A DNA stretch of 64,000 nt from Carpediemonas membranifera BICM (GCA_019828565.1 JAHDYR010000037.1:66595-130594), one strand, 5' to 3'. Positions 1 to 64,000 are shown, counted from the first letter of the stretch. Numbers and translations are program-made. The notes: generated by a model not told the origin, from the letters alone.

Positions 1-407
1 CCTAACGCCCGAAACAGTGCCCAAAGAGCTCGTGACACAGGTGAACGCCAGAAAGAAATGAAGTTGCTCAGAGTGTACACCATATTGTCCTAGTTCCAAT
101 ACTTTTTACCATTTTCTTCCAGCTGCTTTCGTTGGCGAGTTTCATTTTTTTCTTACCGTTACTTCCGCAGTATCTTGCAAGATTCAGGGGGAAATTCAAA
201 TTCACTTTTCCTTTGAGGGCAAAGCAGAATTGCGCAATAACGCATCAATGGGTATGAGAAGCATAGAATACGTATAAAACTCAGTGTAGTTGCTGCTCAC
301 AACTTTTTGGAGGAAACAGAGCAGCGGAAGCCCCAAACCAAAAATCTTTCACAAACTCTTGTGAAACTTGTGAAATGTGAAAGTGACTTCAGCAAAAATT
401 CCTGAGC

Positions 408-2961
408 ATGCACATTGTCATACAGACCTTCATTGGCACTGTCTACGACAATACTGGCCCTCCAAGGACTGCAGAGCGTATGAACTACATTCTCGCTCAT
501 ACATACCTCTCCCTTGTTGGTATTGGCGGAAATACACAGGATCGAGGGCCGCCAGCGCCGAGAATTCCGTGAACTCATCTTGGAAATGGCTAACCAGGGC
601 CTATTTGCGGACATGGAGGTCGATCCGAGATTTTTCGCCGACCCGCACGACTCTCGACCCTTCTTGCGTGCAGTACGTTCCCATAGAGGAGTCGCCCCGA
701 CCTTCGATGTCTTCGTACGTGACCACGCGCGTATTGCTGTCACCCACGAACGCTTGCGGAGACAGCACGAGGTCTCAACTGAGGAAACTGACAACTACAA
801 GCAGATTTTTGGAGCTTGTTTCTATCCTGATGTACATCAAGTCGGGTTGTAACGCAACCCATGAGCTCTTTAAGCTCATCCGTAGTCTTTCTGCGCGACT
901 TCATATGCCAATCATCTCCAGCAAGGCTGCTGATATCTTCGTGAAGCAGTTGCAGGTCAATATCACCAAGATCAACGGCCTGGTTGCAGCGCTGACTAGA
1001 CCAGAGGTTGCTTTCTTGGGTCATCTCGTCCCTGTGGAGTCTGTCACAGTCAACACGACCTGGCGGTGGGGCAGAAATGGCACAAAGTCGAGACTCGAGT
1101 GCACCAATCGCCTAACGGTGGACGAGGGTGTCGATATCCAGCCCCTGACGGACGCGGAGAACGTCATTGACTTCAAGTGGGAGAAGCCAATGCTTGATCT
1201 TCACTACGAGACGAGCGATGAGGCCACAAGTCATCGCCCTGAGCTCAAGCAGACCCAGGGAGTCACCCTCGGCAAGCGGCTCAACAGCTCCACATGGGAC
1301 AAGGTTGATCGAGTCTGGTTTGATGCCGTTCGTTACCTCAAGCAAGCTGTTCGCCACCCGGAATGGCTCGAGTCGGACCAGCCCAACTACGTTCGATGCA
1401 AGAACGCCCTTGGCAACAGGGTTGGAGTCACGTTTAGCCCCATGAAGATCCTACTATGGCTTGACGGGTGGAAAGGGGGTTCTGCTGCCTTCAAGCTCCG
1501 CATCTACGACCCCACAGGCTTCACATTCCCCAACAAGATTACTCCACCTTTCCGTATAGTCGAGTATATGGGTAGCGAGGGTGATTTGTTGATGGAAGAG
1601 TCTCTTTCTCGCGTCGAGAAGGAGATTGAGCGCCTATACACGAGTCAGATACCCATCAGAGACACTGGTGAGGTCACAATCTTCGACCATGTCATCGTCA
1701 TGGGCGATCATGCCGCCCTCCGCCACATGCTGTCCAGAAAGTCGGGCCGGCCCAACTATCCACACCCTTGCAACACGATTTACCACAAAAGTAAGGCGCT
1801 CCACCCGATAGCAGGCCGCCATCGTCTCACCATCAAGGACAACCTGGACGATAAGACAGCATACCAGGCTGAAGTCGACGACCCGAACCGAGTTCAAGAT
1901 GTACTTGCAATCTATGGCGATTTCACCAATGAACGCATGGTGTTCGAGAATTGTAGTGTCATCCCTCTTGAGAAGATCGTCATATGCCCTCCATTCATGC
2001 ACGACTCGCACCGTTTACTCGAGCAGGTTGCCCATATCTGTGGTTCTTTCAAGAAGCATCCCACCACCCGCGGGTCCCGCGAGGAGATCATCCAGAATAA
2101 GCTCCTCAACCTCAAGCTTGGCCGTATGTCGTCCATGCGAAGCATCGATAGGACCGTAGGTTGTAACGAGCAGTCGTCCGCACGTGTAAGGATGGCTGCC
2201 ACGACCTTAAGAGGACTACGTTGCTCTCCCTGAGTGCATTCAAGATATCATTCGGCTCATTGGCTACCTCCAGGCCATGTACTACTCGTCCGAACCTGTG
2301 ACTGACGCGGCTGTCGCGTTTCACTTCATGGCTGCCGCAGTGGCCCACCTCATTCACGTCACGATTGCGTTCATTCCTAACAAGGATAAGACTTCCATAT
2401 CCCTGCTATCAAGCAGCGAAGCGAAGACGAAGGAGAAACCGTGCGCTGAGAACCTCTACAGCATCAGCAGACTCACGACGCAGCCCCTGTGCCACAAGCA
2501 TCTCAAGGTGCCGCTGTTCTATATCCTAGAGGAGTACTTTGAGCGAGAGTTCATCAAGAACCAGGAGGTAGCAGCCAAGTTGCACAGGAAGGCAGTCCTT
2601 GAGGGCATTTGCTTGATCGAGCAGACAACTCTCGCGTGTTCCTTCCTGACGGGCATGCGTTCTTTTTGGTCGGCAGGACTACTCTGTCCCCCAGCTCCAG
2701 CGACTCAAGTGTGTGCGAGTTCACGACTGCTGTAAGGATGCGAAGCATTGGTTTGGTGTCCGCACACTGACCACCGTGACCTTCGAGCCAACTCGTGAGA
2801 TGATCCAGACCTTTCAGGAGACTGTTGATGAAGTGTGGGAGTTTGTAGAAGAGCATACGACGCTGACGTGGGGTGAGGAGGGCACGATGTCATGCAGTCT
2901 GGCGGACCATGGCATAGAGTTAGTTTGCTGCCTGTGTGGAGAGTGTAGCAGACAGAATTGA
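408..2961 (+). CDS. Divergent DDE transposase (CMC/Transib/RAG1-like), frameshifted in this sequence
   Basis: Joined ORFs 514-852, 377-2233, 2277-2735 and 2713-2961. Motifs LLWLDGW (D), VMGDHAAL..NYP (D), PPFMHD (cf. 'ppLH') and LEEYFEREF (E) are conserved in the B homolog. Lies inside a TIR-bounded element. Confidence 0.75.
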
Positions 2962-3087
2962 GGCATCCGCGTGATATAAAGTGATGTAAGATGGTTCCGT
3001 GATAAATTCATTCATTTTTCATATGTGCCACTTTTTTTCATGAATGGCACATTTCACATTTCGCAGGTTTCACAAAAGTTTGTGAAA

Positions 3088-4045
3088 ATGAACCAAACGG
3101 GGAAAGAATCTTGGACAGAGGATACTCTTGCAGCCCATAAGGCTTATATACAGTACGTAAGACTTTCTGATAAGTCAGACATCATCCCCAGTGTCCGTAC
3201 GTTTTTTTAAGCAGGACGTTGCCACGAGAGGAGTTGATGACATCGATCATCGCTTCTTCATGTTTGTTCACCCAGTGTTGCCCAGGTATTTACCCAGATT
3301 GGTTGCGATTCGTGACTGCAAGACTGATTCCATCATTTCGGCCTTGTTGCTCACGAAGGAGTCATACAACACCGAAGCTACTGATGAAACCCCTTCCGAG
3401 CTGCGCCAGGACTTATATGTTGTGGTTATTCGCACGGCATTCTATGCCAGGGGCAATGGTCTCGCCACGATTCTTCTTTCGGTTGCCTCTGCCGGACAGA
3501 GGATCCGCCTACAGTGTGTAAGTTCTCTTGTGCCAGCCTACCAGCGTATGGGGATGTCCATCTCCAAGCAAAAGTCCACGATGGAGTACCTGGATGATGC
3601 GAAACTGGTGACCATGGAGGCAACATACGGCCCGAACAAGTGGACGAAGCTCGGTGAGAGTCTCGTTGCTTGCCATGGATATGCCATGAAGTCCTGGAGG
3701 GCTCCCCCGTCCGTCGACTACGGTACGGCTTTCACTTCTGTGGACCAGGTCCAGCCTCCCCAAAGAGAACCCAAGCAACCCAACCCACCCTGCCCACCAA
3801 GCCCTCGGACAAGCTCAACCGCTACATTAAGCGTCTGAGGAAGAGTGTTACCCCGCACCCGACGCGCAAGAAGCAACGTGAGATAATCATCGCCCTTTAC
3901 GACAGCAACCGAAGGGATTTGGTCCAAAAAGATCGTGGATAAGAGATCAAAGATGCGTAAGGATTACCAGAAAGAGAACTATTTCGAGGAAGAGTGGTAC
4001 CATCTGCTGTCTGAGAAGGAAGATGAGGAAGAGAATGAAGATTAA
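3088..4045 (+). CDS. GNAT-family acetyltransferase (frameshifted)
   Basis: Motif A RTAFYARGNGLATILL and 'AYQRMGM'. The B homolog at 44217-45142 has RGLGFARVLL and shares the N-terminus HKAYIQYV.LSDKS. Confidence 0.75.
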
Positions 4046-4065
4046 ATGAAGAAGCAGTCGATTTA

Positions 4066-4752
4066 TTACTCATTTGAGTTGACGTTAGCTGCGTGGAAGA
4101 GCAGGAGGCTCGCGTAAACGGGTATACGCAGAACATCACGAGCCTCTGCAGCGGCACGGGCAGCGTTCCTCTTCTCAATCACAGCGGCGAGGTCCTTGAA
4201 GGTCTTCGAGTGCTTCTTGAGGACAAGCTGCGGACGCTCGAAGATGAGCTTAGAGTCCTTGCGGCACACACTCTCCAGAAGGACCTCTCTGACCTTGTCG
4301 ACAGAGATACCAAGCCTCTGGGCGACGAAGGCGTAAGCGCGGGGGCGGACCGACTGAGGGATGCCGTGGAACAGCTCGCGGTACTCACGGACAGTTGCCA
4401 AGAGAGGGCTGCCATGGTCGACCTCATCTCCTTCGGCGTCCAGGCTGATGAGGGCCCTGAAGCGCTTCTCCTTGGCCTCAGAAGACTCGCCCTTGTACTG
4501 CGCCATGATCTGCTCAATGCTATCGAGAGAACGGAACTCCGCTTCATCCCTAAGATCCTCCGGAACGAATGTGGGGAGGTCATTGGGGCGTCTGTCAACC
4601 ACCTCATTGCAAATGCGGTTTCCGGTGGCGACATCGGCAGCGGAGATGCTTCCAGCAGCGTGCTCCTTCTCTAAGTAAGTAGAAATCATTTCCACAGCGT
4701 TTAGACGCTTTCTGCCCTTGCTCTTAGCAGTATTACTCCGTTTCGGAGGCAT
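4066..4752 (-). CDS. Basic 228-aa protein, possible HTH DNA-binding protein
   Basis: Clean ORF with a homolog in B (43431-44192). HTH-like segment AYAFVAQRLGISVDKVREVL. Confidence 0.75.
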   Translation of the reverse strand: MPPKRSNTAKSKGRKRLNAVEMISTYLEKEHAAGSISAADVATGNRICNEVVDRRPNDLPTFVPEDLRDEAEFRSLDSIEQIMAQYKGESSEAKEKRFRALISLDAEGDEVDHGSPLLATVREYRELFHGIPQSVRPRAYAFVAQRLGISVDKVREVLLESVCRKDSKLIFERPQLVLKKHSKTFKDLAAVIEKRNAARAAAEARDVLRIPVYASLLLFHAANVNSNE

Positions 4753-5280
4753 AACGTTTCTTCAAGGTGCACTTTATGCTCGCAACGAAATTAGAAAACC
4801 AAACGAAGAAAGGAGAAGAGTATCGATCCTCAAACGCTGGCAAGCATGTTTATATCACTAAAAACAACATCATGAGAGCTCTGTGGCCTCGAATGGCCTG
4901 TAATAGAACCTAAACAACATCAACAATTGTAACTCGTCGAGGAAGCGTTGAGATGAACTATAAACGCGGGAATGGATCAAACAATGGATTTAAGAGTGGC
5001 ATACAAGGCCAGAATACCGCAATTATCGTCCGTTGATCCACGTGACCTCCATCTTGGTCGGTATCCAGAGAAAGCCCTTCAGACGCTCGCAACACAACAT
5101 TTAGAAGACTTATCGTGAATGGCTCCTTCCATGATGGACCTTCACCTGGACATGCCATCTCTGACATGTCCAATGGTCTCCATTGAGCTCGCATTCATCC
5201 CTCTGAGCATCCGCCCCATGGTCCAATCAGATGCCCAATCAAAATTCTGCACCGAAGTGCCCCGAGGACCTCCTCTGAGT

Positions 5281-5451
5281 TCATAAGGCTCTCAGAGCCT
5301 TATACACCAATTCGAAATCGTGTATAAGGCTCTCAGAGCCTAATGAATCTCCCGCGCGCCGTTGCCTACTGATACTGGTCATTTTTCCGCATGGTTTATT
5401 AGGCTCTCAGAGCCTTATGAATTTTTTTCATTAGGTCCTGAGAGCCTTATA
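5281..5451. repeat. Four iterated palindromes (T(A/T)AGGCTCTCAGAGCCT(T/A)A type) in the divergent intergenic region of A; mirrored at ~34706-34875
   Basis: Seen directly at ~5283, ~5323, ~5398 and ~5430 (the last one degenerate). Confidence 0.85.
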
Positions 5452-5454
5452 ATC

Positions 5455-6829
5455 ATGCAATCGGTTTTCGACTTCTACATGCTCTTGAAGCGTTCGAAAA
5501 CGTTTGGTAAGCAGTTCTTTATCTTCTATGACAGCGCTGAGATCAGTCAGGCCTCATCAAACGCGCAGGAGATGATCAAGTGCTCACTTCTTCGTAAGTT
5601 CCTTCTGCCCGATGACAAGATCCTCACCGCCCTTCTTCGTGATCGTAAGTACTTTCCCCATACCTTTTTACACAGATATTGGCTGGAAAACGCTTCGCAA
5701 GCTCTTCAGGTCGCCTCACCTTATCCTGCACCTAAGAGAAACTGCCGAGGCTCAGCTTGAGCTGATCACGACATCGGCTGAGCTGAAGAAGGTCATGGGA
5801 GATCATGCCTACGACAGCCTTGTCCAGAAGGTCCGCCGAGAAGTGTCTTCGGATCACGAGCACGACGTTGTAGGTAAGTACTCCAAATAACTCCTGCTTA
5901 TTCAGTCCTTTCGCTGCTCCGTGAGCGCATAATGCGCAAGGTGAAGCCAGGAAGGTCGGGGGGTCGTCCGTTCGTTCAAGAACAACGCCGAGCCTGAGCT
6001 GTCGGACCCGGTCGACGTGCAGTTCGACCGGATAAGGCACCTGGACGCGCTTCTGATGGACTCTCCCGTCCACAGAAGTACCCTGAGTGGCACATCGCGC
6101 CTCCTGCGCCGCCATCTTGCCGTGGAACACAACGGTGCGATCCGTGATTTGAAGAGGGAGCTTTGGCGAGCCCGGGCCAAGATTGAAAAGCTCGAGACGG
6201 AGAAGCTTGTGCCCTTGAAGAAGGAGGCTGAGGTCATAGACCTGGATCGGGAGGCTTTGGTGGCCGCAGACCCCAAAGATGACGTCCAGACCATCATGGA
6301 GAAGACCGCTAAGAAGTTTAAGAACGATACAAGCTCTCTGAAGCGGTCTGAGGTGCCTGGGGATGGCTCATGCATTCTCAGCGCCATGCATCTCATCAGG
6401 ACTGGGTCCCAGCCTACTGTTGGTGAGAAGCTTCAGCTGTACGAGGACATCCGATCCTTCTGTGAGGGCAAGGGGTTCGAGGGCGACCCGTTCTCTGAGA
6501 TGCCTGGCTCCCCTTTCCCCTGGGCAGACCATGAGGCCATCCAGGCCAGTGTAGAGCTGAGTCACACTCCGGTAATCATCACCCAGATCGACGAGGACCT
6601 TACCTGCCTCTGGGTCCACAAAGGTTGGGAAGATTCAGAGTTCTTGCCCATCCAGGATGCGACGCTGGACAAGATCTTAGGTCTTTGTGAGAGCATGAAG
6701 CTCACTCAGTTCATCGTCATCGAGAATCGTCATGCCTGTGTCTACAGTCTTCCGGACCGCAAGCGCAAGGCAGCTGCCGCAGAGCCCGAGAAGCGTGCTA
6801 CTCGTCCGGAGGATGTCACCCGCTCATAA
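5455..6829 (+). CDS. Coiled-coil plus OTU-like cysteine protease (deubiquitinase-like), spliced
   Basis: VPGDGSCILSAM, WADHEAIQ and RHACVY form an OTU-like pattern. Introns 5645-5675 and 5874-5905 (GTAAGT..CAG) join three ORFs; one extra G at ~5960 in this copy. Confidence 0.72.
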
Positions 6830-6859
6830 ATGATTGATTGAATTGATATCTCTTCAAGT

Positions 6860-7862
6860 TTATTCACTCTTGCCTTGAGTCATGCGCGCAGTGTGGAAGC
6901 GCTTACGGGCGGGGTTGGACTTGGTCTTCCGCTTGCGGGGCTGCGGCTTGACCTGCAGTATTTTGAACTGCTCCACCTTTCGAGCGAGGTAGTGAGGGTC
7001 ATCTATGGCGAGACTCTTGAAGCGAGCAATCGGGTGCTCCTCTTCATCGGCCTCAAAGTAGGTCTCGCCATAATCGATGCGCAAGAACTCGCCGCGAACG
7101 ATGTTGGCAGTGGCCCTGACCGATATCACTGGCAGGCCATCCACCAAGACGTCCACGAACTCACAGTTGACATCGTCAGGGCTGTGGTTAATCAGGTGGA
7201 CACCCGCTGCGGCCGACATGGCATCGACGGCGACCTGACTGTCAGCGAATGACATGCTGTGTAATGGTAATGGAATATGCGAAACAAACACCATCTGGCC
7301 GTTGTTGCTGGCCGTCTCAGCATCGGGAATCAGCTTCCCGAAGTATATGCCGAGACATGTGCCAGCTGAGATATCCTCAGTGGCAATCATGCCTCGGCCG
7401 ACGCTCTGCGTCCGATTGAGGGCCGGATGGTCGGGCTCCTGGGTCAGACGGGGGTCGCAACGGGTCTCGGATGAGATCCAGGCCGGAGCAGGAATGGCCT
7501 GAAGGCTTATCTCATCCGAAATCAGCCGCTTGACGTCCTGCAGGTCTGAACCCGGGTAAACATGCGTCCACCTAGGGTGGACGTGCATGACGGACCCCTC
7601 GACGGAGTCCTCCTCGGCTTCAGACGAGCTGGATGAATGGGAAGGCGACTCGGGAGGCGGAGGAGGAGGAGAATCTTGCTCCTTACCATCCTCGGGCGAC
7701 TCGGGAGGCGGAGGAGGAGGTGATGCTGCCGTTACAGTCGTTTCCGCAGGACGTTGATCCTGCGGAGAAGCAGATGACTCAAAAGTCTTGTTGGGTGGAT
7801 TTTGAGTCCTTCTCTTACCTACCGGTTGCTGCTTCCCTTGCGGGCATCTTTCTTCTCGCCAT
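6860..7862 (-). CDS. SET-domain lysine methyltransferase
   Basis: VGRGMIAT, GIYFGKLI, LINHS..NC, GEFLRIDYG. Probable start MARRK is shared with the B homolog. Confidence 0.88.
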
Positions 7863-7984
7863 ATCTTCGTTCTCTTTTTTTCTCGCAACTCCCGATCCGA
7901 AGAACAGGCGCATCGCTGATCAGATCCGAACAATACTGCAGTAGCATGCATAAATAGTGTAGCAATGAAGGTATACCTCTTTAC

Positions 7985-9058
7985 TTGGATCAAAAGCTTG
8001 TCCTTTGCTTCAAATCAAAATGTGCCATTCATGAAAAAAATGGCACATTGCAAATGGACGAGAAATACGGAGAATTCGGCACGCGACGCATCAGTAAGGA
8101 CCAAGAAGTCTTTGAATGTGTCTGTGGTAAGGTTCAGCTCAGGCGTGGACATCGCGGGATCGGTTTCAAGTCTTCTTCCTCTCACGAGTGTCCTTTTACA
8201 ACAGAGAAGTTGATTAACCGACGGGTGCTAATCACCATCGAGCCGCTGCATGGTTTCGAGACCCCGACTCAGCCCTACCCCGTCTTCCGCGTGGAAAGTC
8301 TTGCCAACTCATCTGGCTATCATTTCAAGCTCAAGACGGCTCTAGAGCTCGTTGATGATGAGTGGCTGACTGCCGTTGCCCGCACCTTTAAGTCTACGTC
8401 CCATCTGGCCGAGGTACTTGAGGAGTTGGCGTCGCAGTACTCTAACTTCGACACTTACTGGGTGATATCGGGTCATTCTGATACAGAAACGTCGCGTATG
8501 ATCATTGATACGTCTACGAACGAGTTTCTGTATCACCATGATCTGGTCCAGCTCATCCTCAGGTCATTCGAGAGCCCTTCCTTGGTGAGATCGACGCGTG
8601 TGCGTCAGATTTACTTTGCCACCTGCTCCGGACTCGACAGATCTGAGGAGTCTCAGCTGTGCAGTGCTATTTCGACAGCCAAGTACAAGAACACATGCAT
8701 TATCCTCACTCCTGAGAAGGTTCTGGCGCATGAGCTTGTTCTCCAGGACGCCTATTGGCTCTACCGCGTGACATGCCTCGACAATCCTCTTTTCTTTCTG
8801 ACGAAGTACTTCTCTGGCTATCGTTTCGCGCCTGGCTCAGCAGGAAGACGGATTATAGCCAATGGTTCCTTGTCATTTCCCAACGAGGCCAGGGTCATCA
8901 TGTCTGAGACTAGCTATGCCCGGCCCATTCCTCTTCCTGAAATGCAAGACATCGTTTCTGATGTCAACGAGTATGACCCGTTAAGAACCGACCAGAGAAG
9001 ACTTATGAATGATCGATACATAAGCATGATGACCCGTGCGCTTGAGAGAGACGTGTAG
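7985..9058 (+). CDS. Zn-finger (CxC..HxC) plus caspase/CHAT-like His-Cys protein
   Basis: WVISGHS and IYFATCSG, conserved as WVVSGHS and IYFATCTG in B. The ORF is well supported; the function is inferred. Confidence 0.6.
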   Translation: MDQKLVLCFKSKCAIHEKNGTLQMDEKYGEFGTRRISKDQEVFECVCGKVQLRRGHRGIGFKSSSSHECPFTTEKLINRRVLITIEPLHGFETPTQPYPVFRVESLANSSGYHFKLKTALELVDDEWLTAVARTFKSTSHLAEVLEELASQYSNFDTYWVISGHSDTETSRMIIDTSTNEFLYHHDLVQLILRSFESPSLVRSTRVRQIYFATCSGLDRSEESQLCSAISTAKYKNTCIILTPEKVLAHELVLQDAYWLYRVTCLDNPLFFLTKYFSGYRFAPGSAGRRIIANGSLSFPNEARVIMSETSYARPIPLPEMQDIVSDVNEYDPLRTDQRRLMNDRYISMMTRALERDV

Positions 9059-9101
9059 TAAACAGATATATATACAATTTATGATCATCTCTCACTAAAC
9101 A

Positions 9102-10326
9102 CTAAACAATCGGTCTCATGCCCTCTACTCGCTTATAGACAACCTTACATTTGCTGCAGAGGGGAACGATGTACAACTTGCCATCAATGGTGTACTGCAC
9201 TTCCTCAGAGCAATGCTCACAGTACCACCAGTGACAGCCTCGGCAGCAAAGAAGAGTAGAAGCCTGTTCTTCTGCTTTCTTCGTGTTCTTGGATCTTAGG
9301 CCCTTTTTGCACGCCTGGCACTTGTTGCTAGAGCCGGTAATATAGCACGCGGGACAGTAGTCCTTCTTGCCCTTCGTCCTGACACATTGCTCGTGCAGGA
9401 AACCTTTGCAAGCACAGCATCTCCTGAACGTAGTGCCGTCTGGATTGAAGAACCACTCGGGGGTACCACACACAAGACATCCAAACAGCATTTTGCGCTG
9501 ATGAAGGCTAAGGAAAGTCGTCTTACATGTCTCGGGTTCGGTAGGCGGGTCTCTCACACGGGTCTCTGAGACAACGTCGTTGATCAGGACCTTAATACGG
9601 TCAACAACAGCATCGGACACGTTGTTAGACACCTGCTGCAGATCGTCGTCACCAAGCCTGGGTCGCTTGGCTTCCTCGTCGTCAAAGACGATCTTCTTCC
9701 GAACCGGCACCGATCGATCTGTCGTTGACTGAGGTGTGTCTGCTTCATCACCAACACCAAGTGAAGACAGTTGCGTAGTCGACCGTATCGGTGGGATCTC
9801 TGCCTTGATCATCGTAGTCGGGGTCGATTTGACCGTTGCCTTTTTGCTTGACAGGCTTATATCTCACCCGGTTGATCACAGGCAAGTTCTCAAGGCTGAT
9901 TGAGTCGGAAACATCGTTCAGTCCAGCATCTGAGAGAACTTCTGAGAGCATCTGGCGGAACTCGGCATGGCAGGGCTGACTACGGACAGCAATGTGCTGC
10001 ATGACAGAGCCATTGTACTCCGCAGAGGGTCTAACTGCTGTTATAAACGTAGTAACGCCGACAACAGTCGTCCGCCTGACCTGTTCCCGGAGTTCAATTG
10101 ACTTGAACCCAGGGCATTCGGCGGCGACCCTGCGCTGGACCTCCAGAAGTACCTTATGGATGTCGCGTGCACTCAAGCCGAGGTCAGTTGCCTCGTCGTC
10201 CTCAAATACTGAAGAAACAACGGCTGTAACAAATGAACGACGGAGATTTGCGAGCTTACTGTTGCCATACTGTCTGATGGGGGGCGTAGCAGCAATAGGT
10301 TCTGGTACAGACACTTCTGAATTCAT
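9102..10326 (-). CDS. Tandem PHD-like zinc-finger protein (frameshift near 9830)
   Basis: CLVC..CCACKGFLHEQC..CPAC plus a second Cys cluster. Continuous 406-aa homolog in B (25940-27160). Confidence 0.8.
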
Positions 10327-10412
10327 GAGAATTTCTATCCAAGCTGTTTACGTTGTTACATTTGTCTATTTACGTAGACTCCTGGCATTGACAATACCTA
10401 AAACTGCGACAT

Positions 10413-10637
10413 TTGTCGATCATGATTCGAGCAACTAGCCACCAAAAGGTAGAAACGGTAACGTCAGGGCTCGTGGAAGTTGCCAAAGTACAAGATTCTT
10501 ACAAAATAATCCGAAAAACTGCTCAGGGCTTGCGAAAGGAAGAAGAAATCAACAAAAGGGTGAATGACACAGAGTTTCTGCTGCAAGAGATACGCGATTT
10601 GTTTATAGATGCCATACAGACGATGAGGGACAAGTAA
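10413..10637 (+). CDS. Small ~74-aa coiled-coil protein
   Basis: Conserved with B ORF 25690-25917 (EV.K.QDS...VN.R.NDT..L.EI.D.FID.IQ) at the syntenic position. Confidence 0.7.
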   Translation: MSIMIRATSHQKVETVTSGLVEVAKVQDSYKIIRKTAQGLRKEEEINKRVNDTEFLLQEIRDLFIDAIQTMRDK

Positions 10638-10739
10638 AAATGACATTCACTAGCTTTGCTTCTCATTTCACATATTCTTGTGAAATATGTGAAATGTGAA
10701 ACAGATTCTAGTGAATCTCATTTTTTCTTGCACTTTTTG

Positions 10740-10789
10740 GAGTATCTCCAGGGTATCTCCCGGGAGACTCTAGCCATTCTTACAGTATG
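10740..10789 (-). repeat. Terminal inverted repeat of element A copy 1
   Basis: Reverse complement of 29361-29410. Confidence 0.93.
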
Positions 10790-11808
10790 CCATCAAACCA
10801 TAGGAGCATCTCAAGACCATAAGCCTCCTGTCGGCTCTCCGGGTTAATAGTGACGGATTGAACGAACTTGCTTGACTTGATATCGCGCTGAACTCGGTCG
10901 GGGAACTTCAGCATGAACTTAATCTGGGCGACAGGGTCATAGGACAGAGCGCTGATCACCATCCGGTGAGATTTCTTTGTTCCACGCGGAATGATGCCCA
11001 TGTTCCGGCATAATCTCTGAATCTCCGGCAGCTTGGATGGATCATCATGCGAAATGTATAGCCGTGACTCCCCCGATATCTTCTCGAAGTGGTGAGCGAA
11101 GAGGCAGTCGTGTTCATCGAGAGTCTCTTGCAGGTCGGTGTGGGTGGTTGGGTCATATAGGACGTAAAAAGCCTCCGCGACTTCCACGCTACGCGTGAAA
11201 CCGGCTCCTGCTTGACATTGAAGCTCTTGGTTAGACACCCCATCACGCCCAGAGACATCGGGCTGCTCAGGAGTGAACGCGTTGACGTCCTCGATCAGTG
11301 TTGGGTCTGATATAACAGATCGTATGGCTGGGATGGACAGCAGGTCATACCCAAGATTCTGGAGACTGTCTACCACCGGTGGAGTGTGAATTCCAAGGCG
11401 AACTCCCATGTCGGAGGCCATTGAAACAAATGCATGGCGGAGTCGGTCGTAGCGATTCTTCCCTAACTCGACGGCACAGATAATTGCCATGGCCGTGTAT
11501 AGGCTCTTCGTCTTCGCCTCGTTGTCGACTCGCGTAACAGTCACATGAGCAGTGCTGTGATTCCTCATCAATGCGCTCCAATCAGCATTAACGACTGCAC
11601 TACGTAACGTAGCATCACTATGTGTCACCCTCAGTGGACATGACGTCAGGAAATCTCGGAGAATGCGCAAGCACTGCTCCTTGCTGTCTAAACGAAACGA
11701 TTTGTCGCGGTTTCGGAGCAGAAACTCGTCTAAGACAGCGGTGATGATAGATCCAAGAGAACTGTCCGCCCCATAGGTGATGACGACTTCCCAGTTCTCG
11801 AAACGCAT
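10790..11808 (-). pseudogene. N-terminal half of a third related transposase (family C), cut by element A
   Basis: Ends YDPVAQIKFMLKFPDRVQRD...MLLWFDG| at the A TIR. Aligns with A WFDAVRYLKQAVRHPEWLESD...ILLWLDG. Confidence 0.65.
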
Positions 11809-12085
11809 TGCTTCAATAGCAATAGGACAAATTTACAAAGTAAATACACAAATGTGCTGATGTAGGGCATGGTGGCGGATCTGGCGCTGGTGGCGGACGT
11901 GGAGACACTGGGGGTGCTCCACAACCACGTCCACTGCAAGGGTGACTCATGTAGAGTCGCCCGAAAAGCAGAAAGCATGCGGACAACACAATAGAGGATG
12001 ATTCAGAGATCGAGACAAGTGGTAAGAGGGTGAGGACTGAGTAAATGGATTGCAAATGAGTCTTTTTAATGTCTCACCACCTGTT

Positions 12086-12631
12086 TGGGCCTCAGCGCTG
12101 TCGTTCAGGCCAATCCACGTTTGTGGATCCGTGCAGTTTATGGCTTATCGACCGGACATCTCCTGAACTGAGCGCCAGGGGGGCGGAGGTGGCGTTGGCG
12201 TGGGGCGTGGAGGCGCTGGGGGCGGAGGTGGCGTTGGCGTGGGGCGTGGAGGCGCTGGGGGCGGAGGTGGCGTTGGCGTGGGGCGTGGAGGCGCTGGGGG
12301 CGGGGGTGGCGTTGATATTGGGCAATTACATAAAGTGCACGGTGCTTGGAATTTCATTCCAACCTCAAAATGGCGGGAAAGCATTATTGGAAGGAACTAG
12401 TGGCAGCTATGCGGTTCTTTATACTGCAAAAGCAACCAGCTGTCGTCAAAAGCGCGCCATCTACCATCAATAACCAACATCTGCGTTGCACTCCACTGTT
12501 CTCGGTCGTTAATGCACAAAATCACTAAACAACATCAAAAGGACTGTTCATACGTTATTAAACATTGCTTGCTACTTCTGTTTCATCTTATTGTCGTTTA
12601 CAGCTGTGTTGTCCTCAACAAATGCCAAGAC
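12086..12631 (+). repeat. R module copy 1 (~545 bp; three 39-bp G-rich units at ~12178-12313)
   Basis: Near-identical copies at 18380-18924, 48990-49414, 50761-51228 and 52711-53091. Confidence 0.92.
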
Positions 12632-12767
12632 AGATCAACGAGGCGTTCGCGGCTTCCCGTTGAAGACTTGCCATTGCCAGAGAGAGTGCCATGCCTGGCA
12701 CGTCTCTCTTCTTGTCTGCCGCGTGAAGGAATCGACCAGGCTGGATTCATGTGCAGCTTATGCAGCA

Positions 12768-13829
12768 ATGGACACTCTGGAGTCAGAACTGCATTTGCAG
12801 CAGCTTATTGCTGCTATTGAGCTTACTTGTGGCCCTGTCCCATCAGAAAGAAACAACAGACAGGCCCGAAAGATCGCCGCGGTCATTTCTGGTGAGTTTG
12901 ACAGAGCATTCGACCGTTTCTTGCGCGATCTCTTCGCCGACAGCCCGTCTATCATGAAGAGCTAGATCTCCTGGCGGAGATTCCCCAAGAGCCCATTGAA
13001 GATGTGCCTGTCGCGGTAGGAGAAACCGCCAAGCCTGCATCCAAGCTTCAGCCCAAGACCACCAAGTCTGCGAAGAAGAAGGTGCAGACAAAGAAGCTGA
13101 GACAGCTGGCGCCGCGACGCGCTGGTACGCCTGCCCCGACACAACAGCAGGTCATCGTACCACTCAAGAACCTCAGCCGCCAGGAAGAGACAAGCCTTGA
13201 AACGTGGATTCGCAGCGTGCCGAAAAACTCTGCCATTACCATCGATATCTCTGGGATGGATGGTTTCAACGCCAGTGAGTCGACCCTTCACGAGCTGGAA
13301 CACTCATTCCAGGAGAACAACGTCCGAGTTATTCGGGCCTGGATTGCTTACCAGCTTTGTCTCTACGACTGTTTGTCAAGCCAGAAGATTAAGTATAACG
13401 AAAACGTGGCCCCCAGCGACGCCCTGCTCTCAGTGGCTCTTCAGCAGCAGAGGATCTTTGTCCAGGCGAACAAGCAAGGTGCACTTTCCACACGCCTTAA
13501 CATAACGAAGACCCCCTTCTACAACAACGTTGTGGAGCGTCTGAAACTGATGGGTGAGACAGAAAGCATGATGTCAAAGTTTCACAACATCATTGGTGTC
13601 ATCATCATCCACTTCGCCGACTTCACTTCCTTGCTGAAGAACCGAATGATCCCGAAGGATAACGATACAGTCAGGGGCTTGAGCACCCTCATTGTTCACA
13701 GTCATCTGTGCATGGTTTACTCAACGGCGAAAGATATCCGTCCTGAGATCTACAATGCTCTGACGACAAGCAGTACATTCCCGCCAGACCTTATGGCGTT
13801 TGCAAGAATGGCATTTGGTCTCGGACAAA
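12768..13829 (+). pseudogene. Hypothetical protein, 3'-truncated duplicate of 49456-50624
   Basis: Identical to the minus-strand copy until ...FGLGQ, then joined to region X. Confidence 0.6.
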
Positions 13830-13830
13830 A

Positions 13831-16024
13831 GGTGAGGTGAGAGGAGAAGTTGCCGCCCGTCACGAGGAAAAGATGCCGAAGGTTGGCTACGCTAGAGTTG
13901 ATTGATGACGTCGAGTCACTTGCAAAACGAGTCTAGCGATGGGTGGTGAGCTAGGTGCGAGAGCTATGGAGAGGGCTCCTGGCCCAGTTAAGACTTGTCA
14001 GCCGGCACCATAAGGGAAGAGCGCTCGTGGAGGGACGTACTGTCGACCGACCCGACGTTTGAACCTGATCTGGGGCTCAGTGTCGAAGCTGGTCTGGTCA
14101 AGAGACATGTTGTCAAGCCTTCGCAAGAGTGAAGCTCGGGTCTTGGGCACGGATGTAGCGCGCGGCCAAGAGCTGAAGGGGCGCGAGGAACCGGGGCGTA
14201 TTGTCGCCAGCGTGCAGCTGTCTGTGTTGCGATGTCACCCAGTTGTTGCGCGATAGATGACCCGGCTGGACCCGCGCGGTGTAGACTCGGCTCATGAAGA
14301 GCGCTACTGGGAGTCGTACGCGACAGAGGTCAGTGGGCGCGGTCGGCTGATGTATGCCGAGGCTGCTGATTTCACGGATGGTCGCCGGGACCGTAACCCG
14401 AGGTAAAAGCAAGCCAGTGATAATAGAGAAGGAACGTGCGGACTGTCCAAGAGCAGGCGGTTGACTGCCGCGTGTCGTCGAGACACATGAGCGTACAGTG
14501 TATAGATGCTGCCAAGATATAGGAGCGCTATGTCGCACATGTATGTTCTAAGGAAGCCGCTGAGGCCGCCGTAAGGTTGCTGTGTCCGCGGATAGCCGTT
14601 CAGACTATTGCTCCACGGGGTACAACGGTGGGGTGTCCTGATGTAAGGAGCAGAGGAGTACCGAATGTGTCATGGTGGTTGCACCCAGCCGTACAGGCTG
14701 CTGAAAGTTGAGCTTGGTACTCTGAGGATGTATAGGCAGGAGCTGTCCTGACGTCGAGTCAGTGTCGTGACGTCCTAGCCTTTGTGAACGTTGGGTGAAG
14801 TTATAGAGGCGGATCTGCGACGAGCAGGCCTCAAAACCCAGTCGTTCGTGTGAAATTGTGGCCTGGATATGGAGATATGGAAAATATCTCGACAGATATG
14901 ATAGATCTGGAAGTTCGAGCATGTATGTTGTGACGCTGGGCTATCCCGGCTTACTCTGGAGAAAAGATATAAAAAGGCGAATCTAGATGCCGATGAATCT
15001 AGTTGGCGGAGATATAGTGCCGATCAGTCATAAAGAGTGGGTGTGCCCGAACGCTGCTGGGACTGGAGCGTCCGTGGGGCCCATGAATAACTTGAGGGTC
15101 AATTGAATGACTCACTCAGATGAGACCTCTAACCCATGGTCAGGGTCGCGGGCGTGGACGTGAACCAGTTGGTGAAGCCGCAGCTTGATCGTCTGGCTCG
15201 GTAATGGTGGAATAACTCGTCGAAGGCGAAAAGTAGAAATTACCGTGCGTGTGGAGTAGCGGAGCGCGGAAGACGGAAGAAAGCGCTGAGGAATGCACGA
15301 ACTAATTAAATGGAACCCGAATTGCGCAGGTATTCGCTAAGGGATACTGGCTGAAGGGAAAAAGACTGAAGAAGTCTATCTTTGAGGAAACCGAGCTGGA
15401 AAATAGCTCCAAGGAGACAGAACTTGCTTCTGTAATGCTCCCAAAGCGTCGCTGCATACTTATTGGCAATCGTAGGGAAGTATCAGCAATTGTAGGTGCG
15501 GCGCTAGGTGCTCTGACCTAAAACTGCGGAAAAGTAGACACGGTCCGACAGTCAAGGAGTGGGTCGTATGAGGTGTGTGCTACCGCATTGCTGACGAATT
15601 TCGGTCGGATGGACCGGTCTCCGAGGTGAATGTGGCGTGGAAGCCTTGGCCGTTGATTCTCAGGATGTAGCCATGGAAGACTTGCCTCTGTAAGCCTAGA
15701 CTAGTGTGTGCGGCCATTCTGATGATGATGGTATGAGGACTTAGTGGTTCGGAGACGATACGGACTCGTTGTGCAACAAGGAATTCTGAACAGCTGCTTC
15801 TGCCGAATTACAGTAGCATCGTTGATGCTAGCCCAATAGGCCTTGTCAGTTACCTACAACGAGGCATCTAGTTGTGTTCAAGTTGCAATTGGACACTTCT
15901 AGACGGGAAATTTCCGCAAACGCAATTAGAACGGCAGATACGTGTGATTTCCTATCCAAATTCCGTAAGAAAGCTCTACGTCAGTTGTTAACCCCTGAAC
16001 ACGCGCGCTTAGGAGTAATATTAC
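13831..16024 (-). repeat. Partial inverted copy of non-coding insertion X (55447-57640)
   Basis: Reverse complement identity; 13831 pairs with 57640. Confidence 0.85.
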
Positions 16025-16079
16025 TGTGGTGAACGTAGGATTCACAGGGGAGCTGAACTGATTTATAAACTGCACTGAC

Positions 16080-17030
16080 TTGATCACTACAGGTGTGTTC
16101 CTCAAGGACTTCGGCGAGATCAACCTATCAAGGCTGCAGGACAACCTGCAGGCAGCATCAGGTACCACTAGCACTGTGGTATGGCAGCCTCCGGTTTCGC
16201 GCTACATCAGCATCCCCTTCCAGACCTATTCGAAGAAGAAGGACAAGAGGGCTCGGAAACAGTCTCAACCCGCCCCTCAGTCGGTCGTAACTGTTCGTGA
16301 CAATCTGGCCAGTGAACACAGACAGCGGGAAGCAGCGCACATCGACCAAGTCGCTTCCCAATTTTCCACATGTGTGGCGCAGGCAACGGCACTTATCCAG
16401 ACAGGAATGAACCGGCGCCACGCACTCGACAACTTCACTTATCAGCAGCTACGAAACTCATTGCGCATGTGTTGTGGGGTCTGTCACGATCCGATGAATC
16501 TGCTGCTGAAGATTGAGGACGACAACTCCCTGCAGTGCCAACAATGCGAGAGGTACTTCCATTATAGCTGTGTCAGTGGCTACTTGGAGGAGCGAATGGC
16601 ATACCCGGCATCTAACAGGGCCGATAAGCAGAAGATATCCATCTGCGATGACTGTAAGGCAATCAATGGTAACGACGAGTGCTTTCATCGTACACCTCCA
16701 ACCGAGACCACCCAAGCAGCGGACTGTGGTAGAAGTATTAAGGATGGACCCAGCATGCTCTGCTACTTTTGTTCCAACTGGTTCTGTCCGGATCATATCG
16801 CGGACACCGTTTTTGACACTGGAACTGACATGTTGAAGCGTCCTTCTCGTCGTGTTCCGGTGTGCGTGAATTGCTTTCCTCGCATTCAGAGAGGCCAGCG
16901 ACAGTTCAACGGTGAGTATACCAACGCTGCCCGCGCTATTACAGAGCCATTGACACTCGCGGATGACGAGGCTCGTGATGATGTCAGTATCCGCGAGGAG
17001 GTGAGTGATGAGGAGGATGACCAAGAGTGA
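16080..17030 (+). CDS. Tandem PHD-like zinc-finger protein (C family, 3' part)
   Basis: CGVC..CQQCERYFHYSC..CDDC; CYFCSNWFCPDH..CVNC. Same architecture as the A/B PHD genes. Confidence 0.75.
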   Translation: MITTGVFLKDFGEINLSRLQDNLQAASGTTSTVVWQPPVSRYISIPFQTYSKKKDKRARKQSQPAPQSVVTVRDNLASEHRQREAAHIDQVASQFSTCVAQATALIQTGMNRRHALDNFTYQQLRNSLRMCCGVCHDPMNLLLKIEDDNSLQCQQCERYFHYSCVSGYLEERMAYPASNRADKQKISICDDCKAINGNDECFHRTPPTETTQAADCGRSIKDGPSMLCYFCSNWFCPDHIADTVFDTGTDMLKRPSRRVPVCVNCFPRIQRGQRQFNGEYTNAARAITEPLTLADDEARDDVSIREEVSDEEDDQE

Positions 17031-17344
17031 TAAGTGGAATAAAATGAACGAATGACTGATGCGGCACATTCTGTTTACGCTATACGACGATTTTAGAGAG
17101 CGCCAGAGAGGTGCTGCAGGGAGAGAGCTTGTGCTTGCGTATCCTGAGGGATGCGGGATGGGAGGGGCCGACGTAATTGGCCAATCCACGTTTGTGGATC
17201 ACCTGGTGTCGTCCATACCGGGCGTCTCTCCGCCACAGGCTGTGTTGCTGCGCATGGAAAGCAGTGTTAACTGTGTTCTATTGCACGATAGCACGGGGTT
17301 ATTGACTGATGCGGCACCTACCTTAAATTGCTCGTCATCCACAG

Positions 17345-18358
17345 TTGTGGATGGACCGATATCGCGCTAAGCATCGCCAAGCACCTCTCAAAGGGCAATC
17401 ATCCGCTCGACAAGATCATCACCTGTTCATTTCACCATGGAACGATGAGCAGCTCCGCATCCTTGGCGATAATGCGCGAGTTCTTCAGCTGCTCGCCATG
17501 ATGGTCCCTTGGATGCGGAAGATCTTGGCCTCGCCTGCATTTAACCCCGGGTGCAAGCCCAATAGCACCGAGAAGGACCTCCTCGGCAAAGAGCTCGAAC
17601 AGGACGTGGATTCATCAAGAATCCTTCGTGAGATGTCCAATCGAGCGGCGTACAACAAAGCCCATGCCAGGATCATTCGTGATCTCGTTGAGTACCGGAA
17701 CCGCGCAGCTCACAATGAGCTTGAGCCCGACACCCTGCCCAAGGTCCTGGAGCTGGTCGAGAGCTTGGCCCAGGCCTTCTCGGTTCCATTGCACGATAAC
17801 GTCAGGGCGTTCATCGCGCTGCTTAAGTCGCCAGTGTCGCTCGTTGCGACAAGTGAACATCATGCTCTGACGAAGAAGGTCAGCATTCTTGAGGATGAGA
17901 TTGAGAGGCTGCGTAGCGGCGGCCGTAAGACCATGCTCAGGCTGCCAGGTGTCAGGTCTCAGCCGGAGCCCACCACTTTGGAGCAGGCAACGATGACGAC
18001 TTCGGACGTCGGAGACCTGGATGAGCCGAGGCCCAGGCCCGAAGACACGGGCAAGACGCGCGGTACGCTCATGTCCCGCACACTGACTGCTAGCCAGGTG
18101 GACCAGCTAGCTATGGCCAGAACGCATGACCCCCCGCTTGTCCTGTCAGGACGTTGCATCGTGTGCGGGGGCTCATGCGAGACCTCAGAGTGGGCTTGCC
18201 GTCGTACCTCAACGACGACACCCAAAGATCCTTGCCGAACGTTGATTCGGAAGGTTAGGACTGGGAATACTCGCGACGTCTCTGTCTACCTCACAGATGA
18301 GGCATTTGAGTGGGTCAAACGTCGCGATCAGACAGGCAAGAGAGCGAGACAGGAATAA
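17345..18358 (+). CDS. Swt1-like HEPN-domain protein with coiled coil and C-terminal Cys cluster
   Basis: LVEYRNRAAH matches the RxxxxH HEPN motif in helical context. C-terminal RCIVCG. Confidence 0.6.
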   Translation: MWMDRYRAKHRQAPLKGQSSARQDHHLFISPWNDEQLRILGDNARVLQLLAMMVPWMRKILASPAFNPGCKPNSTEKDLLGKELEQDVDSSRILREMSNRAAYNKAHARIIRDLVEYRNRAAHNELEPDTLPKVLELVESLAQAFSVPLHDNVRAFIALLKSPVSLVATSEHHALTKKVSILEDEIERLRSGGRKTMLRLPGVRSQPEPTTLEQATMTTSDVGDLDEPRPRPEDTGKTRGTLMSRTLTASQVDQLAMARTHDPPLVLSGRCIVCGGSCETSEWACRRTSTTTPKDPCRTLIRKVRTGNTRDVSVYLTDEAFEWVKRRDQTGKRARQE

Positions 18359-18379
18359 ATGAATGTATATGTGCATGTC

Positions 18380-18924
18380 TGGGCCTCAGCGCTGTCGTTC
18401 AGGCCAATCCACGTTTGTGGATCCGTGCAGTTTATGGCTTATCGACCGGACATCTCCTGAACTGAGCGCCAGGGGGCGGAGGTGGCGTTGGCGTGGGGCG
18501 TGGAGGCGCTGGGGGCGGAGGTGGCGTTGGCGTGGGGCGTGGAGGCGCTGGGGGCGGAGGTGGCGTTGGCGTGGGGCGTGGAGGCGCTGGGGGCGGGGGT
18601 GGCGTTGATATTGGGCAATTACATAAAGTGCACGGTGCTTGGAATTTCATTCCAACCTCAAAATGGCGGGAAAGCATTATTGGAAGGAACTAGTGGCAGC
18701 TATGCGGTTCTTTATACTGCAAAAGCAACCAGCTGTCGTCAAAAGCGCGCCATCTACCATCAATAACCAACATCTGCGTTGCACTCCACTGTTCTCGGTC
18801 GTTAATGCACAAAATCACTAAACAACATCAAAAGGACTGTTCATACGTTATTAAACATTGCTTGCTACTTCTGTTTCATCTTATTGTCGTTTACAGCTGT
18901 GTTGTCCTCAACAAATGCCAAGAC
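18380..18924 (+). repeat. R module copy 2 (three 39-bp units)
   Basis: Near-identical to 12086-12631. Confidence 0.92.
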
Positions 18925-19014
18925 GGAGGCAACGCTGTCCGGGCCATCTGTGTCCATGACACTCACGCCTGTTCTCATTTCACAGATGAAAGACAGCCGA
19001 ACACATCAAACCAT

Positions 19015-19730
19015 TTACTTCCTCCCCTTCCTTGTCTTCGGCACACTCTCTTCACCAGTGCCATCTGACAGAAGCTCCGCCACGAGATACACCGTGGCAT
19101 GATTACCCGTAATGACAATGACCTTCTCGTGGCCCGTCTCCCTGATGGCATCACTGAGTTGAGTCAGACTTCTGAAATCCTGAGGGTAGACCCTTCCGTT
19201 GTCGTAAACAGTCGCTGAGTTGACTATGCGACCATCTTCCTCTTCTCTGCGCTGCAGGACCATGACCTTCTCCTTCTCAAGATGCGTCCAAGCCGAGATA
19301 GCAGTGCTTGTCAGCCAGCCCTGGCCGTTGAACAGCTCGGAAGGGTCCCACCATGTGCCCCCTGACCTGGCCCTCGGCCTTTTTGGCCATGGATTCCTCG
19401 GTGTGTTCTCTCAGATGATTTTTTTGAAATGTTTGATTCGATTCTTACCCAGTACTTGGCCGTGCTTAATGTCGTTGAGCGAATGAGCGATGCAGGCTCC
19501 GTCACGGTGAATCTCCTTGGCAGGGCAGGTCAGGATCCTGTCGATCGCGGTTTGTACGTCGAAGACCAGCTCAGGCTCATGCTCGTTGTCACTGATCGAC
19601 ACGACTGACATATTGTCGTCATCTTCCGGCCCACGCACCACCGTGTCAGGCTCCTCCTCGTCTGCCTACTTACCCTTCTTCTCCTCTGTCTCCACCTCCT
19701 TGTCCTCCTTCTTCTCCGTCTCAGCCTTCT
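19015..19730 (-). pseudogene. Second OTU-like gene of C (interrupted reading frame)
   Basis: IHRDGACIAHSL ... WLTSTAISAW ... GNHATVY spread over several frames. Confidence 0.6.
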
Positions 19731-19776
19731 CCTAAACGTACACAGTCGAACGCACTACAAAGGCATATCCAAATCT

Positions 19777-21494
19777 TTATTCAATCTCAACGACCTCGCA
19801 CTTCTTCTGGTACAGCGTGGCGTGAGCCGGATCGCCTTCGATGACAATAGCGAAATTATCTGTCAACCCCCACAAGTCTGCATCGGGTGCAAGCATGGTG
19901 GTGCCATCAAACAGGTATAAGATGGCGGAGATGCCTTGCATGCCGTTGTATCCGTCGTATGACTGGACAACAAGGATGTTCCGCTTCTGCTTCCTTGCCC
20001 AGACTCGGATGGCGTTCGAGTTATAGTAGCCGGAGTCCGGATCTGTCAGGCTACGCTCCGTGACATTCTTCTTAGACCAGTACTTGGCCTTCACTGACTG
20101 GCAGAGGCCACGCTGCCACTTTTCGAAGTCGCCATCAACTCGGCCACCCAACTCAATGGCTTGGAGACAATATGCAACGCAGTTGCCGTCACTCTTGACA
20201 TGAATCGCGGTACAGTTAGTCGTGAGAGCCTCCACGTTGATGCACGTCTGCACCGCGGCCTCAGAGGTGATGCGAGTCTGAGTCTCCGGCTCAGTCTGGA
20301 TGCAGGCGTCGCATGTGTTCACCGTCTCCTCTTCTGCCTCACCCCTCTTCTCCTTCGCCTCCTCCTGCTCCTCCTCTGTCTCCTCCTCTGAGTCCTCAGG
20401 CCTGGCCTTCTCGGGCGTGATGAAGAGGGCCTTGCGCTTCACAGACATGGAGGCCTCGGGCTCGTTCGTAGCGCTTCGGGGGCAGGAAGTCCTGGAGAGC
20501 GTGCCAGACTGTGGCGGCATGGGGCTGGCGGCGAACGAAACATCGCAGGAAGCAAGGTACCCAACGTCATGCTCATGATGGATACGCCTGCACTCAAGAA
20601 AGTGGTCTCTTCTCTCGTCAGTCACCTGCTTCTTCAGCCGCTCGACCTGCTCCTTGAGAGATTGGATCTCCGTCTTCTGAGCAGAGATCAGACTGGCTGT
20701 CACGCGACGTACGACTCGAGCTTCAGCAGGGAGTCTCGTGGTCAACGTCTTCTCGCCAGTAAGCGCCTGAGTATCGATCTGGTCGGCCCAGAGATAGCGC
20801 TGAAGCACGTGGTCGGCGTGATCCTCGCCGGGACAGGCGGCGTTATCCCTGCGGGCCCGCACACGACGAGTACCGCAGATCTCATCGTACACTCGCTCCC
20901 ATACCACGTCATACTTGGACTCGCGCGTGTATTCCATCTCCTTTCCAACTCCTTTCGGTCTTCCTCATCGGCCAGCTTCATCATCTGAACCCGAGTACAA
21001 TCCCTGATGTCCTCGTCCTCCTCCTTCGCGAGTTCACACTCAAGCCTAGCGTTTGTCTTCATTCTAGCCTCACGAATGCTCTTCTTCACCCGAATACGCG
21101 CGCTCTCCACCTCGCCGTCGTACAGGTGCGTGAAGGTATCCCCGCCGAGGACCTGCTTCAGTGTTTTCTTGTGTTCCCCTGTGACCCTTTCACCCTCATT
21201 CAATTTCATCGTCGCCATAAACTGCGCCTTAAGGTCCTTCTTCATATCTTCTGTCTCCTGGCGCGTGAGGCGGAAGAACGTGGCAATACGCTTGAGATTA
21301 ACACCTGTGTAAACAATTTCGCTCAGTAACGTACGTTCCTTGATCACAGTAGCGAGTAAATCGCGCCTAGGCAGCAAAAGCGCGCGAAGGACGTCGCATT
21401 TGCCTTTAGCGCTTGCAGCTGCATTGATCTTGGTCATTAGCTCCTTCTTCTCGAACTCAGTGGCTTCTTCCAGCCAAGTGAACAAGTCTAGCAT
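19777..21494 (-). CDS. Coiled-coil plus OTU-like protease (frameshift near 20940)
   Basis: VKSDGNCVAYCLQ ... AHATLY, close to B NPDGLCIGYCLQ ... EHATLF. Confidence 0.68.
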
Positions 21495-21960
21495 CGTATA
21501 TCGCCAAGAGACGTTAAATGGTTACTAAAAGTTTATGTATATCGCCTGCGGCTTGTAAGCACTCACACCGTGACTACCACCAGCCGTCATCACACCCCTA
21601 GCCCTACCCACACGTCCATTCTCGCCGATGCTGATTAAATCGTCCGGCCAGCGAGCCGGGGCCTTTCGCAAATTTAATATGGCCAAGAGACGTTATCTGC
21701 GGCTAAAACGAGCCCCATATAACCCCCTATGAAGTTATACGGAGAAATCATCGCCGATTTTCACGTTTCGGCGAGCTCCGGCCAAGGGGTCCAGGAGTCA
21801 GCTTTTGGGGGAAGGTCTGTGGTGCTATAACGTACCTCGGGACGCACTGTGGAGGCCCCTAGAGTACTCGGTCATGGCATGTCAGACCAAGGGTCCCTCA
21901 AATCTGGCCCCATTCAGGATGCTCCCCCTAAATGTTCCGTTGCAAGCGTCTGACGGGCGT

Positions 21961-22025
21961 TCTCTGGATACCGACCAAGATGGAGGTCACGTGGATCAAC
22001 GGACGATAATTGCGGTATTCTGGCC
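21961..22025 (+). other. 65-bp non-coding block identical to element A 35085-35149 (and 5007-5071, reverse)
   Basis: Direct sequence comparison. Sits in ~400 bp of weaker similarity. Confidence 0.85.
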
Positions 22026-22720
22026 ATGCCTGGTACTTTCAAATTATCTATACTGATCTATGCTCCATTTATAGTTCATATCGTATGGTCCTGATGGACT
22101 TATGATGATTGATGTTGTTTAGGGATTATTGTTGCTTTAATGATGCTCTGCGCCCGCTTACTGATGTTTCTTAGTGATATGTGCATGCCTACTACGTTAA
22201 AGCTGCCAGTATTCTTTCTATTCTTAAGTTCGCCATTTCAGTCTCGTTGCGAGCATAAAGTGCGCGAATGCGCGGGTCAGTTCCCCCGTTTTCAGCGAAG
22301 CTGATGCGACAACACAGAGGCAAGCGAATCCTTACACCCCAGGCGTCGCCAGGAGGCCGTTGTCTGCCATGAACACTAAGCAGTGGTGAGATAAACGGAA
22401 TTCAGACTTTCTGCCTGCACGACCTCAAATTTTGACTCCCCTCGGCACCGAAAAGGCACCTATATCCATGAATACCCTCTACAGTGATGTATCCACCCGA
22501 TAAATGGATTTCAAATTTGTCGGGTCTCATGATAAATGGATTTCAGACTTTCGTACTGTTGGCCATCTGAGAATTTATGAACGACCTCTAGAATATTTTG
22601 AAATGCAAGAACGTGCCTATGGCACTCTTTTGTACCCCTGAACACGGTTTGACCACTGTTTTGGACATTTGGAGAGATTCGAATTTTTGTGCATGACGAA
22701 AGTCTGAAATCCGTATATCG

Positions 22721-23950
22721 ATGGAAGGAAGCCCGCAGGAGATGGAAACAACCATGGAAGCTGTGAAGAATGCTTGGTTGTGCACCATCAGCAAGAAATC
22801 TTCCCGGAAAGCGGCCGCAAACAACCTTTCGCGGTTCGTTCAATTCGTACAACGTGAGCGAGGGAGTACCGAGGACGAAGCGCTCTCCGTGATCCGATCC
22901 GAGGAGGTTAGATCGCTTGTGCCCGGTTTTGCTGCATCATTGAACAAGGCAACCGCTGCTGTCACTCTCAGTGCCGTCAACTCATTCCGAAACTCCGGCA
23001 GAGACAATGTCAAGCCGCTTGGGCAGTTTGAGCCTGTCGCATCGGAAGCTATTGTCCGACTAGTCTTCCCCTACAATGCGCTGGCTCTTATCATCAGCCA
23101 CACGGGCATGACAGCTATTTCCGCCCGCGATATTGACATCAGTGAGCGAGCTCTTCAGCTTCCCGAAGAGCTCGCTGCCTGGATAGTATTCTCCAAGGCC
23201 TCATCCGCACTGTCTCATGTAGCGCCGAGCACCTTCTCGGAGGCTGTCAAGCAGGTCGGGCTCAGTGTCAACCAGCTTCGCTATGCGCCCCCGGTGCATG
23301 TCGATGTCAACCAGCTTAAGACGCGGGAGATTGAGAGAGAGAGACGGACTGGCAGGCCCAGAGACTTGACCAAGGTTCGGAAGGTCATTATGGACAAGCG
23401 CATCAGCCTCACCGATGATCAGTTCCGCCACCAGCTGGCAAACAGCCACCTGACGACCCTGCAGCGCCCGACGATCTTTGATCTCAACCCGGAGATCACA
23501 AGCTCTGCCGACCTGGTGCCGCCGATGCTCGATGGCTGGCTTTACAACAGGCTCAAGGCCAGAATGATCGAGCTTCACGATACTAAGAAGAAAGAGAGGC
23601 AGAGCGAGGCTGACAAGGAGGCGGAGTTCGGCTCGCTGACTCGCGAGACAGAGATGCCAGAGGGCGAGAGAGAGGGCGATACTGACGAGGAGGCGATGTC
23701 CGACGAGCCAGCTTACCAGGCAGAGTGGATGCACTACGAGGTGCCAGCTCGCGAGGAGAGCGAGGAGGGCGCCTTTGGTGAGGAGGTGGACTTATGCAAG
23801 AGTGCCGATGAGGAACCAAAGATCGACCACGACGAGCATGGCGGGGAGGTGGCGGGCAGAGATGGTGATGGGGAGATTCAAGAGAATGTGATTGATGAGG
23901 AGCGCTCAGAGAGCGATACTGCCGACAGTATCGTCTTTTCCTTCATCTGA
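22721..23950 (+). CDS. Degenerate tyrosine-recombinase-like protein with acidic tail
   Basis: SAM-like core-binding pattern (NNLSRFVQF...ATAAVTLSAVNSF). LIISHTGMT resembles box I TGxR; GLSVNQLRY resembles box II HxLR. Confidence 0.5.
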   Translation: MEGSPQEMETTMEAVKNAWLCTISKKSSRKAAANNLSRFVQFVQRERGSTEDEALSVIRSEEVRSLVPGFAASLNKATAAVTLSAVNSFRNSGRDNVKPLGQFEPVASEAIVRLVFPYNALALIISHTGMTAISARDIDISERALQLPEELAAWIVFSKASSALSHVAPSTFSEAVKQVGLSVNQLRYAPPVHVDVNQLKTREIERERRTGRPRDLTKVRKVIMDKRISLTDDQFRHQLANSHLTTLQRPTIFDLNPEITSSADLVPPMLDGWLYNRLKARMIELHDTKKKERQSEADKEAEFGSLTRETEMPEGEREGDTDEEAMSDEPAYQAEWMHYEVPAREESEEGAFGEEVDLCKSADEEPKIDHDEHGGEVAGRDGDGEIQENVIDEERSESDTADSIVFSFI

Positions 23951-24114
23951 CATTGTAAAGAGGAAGAGTTTATGATTGGAGCATAGCTGATGTCCATAAA
24001 CACCATTCATAAGCCAGTCCTGGCTTGTTTTCCACTGCTACTTCTCTCGTTGCGACGCACAGCTAGCTGTCGCGAAATGCACTTTAAGACCGAATTTCAC
24101 ACAGCTACCTGTGC

Positions 24115-25407
24115 ATGGTGTTCGAGCTAGATAGCGACAAGCTGGAGCGACTTACTTCCTTACCTGGTAATAGTAGACAATATCTGCACGACTTTGAACC
24201 TGAAAAGCTGCAGGTCGTGATCAAAGTTGATGAGCATTATGATATGGAGGTTCCCACCCTGCTAGCGCTCAAGGACAGTCCGCATGTCCTCCCTGTCGTC
24301 GATACAGGTTTTGTCGACCGTGATCCAGCCTTCATGGCTCCTTTGGTCAACTGTACCCCCTTCGCTGGCATCTGCAAGGCTCACTCCAGCGTGCAGTTCC
24401 GCTATGTTTCGCATCTGCTGCAGGCAGTATGCTACATGCATGACCACGGGGTTGTCCATTGCGATATTAAGCCAGACAACTTCCTCTTCAGCAAGAGTCA
24501 GAAGGGATACCTCATTGATTTTGGGTCTGCAATGAGGAAGCCGGCTAATGGCGACGACAGGTGGGCCATACAACTGAGATTCGCATCCGAGTATCGCGGC
24601 ACCCATGGATATTTGCCCCCAGAGCTTTTCTACGAGTACCTTGTCTCGCGCTCAGTGATTCCTGCTGCACGCGACACCTCCAAGCTCGCGCGCATGACGG
24701 CAGGGGCTCTTTCCGTCACTTCTTATGTCGTGACACCTGCATCGGACATTTACTCTTGCGGTATTGTCATTATGATGCTCGTTAACGGTCTCTCTAAGTC
24801 CCCCTTTGCCGCGAAGGTGCCTGACATGGCGCAGATCGACAACAAGAAGAAGAAAAAGATGCTGAAGCTTGGTAGCTTGCTGAACTGGTGCCAATTCTAT
24901 GGTGGGCAGTTGCAGTTGTCACCTCAGGCACAGACACATTTCAAAGATTGCCTCGAGTGTGTCAACGTGAACTCTGAGCTCCCGATTCGCGGCACCACGC
25001 CACCTACTTGTCTCAGCCTGTACGACCTGGCAATGCAGATGCTCCACTTCGACCCTGCGAAGCGTCCCACTGCTGCCGAATGTCTTGACAAGCTCAAGGT
25101 CATCATGCGCGTGCATGAATGCGTCGCCAAGCCGAGTCCGCTTCTGTTAGATGATACAGAAGAGGTCACCCTGTCTGCAGCTCAGCGAAAGAGACTGACC
25201 GACTGCTGTCAGCGAGGGTTTGAGGGTCAAGTCTTCTATCGGCGCTGCATAGTGTGTGGTAGAGAGCTTCATGGACGCGAGAACGTCAGCTGTGACACAT
25301 GCCACAAGGGATACAGGCAGGTGAGCACCAATAAGTGCGCAAAAGGTGTGCGCGGAAGACTGCACAGGCAGTTTATTGCAATGATTGAGCGGACGAAAAG
25401 AGATTGA
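24115..25407 (+). CDS. Ser/Thr protein kinase with C-terminal Cys cluster
   Basis: VVIK, HCDIKPDNFL, LIDFGSA, RGTHGYLPPE, SDIYSCG, DPAKRPTA. Confidence 0.92.
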   Translation: MVFELDSDKLERLTSLPGNSRQYLHDFEPEKLQVVIKVDEHYDMEVPTLLALKDSPHVLPVVDTGFVDRDPAFMAPLVNCTPFAGICKAHSSVQFRYVSHLLQAVCYMHDHGVVHCDIKPDNFLFSKSQKGYLIDFGSAMRKPANGDDRWAIQLRFASEYRGTHGYLPPELFYEYLVSRSVIPAARDTSKLARMTAGALSVTSYVVTPASDIYSCGIVIMMLVNGLSKSPFAAKVPDMAQIDNKKKKKMLKLGSLLNWCQFYGGQLQLSPQAQTHFKDCLECVNVNSELPIRGTTPPTCLSLYDLAMQMLHFDPAKRPTAAECLDKLKVIMRVHECVAKPSPLLLDDTEEVTLSAAQRKRLTDCCQRGFEGQVFYRRCIVCGRELHGRENVSCDTCHKGYRQVSTNKCAKGVRGRLHRQFIAMIERTKRD

Positions 25408-25417
25408 TACTTTCTGT

Positions 25418-25465
25418 CATACTGTTAGAATGGCCAGTTAATCCGGGGATATACGGAGGATAAAC
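25418..25465 (+). repeat. Left TIR of B
   Basis: catactgttagaatggccagttaatccggggatatacggaggataaac. Confidence 0.95.
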
Positions 25466-25689
25466 ACCCTTTTGCACAAGAAACTGCAAGAAAAAATGAG
25501 ATTCACCCGTATCTTTTTCACTATTTCACACGTTTCACCAACGTTTGTGAAACGTAGAGAAACGTGCGGAAGGTACGGGTAAGTCTCATTTTTGCTTGCA
25601 TACGACGTGCTAGGGGCATTCTTGTGATTCGTAGGTAGGTGCTGATGTTGCATAACCATTCATTGCTTATTCAAAGTGATAATAACGTG

Positions 25690-25917
25690 CTAGTGGTCTT
25701 TAAGTTGCTGTATTACATCTATAAACATATCTCCTATCTCTTCCAGAACGTGTTGTGTGTCATTCAGCCTCTCATTCACCAACCCCTCGCAATTCAGCCC
25801 AGTGATGTGATTTCGTATTTCTCGAACAGAATCTTGTATCTTGCCGACTTCATGGAGGCAACTGGTCATATGATTAAGCCTTTCGTTCGTGGATAACCGG
25901 AACATTGTCGTCAACAC
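25690..25917 (-). CDS. Small coiled-coil protein (B)
   Basis: Homolog of A 10413-10637 and 29513-29737. Confidence 0.7.
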   Translation of the reverse strand: MLTTMFRLSTNERLNHMTSCLHEVGKIQDSVREIRNHITGLNCEGLVNERLNDTQHVLEEIGDMFIDVIQQLKDH

Positions 25918-25939
25918 CTGCGCAGTTTAAGATGAGAAT

Positions 25940-27160
25940 ATGACGACCAGTGAAACTGCGAAGAAAGCTGAGATTTCGCAGGGCACGTCTTGCGGATCGG
26001 ATAAGAGAACAGAGTACCGCCGGCTGTTCGTGACTAGCTTCCTGGAATGCTTTTTCGACGTCGCGGACATCCCAACTATCGGTCTGACGACCTCTGACGT
26101 TCATCGCGCTCTCCTTGGCATGCAGGATGTGATATCGGGCCTCTGCAACGGCTTTCGCAAGATTGCTATTGCAAACTCCGTCAGGCGCACGACTACTGAG
26201 CCCATTCAGGCATTTGTGGCAAGTAGAAAGGGTGGCACAGAGCTCATTGGCACAAAGATACCCTACCTGGTTGTCAGAGACAGAGCAAATGCAGCTGAAC
26301 ACTTGCAGGAGTTTAGAAACAGGATGTCTGTGCTGTTTCGGGGACTTGGACTCCACGATGTCTCCAGTCTGATCACTTGCACCGGCATTCAATGGCCTCC
26401 AGCCGTTGTAATCAGGATCAAGCATCGCAAGCTCCAGCCTGAGCCACGTACCCCAGCAGAAACACCCGCAGAGACACCCACAAAGACTCCAGTGACAACA
26501 TTGGTACCAAAGCTCAGAAAAAGAGCTGACTTGGCTACCATCAAGCCTGATTCCCCCGTCAAGAAGCTTAATTTTGATGCGCAGATGCATGAGCCTGCTC
26601 AGAAGCGATCGAGGCTCGAAGAGGCTGACTTGAAGGAGGTTGCCGCGATGGTGACGGCTTCACTCTCCACAACTGTCACTGATCTCCTCAAGCAGTCACC
26701 CAAGGCCGTTGAAATGAACGATAAGGTCCCCGACCTCAAGCAAGCGACGTTTCTGAAGCTATATCAGCGTAAGTTACTGTTCGCATGCGCTGTTTGTGCC
26801 TCACCTGAATGGTACTTCAACCCAAACATGAAAAGAAACGAGTATGAAACATGCTATCTCTGCCATCAGTTCATGCATCTTCAGTGTGTCAGAGAGAAGA
26901 GGATTGATGGTAAGAACAGAAAGGTTTGCGCAGCTTGCAGTCTGGCAGGAAGGTCTAACAGATGTCACGCGTGTATCAAGGACGGAGACAAGTCGACAAA
27001 GGACACTGGCGTCTGCCGGGCGTGCCTAAACTGGTTCTGCGAAGAGAAACACTTCAGCTATGCTGAGTTCCATCTCGACGGCCAGGACTATCGTGTCAGG
27101 TTCTGCGACCAGTGTATGACTGTCTACCAGAAGGTGGCGGATATGAAGCCAATTGAGTAA
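25940..27160 (+). CDS. Tandem PHD-like zinc-finger protein (B)
   Basis: CAVC..CYLCHQFMHLQC..CAAC plus a second Cys cluster. Confidence 0.82.
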   Translation: MTTSETAKKAEISQGTSCGSDKRTEYRRLFVTSFLECFFDVADIPTIGLTTSDVHRALLGMQDVISGLCNGFRKIAIANSVRRTTTEPIQAFVASRKGGTELIGTKIPYLVVRDRANAAEHLQEFRNRMSVLFRGLGLHDVSSLITCTGIQWPPAVVIRIKHRKLQPEPRTPAETPAETPTKTPVTTLVPKLRKRADLATIKPDSPVKKLNFDAQMHEPAQKRSRLEEADLKEVAAMVTASLSTTVTDLLKQSPKAVEMNDKVPDLKQATFLKLYQRKLLFACAVCASPEWYFNPNMKRNEYETCYLCHQFMHLQCVREKRIDGKNRKVCAACSLAGRSNRCHACIKDGDKSTKDTGVCRACLNWFCEEKHFSYAEFHLDGQDYRVRFCDQCMTVYQKVADMKPIE

Positions 27161-27183
27161 GTTAAATAGGGAGATTTTGAACT

Positions 27184-28281
27184 TTAAGTGTCTTCCAGTG
27201 CCGCTCTGTGCGCAACTGTCATCTCAGTAATGTAGCGCGCGGCCATAACATCCGCCGGAGATCTCTGCAGTGGTCTATATGCAAGTACCTCAGAAACAAG
27301 GTCGACCATCTCGGGAAGAGGGATTGGCGTGCGGAACTGAGTGGCTGTGAGGATCTCAATCGCGCCCGGGGTTATGGACATTGATCCATTCGCGATAACC
27401 CGTCTCCCTGCTGTGCCAGGTGCGAGCCCATAGCCGGAGAAGTAACGCGAGACGAAGTGGAGCGGGTTGTCCATGCATGTAGTGCGGTAGAGCCAAAAGC
27501 AGTCCTGCAGGACGAGTTCGTTGGCAAGCATTTTCTCCGGAGTGAGAATGATGCACGTATGCTCGTATGCCTGGGTCGAAATGGACTGCTTAAGCAGAGA
27601 GAACTCGCTATTGTCCGCTCCGGTACAGGTGGCGAAGTAGATGAGCCGAACCCGGCTGGTGGTGACGAGGGATGGCTCACGGAAAGCGAAGAGGATCATC
27701 TGTACGATATCGTGAAGGTACAGGAACTCGTTAGCGCTCGCATTAACGATCATTCTCGACGTTGTGGTCTCGCTGTGGCCAGAAACAACCCAGAATGTCT
27801 CGAAATTGGCGAATTCTGCAGCCAACTGTTGCAGTATGGAGCCGAGGTGGGTCGTCGAGACGAAACTGACGGCAACCGTGGTGAGCCATTCGTCGCTGAC
27901 GAGATCGAGGATGGCCTTCATGCGCTTGTGGTACCCCTCGGAGCCAGCAAGCCCGGTGACAGTGAAGACCGGGTTCGCACAAGTAGGTGCTTCGAAGCCA
28001 TGGACTGGCTCGAGCAGGATAACGATGCGGCGGTTCACAAGCTTGCTCAGGGTGAAGGGGCAGTCATGTGTGTACCTGATTCCGTCATATTCCTTCAGGC
28101 CCTGGTTGCGAAGGTCAGAACGCGGCCTAGTGATTCCACAGACGCATTCATACGTGAGAGGATGGTCGCTGATGCGTCTGGTACCGAATTTGCCAAATTT
28201 CCTCTCCATTTGGCAACTACCACTTTTTTTCCAACACTGGTAGTTGGCCGAACCAGCTATAGGGAAGGATATGGACCACAA
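27184..28281 (-). CDS. Zn-finger plus caspase/CHAT-like His-Cys protein (B)
   Basis: Strong similarity to 7985-9058; SGHS and FATCTG conserved. Confidence 0.6.
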   Translation of the reverse strand: MWSISFPIAGSANYQCWKKSGSCQMERKFGKFGTRRISDHPLTYECVCGITRPRSDLRNQGLKEYDGIRYTHDCPFTLSKLVNRRIVILLEPVHGFEAPTCANPVFTVTGLAGSEGYHKRMKAILDLVSDEWLTTVAVSFVSTTHLGSILQQLAAEFANFETFWVVSGHSETTTSRMIVNASANEFLYLHDIVQMILFAFREPSLVTTSRVRLIYFATCTGADNSEFSLLKQSISTQAYEHTCIILTPEKMLANELVLQDCFWLYRTTCMDNPLHFVSRYFSGYGLAPGTAGRRVIANGSMSITPGAIEILTATQFRTPIPLPEMVDLVSEVLAYRPLQRSPADVMAARYITEMTVAHRAALEDT

Positions 28282-28394
28282 TAAGCAAGCATTCTGGTGT
28301 TACAGATAAGATATTGTATGTGTGTCCTTTACGGTGTGAGACGGCCCCATCAATCCCGAGAAATACCGCGTGTCCGTTTGCAAAAAAAAATCAG

Positions 28395-29204
28395 ATGGCG
28401 AGAAGAAAGGCGCTCCCACCAAAGCCGCAGCCTGGGGGTATCAGAATACCCATTACGTCCACTGCGGGCAAGACGCCGCCGTCTGCGCCTTCAAATGATT
28501 CTCAGGAGGATTCCTCAAGCGAAGATTCCATCATTGAATCCGTTGTGCATACTCAGGCACTGCATCCGGATCTGGTCGCCGCGATCTACCCAAACACTCC
28601 CGAGGAGTCGATCAGGGGAGCTTAAGGAGGCCGAGAAGGACCTTACTCCCCTCGAACCCCCGAGTTGGTTATCCACCCGGCTGACCCACCCCTCCATTGC
28701 CGTTGAGGTGCAGCCTTGTCTGGCTCCCGACCACACGGACGTGGGTAGAGGCCTCATTGCAACTGCCGCAATTGAGCCCGGAAAGCTCCTCGGCATTTAC
28801 GCCGGTAGGATTGTGTCCGACGAGGACTACCACGCGAATAACAGCAACATGGTGTTTGTTCATTGTTCATTATGCCTTTACACAGCATTTCATTCGACGC
28901 TAGCAACCTTCACGTCGACGCAGGCGAAGGTGAAGGCATTGGTGTACACCTCATCAACCACAGTGAGAGTGACACCAACTGCCAGTTCACCAACCGTTTG
29001 CTCAAGGACCTTCCAGTCCTTGCGGTTGAGTCGACGAACGTCATTCAGGCCGAAGAGTTTCTTCGTATCAGTTACGGCGAGATCTTCTTTGATGCGGGTG
29101 AGGTCTTAACCATTGCTAGGTTCCCGAGTCTGCCCATTTCTCATCCGAACTATCTCACAAGGTTCCTGGAGCAGTATCCGGCACTCAAGAAGCGGAAGAA
29201 ATGA
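28395..29204 (+). CDS. SET-domain methyltransferase (B, frameshifted)
   Basis: MARRK start; VGRGLIAT, GIYAGRIV, LINHS..NC, EEFLRISYG. Confidence 0.85.
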
Positions 29205-29229
29205 ATTAAAATGTCAAAACATCTCTTTT

Positions 29230-29358
29230 TTACTCGGGAACTCCACGCTTAACGTCCTCGGCATCAACAACTCTCTTTTCGCGATCCTTATCGACTGCCT
29301 TGCGCTTGATATAAGTCGTATGAGCCTTTCTCTTACCACCCTTTGAACGTTTGCGGAC
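29230..29358 (-). pseudogene. Displaced 3' end (42 codons) of the B OTU gene
   Basis: Removing A and one AA copy restores ...EHATLF-VRKRSK...GVPE* in frame. Confidence 0.85.
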
Positions 29359-29360
29359 AA

Positions 29361-29410
29361 CATACTGTAAGAATGGCTAGAGTCTCCCGGGAGATACCCT
29401 GGAGATACTC
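29361..29410 (+). repeat. Left TIR of A
   Basis: catactgtaagaatggctagagtctcccgggagataccctggagatactc. Confidence 0.95.
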
Positions 29411-29512
29411 CAAAAAGTGCAAGAAAAAATGAGATTCACTAGAATCTGTTTCACATTTCACATATTTCACAAGAATATGTGAAATGAGAAGCAAAGCTAG
29501 TGAATGTCATTT

Positions 29513-29737
29513 TTACTTGTCCCTCATCGTCTGTATGGCATCTATAAACAAATCACGTATCTCTTGCAGCAGAAACTCTGTGTCATTCACCCTTTTGTTG
29601 ATTTCTTCTTCCTTTCGCAAGCCCTGAGCAGTTTTTCGGATTATTTTGTAAGAATCTTGTACTTTGGCAACTTCCACGAGCCCTGACGTTACCGTTTCTA
29701 CCTTTTGGTGGCTAGTTGCTCGAATCATGATCGACAA
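29513..29737 (-). CDS. Small coiled-coil protein (A copy 2)
   Basis: Same protein as 10413-10637. Confidence 0.7.
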   Translation of the reverse strand: MSIMIRATSHQKVETVTSGLVEVAKVQDSYKIIRKTAQGLRKEEEINKRVNDTEFLLQEIRDLFIDAIQTMRDK

Positions 29738-29823
29738 ATGTCGCAGTTTTAGGTATTGTCAATGCCAGGAGTCTACGTAAATAGACAAATGTAACAACGT
29801 AAACAGCTTGGATAGAAATTCTC

Positions 29824-31048
29824 ATGAATTCAGAAGTGTCTGTACCAGAACCTATTGCTGCTACGCCCCCCATCAGACAGTATGGCAACAGTAAGCTCGC
29901 AAATCTCCGTCGTTCATTTGTTACAGCCGTTGTTTCTTCAGTATTTGAGGACGACGAGGCAACTGACCTCGGCTTGAGTGCACGCGACATCCATAAGGTA
30001 CTTCTGGAGGTCCAGCGCAGGGTCGCCGCCGAATGCCCTGGGTTCAAGTCAATTGAACTCCGGGAACAGGTCAGGCGGACGACTGTTGTCGGCGTTACTA
30101 CGTTTATAACAGCAGTTAGACCCTCTGCGGAGTACAATGGCTCTGTCATGCAGCACATTGCTGTCCGTAGTCAGCCCTGCCATGCCGAGTTCCGCCAGAT
30201 GCTCTCAGAAGTTCTCTCAGATGCTGGACTGAACGATGTTTCCGACTCAATCAGCCTTGAGAACTTGCCTGTGATCAACCGGGTGAGATATAAGCCTGTC
30301 AAGCAAAAGGCAACGGTCAAATCGACCCCCGACTACGATGATCAAGGCAGAGATCCCACCGATACGGTCGACTACGCAACTGTCTTCACTTGGTGTTGGT
30401 GATGAAGCAGACACACCTCAGTCAACGACAGATCGATCGGTGCCGGTTCGGAAGAAGATCGTCTTTGACGACGAGGAAGCCAAGCGACCCAGGCTTGGTG
30501 ACGACGATCTGCAGCAGGTGTCTAACAACGTGTCCGATGCTGTTGTTGACCGTATTAAGGTCCTGATCAACGACGTTGTCTCAGAGACCCGTGTGAGAGA
30601 CCCGCCTACCGAACCCGAGACATGTAAGACGACTTTCCTTAGCCTTCATCAGCGCAAAATGCTGTTTGGATGTCTTGTGTGTGGTACCCCCGAGTGGTTC
30701 TTCAATCCAGACGGCACTACGTTCAGGAGATGCTGTGCTTGCAAAGGTTTCCTGCACGAGCAATGTGTCAGGACGAAGGGCAAGAAGGACTACTGTCCCG
30801 CGTGCTATATTACCGGCTCTAGCAACAAGTGCCAGGCGTGCAAAAAGGGCCTAAGATCCAAGAACACGAAGAAAGCAGAAGAACAGGCTTCTACTCTTCT
30901 TTGCTGCCGAGGCTGTCACTGGTGGTACTGTGAGCATTGCTCTGAGGAAGTGCAGTACACCATTGATGGCAAGTTGTACATCGTTCCCCTCTGCAGCAAA
31001 TGTAAGGTTGTCTATAAGCGAGTAGAGGGCATGAGACCGATTGTTTAG
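29824..31048 (+). CDS. Tandem PHD-like protein (A copy 2, frameshifted)
   Basis: Copy of 9102-10326. Confidence 0.8.
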
Positions 31049-31091
31049 TGTTTAGTGAGAGATGATCATAAATTGTATATATATCTGTTTA

Positions 31092-32168
31092 CTACACGTC
31101 TCTCTCAAGCGCACGGGTCATCATGCTTATGTATCGATCATTCATAAGTCTTCTCTGGTCGGTTCTTAACGGGTCATACTCGTTGACATCAGAAACGATG
31201 TCTTGCATTTCAGGAAGAGGAATGGGCCGGGCATAGCTAGTCTCAGACATGATGACCCTGGCCTCGTTGGGAAATGACAAGGAACCATTGGCTATAATCC
31301 GTCTTCCTGCTGAGCCAGGCGCGAAACGATAGCCAGAGAAGTACTTCGTCAGAAAGAAAAGAGGATTGTCGAGGCATGTCACGCGGTAGAGCCAATAGGC
31401 GTCCTGGAGAACAAGCTCATGCGCCAGAACCTTCTCAGGAGTGAGGATAATGCATGTGTTCTTGTACTTGGCTGTCGAAATAGCACTGCACAGCTGAGAC
31501 TCCTCAGATCTGTCGAGTCCGGAGCAGGTGGCAAAGTAAATCAGACGCACACGCGTCGATCTCACCAAGGAAGGGCTCTCGAATGACCTGAGGATGAGCT
31601 GGACCAGATCATGGTGATACAGAAACTCGTTCGTAGACGTATCAATGATCATACGCGACGTTTCTGTATCAGAATGACCCGATATCACCCAGTAAGTGTC
31701 GAAGTTAGAGTACTGCGACGCCAACTCCCTCAAGTACCTCGGCCAGATGGGACGTAGACTTAAAGGTGCGGGCAACGGCAGTCAGCCACTCATCATCAAC
31801 GAGCTCTAGAGCCGTCTTGAGCTTGAAATGATAGCCAGATGAGTTGGCAAGACTTTCCACGCGGAAGACGGGGTAGGGCTGAGTCGGGGTCTCGAAACCA
31901 TGCAGCGGCTCGATGGTGATTAGCACCCGTCGGTTAATCAACTTCTCTGTTGTAAAAGGACACTCGTGAGAGGAAGAAGACTTGAAACCGATCCCGCGAT
32001 GTCCACGCCTGAGCTGAACCTTACCACAGACACATTCAAAGACTTCTTGGTCCTTACTGATGCGTCGCGTGCCGAATTCTCCGTATTTCTCGTCCATTTG
32101 CAATGTGCCATTTTTTTTTCATGAATGGCACATTTTGATTTGAAGCAAAGGACAAGCTTTTGATCCAA
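31092..32168 (-). CDS. Caspase/CHAT-like protein (A copy 2, frameshifted)
   Basis: Copy of 7985-9058. Confidence 0.6.
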
Positions 32169-32292
32169 GTAAAGAGGTATACCTTCATTGCTACACTATT
32201 TATGCATGCTACTGCAGCATTGTTCGGATCTGATCAGCGATGCGCCTGTTCTTCGGATCGGGAGTTGCGAGAAAAAAAAAGAGAACGAAGAT

Positions 32293-33297
32293 ATGGCGAG
32301 AAGAAAGATGCCCGCAAGGAAGCAGCAACCGGTAGGTAAGAGAAGGACTCAAAATCCACCCAACAAGACTTTTTGAGTCATCTGCTTCTCCGCAGGATCA
32401 ACGTCCTGCGGAAACGACTGTAACGGCAGCATCACCTCCTCCTCCGCCTCCCGAGTCGCCCGAGGATGGTAAGGAGCAAGATTCTCCTCCTCCTCCGCCT
32501 CCCGAGTCGCCTTCCCATTCATCCAGCTCGTCTGAAGCCGAGGAGGACTCCGTCGAGGGGTCCGTCATGCACGTCCACCCTAGGTGGACGCATGTTTACC
32601 CGGGTTCAGACCTGCAGGACGTCAAGCGGCTGATTTCGGATGAGATAAGCCTTCAGGCCATTCCTGCTCCGGCCTGGATCTCATCCGAGACCCGTTGCGA
32701 CCCCCCGTCTGACCCAGGAGCCCGACCATCCGGCCCTCAATCGGACGCAGAGCGTCGGCCGAGGCATGATTGCCACTGAGGATATCTCAGCTGGCACATG
32801 TCTCGGCATATACTTCGGGAAGCTGATTCCCGATGCTGAGACGGCCAGCAACAACGGCCAGATGGTGTTTGTTTCGCATATTCCATTACCATTACACAGC
32901 ATGTCATTCGCTGACAGTCAGGTCGCCGTCGATGCCATGTCGGCCGCAGCGGGTGTCCACCTGATTAACCACAGCCCTGACGATGTCAACTGTGAGTTCG
33001 TGGACGTCTTGGTGGATGGCCTGCCAGTGATATCGGTCAGGGCCACTGCCAACATCGTTCGCGGCGAGTTCTTGCGCATCGATTATGGCGAGACCTACTT
33101 TGAGGCCGATGAAGAGGAGCACCCGGTTGCTCGCTTCAAGAGTCTCGCCATAGATGACCCTCACTACCTCGCTCGAAAGGTGGAGCAGTTCAAAAATACT
33201 GCAGGTCAAGCCGCAGCCCCGCAAGCGGAAGACCAAGTCCAACCCCGCCCGTAAGCGCTTCCACACTGCGCGCATGACTCAAGGCAAGAGTGAATAA
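32293..33297 (+). CDS. SET methyltransferase (A copy 2, frameshifted)
   Basis: Copy of 6860-7862. Confidence 0.85.
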
Positions 33298-33327
33298 ACT
33301 TGAAGAGATATCAATTCAATCAATCAT

Positions 33328-34702
33328 TTATGAGCGGGTGACATCCTCCGGACGAGTAGCACGCTTCTCGGGCTCTGCGGCAGCTGCCTTGCGCTTGCGG
33401 TCCGGAAGACTGTAGACACAGGCATGACGATTCTCGATGACGATGAACTGAGTGAGCTTCATGCTCTCACAAAGACCTAAGATCTTGTCCAGCGTCGCAT
33501 CCTGGATGGGCAAGAACTCTGAATCTTCCCAACCTTTGTGGACCCAGAGGCAGGTAAGGTCCTCGTCGATCTGGGTGATGATTACCGGAGTGTGACTCAG
33601 CTCTACACTGGCCTGGATGGCCTCATGGTCTGCCCAGGGGAAAGGGGAGCCAGGCATCTCAGAGAACGGGTCGCCCTCGAACCCCTTGCCCTCACAGAAG
33701 GATCGGATGTCCTCGTACAGCTGAAGCTTCTCACCAACAGTAGGCTGGGACCCAGTCCTGATGAGATGCATGGCGCTGAGAATGCATGAGCCATCCCCAG
33801 GCACCTCAGACCGCTTCAGAGAGCTTGTATCGTTCTTAAACTTCTTAGCGGTCTTCTCCATGATGGTCTGGACGTCATCTTTGGGGTCTGCGGCCACCAA
33901 AGCCTCCCGATCCAGGTCTATGACCTCAGCCTCCTTCTTCAAGGGCACAAGCTTCTCCGTCTCGAGCTTTTCAATCTTGGCCCGGGCTCGCCAAAGCTCC
34001 CTCTTCAAATCACGGATCGCACCGTTGTGTTCCACGGCAAGATGGCGGCGCAGGAGGCGCGATGTGCCACTTCAGGGTACTTCTGTGGACGGGAGAGTCC
34101 ATCAGAAGCGCGTCCAGGTGCCTTATCCGGTCGAACTGCACGTCGACCGGGTCCGACAGCTCAGGCTCGGCGTTGTTCTTGAACGAACGGACGACCCCCG
34201 ACCTTCCTGGCTTCACCTTGCGCATTATGCGCTCACGGAGCAGCGAAAGGACTGAATAAGCAGGAGTTATTTGGAGTACTTACCTCCAACGTCGTGCTCG
34301 TGATCCGAAGACACTTCTCGGCGGACCTTCTGGACAAGGCTGTCGTAGGCATGATCTCCCATGACCTTCTTCAGCTCAGCCGATGTCGTGATCAGCTCAA
34401 GCTGAGCCTCGGCAGTTTCTCTTAGGTGCAGGATAAGGTGAGGCGACCTGAAGAGCTTGCGAAGCGTTTTCCAGCCAATATCTGTGTAAAAAGGTATGGG
34501 GAAAGTACTTACGATCACGAAGAAGGGCGGTGAGGATCTTGTCATCGGGCAGAAGGAACTTACGAAGAAGTGAGCACTTGATCATCTCCTGCGCGTTTGA
34601 TGAGGCCTGACTGATCTCAGCGCTGTCATAGAAGATAAAGAACTGCTTACCAAACGTTTTCGAACGCTTCAAGAGCATGTAGAAGTCGAAAACCGATTGC
34701 AT
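33328..34702 (-). CDS. OTU-like protease (A copy 2, spliced)
   Basis: Copy of 5455-6829. Confidence 0.72.
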
Positions 34703-35402
34703 GATTATAAGGCTCTCAGGACCTAATGAAAAATTCATAAGGCTCTGAGAGCCTAATAAACCATGCGGAAAAAATGACCAGTATCAGTAGGCAACGGCGC
34801 GCGGGAGATTCATTAGGCTCTGAGAGCCTTATACACGATTTCGAATTGGTGTATAAGGCTCTGAGAGCCTTATGAACTCAGAGGAGGTCCTCGGGGCACT
34901 TCGGTGCAGAATTTTGATTGGGCATCTGATTGGACCATGGGGCGGATGCTCAGAGGGATGAATGCGAGCTCAATGGAGACCATTGGACATGTCAGAGATG
35001 GCATGTCCAGGTGAAGGTCCATCATGGAAGGAGCCATTCACGATAAGTCTTCTAAATGTTGTGTTGCGAGCGTCTGAAGGGCTTTCTCTGGATACCGACC
35101 AAGATGGAGGTCACGTGGATCAACGGACGATAATTGCGGTATTCTGGCCTTGTATGCCACTCTTAAATCCATTGTTTGATCCATTCCCGCGTTTATAGTT
35201 CATCTCAACGCTTCCTCGACGAGTTACAATTGTTGATGTTGTTTAGGTTCTATTACAGGCCATTCGAGGCCACAGAGCTCTCATGATGTTGTTTTAGTGA
35301 TATACACATGCTTGCCAGCGTTTGAGGATCGATACTCTTCTCCTTTCTTCGTTTGGTTTTCTAATTTCGTTGCGAGCATAAAGTGCACCTTGAAGAAACG
35401 TT

Positions 35403-36089
35403 ATGCCTCCGAAACGGAGTAATACTGCTAAGAGCAAGGGCAGAAAGCGTCTAAACGCTGTGGAAATGATTTCTACTTACTTAGAGAAGGAGCACGCTGC
35501 TGGAAGCATCTCCGCTGCCGATGTCGCCACCGGAAACCGCATTTGCAATGAGGTGGTTGACAGACGCCCCAATGACCTCCCCACATTCGTTCCGGAGGAT
35601 CTTAGGGATGAAGCGGAGTTCCGTTCTCTCGATAGCATTGAGCAGATCATGGCGCAGTACAAGGGCGAGTCTTCTGAGGCCAAGGAGAAGCGCTTCAGGG
35701 CCCTCATCAGCCTGGACGCCGAAGGAGATGAGGTCAACCATGGCAGCCCTCTCTTGGCAACTGTCCGTGAGTACCGCGAGCTGTTCCACGGCATCCCTCA
35801 GTCGGTCCGCCCCCGCGCTTACGCCTTCGTCGCCCAGAGGCTTGGTATCTCTGTCGACAAGGTCAGAGAGGTCCTTCTGGAGAGTGTGTGCCGCAAGGAC
35901 TCTAAGCTCATCTTCGAGCGTCCGCAGCTTGTCCTCAAGAAGCACTCGAAGACCTTCAAGGACCTCGCCGCTGTGATTGAGAAGAGGAACGCTGCCCGTG
36001 CCGCTGCAGAGGCTCGTGATGTTCTGCGTATACCCGTTTACGCGAGCCTCCTGCTCTTCCACGCAGCTAACGTCAACTCAAATGAGTAA
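35403..36089 (+). CDS. Basic HTH-like protein (A copy 2)
   Basis: Copy of 4066-4752. Confidence 0.75.
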   Translation: MPPKRSNTAKSKGRKRLNAVEMISTYLEKEHAAGSISAADVATGNRICNEVVDRRPNDLPTFVPEDLRDEAEFRSLDSIEQIMAQYKGESSEAKEKRFRALISLDAEGDEVNHGSPLLATVREYRELFHGIPQSVRPRAYAFVAQRLGISVDKVREVLLESVCRKDSKLIFERPQLVLKKHSKTFKDLAAVIEKRNAARAAAEARDVLRIPVYASLLLFHAANVNSNE

Positions 36090-36109
36090 TAAATCGACTG
36101 CTTCTTCAT

Positions 36110-37067
36110 TTAATCTTCATTCTCTTCCTCATCTTCCTTCTCAGACAGCAGATGGTACCACTCTTCCTCGAAATAGTTCTCTTTCTGGTAATCCTTACGC
36201 ATCTTTGATCTCTTATCCACGATCTTTTGGACCAAATCCCTTCGGTTGCTGTCGTAAAGGGCGATGATTATCTCACGTTGCTTCTTGCGCGTCGGGTGCG
36301 GGGTAACACTCTTCCTCAGACGCTTAATGTAGCGGTTGAGCTTGTCCGAGGGCTTGGTGGGCAGGGTGGGTTGGGTGGCTTGGGTTCTCTTTGGGGGAGG
36401 CTGGACCTGGTCCACAGAAGTGAAAGCCGTACCGTAGTCGACGGACGGGGGAGCCCTCCAGGACTTCATGGCATATCCATGGCAAGCAACGAGACTCTCA
36501 CCGAGCTTCGTCCACTTGTTCGGGCCGTATGTTGCCTCCATGGTCACCAGTTTCGCATCATCCAGGTACTCCATCGTGGACTTTTGCTTGGAGATGGACA
36601 TCCCCATACGCTGGTAGGCTGGCACAAGAGAACTTACACACTGCAGGCGGATCCTCTGTCCGGCAGAGGCAACCGAAAGAAGAATCGTGGCGAGACCATT
36701 GCCCCTGGCATAGAATGCCGTGCGAATAACCACAACATATAAGTCCTGGCGCAGCTCGGAAGGGGTTTCATCAGTAGCTTCGGTGTTGTATGACTCCTTC
36801 GTGAGCAACAAGGCCGAAATGATGGAATCAGTCTTGCAGTCACGAATCGCAACCAATCTGGGTAAATACCTGGGCAACACTGGGTGAACAAACATGAAGA
36901 AGCGATGATCGATGTCATCAACTCCTCTCGTGGCAACGTCCTGCTTAAAAAAACGTACGGACACTGGGGATGATGTCTGACTTATCAGAAAGTCTTACGT
37001 ACTGTATATAAGCCTTATGGGCTGCAAGAGTATCCTCTGTCCAAGATTCTTTCCCCGTTTGGTTCAT
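36110..37067 (-). CDS. GNAT acetyltransferase (A copy 2)
   Basis: Copy of 3088-4045. Confidence 0.75.
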
Positions 37068-37195
37068 TTTCACAAACTTTTTGTGAAACCTGCGAAATGT
37101 GAAATGTGCCATTCATGAAAAAAAAGTGGCACATATGAAAAATGAATGAATTTATCACGGAACCATCTTACATCACTTTATATCACGCGGATGCC

Positions 37196-39746
37196 TCAAT
37201 TCTGTCTGCTACACTCTCCACACAGGCAGCAAACTAACTCTATGCCATGGTCCGCCAGACTGCATGACATCGTGCCCTCCTCACCCCACGTCAGCGTCGT
37301 ATGCTCTTCTACAAACTCCCACACTTCATCAACAGTCTCCTGAAAGGTCTGGATCATCTCACGAGTTGGCTCGAAGGTCACGGTGGTCAGTGTGCGGACA
37401 CCAAACCAATGCTTCGCATCCTTACAGCAGTCGTGAACTCGCACACACTTGAGTCGCTGGAGCTGGGGGACAGAGTAGTCCTGCCGACCAAAAAGAACGC
37501 ATGCCCGTCAGGAAGGAACACGCGAGAGTTGTCTGCTCGATCAAGCAAATGCCCTCAAGGACTGCCTTCCTGTGCAACTTGGCTGCTACCTCCTGGTTCT
37601 TGATGAACTCTCGCTCAAAGTACTCCTCTAGGATATAGAACAGCGGCACCTTGAGATGCTTGTGGCACAGGGGCTGCGTCGTGAGTCTGCTGATGCTGTA
37701 GAGGTTCTCAGCGCACGGTTTCTCCTTCGTCTTCGCTTCGCTGCTTGATAGCAGGGATATGGAAGTCTTATCCTTGTTAGGAATGAACGCAATCGTGACG
37801 TGAATGAGGTGGGCCACTGCGGCAGCCATGAAGTGAAACGCGACAGCCGCGTCAGTCACAGGTTCGGACGAGTAGTACATGGCCTGGAGGTAGCCAATGA
37901 GCCGAATGATATCTTGAATGCACTCAGGGAGAGCAACGTAGTCCTCTTGGTCGTGGCAGCCATCCTTACACGTGCGGACGACTGCTCGTTACAACCTACG
38001 GTCCTATCGATGCTTCGCATGGACGACATACGGCCAAGCTTAAGGTTGAGGAGCTTATTCTGGATGATCTCCTCGCGGGACCCGCGGGTGGTGGGATGCT
38101 TCTTGAAAGAACCACAGATATGGGCAACCTGCTCGAGTAAACGGTGCGAGTCGTGCATGAATGGAGGGCATATGACGATCTTCTCAAGAGGGATGACACT
38201 ACAATTCTCGAACACCATGCGTTCATTGGTGAAATCGCCATAGATTGCAAGTACATCTTGAACTCGGTTCGGGTCGTCGACTTCAGCCTGGTATGCTGTC
38301 TTATCGTCCAGGTTGTCCTTGATGGTGAGACGATGGCGGCCTGCTATCGGGTGGAGCGCCTTACTTTTGTGGTAAATCGTGTTGCAAGGGTGTGGATAGT
38401 TGGGCCGGCCCGACTTTCTGGACAGCATGTGGCGGAGGGCGGCATGATCGCCCATGACGATGACATGGTCGAAGATTGTGACCTCACCAGTGTCTCTGAT
38501 GGGTATCTGACTCGTGTATAGGCGCTCAATCTCCTTCTCGACGCGAGAAAGAGACTCTTCCATCAACAAATCACCCTCGCTACCCATATACTCGACTATA
38601 CGGAAAGGTGGAGTAATCTTGTTGGGGAATGTGAAGCCTGTGGGGTCGTAGATGCGGAGCTTGAAGGCAGCAGAACCCCCTTTCCACCCGTCAAGCCATA
38701 GTAGGATCTTCATGGGGCTAAACGTGACTCCAACCCTGTTGCCAAGGGCGTTCTTGCATCGAACGTAGTTGGGCTGGTCCGACTCGAGCCATTCCGGGTG
38801 GCGAACAGCTTGCTTGAGGTAACGAACGGCATCAAACCAGACTCGATCAACCTTGTCCCATGTGGAGCTGTTGAGCCGCTTGCCGAGGGTGACTCCCTGG
38901 GTCTGCTTGAGCTCAGGGCGATGACTTGTGGCCACATCGCTCGTCTCGTAGTGAAGATCAAGCATTGGCTTCTCCCACTTGAAGTCAATGACGTTCTCCG
39001 CGTCCGTCAGGGGCTGGATATCGACACCCTCGTCCACCGTTAGGCGATTGGTGCACTCGAGTCTCGACTTTGTGCCATTTCTGCCCCACCGCCAGGTCGT
39101 GTTGACTGTGACAGACTCCACAGGGACGAGATGACCCAAGAAAGCAACCTCTGGTCTAGTCAGCGCTGCAACCAGGCCGTTGATCTTGGTGATATTGACC
39201 TGCAACTGCTTCACGAAGATATCAGCAGCCTTGCTGGAGATGATTGGCATATGAAGTCGCGCAGAAAGACTACGGATGAGCTTAAAGAGCTCATGGGTTG
39301 CGTTACAACCCGACTTGATGTACATCAGGATAGAAACAAGCTCCAAAAATCTGCTTGTAGTTGTCAGTTTCCTCAGTTGAGACCTCGTGCTGTCTCCGCA
39401 AGCGTTCGTGGGTGACAGCAATACGCGCGTGGTCACGTACGAAGACATCGAAGGTCGGGGCGACTCCTCTATGGGAACGTACTGCACGCAAGAAGGGTCG
39501 AGAGTCGTGCGGGTCGGCGAAAAATCTCGGATCGACCTCCATGTCCGCAAATAGGCCCTGGTTAGCCATTTCCAAGATGAGTTCACGGAATTCTCGGCGC
39601 TGGCGGCCTCGATCCTGTGTATTTCCGCCAATACCAACAAGGGAGAGGTATGTATGAGCGAGAATGTAGTTCATACGCTCTGCAGTCCTTGGAGGGCCAG
39701 TATTGTCGTAGACAGTGCCAATGAAGGTCTGTATGACAATGTGCAT
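37196..39746 (-). CDS. DDE transposase (A copy 2, frameshifted)
   Basis: Copy of 408-2961. Confidence 0.75.
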
Positions 39747-40654
39747 GCTCAGGAATTTTTGCTGAAGTCACTTTCACATTTCACAAGTTTCACAAGAGTT
39801 TGTGAAAGATTTTTGGTTTGGGGCTTCCGCTGCTCTGTTTCCTCCAAAAAGTTGTGAGCAGCAACTACACTGAGTTTTATACGTATTCTATGCTTCTCAT
39901 ACCCATTGATGCGTTATTGCGCAATTCTGCTTTGCCCTCAAAGGAAAAGTGAATTTGAATTTCCCCCTGAATCTTGCAAGATACTGCGGAAGTAACGGTA
40001 AGAAAAAATGAAACTCGCCAACGAAAGCAGCTGGAAGAAAATGGTAAAAAGTATTGGAACTAGGACAATATGGTGTACACTCTGAGCAACTTCATTTCTT
40101 TCTGGCGTTCACCTGTGTCACGAGCTCTTTGGGCACTGTTTCGGGCGTTAGGACAAACCAAGGGTTCCATGATCCTTTGTTGATCTAGTTACACCTCTGT
40201 TGTTAGCACAATCTTCCAAGACCATCTCATCGTTGATAAAATTTTGCAGATTTTTCGAATGCGAGAAAATGAAGACTTCCCCACAGAACCTGAGTATGTA
40301 CGGATAGTACTTGACCCCCATGGATTATCCCCCCATGTTTGGTTTTTGTGGGGAAGTCTTCATTTTCTCAATCTCTGATTCAATCATTAATTCATACGGA
40401 AGTAGAAGATACTGGAGGCTGAAAACTTCAGAGGGCATTGCTATTAGCTATAAAACACCGCTGTTAAGATCCCATGTTCGAACGAGCACTTCACATTTAC
40501 AACATAAAATGCGTTATCCTCTTTTATCAACACTGACACCATGTGATACTTCAAGACGCCAGACATGTCTTTTATGCTTCTATAACTACCTTCTAGATGT
40601 TCTGGAGGTGCCTGAGATCGCCTGGATCGCGAGGTTTGACCAGCGTTGACACAT

Positions 40655-40704
40655 GAGTATCTCCAGAGTATCTCCCGGGAGACTCTAGCCATTCTTACAG
40701 TATG
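40655..40704 (-). repeat. Right TIR of A
   Basis: Reverse complement of 29361-29410 with one mismatch. Confidence 0.95.
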
Positions 40705-42751
40705 AAATAGCGTCGCATGCTCATCCTTGACGACCACAATAGCTTGCGCCGCAGCCACATCTTCATCAGATCCACGCCGGACCATGCCGGACTCATAAAC
40801 TTCCGTCAAATGCATCCGCACAATATACTTGTCATGGTACGTCAACATCTTGACCCAGATAACGACTACAGTCTTGCTCTTCAGAGCTGACCAGGCCATG
40901 ACACCAAAGTTGCTGTACCAATCAGTGGCATCGTCGAACATCAGGGTGGGCACGAACACGTTAGACGTCTCAAGCCTCAGCCTCTCGCCAGCATCGGAGA
41001 ATCCCCAGGCGCGCACCTCCTCCCTCACTGCTGCCACTTCCTCTGCCGCAAACTTCTTGTCGAACTCGCCATTCTCAACCTTCTGCAGGCAGTAGCCGAT
41101 GCACAATCCATCCGGGTTGACTGCAATCTTCCGCCAACTCTTACGATCTTTGAGAACTCGCTCGCCTACCTTGTCGTACTCCACGTCGATGTACTTCTGC
41201 CTATCAACGTCGCTCCGTAAGTATATCTGCATAGGGGGAACATTGGCAGGCGTCGGAGAGTGCTGTTTGATGATAGCCTTCATCTCTGGCGACAGACCGA
41301 GGTCGAGGGGTGGGACCGTTATGAACTTCTGGCCCCCGTACCTCATCATGGTGCTATTGATCCGAGTCCATAAGGCTCCAGTCACATTGTTCCTCTGGAA
41401 CAGTACCATCAAGGCAGCGAGAGGAACGTAGCGGTCAAGCTCCACTGTTGCCTCCTCGGCGCGCCTGACAAGCTCAGCCCAGTTGTCCTCGAGTTCATCG
41501 GCGAGCGCTTCAAGCCCAGCCTCACTCGCCCGTGCCAACTCTGCTTGAGTAAACTGATGGATCGCCTGATCCTCGGCCTTCTGCTGACCTAACTCAGCTT
41601 CAAGTCTCTTCTGGGACTCCTCAGACTCTCTGTTAGCCTGTTCAAGCGCCTCCCTCGCCTCCCTCTCCTCAGCAAGCCGTTTTATCAAGGGCTCGTACTG
41701 CTCCAACAAGCGCACAGACTCAGGGACATCATCAAGGCCTGCAATGGTGTCGTCTAGCTGCTGAAGGAGAGAACCAACGGTGTCTGTGTCGTCCACATCG
41801 GACTCTACGTCGACGTCTTGATCAGACTGTGGCAAAGGAACGCCGTCACCCTGCATGGCGGCCGGTTCAGAGTGGCCATCGGACTCGGACTCGTCAGTGT
41901 CGGAAAATTCATCGTGTGTCGTGGACTCTGCGTCGACAACCGGAAGCGGCTGAGGGGCAGCAACAACGGAAGAAGGCTTGGTGGCTGCTGCTGAGCGATC
42001 CTGGGCCCGGACTAACTCCTCTTGGACCTTCATCAGAGCAGCAGTCGATGAGGCGAGCTCCTTCTCAAGACGAGCGATCTTCCTCTTCAGAGGAGCTGAC
42101 GGATCGAGCGAACCGATCTTAGCCAACTCCTCGGCCAGCTTCTCTGAGCCAGCGAAGGACAGCTTCTTGCTGAGCTGGGCGTGGGCGATAAACTGGCCAA
42201 ATTGGCCTGCCGGAACACGAGAATCGAGTTTCTTCGAGTCCTTGTGGCGCAACACAAGGTGGAATGCGCGGTAAATCTCAACCTGCTTCTCAACAGGGAG
42301 CGAGTCGACGCCGACTAGAGCCTTATGAACAGATTTGGCGGTGAAGTGGTCACAAAACTTCCGTCGGAATGCCTCAATTGTGTCGGGAGAGTCAAAGTCG
42401 ACCTCGCAGAGGTAGTTGCGGTTAGTTGCGTCACATATCGCGCGTAGTTTGGCAACTCCATAGTCGTGAACGTGCTGGCTTAAAGTGCGCTTCAACGGGA
42501 ACCCGAAAACAACGTTGATCGTACGAATGCTGATCAGACGGACGCAAACGAAGAACAGAGGGTCATCAGAGACGATGCCGTGATCTTGCAGCCAGGTTAT
42601 ACGGCTCTTTGTGGACGAAAGGGCGTCGTATGCACGGAATGAATCATCTGTGTAAATAGGACCGTGAAAATGAAAGTGACATACCAGAATCGTCAGGAGC
42701 AAGCATTGTCTCCTTCAGTTTGCCGAGAGAGATGATGTCTTCGTTAACCAT
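40705..42751 (-). pseudogene. Coiled-coil plus OTU-like protease of B, disrupted by A near its C-terminus
   Basis: NPDGLCIGYCLQ...EHATLF. A 37-nt intron at 42648-42684 links the ATG at 42751 in frame. Confidence 0.75.
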
Positions 42752-43430
42752 TGTCAATTTGGTCCTCAGAAGACTTTCTCGAAAAATGAAATACGTTTTA
42801 TCTCAATAAATATTGCCAGCTGTCATGTAAATACCTCCGATCAGCCATAAAGACCCAAGAGCTACCCCTTGGCCGATTTTCAGCTCATTCTGCACCTGCG
42901 CTGTTTTGGCCGTTTTTCGATGGGCATCTCCTCGCTCCATTTTCGATTTTGTCAATTTGGTCCTCAGAGGACACAGATTAAATTTTTCAGTGTCCTCTGA
43001 GGACAACATTGACAGGATTTGTAGCTTATCCATGGCCAGAAACTGAAATCGCTGAAAAGCTCAGAGACGTCGTTATATCATCTATAACGGCATCTCTGAG
43101 CTTTTGGGCGCACGGTTTCATCCTGACGTGGAGATCGATGGTGGTGAAAATGAAGAATTGACTAGGAGAGCTCTACGCTTGCATGCAGCCTTCTATTAGG
43201 TTGTTGATGTTGGTTATATGCTTCTTTTTCGTTCTCGATGCGTGTGGATGAGTATTCTGTTGCAAGATTCATTTTGATGGACTGATGTTGGTTATAGAGG
43301 ATAAAGGCACCAGAATGGATCATATGCATGCTATAAACCCGTTCTGTGCCGTTGGAATACCATAGCTGCGCAGCAATGTCGAGAGTCACAGTTCATTTCA
43401 CATTTTCACACGCATTTTAAGGAAACAACG

Positions 43431-44192
43431 ATGGCAAGAAGTAAACAAGGCAATATACAGGCCACTGAAGCTCAAAAGGAGAGGAGAATGGCTCTTGGCA
43501 AGAAAGCGCAGCAAAAGAGCCAGAGCAAGTCCAACAAGTCCACGAAAACAGCCCGAAAAGCTCACAAGACGCCCGTCGAGATTGTTCAGACCTTTATCAG
43601 CAATTTCCTCACTAATAATGACGATATTACCCGCGCAAACGGATGGGTTGTCGACTTCAGCCAGAAGTTTGCCGCCGAGGTCCCTAAGATGAAAGTAGCC
43701 TCCTTGAAGAAGGACAAGCTCTACGGCAATCTCCAGTCGGTCGAAGAGATCAGCCGCAAGTGGCAGGGAGGCGGTGATGAGGACAAGCGTCACCGCTTCA
43801 AGGCTCTCCTCAGTCTTGACGCTCAGACAGATGAGCTAGACACGGACGACCCACTCATCGCGACTGTCCGCGAGATGGATGATGCCTTTCACCGCATTCC
43901 CATCGCCTACCGGGCTAAGGTCCATGCCTTCGCTGCTTCATCGTGCGGTGTGACGGTCGATGACGTCAAGCTCGTCCTGAGCAAGCCTTGCCGTGACCGC
44001 GACGCGGATCTCATCTTCGCCAGACCCACCAGAGTTCTGAAGAAGGAGGCTAAGACACTCAGTCAGCTCACTTCTGTCATTGCGAAGCGGAATGCGGAAC
44101 GTGCTGAGGCTGAATCGCGTGATGTGCTGCGTCGCAAGGTATACCAAGCCATCATGAATTACTACTTAGAGTGTTCGGCACAGGAGCTATAA
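43431..44192 (+). CDS. Basic HTH-like protein (B) with H3-tail-like N-terminus
   Basis: Homolog of the A 228-aa ORF (RF.AL.SLDA, IAKRNA.RA.AE.RDVLR). Starts MARSKQ. Confidence 0.78.
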   Translation: MARSKQGNIQATEAQKERRMALGKKAQQKSQSKSNKSTKTARKAHKTPVEIVQTFISNFLTNNDDITRANGWVVDFSQKFAAEVPKMKVASLKKDKLYGNLQSVEEISRKWQGGGDEDKRHRFKALLSLDAQTDELDTDDPLIATVREMDDAFHRIPIAYRAKVHAFAASSCGVTVDDVKLVLSKPCRDRDADLIFARPTRVLKKEAKTLSQLTSVIAKRNAERAEAESRDVLRRKVYQAIMNYYLECSAQEL

Positions 44193-44216
44193 ATTCTTGT
44201 TTTATTTTCATTTCAT

Positions 44217-45142
44217 TTACACTTCTTCGTCATCCTCAACGGAAATATTCCATTCACTGTCCCAGAAGTTGGCTTTCTTCTCCTTACGCATCTCGGTCCT
44301 CGTTTCCTTGATCTCTTTGACCAGCGTGAAAGAACGAAGGTTGTAATGGCGGATAATCATCAACTTCTGCCTGATTCGGGTGACGTTAGGCCGTTTTGCC
44401 GCACGTTCACGGCGCACGGACACACGGGTGCGTTCCACGAACGAGTCAACACTCCTCTTGTCGGAAGCAGGCATCCCATGAGCGTGCTGATCAAGTCTAT
44501 TACCATGGTTGGTCACGCGGATCAACGTAGAGCCTTGCATTATCATCCCACAGCACTCTGTCAGGCTCTTGCCGAGGTTGGTCCACTTGTTGGGACCCAT
44601 CGTGCCCTCCATCGTGACAATGGCAAGTGGGTTGCCCCCCGTGTCCACCAGCTGCTCGACCTGCGACGGGTCCGATGACTCCTTGAGGCCAAAGGACGCA
44701 TACATGTCCTGGAGTCGCTTGTCGCACTGCAGTCGGACGAGTTCTTCGGCAGATGCTATGCTAAGAAGCACCCTCGCGAACCCAAGACCTCTGCAGGAGA
44801 CGGCTGTCCGTAAGCCGATGACAAACCGCTCCTGGTGCAGTTGTCCGCTCAGGGTCTGCCCCTCCCTGTACGACTCGCGGAAGAGAAGGCATGCAGCCTT
44901 GATGTTGTCCATCTCAACCCCACGAATTGCGATGAGACTGTGTTAACAAGAAGTGTAGTGGGTCTGACATACATGACGAATGAGTAGTTCAGACAGTCGA
45001 GGTTCGAAGTCGCCAGATCTCTGTTGAAGAAGGCCCTGACAGACGGCAAGAGCTCAGACTTGTCTGAAAGCTTGACATATTGAATATAGGCCTTGTGTTG
45101 CGATAAATTCATCGTCAGCCATGTCGGAAGTGACGTTTCCAT
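44217..45142 (-). CDS. GNAT acetyltransferase (B, frameshifted)
   Basis: RTAVSCRGLGFARVLL, MYASFGL, GPNKWT shared with A. Confidence 0.75.
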
Positions 45143-45265
45143 TGTTTTTCACCAAACAAGTGACGTAATGTGAAAATTGTGAAACTACCAATGTTGAAAA
45201 AAAAATTGGTAGTTGGGGGAAACACACCAAATGGGATGTACTGACCAATAAAACTCCTTTACTCA

Positions 45266-47844
45266 CTACTCAGCGCGTGCATGACCGCAAATGCAGCAAA
45301 CAAGCTCCTCACCCATGTCTGCCAACTCGCAAACCATCACCCCAGACTCTTCGTCCCATGCCAAAGCCGAATAATCGTTGACGTACTGCCACATCTCGTC
45401 AACGAGCTCCTGGAAGAGGCGCACCACCGCCGCCGTGGCATGGAATTGGTGCCTTGCCTCCATGTGGCTGCGAATGGCGAACCATGAGCGAGCTTGTCTG
45501 CAGCATTGGTGGACTCGGACACGACGAAGCCTGTTCAGCGGGGGGACTGAGTAGTCCTGGCGACCGAACGAGCGAATACCCGTTAAGAACGTGCAGATGA
45601 GGGTGGTCTGCTCGGTCAAACACAGCTTCTCGATCATGGCCGACCTGTGCAACTCGGCTCGGACCTCCTGGTTCTTGATGAACTCTCTCTCAAAGAACTC
45701 CTCGAGGAGGTAAAAAAAGAGGAATGCGGAGATGATCGTGAAGAAGAGGCTGGGCAGTGAGCCTGCTGTTGACATAGAGTGTCTGGGCACATGGCTTCTC
45801 CGCCTTGTCTGCTTGCCCAGGAGGGAGCAACGCCAGCTTTGTCTGGTGTGCCTGCAGACTGAGCATGACGTGGAACAGGTGGCACATGGACGCGGCCAAG
45901 AAGTGGAATGCGACTTTGCTGTCGGTGACAGGCTCGGTTGAGTAGTAAAGAGCCTGGAGATAGCCAATGAGTCGCACAATATCTTGGACGGACTCAGGAA
46001 GAGCCTCGTAATCCTCGTTCGTGGTGTTCGCCATGCGAACTCTGGCAGCAGACTGCTCGTTGCACCCGACAGTGCGGTCAATACTGCGGTTGGATGACAT
46101 GCGCTGGAGCTTGCGCTTGTCTACGGCAGTTGCGTTCCGATCAGCGGGGAAGCTGGCGCATAGCCGTGCCACTTGCTCGAGCAGGCGGTGCGAGTTGTGC
46201 ATGATCGGAGGACAAAAGACAACTCGCTCCGTGTGGATGACTCGGGGCTCTGGCCGGTTCTCGAAGATGGCCCTCTTGTCGGAGAAGTTGCCATACTCCT
46301 CTTTCGGGTCCTGCACACGGTCGGGGTCGGCCTGCACGGCGTGGAACGCTGCCTTCTGCTCGAGCAAATCATGCAAGGTGACCCGAGAGTGCGCCGGAAT
46401 GGGGTGCAGCGCCTTGTGGTCTCGACGGATGCTGTTGAAGGGCTGGGGATAGTGCCCTCCATTACCCTCGATGCCGGATGACAGCTTCCTGATGGCCGCG
46501 TGATCGCCCATGACGATGACTTGGTCGAAGGTGGTGACCTGGTCAGTTCCTCTGATCGGTATGAGGGCTTGATAGATCCGCTCGACTTCTTCCTCAACGA
46601 GTTGAAGGTTTCCCTCCTCCGTCAGCTCCTTCTCACCGGCAAGACACTCAACGAGTCGGAAGGGGGGAGTGATGCGGTTAGGGAACGTGAAGCCTGACGG
46701 GTCGTAGATGCGGATCTTGAACGTTGCGGTATGTCCCTTCCATGCGTCGAGCCACAGGAGTAGTTTTAGTGGTTGGAACTCGACATGGCCTGGGTCCTGA
46801 AGGGCACGAGAGCAACGCTCGAAGTTCGTCTGGTCAGACTCGAGCCACTCCGGGCGAAGCACTGCCTGCTGCAGATAGTACACGCCATCAAACCACACCG
46901 TTTCCACCTTGTCCCAGGTCGAGCTGTTCAGTCGCTTGCCCAGATGGGCGATACCTACACTGCCTTTGAGGGACTGGTAGTGCTGGACAGCGTCGGATTC
47001 GCTGTCATAGTGGAGGGTGAGCGTCGGTCGCTCCCAAGTGTGGTCGGCGACGAGGTCGTGGTCGAAAAACGGAGTCGGCTCGGCTCCGTCGGCTACAGTC
47101 AAACGGTTCGTGAGCTCAAGTCGCGACTGCGTGCCGGACATGGTACGCCGCCATGTTGTATTGCCTGAGACCGACCTGCACGGCACGAGATGCTTGACGA
47201 AGGCGCGCTCCTCCTCAGTGAGGGCCTCTGAGACACCAGATATTCTGGTCATGTCAATGCCAAGGTCCTTAATGAGCACCTCCGCGGTCTTGTTCTTCGA
47301 GATCGGCTTTCCAAGCCGGCGGGAGATGTTGTTGATGAGCTTAAAGAGCTCTTGGGTCGAGTTGAAGCCATTGCGGACGTACATCAGGATCGATGTGAGC
47401 TCCATGATTTCAGAAAAGTTGGCGGAGCGCTCCTCTGAGTCGTTGTAGTCCTGCACAGCACGCTCCTGGATGGCGTGGGTGCGGTAATTGTCCCGTACGA
47501 AGACAGGGGTGAGGAGGGTGTTGATTTCCGTGTGCGGTTGCGGCACGTTGGAAGGGACGGGAGTCTGCTGGAGGGCGGAAGAACCTTGCGTCGTGAATGC
47601 GCTGGGAGATCAGGTCCGCCTCCTCCATCTCGCGGACGAGCTGGCAGAATTGCTCGCGCTGAGGTCTTGTTCTGGCGGAGTTGAGGCCAATTCCGACCAT
47701 GGCGAAGTAGGTACAGCCAAGAAGGTAATTCATGCGCTCAACTGAGCGTGGCTGGTCATCATATATTGTACCGATGTGGCTCTCGAACACAATATGAGCA
47801 ACCATGATTTCTGTAGAGTTTAAAAAAACAAGATTTTTGTACAA
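45266..47844 (-). CDS. DDE transposase (B, frameshifted)
   Basis: LWLDAW, VMGDHAAI, PPIMHN, LEEFFEREF, C-terminal CCICG. Clearly homologous to the A transposase. Confidence 0.75.
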
Positions 47845-48841
47845 AAACTAGGCAGGTACATGCGCAACGGTCTGTGAGATAAATCAGACAATTTGGCTGT
47901 TGCTATAGCTCTATAAGAGCAGCTACAACTGCGCTGCCGGGGTTCCTTCTTCTTCTCTGGCCGTTTCAACACTATTTCACAATTTCACCAGTTTCACACA
48001 ATTGGTGAAACAATGTTCAGAACTCCTTCAGTTTATGGACGTTGGCTCCGAAACTAAAGCAGTGTGTGTATGAGAGTGCCTGATTAAGATTCATCTGATT
48101 TTCATCTGCATTACTTGCGAATTTGCTGTTGTGCTCCTTGTGCACAAAAAAAAGCAAATCTGGATTTGATCTCGAATATTGCCATGATGAAGGCGACACA
48201 AAATGCTCATTTGCCAACCAGTGCAGCTAGAAGAAAATGGTAAAAAGTTATGGATACTGCATGGGATGAGGCCCCCGTTGATGTGTTAAACGGCCATGAT
48301 CGACCGCTCAACGTCAGCGCCTCTTTGGGCACCTTCTGCGGCGGTGGATCATGCCAATTGCCGATCTCAGCTCTATGGAGCTAAGTGCACTTGAGCTCTG
48401 AGCCAAGTCTTCTGATTCCATCTTATCGCCGATAAAAAAATGCAAATTTTGAGATACAGAAGATTGAATCTGTCCCCAGAAAACCGAACATACTCCGATG
48501 ATGTATACTGACTATATACCACCGTAGTATGGCCTGCTTTCTGGGGGACAGCTTCATTCTTTTGATTGGTTGATTCAGTCATTAGTTCCCGGCGACTGAG
48601 AAGGAGTTGACGCATAAAAACAACAGAGGATACTCTTTAGAACACACAGACTTTGCTGACAAGGCCACTTGGTCGTACGACCACTTTTGCCTTCGACCTT
48701 AAAATGCGAGAGGCAATTTGCTCGACCACCAATCTCGCACATGTTACATCAAGCATGGATATGTCATTAATGCACTCGCATCTATCATTTCAGCTGCTTC
48801 TTAGGACTTCGAACGCCCTGAAGCACGAATAAGGAATTTGC

Positions 48842-48889
48842 GTTTATCCTCCGTATATCCCCGGATTAACTGGCCATTCTAACAGTATG
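48842..48889 (-). repeat. Right TIR of B
   Basis: Exact reverse complement of 25418-25465. Confidence 0.95.
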
Positions 48890-48989
48890 GTGATGCAGGA
48901 ATGAGATCAATGCTGCTGACAGGTCTCGAGATGGCAGAGGTGCTGGAGAAGAGAGAGCAGAAACAGAATCAGAAGTAAATGTCCTAAGG

Positions 48990-49414
48990 AGATGTAACAG
49001 AAGTAGCAAGCAATGTTTAATAACGTATGAACAGTCCTTTTGATGTTGTTTAGTGATTTTGTGCATTAACGACCGAGAAAAGTGGAGTGCAACGCAGATG
49101 TTGGTTATTGATGGTAGATGGCGCGCTTTTGACGACAGCTGGTTGCTTTTGCAGTATAAAGAACCGCATAGCTGCCACTAGTTCCTTCCAATAATGCTTT
49201 CCCGCCATTTTGAGGTTGGAATGAAATTCCAAGCACCGTGCACTTTATGTAATTGCCCAATATCAACGCCACCCCCGCCCCCAGCGCCTCCACGCCCCAC
49301 GCCAACGCCACCTCCGCCCCCCTGGCGCTCAGTTCAGGAGATGTCCGGTCGATAAGCCATAAACTGCACGGATCCACAAACGTGGATTGGCCTGAACGAC
49401 AGCGCTGAGGCCCA
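48990..49414 (-). repeat. R module copy 3 (one 39-bp unit, shorter 3' end)
   Basis: Sequence identity to R1. Confidence 0.9.
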
Positions 49415-49455
49415 AACAGGTGGTGAGACATTAAAAAGACTCATTTGCAATCCAT

Positions 49456-50624
49456 TTACTCAGTCCTCACCCTCTTACCACTTGTCTCGATCTCTGAATC
49501 ATCCTCTATTGTGTTGTCCGCATGCTTCTGCTTTTCGGGCGACTCATGGGTCACCGCCGCGGTTTGTCCGAGACCAAATGCCATTCTTGCAAACGCCATA
49601 AGGTCTGGCGGGAATGTACTGCTTGTCGTCAGAGCATTGTAGATCTCAGGACGGATATCTTTCGCCGTTGAGTAAACCATGCACAGATGACTGTGAACAA
49701 TGAGGGTGCTCAAGCCCCTGACTGTATCGTTATCCTTCGGGATCATTCGGTTCTTCAGCAAGGAAGTGAAGTCGGCGAAGTGGATGATGATGACACCAAT
49801 GATGTTGTGAAACTTTGACATCATGCTTTCTGTCTCACCCATCAGTTTCAGACGCTCCACAACGTTGTTGTAGAAGGGGGTCTTCGTTATGTTAAGGCGT
49901 GTGGAAAGTGCACCTTGCTTGTTCGCCTGGACAAAGATCCTCTGCTGCTGAAGAGCCACTGAGAGCAGGGCGTCGCTGGGGGCCACGTTTTCGTTATACT
50001 TAATCTTCTGGCTTGACAAACAGTCGTAGAGACAAAGCTGGTAAGCAATCCAGGCCCGAATAACTCGGACGTTGTTCTCCTGGAATGAGTGTTCCAGCTC
50101 GTGAAGGGTCGACTCACTGGCGTTGAAACCATCCATCCCAGAGATATCGATGGTAATGGCAGAGTTTTTCGGCACGCTGCGAATCCACGTTTCAAGGCTT
50201 GTCTCTTCCTGGCGGCTGAGGTTCTTGAGTGGTACGATGACCTGCTGTTGTGTCGGGGCAGGCGTACCAGCGCGTCGCGGCGCCAGCTGTCTCAGCTTCT
50301 TTGTCTGCACCTTCTTCTTCGCAGACTTGGTGGTCTTGGGCTGAAGCTTGGATGCAGGCTTGGCGGTTTCTCCTACCGCGACAGGCACATCTTCAATGGG
50401 CTCTTGGGGAATCTCCGCCAGGAGATCTAGCTCTTCATGATAGACGGGCTGTCGGCGAAGAGATCGCGCAAGAAACGGTCGAATGCTCTGTCAAACTCAC
50501 CAGAAATGACCGCGGCGATCTTTCGGGCCTGTCTGTTGTTTCTTTCTGATGGGACAGGGCCACAAGTAAGCTCAATAGCAGCAATAAGCTGCTGCAAATG
50601 CAGTTCTGACTCCAGAGTGTCCAT
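49456..50624 (-). CDS. Hypothetical protein (C module; likely one gene with a frame break near 50440)
   Basis: 310-aa ORF plus upstream MDTLESE... segment; duplicated at 12768-13829. Confidence 0.6.
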
Positions 50625-50760
50625 TGCTGCATAAGCTGCACATGAATCCAGCCTGGTCGATTCCTTCACGCGGCAGACAAGAAGAGAGACGTGCCAGGCA
50701 TGGCACTCTCTCTGGCAATGGCAAGTCTTCAACGGGAAGCCGCGAACGCCTCGTTGATCT

Positions 50761-51228
50761 GTCTTGGCATTTGTTGAGGACAACACAGCTGTAAACGACA
50801 ATAAGATGAAACAGAAGTAGCAAGCAATGTTTAATAACGTATGAACAGTCCTTTTGATGTTGTTTAGTGATTTTGTGCATTAACGACCGAGAACAGTGGA
50901 GTGCAACGCAGATGTTGGTTATTGATGGTAGATGGCGCGCTTTTGACGACAGCTGGTTGCTTTTGCAGTATAAAGAACCGCATAGCTGCCACTAGTTCCT
51001 TCCAATAATGCTTTCCCGCCATTTTTGAGGTTGGAATGAAATTCCAAGCACCGTGCACTTTATGTAATTGCCCAATATCAGCGCCACCCCCGCCCCCAGC
51101 GCCTCCACGCCCCACGCCAACGCCACCTCCGCCCCCTGGCGCTCAGTTCAGGAGATGTCCGGTCGATAAGCCATAAACTGCACGGATCCACAAACGTGGA
51201 TTGGCCTGAACGACAGCGCTGAGGCCCA
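50761..51228 (-). repeat. R module copy 4
   Basis: Sequence identity to R1. Confidence 0.9.
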
Positions 51229-51291
51229 AACAGGTGGTGAGACATTAAAAAGACTCATTTGCAATCCATTTAACCACATCACTCTCTCTGA

Positions 51292-51792
51292 TCATTCATA
51301 TTTGAAGGTTAGGGCATTAACAACCATGTGATCCTTCGCGCTGGAGTTAAGACGATAAATGATGTAGTAGGTAAACTCTTCTTCATCGATCTTCTCGTCA
51401 ACAAGCGCCTTATACCAAACCATGAACTCATTGGGAACGGTGACCATCACGAAGACAATCTTGCGTTCAATATCAGAGACACGGAAGGGGAAGTGCTGAG
51501 TCGCAAAGTCAGCTAGCGTCCTGCCGCTACAGGAAAGGGCGATCTTGCCCCAATGCAGGAACTCCAAGTGACGCTGCATGACGCTTGATGCTCGCTCAAT
51601 GCTCGATACATGCTCGACACCACGAGAGGAAGATGATATTGTTCTCGTGATGCTGTCCGTACCCGAGCACCGCACAACTCCGTCTCCATAGCTCTCCTGC
51701 AGAGCAGCCGTTTTCTCGTTGTAAATCGTCGCCGCGTTCTCTGTAGTTAGCCAGAACATCACAAATCGTTCCACACAGGAATCCTCGATCAT
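51292..51792 (-). CDS. Hypothetical protein, 166 aa
   Basis: Protein-like ORF ending just before the R-associated leader; no recognised motif. Confidence 0.5.
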   Translation of the reverse strand: MIEDSCVERFVMFWLTTENAATIYNEKTAALQESYGDGVVRCSGTDSITRTISSSSRGVEHVSSIERASSVMQRHLEFLHWGKIALSCSGRTLADFATQHFPFRVSDIERKIVFVMVTVPNEFMVWYKALVDEKIDEEEFTYYIIYRLNSSAKDHMVVNALTFKYE

Positions 51793-51982
51793 GTTGATGC
51801 ATTGACTTGCGGTCTCTATCTTACCACGCTTTATAGTGGTGTATAGAGCCGCAAGATGCTCAAATGCGATCCACTGTTGGCTGTCTGTCGTCGTCGTTCA
51901 AATCCGATGTACAGGTTATGGAACAGAGAGCGAGTTTCGCAATTGTGAGTGACAACAGGAATGCACACTATCATGATCCCGC

Positions 51983-52678
51983 ATGTTGCTACAGATGGAT
52001 CAGAGGAAGAGGAGAACATTACAATGTCTTTTAGATGATTACGAGAAATTGATGTCTCTGAAAAAGCTCTCTAAGGAGGATAGAGAGCAGTTCCTCGGTG
52101 CAGGTGGCAAGAAGGCGGACTCTGAGCATGCAGGCGAAGAACTACTTGAGAACGGCATCGCTAAGACCGCAGATGGGATCCTTCTTGAGCCACAGAAGTC
52201 CCTCATGGGCACCGATGTTGGCCAAGGGGTCATCTCGTCGCACCGAATCGACGTCGGTTCTCTGGTCGGTGTCTATGCTGGTGAGGTCATCCATGAGCGC
52301 CAGTCAAATGGTAACTACGACTACCTCATCGATGGAACCCAGTTTTGCGTCAGCGCCAACCCTGAAACAATCGGTGTCCATCGCATCAACGACAATTTGG
52401 TCGTGACCAATGTGCAGTGCCACATTGGTCACGTTCTTGTTCGTGTTGCTGCTGATGAGACGAAACTGCTCCCGCTTCTCTTCTTCGTGTGCGTTCGAAC
52501 AATTCACCCCTACGAATATTTATCACTCGAGTACGACCATCACTACTGGGCCCAAGGAGAGTGGGAGCGACTTCCGCTGTTCGTTGTGTCGTTCAAGCGC
52601 CTTGCCCAGAACGCATCCCTCCATGGTATATCTTCTGCCCGAGAGACGGCGCGTCAGTACCTGCGCCTGGCTGAATAG
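51983..52678 (+). CDS. SET-domain protein (C)
   Basis: DVGQGVIS, GVYAGEVI, GVHRINDN..NV, EYLSLEYDHHYW. Confidence 0.8.
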   Translation: MLLQMDQRKRRTLQCLLDDYEKLMSLKKLSKEDREQFLGAGGKKADSEHAGEELLENGIAKTADGILLEPQKSLMGTDVGQGVISSHRIDVGSLVGVYAGEVIHERQSNGNYDYLIDGTQFCVSANPETIGVHRINDNLVVTNVQCHIGHVLVRVAADETKLLPLLFFVCVRTIHPYEYLSLEYDHHYWAQGEWERLPLFVVSFKRLAQNASLHGISSARETARQYLRLAE

Positions 52679-52710
52679 GTAAACGGACGTCTATAGTATC
52701 TATCTTTTGT

Positions 52711-53091
52711 TCCTTTCTGATGTTGTTTAGTGATTTTGTGCATTAACGACCGAGAACAGTGGAGTGCAACGCAGATGTTGGTTATTGATGGTAGATGGCG
52801 CGCTTTTGACGACAGCTGGTTGCTTTTGCAGTATAAAGAACCGCATAGCTGCCACTAGTTCCTTCCAATAATGCTTTCCCGCCATTTTTGAGGTTGGAAT
52901 GAAATTCCAAGCACCGTGCACTTTATGTAATTGCCCAATATCAACGCCACCCCCGCCCCCAGCGCCTCCACGCCCCACGCCAACGCCACCTCCGCCCCCT
53001 GGCGCTCAGTTCAGGAGATGTCCGGTCGATAAGCCATAAACTGCACGGATCCACAAACGTGGATTGGCCTGAACGACAGCGCTGAGGCCCA
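52711..53091 (-). repeat. R module copy 5 (shortest 3' end)
   Basis: Sequence identity to R2. Confidence 0.9.
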
Positions 53092-53112
53092 GACATGCAC
53101 ATATACATTCAT

Positions 53113-54126
53113 TTATTCCTGTCTCGCTCTCTTGCCTGTCTGATCGCGACGTTTGACCCACTCAAATGCCTCATCTGTGAGGTAGACAGAGACGTCGCGA
53201 GTATTCCCAGTCCTAACCTTCCGAATCAACGTTCGGCAAGGATCTTTGGGTGTCGTCGTTGAGGTACGACGGCAAGCCCACTCTGAGGTCTCGCATGAGC
53301 CCCCGCACACGATGCAACGTCCTGACAGGACAAGCGGGGGGTCATGCGTTCTGGCCATAGCTAGCTGGTCCACCTGGCTAGCAGTCAGTGTGCGGGACAT
53401 GAGCGTACCGCGCGTCTTGCCCGTGTCTTCGGGCCTGGGCCTCGGCTCATCCAGGTCTCCGACGTCCGAAGTCGTCATCGTTGCCTGCTCCAAAGTGGTG
53501 GGCTCCGGCTGAGACCTGACACCTGGCAGCCTGAGCATGGTCTTACGGCCGCCGCTACGCAGCCTCTCAATCTCATCCTCAAGAATGCTGACCTTCTTCG
53601 TCAGAGCATGATGTTCACTTGTCGCAACGAGCGACACTGGCGACTTAAGCAGCGCGATGAACGCCCTGACGTTATCGTGCAATGGAACCGAGAAGGCCTG
53701 GGCCAAGCTCTCGACCAGCTCCAGGACCTTGGGCAGGGTGTCGGGCTCAAGCTCATTGTGAGCTGCGCGGTTCCGGTACTCAACGAGATCACGAATGATC
53801 TTGGCATGGGCTTTGTTGTACGCCGCTCGATTGGACATCTCACGAAGGATTCTTGATGAATCCACGTCCTGTTCGAGCTCTTTGCCGAGGAGGTCCTTCT
53901 CGGTGCTATTGGGCTTGCACCCGGGGTTAAATGCAGGCGAGGCCAAGATCTTCCGCATCCAAGGGACCATCATGGCGAGCAGCTGAAGAACTCGCGCATT
54001 ATCGCCAAGGATGCGGAGCTGCTCATCGTTCCATGGTGAAATGAACAGGTGATGATCTTGTCGAGCGGATGATTGCCCTTTGAGAGGTGCTTGGCGATGC
54101 TTAGCGCGATATCGGTCCATCCACAA
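53113..54126 (-). CDS. Swt1-like HEPN protein (copy)
   Basis: One amino-acid difference from 17345-18358. Confidence 0.6.
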   Translation of the reverse strand: MWMDRYRAKHRQAPLKGQSSARQDHHLFISPWNDEQLRILGDNARVLQLLAMMVPWMRKILASPAFNPGCKPNSTEKDLLGKELEQDVDSSRILREMSNRAAYNKAHAKIIRDLVEYRNRAAHNELEPDTLPKVLELVESLAQAFSVPLHDNVRAFIALLKSPVSLVATSEHHALTKKVSILEDEIERLRSGGRKTMLRLPGVRSQPEPTTLEQATMTTSDVGDLDEPRPRPEDTGKTRGTLMSRTLTASQVDQLAMARTHDPPLVLSGRCIVCGGSCETSEWACRRTSTTTPKDPCRTLIRKVRTGNTRDVSVYLTDEAFEWVKRRDQTGKRARQE

Positions 54127-54440
54127 CTGTGGATGACGAGCAATTTAAGGTAGGTGCCGCATCAGTCAATAACCCCGTGCTATCGTGCAATAGAACACAG
54201 TTAACACTGCTTTCCATGCGCAGCAACACAGCCTGTGGCGGAGAGACGCCCGGTATGGACGACACCAGGTGATCCACAAACGTGGATTGGCCAATTACGT
54301 CGGCCCCTCCCATCCCGCATCCCTCAGGATACGCAAGCACAAGCTCTCTCCCTGCAGCACCTCTCTGGCGCTCTCTAAAATCGTCGTATAGCGTAAACAG
54401 AATGTGCCGCATCAGTCATTCGTTCATTTTATTCCACTTA

Positions 54441-55391
54441 TCACTCTTGGTCATCCTCCTCATCACTCACCTCCTCGCGGATACTGACATCATCACGAGC
54501 CTCGTCATGCGCGAGTGTCAATGGCTCTGTAATAGCGCGGGCAGCGTTGGTATACTCACCGTTGAACTGTCGCTGGCCTCTCTGAATGCGAGGAAAGCAA
54601 TTCACGCACACCGGAACACGACGAGAAGGACGCTTCAACATGTCAGTTCCAGTGTCAAAAACGGTGTCCGCGATATGATCCGGACAGAACCAGTTGGAAC
54701 AAAAGTAGCAGAGCATGCTGGGTCCATCCTTAATACTTCTACCACAGTCCGCTGCTTGGGTGGTCTCGGTTGGAGGTGTACGATGAAAGCACTCGTCGTT
54801 ACCATTGATTGCCTTACAGTCATCGCAGATGGATATCTTCTGCTTATCGGCCCTGTTAGATGCCGGGTATGCCATTCGCTCCTCCAAGTAGCCACTGACA
54901 CAGCTATAATGGAAGTACCTCTCGCATTGTTGGCACTGCAGGGAGTTGTCGTCCTCAATCTTCAGCAGCAGATTCATCGGATCGTGACAGACCCCACAAC
55001 ACATGCGCAATGAGTTTCGTAGCTGCTGATAAGTGAAGTTGTCGAGTGCGTGGCGCCGGTTCATTCCTGTCTGGATAAGTGCCGTTGCCTGCGCCACACA
55101 TGTGGAAAATTGGGAAGCGACTTGGTCGATGTGCGCTGCTTCCCGCTGTCTGTGTTCACTGGCCAGATTGTCACGAACAGTTACGACCGACTGAGGGGCG
55201 GGTTGAGACTGTTTCCGAGCCCTCTTGTCCTTCTTCTTCGAATAGGTCTGGAAGGGGATGCTGATGTAGCGCGAAACCGGAGGCTGCCATACCACAGTGC
55301 TAGTGGTACCTGATGCTGCCTGCAGGTTGTCCTGCAGCCTTGATAGGTTGATCTCGCCGAAGTCCTTGAGGAACACACCTGTAGTGATCAA
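54441..55391 (-). CDS. Tandem PHD-like protein (C, 3' part)
   Basis: Copy of 16080-17030. Confidence 0.75.
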   Translation of the reverse strand: MITTGVFLKDFGEINLSRLQDNLQAASGTTSTVVWQPPVSRYISIPFQTYSKKKDKRARKQSQPAPQSVVTVRDNLASEHRQREAAHIDQVASQFSTCVAQATALIQTGMNRRHALDNFTYQQLRNSLRMCCGVCHDPMNLLLKIEDDNSLQCQQCERYFHYSCVSGYLEERMAYPASNRADKQKISICDDCKAINGNDECFHRTPPTETTQAADCGRSIKDGPSMLCYFCSNWFCPDHIADTVFDTGTDMLKRPSRRVPVCVNCFPRIQRGQRQFNGEYTNAARAITEPLTLAHDEARDDVSIREEVSDEEDDQE

Positions 55392-55446
55392 GTCAGTGCA
55401 GTTTATAAATCAGTTCAGCTCCCCTGTGAATCCTACGTTCACCACA

Positions 55447-58089
55447 GTAATATTACTCCTAAGCGCGCGTGTTCAGGGGTTAACAACTGACGTAGAGCTT
55501 TCTTACGGAATTTGGATAGGAAATCACACGTATCTGCCGTTCTAATTGCGTTTGCGGAAATTTCCCGTCTAGAAGTGTCCAATTGCAACTTGAACACAAC
55601 TAGATGCCTCGTTGTAGGTAACTGACAAGGCCTATTGGGCTAGCATCAACGATGCTACTGTAATTCGGCAGAAGCAGCTGTTCAGAATTCCTTGTTGCAC
55701 AACGAGTCCGTATCGTCTCCGAACCACTAAGTCCTCATACCATCATCATCAGAATGGCCGCACACACTAGTCTAGGCTTACAGAGGCAAGTCTTCCATGG
55801 CTACATCCTGAGAATCAACGGCCAAGGCTTCCACGCCACATTCACCTCGGAGACCGGTCCATCCGACCGAAATTCGTCAGCAATGCGGTAGCACACACCT
55901 CATACGACCCACTCCTTGACTGTCGGACCGTGTCTACTTTTCCGCAGTTTTAGGTCAGAGCACCTAGCGCCGCACCTACAATTGCTGATACTTCCCTACG
56001 ATTGCCAATAAGTATGCAGCGACGCTTTGGGAGCATTACAGAAGCAAGTTCTGTCTCCTTGGAGCTATTTTCCAGCTCGGTTTCCTCAAAGATAGACTTC
56101 TTCAGTCTTTTTCCCTTCAGCCAGTATCCCTTAGCGAATACCTGCGCAATTCGGGTTCCATTTAATTAGTTCGTGCATTCCTCAGCGCTTTCTTCCGTCT
56201 TCCGCGCTCCGCTACTCCACACGCACGGTAATTTCTACTTTTCGCCTTCGACGAGTTATTCCACCATTACCGAGCCAGACGATCAAGCTGCGGCTTCACC
56301 AACTGGTTCACGTCCACGCCCGCGACCCTGACCATGGGTTAGAGGTCTCATCTGAGTGAGTCATTCAATTGACCCTCAAGTTATTCATGGGCCCCACGGA
56401 CGCTCCAGTCCCAGCAGCGTTCGGGCACACCCACTCTTTATGACTGATCGGCACTATATCTCCGCCAACTAGATTCATCGGCATCTAGATTCGCCTTTTT
56501 ATATCTTTCTCCAGAGTAAGCCGGGATAGCCCAGCGTCACAACATACATGCTCGAACTTCCAGATCTATCATATCTGTCGAGATATTTTCCATATCTCCA
56601 TATCCAGGCCACAATTTCACACGAACGACTGGGTTTTGAGGCCTGCTCGTCGCAGATCCGCCTCTATAACTTCACCCAACGTTCACAAAGGCTAGGACGT
56701 CACGACACTGACTCGACGTCAGGACAGCTCCTGCCTATACATCCTCAGAGTACCAAGCTCAACTTTCAGCAGCCTGTACGGCTGGGTGCAACCACCATGA
56801 CACATTCGGTACTCCTCTGCTCCTTACATCAGGACACCCCACCGTTGTACCCCCGTGGAGCAATAGTCTGAACGGCTATCCGCGGACACAGCAACCTTAC
56901 GGCGGCCTCAGCGGCTTCCTTAGAACATACATGTGCGACATAGCGCTCCTATATCTTGGCAGCATCTATACACTGTACGCTCATGTGTCTCGACGACACG
57001 CGGCAGTCAACCGCCTGCTCTTGGACAGTCCGCACGTTCCTTCTCTATTATCACTGGCTTGCTTTTACCTCGGGTTACGGTCCCGGCGACCATCCGTGAA
57101 ATCAGCAGCCTCGGCATACATCAGCCGACCGCGCCCACTGACCTCTGTCGCGTACGACTCCCAGTAGCGCTCTTCATGAGCCGAGTCTACACCGCGCGGG
57201 TCCAGCCGGGTCATCTATCGCGCAACAACTGGGTGACATCGCAACACAGACAGCTGCACGCTGGCGACAATACGCCCCGGTTCCTCGCGCCCCTTCAGCT
57301 CTTGGCCGCGCGCTACATCCGTGCCCAAGACCCGAGCTTCACTCTTGCGAAGGCTTGACAACATGTCTCTTGACCAGACCAGCTTCGACACTGAGCCCCA
57401 GATCAGGTTCAAACGTCGGGTCGGTCGACAGTACGTCCCTCCACGAGCGCTCTTCCCTTATGGTGCCGGCTGACAAGTCTTAACTGGGCCAGGAGCCCTC
57501 TCCATAGCTCTCGCACCTAGCTCACCACCCATCGCTAGACTCGTTTTGCAAGTGACTCGACGTCATCAATCAACTCTAGCGTAGCCAACCTTCGGCATCT
57601 TTTCCTCGTGACGGGCGGCAACTTCTCCTCTCACCTCACCCGGTACCAATGCCACCTATCATGCTGTGGGTATATATCAGCCCACGCTCCCGGCATACTA
57701 ACACGCGACAAAGTCTCGACGACAGACGCGACTCATGTAGCCACACCAGTACCGACGCTACAACATCAGCGGCGTCATGCATCCTTCCTATTAGAAGTAC
57801 GACCCTCGAGATTCGGGCCGTGGGGGCAGTGCTGTCAGGTGCATGCCGCTTTGGCGCACCTGACGATCGGCCTTGCCAACGTCCACGCTCTTCCTGACCA
57901 CATCTCGACACTCTTACATTCCCCATCTTTGTTCGACATCAGCGTTCTCAGCAACGACGTTCGACTTCACTATTGACCAAAAGCACGTGGCACACCAACC
58001 TCCAAGTCACGGTCCGCTTCGGTTTTGCCCTGACTCTCTCTTCATTATCATGTCCTGTCCTCACCTTTGGCTCCGGGCCGTGGGGGCAG
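55447..58089. mobile_element. 2,643-bp non-coding insertion X flanked by 67-bp direct repeats
   Basis: 55380-55446 equals 58090-58156. No convincing ORF inside. Confidence 0.55.
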
Positions 58090-58119
58090 TGTAGTGATCA
58101 AGTCAGTGCAGTTTATAAA

Positions 58120-58410
58120 TCAGTTCAGCTCCCCTGTGAATCCTACGTTCACCACAACACCCTTGACCTTACCCTCGGTGTTGATCTGGTAAGACGAGGG
58201 GGCGAGTCCATCCAGAGCGTGGATAAGGGCATGACGAAGAGAACAAGCCATCGCTTGCTTCTTCTTGTAGAGAGCTCGGATATCATCTGGCAGAATAGCC
58301 CAGCACACCTCTGAAACCGCAACAGGCATGGCTTGAGCACAATCGCGTTGAAAGTAGAATACTTCTTTTGCAATTGCAATCAGGATTTCTCGTTTTTGGG
58401 TCTTTTCCAT
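58120..58410 (-). CDS. Probable 5' exon of the C PHD gene
   Basis: ATG ORF runs into the 67-bp repeat that also directly precedes the PHD ORF. Confidence 0.45.
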   Translation of the reverse strand: MEKTQKREILIAIAKEVFYFQRDCAQAMPVAVSEVCWAILPDDIRALYKKKQAMACSLRHALIHALDGLAPSSYQINTEGKVKGVVVNVGFTGELN

Positions 58411-58923
58411 GATGCCTGTATGTGCACTTTAAGGTTGAAGATTGCTCACACAATTTGACTTTTCTTTATCGAATGGGATAAAGTTGGAAGTAAATAAAGT
58501 ACTATTCCGTTGCTAGGACAGCAAGGGGATGTTACAGTAGGAGTTTCAACACTTTTTGAGAGGATACCCCTCAGAGGTGACAGTGCAACACCCGAAATTT
58601 TGTCTATACACGTCATATACAAGGTCTAATGCATCTTTGCCAACCACTTTTAGCGTTTGTATGTGTCAGACGATCGAGTTCTGAAGAGCGACTTTGGCCA
58701 AGTCATGCGACCTTATCCTGCACTGACGATACGGAAAACGATCATAAATATTTTTTGTGACATCGACATGCGCTAATAATGTTTCCAGAGGTAGAACTAG
58801 GCTAGTAGAAGACTGTCACCCACTTTGGGGATGATCCGACGACATCGATCAAAATCAATCAAGGATTCCGGGACTTGATTCTGGGACTTTAAGTCCCGGT
58901 TAGAGTACCGGAAAACGCAGCAT

Positions 58924-59416
58924 GAAGAAGAATGGCGCTGGGCCCCAGCCGAAGGGTAGGACGTTGAAGGCATAGGGTCTCCCGTCGACCACGAAACCCA
59001 GCAGCGGGCTGTCCGAGGCCCTGACCCCTAACTGGTAGTAGCCCTTGACTAGGTCCAAGCGTGCCATGTAGTCTCCTTCGCGAAGCTGGGCCATCGCTTG
59101 CTTGACTCCCTTCAGCCGAAAGGTTCGATGTTCCGTTGACACTGCGTTCAATGCCCTTAGGTCGTGGATCAGACGCGTCTCTGGTGGCGTCTTCGGCACA
59201 GTGAAGATAGGTGAGATCAAGCTGGGAGACCGGCATGGGCTTGCCGCGCCCAGGCTCAGGAGGGTTTTCAGGTGGTCGCGGAATGCCTTGCGGTCCTTGG
59301 CGCGAGTTGGTGGTAGGCGCGGATGACGAGGGTGCGCTCTTAGGGATATCGGGACGCCCTCTCGTAGCCACGTAACCACCTCTGATGGCGCGCCCAAGTG
59401 CCTCCATAGGCGCCAC
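58924..59416 (-). pseudogene. DIRS reverse transcriptase, N-terminal half
   Basis: SPIFTVPK..RLIHDLRALN..LDLVKGYYQL..VLPFGW. Confidence 0.9.
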
Positions 59417-59656
59417 TGCCTGTTGATGCAGGGAAATGGTGGAACTGACGGGGGAGGAGGTGCTGTGGACGGGGGGAGGAGGAGGCGTCGGTGACAGGGG
59501 AGGAGATTGAGGAGTAGTGGGATTTGTGGTTGGATGAGGAGTTAGGACCTGTGGACCGGGGCGAGGATCCTTGATGGGTGGTTTCTTTTGGCTTAGTTTG
59601 AGTTCTTCGTGCCGGCGCGCTTCGGCTTCTTCCCGTGAAAACCCCGGTTGCCGCCG

Positions 59657-60169
59657 TCATGTCCGGTGCCGGGCTTGGTGTTCTTCTCGGTCAGGCGGGG
59701 GATCTTGGACAGGGGTGCGGAGGACGAGAGTCTCGATCTCCGTCTCGTTCATCTCGTGGCGCTCGGCAAGGGCGGCCATGCCCGCGGTGGAGACAGCAGA
59801 GGCGGCTAGGTAGCCGTAGCGGTCCTTCACCCATAGGACTCGGTGACGGAGGAAGATGCGAGCGAGTACGGCGAAGCCACTGATTCGATTGAACTTGAAG
59901 CTGCGGTAGATCTCCTCGAGGAACTCCGCCTCTTCGCGCATAGTGGATGAAGCAGGACGCTTCCAAGTCATGGTGGTCTCTTGCCGAAGCAGATCTACTG
60001 TCTCTCGGACGTTGCCGCCGGCAGTAAATGCGTCTTGAAGCTGTTGAACGGTGGCTTTGAGCTCTGCGATCTCTTGGGCGGCGTCTCCCATCTGTTTCAG
60101 TTCGCTCTTGAACAACTGAACCGCCCTTATGAGACGCACGATCCCGTCTTTGAGATCGTATCGAATCAT
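59657..60169 (-). CDS. DIRS gag-like ORF
   Basis: Coiled coil upstream of RT; LRHRVLWVKDRYGYLAA resembles a DIRS gag pattern. Confidence 0.55.
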   Translation of the reverse strand: MIRYDLKDGIVRLIRAVQLFKSELKQMGDAAQEIAELKATVQQLQDAFTAGGNVRETVDLLRQETTMTWKRPASSTMREEAEFLEEIYRSFKFNRISGFAVLARIFLRHRVLWVKDRYGYLAASAVSTAGMAALAERHEMNETEIETLVLRTPVQDPPPDREEHQARHRT

Positions 60170-60615
60170 CCTCGACCTCTCGCGCCGAAGTTTTGGCTCC
60201 GCTGGCCTTGCCAGTCAGACAGGCTGACGATCCGGTAGACTCCGTCCATTCCCACAGGGAACCAGTCGCCGCCCAAGCGATTGCAGCCGATCGGTGCACT
60301 TTAAGACACTCTCGATGTCTTTCATGCAAGTTGTGCCCCGGCTGCAATTCATTGCATCTGCCAACACAAAGAGCTCAAAACGAGGTCTATAGCCCTCAAC
60401 GGCGCTTCGTTGAGGAGTTCAAGCGATTTTTCACTTTTGTTGCGCAATTTCTTCATCTGATGCGCAATTATTGAACCATCGAGCCTAAAAGAGACTCTAA
60501 AGCCTTAACGGCTTCCAAATAGCCAATATCACCTTGTCCATCAAGGTTTATGATTAGCCTCACTAAGGCCCACAATCATACCCCTCGCAGCCACTCCTCA
60601 ATGGCTTTGAGGGGC

Positions 60616-61482
60616 TTATCTCTTCTTATCCTTCTCTAATAAGGCTCTGAACGGGGCTACGGACGTGCTGTAGTCCAGGCGAAGCACGTCTTCCACATAA
60701 CGGATCAATGAGTTCTGGTCAGCCCATGTGCCCTTCGCCGCAACAACCGGGATAGGGATACCCATCAGAACCAGGTCAGCCGCGCTCCCGCGGCGCAGAC
60801 CGTGCAGCCGAGCCTGCGTGGAGATGATGCCCTTCACCTGGTCCTCAATGACTAAGTAGGGGTGCGACCAGAGAGGGTCTTCGGCCACCGCGCCTGCATC
60901 TATCCTATTGACTAGGACCTCAGATAGCCAGTGAGCCGGGTCTAGCTCCCCGTCGACTCTCGGGACGAGCTTCTCAACGACCACTCGCCGGGTCTTAGTG
61001 CCGTGGATGGAGATTCTTAGCCCGCGGCGCGCGCTCTCCGCTCTAACGTCACCAACATGCAGGGCATAGATCTCTCCTGGCCTGGAGGTCGTGGCGTAGG
61101 TGGTCAGTGCAAAGGCGAAAGCCTCCTTCCAAAGGTCGTCGTCTCGAGACTGAGGGTGGGCAGCCCGAAGCCTGTCAACCAGAGTGTGCGCGCGAATCGG
61201 GAGAGCAGGCCCTCTAAGCTTCCCAAGAGCGTTCCTTGCCTGCTCTTTGATGACTGCGTCGGCGTCCAGCGGTGGTTCCCATGATGACACCCGGCCGAAG
61301 AAGCGACGGATTAGGCTCCACTTCGAGGTGATTGTATCCTTGGTGACCCTCGAGGCTTGGTCCTTGGCCCATGCTCTTATGACTTCGATGCTGCTAGTGT
61401 CAGGTGGAAGGGCACCCCAGAAACCCGAGAACTGTTGGAGCACACCCGCGACGTGGCGCTTGTCTACGAATCCACTTAACAT
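60616..61482 (-). CDS. Tyrosine recombinase (DIRS)
   Basis: TSRPGE (R), GTKT (K), HGLRRG (H,R), GTW, IRYV (Y): catalytic set present. Confidence 0.92.
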   Translation of the reverse strand: MLSGFVDKRHVAGVLQQFSGFWGALPPDTSSIEVIRAWAKDQASRVTKDTITSKWSLIRRFFGRVSSWEPPLDADAVIKEQARNALGKLRGPALPIRAHTLVDRLRAAHPQSRDDDLWKEAFAFALTTYATTSRPGEIYALHVGDVRAESARRGLRISIHGTKTRRVVVEKLVPRVDGELDPAHWLSEVLVNRIDAGAVAEDPLWSHPYLVIEDQVKGIISTQARLHGLRRGSAADLVLMGIPIPVVAAKGTWADQNSLIRYVEDVLRLDYSTSVAPFRALLEKDKKR

Positions 61483-61510
61483 GTCACCCTCGAGGGAGAT
61501 GGTGAAGATG

Positions 61511-61888
61511 TCACTCCCACAAACAGGGCCGCCAATCGGTATGTGCCGTCCGCCTGCAGGGGGTGATCGCTGATAGGTCCGCGTCCTCCGCTTTGACTCT
61601 GAAGAACATGCGGTGCGGAGTCAGCTCTCTCAGCGCAACTGCCGTCGGCGATCTGCAGTCGGACACTAGCAGGACGAGGGCACTTGGTAGGGATCTCGGC
61701 TGTGTGGTCCTTGCAATGTGGAGGTGGCACAGCTTTGCATATACTGCTGATAGGAGCGCGAAGGGTGTCACTGCTAGCCACCTTCCTGTCGACCAGTCCA
61801 TGTCTATGAACCTGCTGTCGTCGACCGTCGACGGGCTGCGTTCTACTCGAGCTCCAAGCCACTCGGAGGGCCAGATCTCTTTCTGCAT
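61511..61888 (-). pseudogene. Degenerate DIRS N6-adenine methyltransferase-like domain
   Basis: FIDMDWSTGRWLAVTPFALLSAVYAKL at the usual position after RNase H (NPPF changed to VTPF). Confidence 0.6.
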
Positions 61889-62941
61889 GGGACCCCCACT
61901 CGGCTGTGATCCTGTCGATGATCCGACGAGGCGCTGAGAGCGTTTCGGACCTCGACAATGCGTCGGCTTGGACGTTCAAGTGACCAGAGACGTGAAGGAG
62001 CCTTATCCTGATGGCCCTTTCGCTCAGTGTGGGTAGCAGGTCCCGTATGACTGAGTCTACAAACTGCGGAGCCTTGGTTGAGCCTTGCTTGTTCCACCAG
62101 CTGACTGCTGCCACCGAGTCGGAGTAGATGGTGACCTCCGCGTCTGTCAACGGCTCTGCTAGGATCAGTCTCACTGCTTGTTCCACTGCTCGGAACTCGA
62201 GCAATGTGATGTGCTCGTCCACCGGGGCCGGCCTGGTGAAGGTGAAGGGTTGACGGCCCGGGATTGTGATCACTCCGCCGAGTCCTGAGTGAGAGGCGTC
62301 TGTCATCGCTGTGATGTGGAGCGTCGGAGACAGACCCCACAGGTGAAGCAGCTCTTGGAAGGACCTTATCGGAGATGCCGTGATAAGCGGCGCTCCCATT
62401 GGATCAGTGCTTCTCTCGCTTCGCCGGATATGAGTGTGCGGTAGCGGTCCTTCAGTTGGGCTCTCTGGAGGGGTCTGATAGCGGCTCGGCCCTCCGGCCA
62501 AATGATGGCTGCAAAGCCGAGATTGCCCAACAACCGCTGCATGCTGTGTCGTGGCCCCCGATGCCAAGGCCTCCCTGACTCGTGAGAGGTACTTCTGCCG
62601 CTTGCTGTCCTGCAGAGCGATCCCCCGCCGGCCAGAGTCCATAACGAAGCCAAGGAAGTCGGTCTGCTGCGTGGGTGAGAGCTGCGATTTCTTCCTGTTG
62701 ATGACCAGGCCGAGGTTCTCTAGGAGCTGTAGTATGCCGGGCATCGCAGCGGTCAGTGTCTTCTTGTCCCCGGACAGGAGCCAGTCGTCGAGATAGATGG
62801 TCAAGTTGATGCCTGGGAACATCCGTGCTACGATCTGCGCTGCTGTCAGCATCACCCTTTGGAAGAAGAATGGCGCTGGGCCCCAGCCGAAGGGTAGGAC
62901 GTTGAAGGCATAGGGTCTCCCGTCGACCACGAAACCCAGCA
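61889..62941 (-). pseudogene. DIRS RT C-half plus RNase H
   Basis: IYLDDWL, FLGF, TDASHSGLG, HITLLE, YSDS, NVQADALSR. Confidence 0.92.
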
Positions 62942-63444
62942 AAGAAAGAAAGAAATTTATGGTGCTTGGATTCTGACCCCGGACTGAGCTTGTTTCCCGT
63001 TGTCTTGGAGCTGAGTGCCCCGGGGTACTGCCTATTTCCCGTGGCAAACTGGTCAGCAGCGTTTGCCTTGGGCTTTCGGTGCTACTGTCTCCGCGGAAAG
63101 CCGATTCCAATCGCCCCAGAGGCCCTGCGGCCATCTCCGTGCAAATATGCTTTCCTGTCTCCCTGAAAGTCCGGCAACTATCCGGGGAGCCTGGGGGTCT
63201 GTCCTCGGGGCATTGACAGGCAGGATCGTCCTGCAGAACCTTGACTATGACACTCCTTGCTTCCCTGCAGTCCTTGTAGAGCCGTTCAGCCACGGCACCC
63301 TCTCGTCTGTCCGGTTCCCCAATTCCATGCCCCCTCGACTCTGTTAAGAAGCCTACCCGAAGGCGGGGAAAGTGACTAAGTCCATGCTGTCTACCCCGGT
63401 TAGGTGGCGTGGGTCAGGGCATGGGTGGTGTACCCCCAGGCACT
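62942..63444 (-). mobile_element. 503-bp SINE-like or non-autonomous retroposon
   Basis: 15-bp TSD ccacgaaacccagca (62927-62941 and 63445-63459); (TTTC)n 3' tail on the minus strand. Confidence 0.7.
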
Positions 63445-63466
63445 CCACGAAACCCAGCAGCGGGCT

Positions 63467-64000
63467 AACACTCAGGGGCACATAGGACGAGGAAAGGACT
63501 TCACGGCATCAATAGCAACAGCAATTCAAACCAAACTCAGAGACATTGAAGCGGTTTGTATACAAGAGACATGGAGAACAGCAAACACAAGAGTCCACAG
63601 CTTCATAGACTTCCAGTACGCTTTAGCAGGCAGAGAAACAGAGGAAACACTAGCAACAACGAACGAAAAGCGGAAAAGAGAGACCAGGTGCCAGCATCGC
63701 GTGAACAGACAACTGGGAATCACAGGTGACGACCCCCCTACACCCAAGTGGCACGGGACCAGAGAAGGCATCGGCACAATCGTAAGCCCGCATGCCAGAG
63801 CAACATGGGATGTCGGCATCACTGACAGCCTGTCAGGAAGAGTGCAGGCGAGTATTATGAGGACGAGCAGAGACATCATGGTAATCACAGTGTATGCACC
63901 CACTTCAGATAAAGGGAAGACAGTGAAAGATCAGTTTCACGAGACAACATCCAAAGAGATACTGGACATGAAAGGGGACATGGAAGCAATCATCATTGGG
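63467..64000 (+). mobile_element. RTE-like non-LTR retrotransposon, APE endonuclease domain (one frameshift, runs off window)
   Basis: Manual translation: NTQG..DIEAVCIQETW..EGIGTIV..SGRV..VITVYAPTS..KDQFHE..IIIG. Not in the ORF track. Confidence 0.85.

Follow-up and report, generated by a model that had tools for sequence, protein, structure and literature searches.

Two nested cut-and-paste transposons of the metamonad Carpediemonas membranifera carry, next to a transposase gene, a set of accessory genes whose predicted products include a PHD-finger and a caspase-fold protein, a SET methyltransferase, and OTU-like and GNAT acetyltransferase-like proteins. Here we argue that this set is a selected module that travels with a transposase of a deep lineage and that probably serves the propagation of the elements themselves. 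Both elements lie within one window, a 64,000-nucleotide stretch of strain BICM (GCA_019828565.1, JAHDYR010000037.1:66595-130594), and all positions below are counted from its first letter.

Two nested elements and their relatives in the genome

The initial annotation described an element A inside an element B, each bounded by its own terminal inverted repeats (TIRs) of 48-50 bp with a shared start and by 2-bp target-site duplications (TSDs), and the ends confirm this arrangement:

25418-25465, + strand: left TIR of element B, 48 bp, with the TSD GT at 25416-25417
48842-48889, - strand: right TIR of element B, 48 bp, a perfect match, with the TSD GT at 48890-48891
29361-40704, + strand: element A, which occupies 11,344 bp within gene 5 of element B (25418-48889), with TIRs at 29361-29410 and 40655-40704

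The TIRs of A are 50 bp long and match at 49 of 50 positions, with AA duplicated at 29359-29360 and 40705-40706. The TIRs of A and B begin with a common 17-mer, CATACTGT(A/T)AGAATGGC, and the tips 5'-CATACTG...CAGTATG-3' are found in the families A, B and C as well as in the foreign element L061 (see below). A genome-wide search for the 17-mer, which the initial annotation had suggested together with tabulation of lengths, TSDs and empty sites, yielded 100 occurrences in the 24.2-Mb genome versus none for the reversed control. Paired ends are spaced by ~11.3 kb in A-type and ~12.1 kb in B-type elements, and eight of the nine end pairs beyond the A and B of the window are flanked by a 2-bp duplication, the chance expectation being 1 in 16 per pair. 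Altogether, a 2-bp TSD is present in 12 of 13 elements examined, and there is a matching empty site: five other B copies, none of which contains A, read exactly as the predicted pre-insertion sequence. No sequence preference at the target was seen among 32 insertion flanks. Identity between copies of one family exceeds 99.6%, and the elements span 11-14 kb and carry seven accessory genes. These data support the identification of A and B as autonomous TIR cut-and-paste transposons of a CMC-like group; the family is recently active and undescribed.

The genes of A and B are as follows:

25693-25926, - strand: B gene 1, small ~75-aa protein, predicted helical, homologue of A gene 1, represented in RNA-derived contigs
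29516-29758, - strand: A gene 1, small protein, predicted helical
25940-27160, + strand: B gene 2, PHD-finger protein, 406 aa, with a C4HC3 PHD at the C-terminus and a second Cys-rich finger
29824-31048, + strand: A gene 2, PHD-finger protein, intact with 407 aa in other copies but with a frameshift near 30330 here
27184-28209, - strand: B gene 3, predicted caspase-fold protein (clan CD, CHAT/paracaspase-like), carrying the motif CxC..H..C at the N-terminus and a His/Cys pair that is invariant
31092-32189, - strand: A gene 3, predicted caspase-fold protein, frameshifted near 31720 here, intact in the C3 copy
28395-29204, + strand: B gene 4, predicted SET methyltransferase (exon 1 28395-28853, intron 28854-28885, exon 2 28886-29204)
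32465-33254, + strand: A gene 4, predicted SET methyltransferase, 5' limit (~32465) mapped from an intact copy
29233-29358, - strand: B gene 5, the final ~42 codons at its 3' end, severed from the main part by the insertion of A
40707-42714, - strand: B gene 5, main part (intact copies encode 712 aa), with an acidic, coiled-coil N-terminal part and an OTU-like C-terminal domain
33328-34279, - strand: A gene 5, 316 aa, OTU-like C-terminal domain that has DGSC as its Cys loop and also a C-terminal His
43431-44192, + strand: B gene 6, 253-aa protein, homologue of A gene 6
35403-36089, + strand: A gene 6, conserved protein, 228 aa, with a weak HTH-like stretch at most
44217-44912, - strand: B gene 7, GNAT acetyltransferase-like, by homology and profile
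36110-37165, - strand: A gene 7, GNAT acetyltransferase-like, with the motif RGxGxA and an approximate upstream limit
45269-47847, - strand: B gene 8, DDE transposase (the intact C7 copy encodes 860 aa; the window copy is frameshifted)
37199-39670, - strand: A gene 8, DDE transposase (intact copies encode 824 aa; the window copy has two frameshifts)

The two elements are collinear, with patchy nucleotide identity of ~68% and amino-acid identity of 30-66%, and their eight conserved coding blocks have identical order and strand, as initially claimed, except that the two versions of gene 5 share only the OTU-like C-terminal part. The kit is kept across three families, but calling it fixed goes too far: family C has the gene order (2-8) of A and B with the OTU gene missing, and in family E the PHD gene is the sole cargo kept beside the transposase. 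The A and B copies of the window contain copy-specific frameshifts in several genes, and frameshifts are present in most sampled copies, where they could be either mutations or long-read assembly errors. Because of them, the Pfam search with raw open reading frames of the window fared poorly, SET alone being detected, and intact copies were used instead.

The accessory proteins

Gene 4 encodes a SET methyltransferase, the enzymatic activity of which is predicted from the Pfam score and the catalytic motifs. The Pfam SET matches have E-values of 1.4e-11 (A gene 4) and 3.2e-11, the score of the A protein is 45.1 bits versus a cut-off of 22.4, and the motifs GRG, INHS and (D/S)Y are found in A, B and C; the spliced gene was searched exon by exon, with the joined product translated only to check the frame, and exon 2 of B gives E 0.0037. 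The reading frame of this gene is broken in B and C, and a pseudogene and a programmed frameshift were both considered and dropped as explanations, because RNA-derived contigs contain a joint, not present in the genome sequence, that corresponds to removal of a 32-nt GT..AG intron from the B gene. The splicing of this intron from the SET transcript implies that the gene is expressed. In A gene 4, the homologue of the B intron is a GT..AG stretch of 33 nt that keeps the reading frame. Compared with the transcript contigs, the window copy of B has one extra homopolymer nucleotide at each of two positions, 28382 (13 nt 5' of the start) and 28615. At least four B-type genes, along with A gene 1, are transcribed; this evidence consists of contigs alone and covers A genes 1 and 2 and B genes 1-5.

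The PHD assignment of gene 2 is corroborated by both a signature and a profile. The C4HC3 pattern C-x2-C...C-x2-C-x4-H-x2-C...C-x2-C is invariant in seven proteins, and the best profile match in the PDB is the PHD finger 1wev (E 2.6e-5), followed by those of BAZ2B, Sp100 and WSTF. All lineages seen, family E among them, have this gene alongside that of the transposase.

The OTU and GNAT calls likewise hold, with deubiquitinase and acetyltransferase activities being predictions, although each required a wide alignment. For gene 5, the Pfam OTU model gave no match and a two-sequence profile retrieved nothing from the PDB, but the wider profile matched OTUD3 (E 3.8e-4), viral OTU domains and A20, 13 of its 15 matches being OTU proteins; the DGxC motif is invariant in five proteins, each of which has the C-terminal His. 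For gene 7, A7 and B7 alone had no Pfam match and a three-sequence profile had only non-significant PDB matches, but the joint profile matched 44 PDB chains, nearly all named N-acetyltransferases. Within the acetyl-CoA motif (motif A), R143 and G146 are invariant, and the homologues from the foreign loci L063 and L064, which match A7 and C7 by blastp at ~1e-7, score 36.5 and 31.4 bits against Pfam Acetyltransf_7 (cut-off 27).

The product of gene 3, which has no match in Pfam, is predicted to be a protease of the caspase/CHAT type, in agreement with the initial call. Its model (pLDDT 65.6, pTM 0.71) matches SAVED-CHAT with Z 12.9, MALT1 with 11.4 and caspases with 10-11, and GH172 and C222, the candidate catalytic pair, are invariant in six proteins and located at strand ends of the model. 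Throughout the cargo proteins, all expected catalytic motifs are intact.

Together with the transposase, six of the eight initial gene calls are upheld. Gene 1, described initially as a small coiled coil, proved to be a real, conserved gene. The HTH-like label of gene 6 found no confirmation: only sub-threshold Pfam matches (Sigma70_r3 at 0.054, MerR and wHTH) fall on a single 17-residue stretch, and the PDB profile and Atlas searches returned nothing usable. The N-terminus of B gene 6 is H3-like, and a single complex prediction that paired it with the PHD region of B gene 2 scored 0.01, a value that says nothing about binding either way.

The transposase

The assignment of gene 8 to DDE transposases is borne out by the D, D, E residues and by the structural model. 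In A gene 8, the candidate triad consists of D253, D334 and E608/E609 (counted from the first Met), all invariant, as are the blocks PPxMH, RTTGCNEQ and LEExFER. The model (pLDDT 87.8) has an RNase-H fold, its core being a beta-sheet and its insertion domain all-alpha. Foldseek ranks RAG1 first (E 1e-8), then BbRAGL and Transib, and structure comparison with VIA gives RAG1 (Z 13.9), the P element transposase (13.7) and Transib (8.8), with the remainder at Z <= 6; the Atlas shape search returned clusters of predicted models labelled DUF1280, Plavaka and Transposase_21 at TM 0.5-0.74. Sequence searches reach far less: Pfam found no match at E <= 1 for A gene 8, B gene 8 and ten relatives, neither Pfam nor HMMER connected the protein to Transposase_21, Plavaka or any other named family of the CMCT group, to which only structure and feature searches point, and an exhaustive search yielded just 21 matches among 1.8 billion proteins. 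Word-indexed protein searches with the transposase, a gene 3 profile and a 16-sequence transposase profile retrieved only Carpediemonas proteins and one homologue from a GCA_002919055.1 locus.

The similarity to RAG1, Transib and ProtoRAG, the best solved-structure matches, extends over ~370-490 residues of the catalytic core and insertion domain and includes a similar spacing of the acidic triad. However, sequence identity is only 11-14%, the P element transposase scores nearly as high, the TSD of Transib is 5 bp rather than 2 bp, and, unlike RAG1/ProtoRAG, the elements described here have neither a RAG2-like gene nor heptamer/nonamer ends. The CMCT clade, which includes Plavaka (with PlavakaB as the closest case) and Mirage (Kojima 2025, PMC12730594), offers a different set of resemblances. 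In common with these elements, those of Carpediemonas have 5'-CA..TG-3' termini (CATCA in PlavakaB, CATAC here) and a TSD of 2 bp, within the 2-5 bp typical of CMCT, and Plavaka and Transposase_21 are among the shapes retrieved by Atlas. They differ from Plavaka and other CMCT elements in their length and seven accessory genes, in matching no named family by sequence and in the CMCT-defining C(2)C and H(3-4)H motifs, neither pair of which occurs in the A, B or C transposases; among 16 transposase relatives, a Cys is found ~19 residues past the second D in seven and a His ~22 residues ahead of the E in nine, and CxxC is present in one. The CMC-like placement proposed at the outset is thus upheld by termini, TSD and fold, and we read the transposase as a probable new deep lineage of the CMCT (CACTA/Mirage/Chapaev/Transib) assemblage.

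Selection and distribution of the module

Across the families A, B and C, pN is 0.3-0.5 and pS is 0.6-0.9. Because pS is saturated, no dN/dS figure is given for the A-vs-B comparison suggested by the initial annotation; pN well below pS indicates purifying selection. Beyond Carpediemonas, four loci (L061-L064) from another genome and a metagenome contain transposases only 22-30% identical to those described here, beside PHD, caspase-like, SET, GNAT and OTU-like genes in an order that differs from A, B and C. The L061 element is 11.6 kb long, with CATACTG tips and a GC duplication at its target. The retention of the cargo in three families at synonymous saturation, its presence in foreign loci and its transcription and splicing support the initial view that it is a selected module, co-inherited with the transposase and not randomly captured.

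Individual components of such a module have precedents. A TET/JBP dioxygenase is carried by fungal DNA transposons (KDZ, Plavaka, EnSpm, ESTA, others) and has been proposed to help them escape silencing (PMC12730594). These are also cut-and-paste elements, some of them CMCT, with a cargo enzyme acting on epigenetic marks, but that enzyme is a single one and modifies DNA bases, whereas the elements of the metamonad encode several protein-modifying enzymes and a reader. SET genes are found in HarbingerS and MuDR of Phytophthora and in proto-Helentron, and an OTU protease in Helentrons (PMC12730594; PMC4067079); there too SET or OTU is conserved as cargo, but as single genes in the unrelated Harbinger, Mutator and rolling-circle superfamilies, and PHD, caspase-like, SET, OTU and GNAT genes together are not reported for any of them. 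The initial impression that no described cut-and-paste element has this combination holds for the multi-enzyme kit, of which we found no report in the literature, but not for chromatin or epigenetic cargo as such, since single genes of this kind had already been described. A functional model is provided by VANC of the Arabidopsis VANDAL21, which protects the copies of the element that encodes it from silencing (PMC5735166); VANC differs in being a sequence-specific DNA-binding protein of a Mutator element, without known enzymatic domains.

What the module might do

We lean towards the reading that these are deep CMCT-lineage elements whose module serves their own propagation; anti-silencing or control of their own chromatin is a plausible role and the version that we favor. 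The cargo would recognise, add and remove lysine modifications as well as cleave proteins, acting on nucleosomes of the element or on element-encoded proteins, so that the copies stay expressible and mobile. The PHD protein, which is the partner most constantly found with the transposase, might be an accessory transposition or targeting factor, like TnpA in CACTA elements. A bolder version, which we put forward tentatively as possible but on the unlikely side, is that of an ancient, superfamily-level RAG1/Transib-like lineage in distant anaerobic protists that has carried the complete chromatin kit since before the divergence of its hosts and gives each copy a private chromatin state. Were it true, this would be the first transposon known to possess a multi-enzyme histone-modification system instead of a single counter-silencing factor.

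It is also conceivable, if rather unlikely, that the accessory proteins are cofactors of transposition and not anti-silencing factors: selection of target or donor chromatin would be the task of the PHD protein, SET and GNAT would mark nucleosomes or the transposase, and processing or stabilisation of transpososome components would fall to the OTU protein and the protease. CACTA elements, the nearest named group, require a second element-encoded protein, and RAG, which the transposase resembles in fold, requires the PHD-bearing partner RAG2; the constant company of PHD gene and transposase, even in family E devoid of other cargo, fits this picture. The lack of target-sequence preference at the 32 insertion flanks does not, and the other CMCT families covered in PMC12730594 are not reported to have such enzymes.

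A role in conflict or signalling unrelated to chromatin, in which the caspase/CHAT-type protease and the OTU protein would be directed at host ubiquitin, proteostasis or cell death or would form an addiction-type system giving an advantage to cells that retain the element, appears improbable. Gene 3 is most similar in structure to a defence protease, SAVED-CHAT, and the gene 5 profile draws in viral OTU domains; known OTU proteins, those of viruses included, strip ubiquitin or ISG15 from many substrates. However, PHD, SET and GNAT together indicate lysine marks on histone-like tails, and no toxin-like or sensor domain was found. Finally, the possibility that the cargo consists of neutral, functionless passengers captured from the host, as DNA transposons do capture host fragments and many copies are frameshifted, is largely refuted by the constant gene order in three saturated families with pN well below pS, the preserved catalytic motifs, the same kinds of genes beside highly diverged transposases in other organisms and the transcribed and spliced SET gene.

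Implications

Silencing by host chromatin is usually seen as something that transposons passively undergo, and the counter-measures known so far are single proteins, for example VANC, TET/JBP, or SET or OTU encoded on its own. The element described here, recently active and present in high copy number, has retained five different enzymes and readers side by side, and their linkage across families that have no synonymous-site similarity, as well as across organisms, argues for a coordinated, element-encoded system. The transposase would add a deep branch to the group ancestral to RAG1. The element proteins are small and mostly encoded by intronless genes, which makes enzymatic tests feasible. 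Canonical proteins of replication origins and kinetochores are missing from C. membranifera (PMC8516963), and the element-encoded chromatin enzymes, at more than 1% of its genome, may matter for the chromatin biology of the host.

Nested elements and their copies in the genome

Three members of the transposon families lie within the window, A being nested in B:

25418-48889, element B: perfect 48-bp TIRs, GT flanking each end
29361-40704, element A: 50-bp TIRs matching at 49 of 50 positions, AA flanking each end
1-10789, part of another, oppositely oriented A copy that spans 66042-77383 of contig 38 (G000:C38)

A and B share the TIR start CATACTGT(A/T)AGAATGGC, and B minus A is collinear with A, at ~68% nucleotide identity in patches, with eight conserved coding blocks in identical order and strand. 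The initial annotation was thus correct in describing 48-50-bp TIRs with a common start and the same eight genes in both elements, as well as in its claim of 2-bp TSDs: besides those of A and B, a 2-bp duplication of variable sequence is found at eight of nine additional TIR pairs. In particular, five A-free B copies match the predicted empty site exactly, with one AA only, which proves that the insertion of A was accompanied by a 2-bp duplication. No target motif was detected at the 32 insertion flanks compared. The left subterminal regions of A (29415-29480) and B (25470-25550) have in common GCAAGAAAAAATGAGATTCAC followed by three TTTCAC repeats; this block, which is not present at the right ends, could serve as a promoter or for binding.

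The expectation of further copies was borne out as well. In the assembly (24.2 Mb in 69 contigs, the window being on contig 38), 100 matches to the 17-mer TIR start were counted, versus 0 for the reversed control, with ~16 A-type TIR pairs spaced 11.3 kb and ~9 B-type pairs spaced 12.1 kb; some pairs with longer spacing probably contain nested insertions. Between copies of the same family, there are 7-46 substitutions over 11-12 kb, which points to very recent amplification. The sole close protein match is a C. membranifera hypothetical protein, and the genome paper (PMC8516963) does not mention transposons.

Two further sets of matches involve parts of these elements:

G000:C67:749166-793906 (five units) and G000:C3:92352-103507 (two units, L007 and L008): the B left end (~1.5 kb) with a constant non-element flank, repeated head-to-tail every 11.1-11.25 kb
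27186-27560 (B gene 3) and 29361-29536 (A left end): window segments >99% identical to contigs of sequencing run X5, which is labelled as a different organism (organism B, 2016)

The head-to-tail array may have arisen by tandem or segmental duplication of a region that includes a truncated copy of B, or it may be an artefact of the assembly; the X5 match reflects either C. membranifera DNA in the sample or a differing label.

A proposed deep lineage of transposases

The transposase (gene 8) has very few relatives: A8, B8 and ten related proteins match no Pfam family, and among 1.84 billion proteins searched exhaustively with HMMER, just 21 matched, from C. membranifera, GCA_002919055.1 and metagenomes. 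Across a 17-sequence alignment, W-x-D (D253) and D334 within G/A-D-H are invariant, as are the blocks PPxMH, RTTGCNEQ and LEExFER (E608, E609, E612). When the model of the 486-residue core (pLDDT 87.8, pTM 0.88) was compared with the PDB by Foldseek, RAG1 was the best match (E 1e-8, ~490 columns), followed by BbRAGL and Transib, the match to Hermes being below significance; VIA-align gave RAG1 (Z 13.9), the P element (13.7), BbRAGL (12.9) and Transib (8.8), with the remainder at Z <= 6. The element is an autonomous, DDE-mediated cut-and-paste transposon.

Shape search of the ESM Atlas, with which a feature search agrees, retrieved DUF1280 (nematode), Plavaka and Transposase_21 clusters at TM 0.5-0.74. 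The CMCT clade is characterized by 5'-CA..TG-3' termini, TSDs of 2-5 bp and C(2)C and H(3-4)H motifs, and PlavakaB has CATCA tips with TSDs of 2-3 bp (Kojima, PMC12730594). The elements described here resemble this clade in termini and TSD but differ from it in the Cys/His motifs, which A, B and C do not conserve and of which relatives retain only vestiges. The proposed affinity to the CMC group stands as far as termini, TSD and the Plavaka/Transposase_21 shapes are concerned, and fails on the Cys/His motifs and the Pfam match. Given the CMCT-like ends, the non-conserved motifs and the lack of a named match, we read the transposase as a new, deep CMCT-like lineage outside every named family.

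The cargo proteins

The predicted domains of the cargo uphold the earlier calls of PHD, caspase/CHAT, SET, OTU and GNAT. Gene 1 encodes a protein of ~75 aa that is helical by prediction. Gene 2 combines a C4HC3 PHD signature with a second Cys-rich finger, both invariant across seven proteins, and its profile matches PHD fingers (1wev at E 2.6e-5). The model of gene 3 matches SAVED-CHAT (Z 12.9), MALT1 (11.4), caspases and metacaspases, with an invariant GH and C each ending one of successive strands. Gene 4 has a Pfam SET match and retains the GxG, NHS and Tyr motifs. In gene 5, the C-terminal domain, the sole part common to A and B, carries DGxC and a terminal His; its five-sequence profile matches OTUD3 (E 3.8e-4), viral OTUs and A20. 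For gene 6, the HTH-like protein of the initial annotation, Pfam, PDB and Atlas searches yielded no assignment above threshold. Gene 7 retains the R-G-x-G-x-A motif; homologues at L063 and L064, loci outside C. membranifera, exceed Pfam GNAT cut-offs and match A7 and C7 at ~1e-7, and the joint profile matches 44 PDB chains, nearly all of them named N-acetyltransferases.

Three element proteins start with MARSK, MARSN or MARRK, resembling the histone H3 N-terminus ARTKQ:

43431-43480, B gene 6
28395-28440, B SET
L052:551-600, gene 6 of family C

Transcription and a short intron

Every gene except SET is uninterrupted in at least one copy; open copies encode a transposase of 824 aa in A and of 860 aa in B, and the 750-residue transposase query is fully intact in two A copies. 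Frameshift positions vary between copies and may reflect mutations or long-read assembly errors, many single-copy ones perhaps being homopolymer errors or mutations. Compared with the RNA contigs and some B copies, this B copy has an extra base in an A-run and in a G-run (28382, 28615), the latter inside the SET coding region and the former 13 nt upstream of its start.

The SET halves are out of frame in all B and C copies, the break being at a conserved ATGGTGTTTGTT. RNA-derived contigs of runs X1 and X3 lack window positions 28854-28885, a 32-nt GT..AG stretch in B SET, and the joined sequence is not found in the genome; hence, this stretch is a very short spliceosomal intron in a transposon-borne gene. 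With the intron removed and the transcript's shorter homopolymers, B SET forms a single frame, 28395-29204 (the exons were searched individually and the joined form was checked by translation only). In C (L051, ~5580-5610), the intron's homologue is 29 nt long; in A (~32870-32902), it measures 33 nt and keeps the frame. The 5' site GTTTGTT is conserved, splicing being observed in B alone. The same contigs span B genes 1 and 2 and A gene 1 and cover the 3' end of B gene 5, continuing into empty-site sequence. Thus, at least four B-type genes, including the spliced SET, and A gene 1 are transcribed.

Probable co-inheritance and variation of the module

A third family, C (TIR start CATACTGTTAAAAACGG, TSD CC, length ~13.9 kb), encodes a transposase 46-50% identical to those of A and B. 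Between families, every gene shows pN of 0.3-0.5 under saturated pS of 0.6-0.9, the divergence anticipated for a selected cargo. The identities of most genes track the transposase, A-B being closer than A-C or B-C, which suggests vertical co-inheritance of cargo and transposase. Gene 5 departs from this pattern: B (40707-42714) and C (L051:5982-7664) are 69% identical at pS 0.35, while all other B-C pairs are saturated, which points to an exchange of gene 5 between the two families.

The initial description of the kit as fixed holds for genes 2-8 of family C, which follow the order and strand of A and B. The kit is not strictly fixed: gene 5 of C is without the OTU domain, what family E has in common is limited to the transposase and the PHD gene, and in other organisms the cargo order differs. 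There, transposases 22-30% identical adjoin homologues of the PHD, caspase-like, SET-like and GNAT genes, along with gene-5-like proteins that have the OTU Cys loop. One such relative, and one variant within the C. membranifera assembly, are:

L061:2171-13799 (GCA_002919055.1): related element, 11.6 kb, CATACTG tips, GC duplication
G000:C1:1476077-1477453 (C1x ORF 6077-7453): ORF matching the OTU profile (E 2.6e-5), near a variant transposase ~45% identical

The former sits inside a Ty3/gypsy chromovirus and splits its pol gene, the two halves of which (integrase, RT) flank the element at 677-2206 and 13748-15128; the latter shows that an OTU domain occurs in some lineages beyond A and B.

Possible role of the module

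Single epigenetic cargo genes are already known in transposons, namely, SET in HarbingerS, MuDR and proto-Helentron and OTU in Helentrons (PMC12730594, PMC4067079), TET/JBP in many fungal elements (PMC12730594) and VANC in VANDAL elements (PMC5735166). The gene combination was initially considered unfamiliar, and a literature search indeed found no description of either the transposase lineage or the multi-gene kit.

On rival, less probable readings, the cargo proteins could be transposition cofactors, or they could have a conflict role unrelated to chromatin. The module is conserved, with its motifs intact, and neutral capture is largely excluded. We infer that the module would favour the element through its action on chromatin, at the lysine marks and proteins of the element's copies, or, alternatively, on proteins that the element itself encodes.
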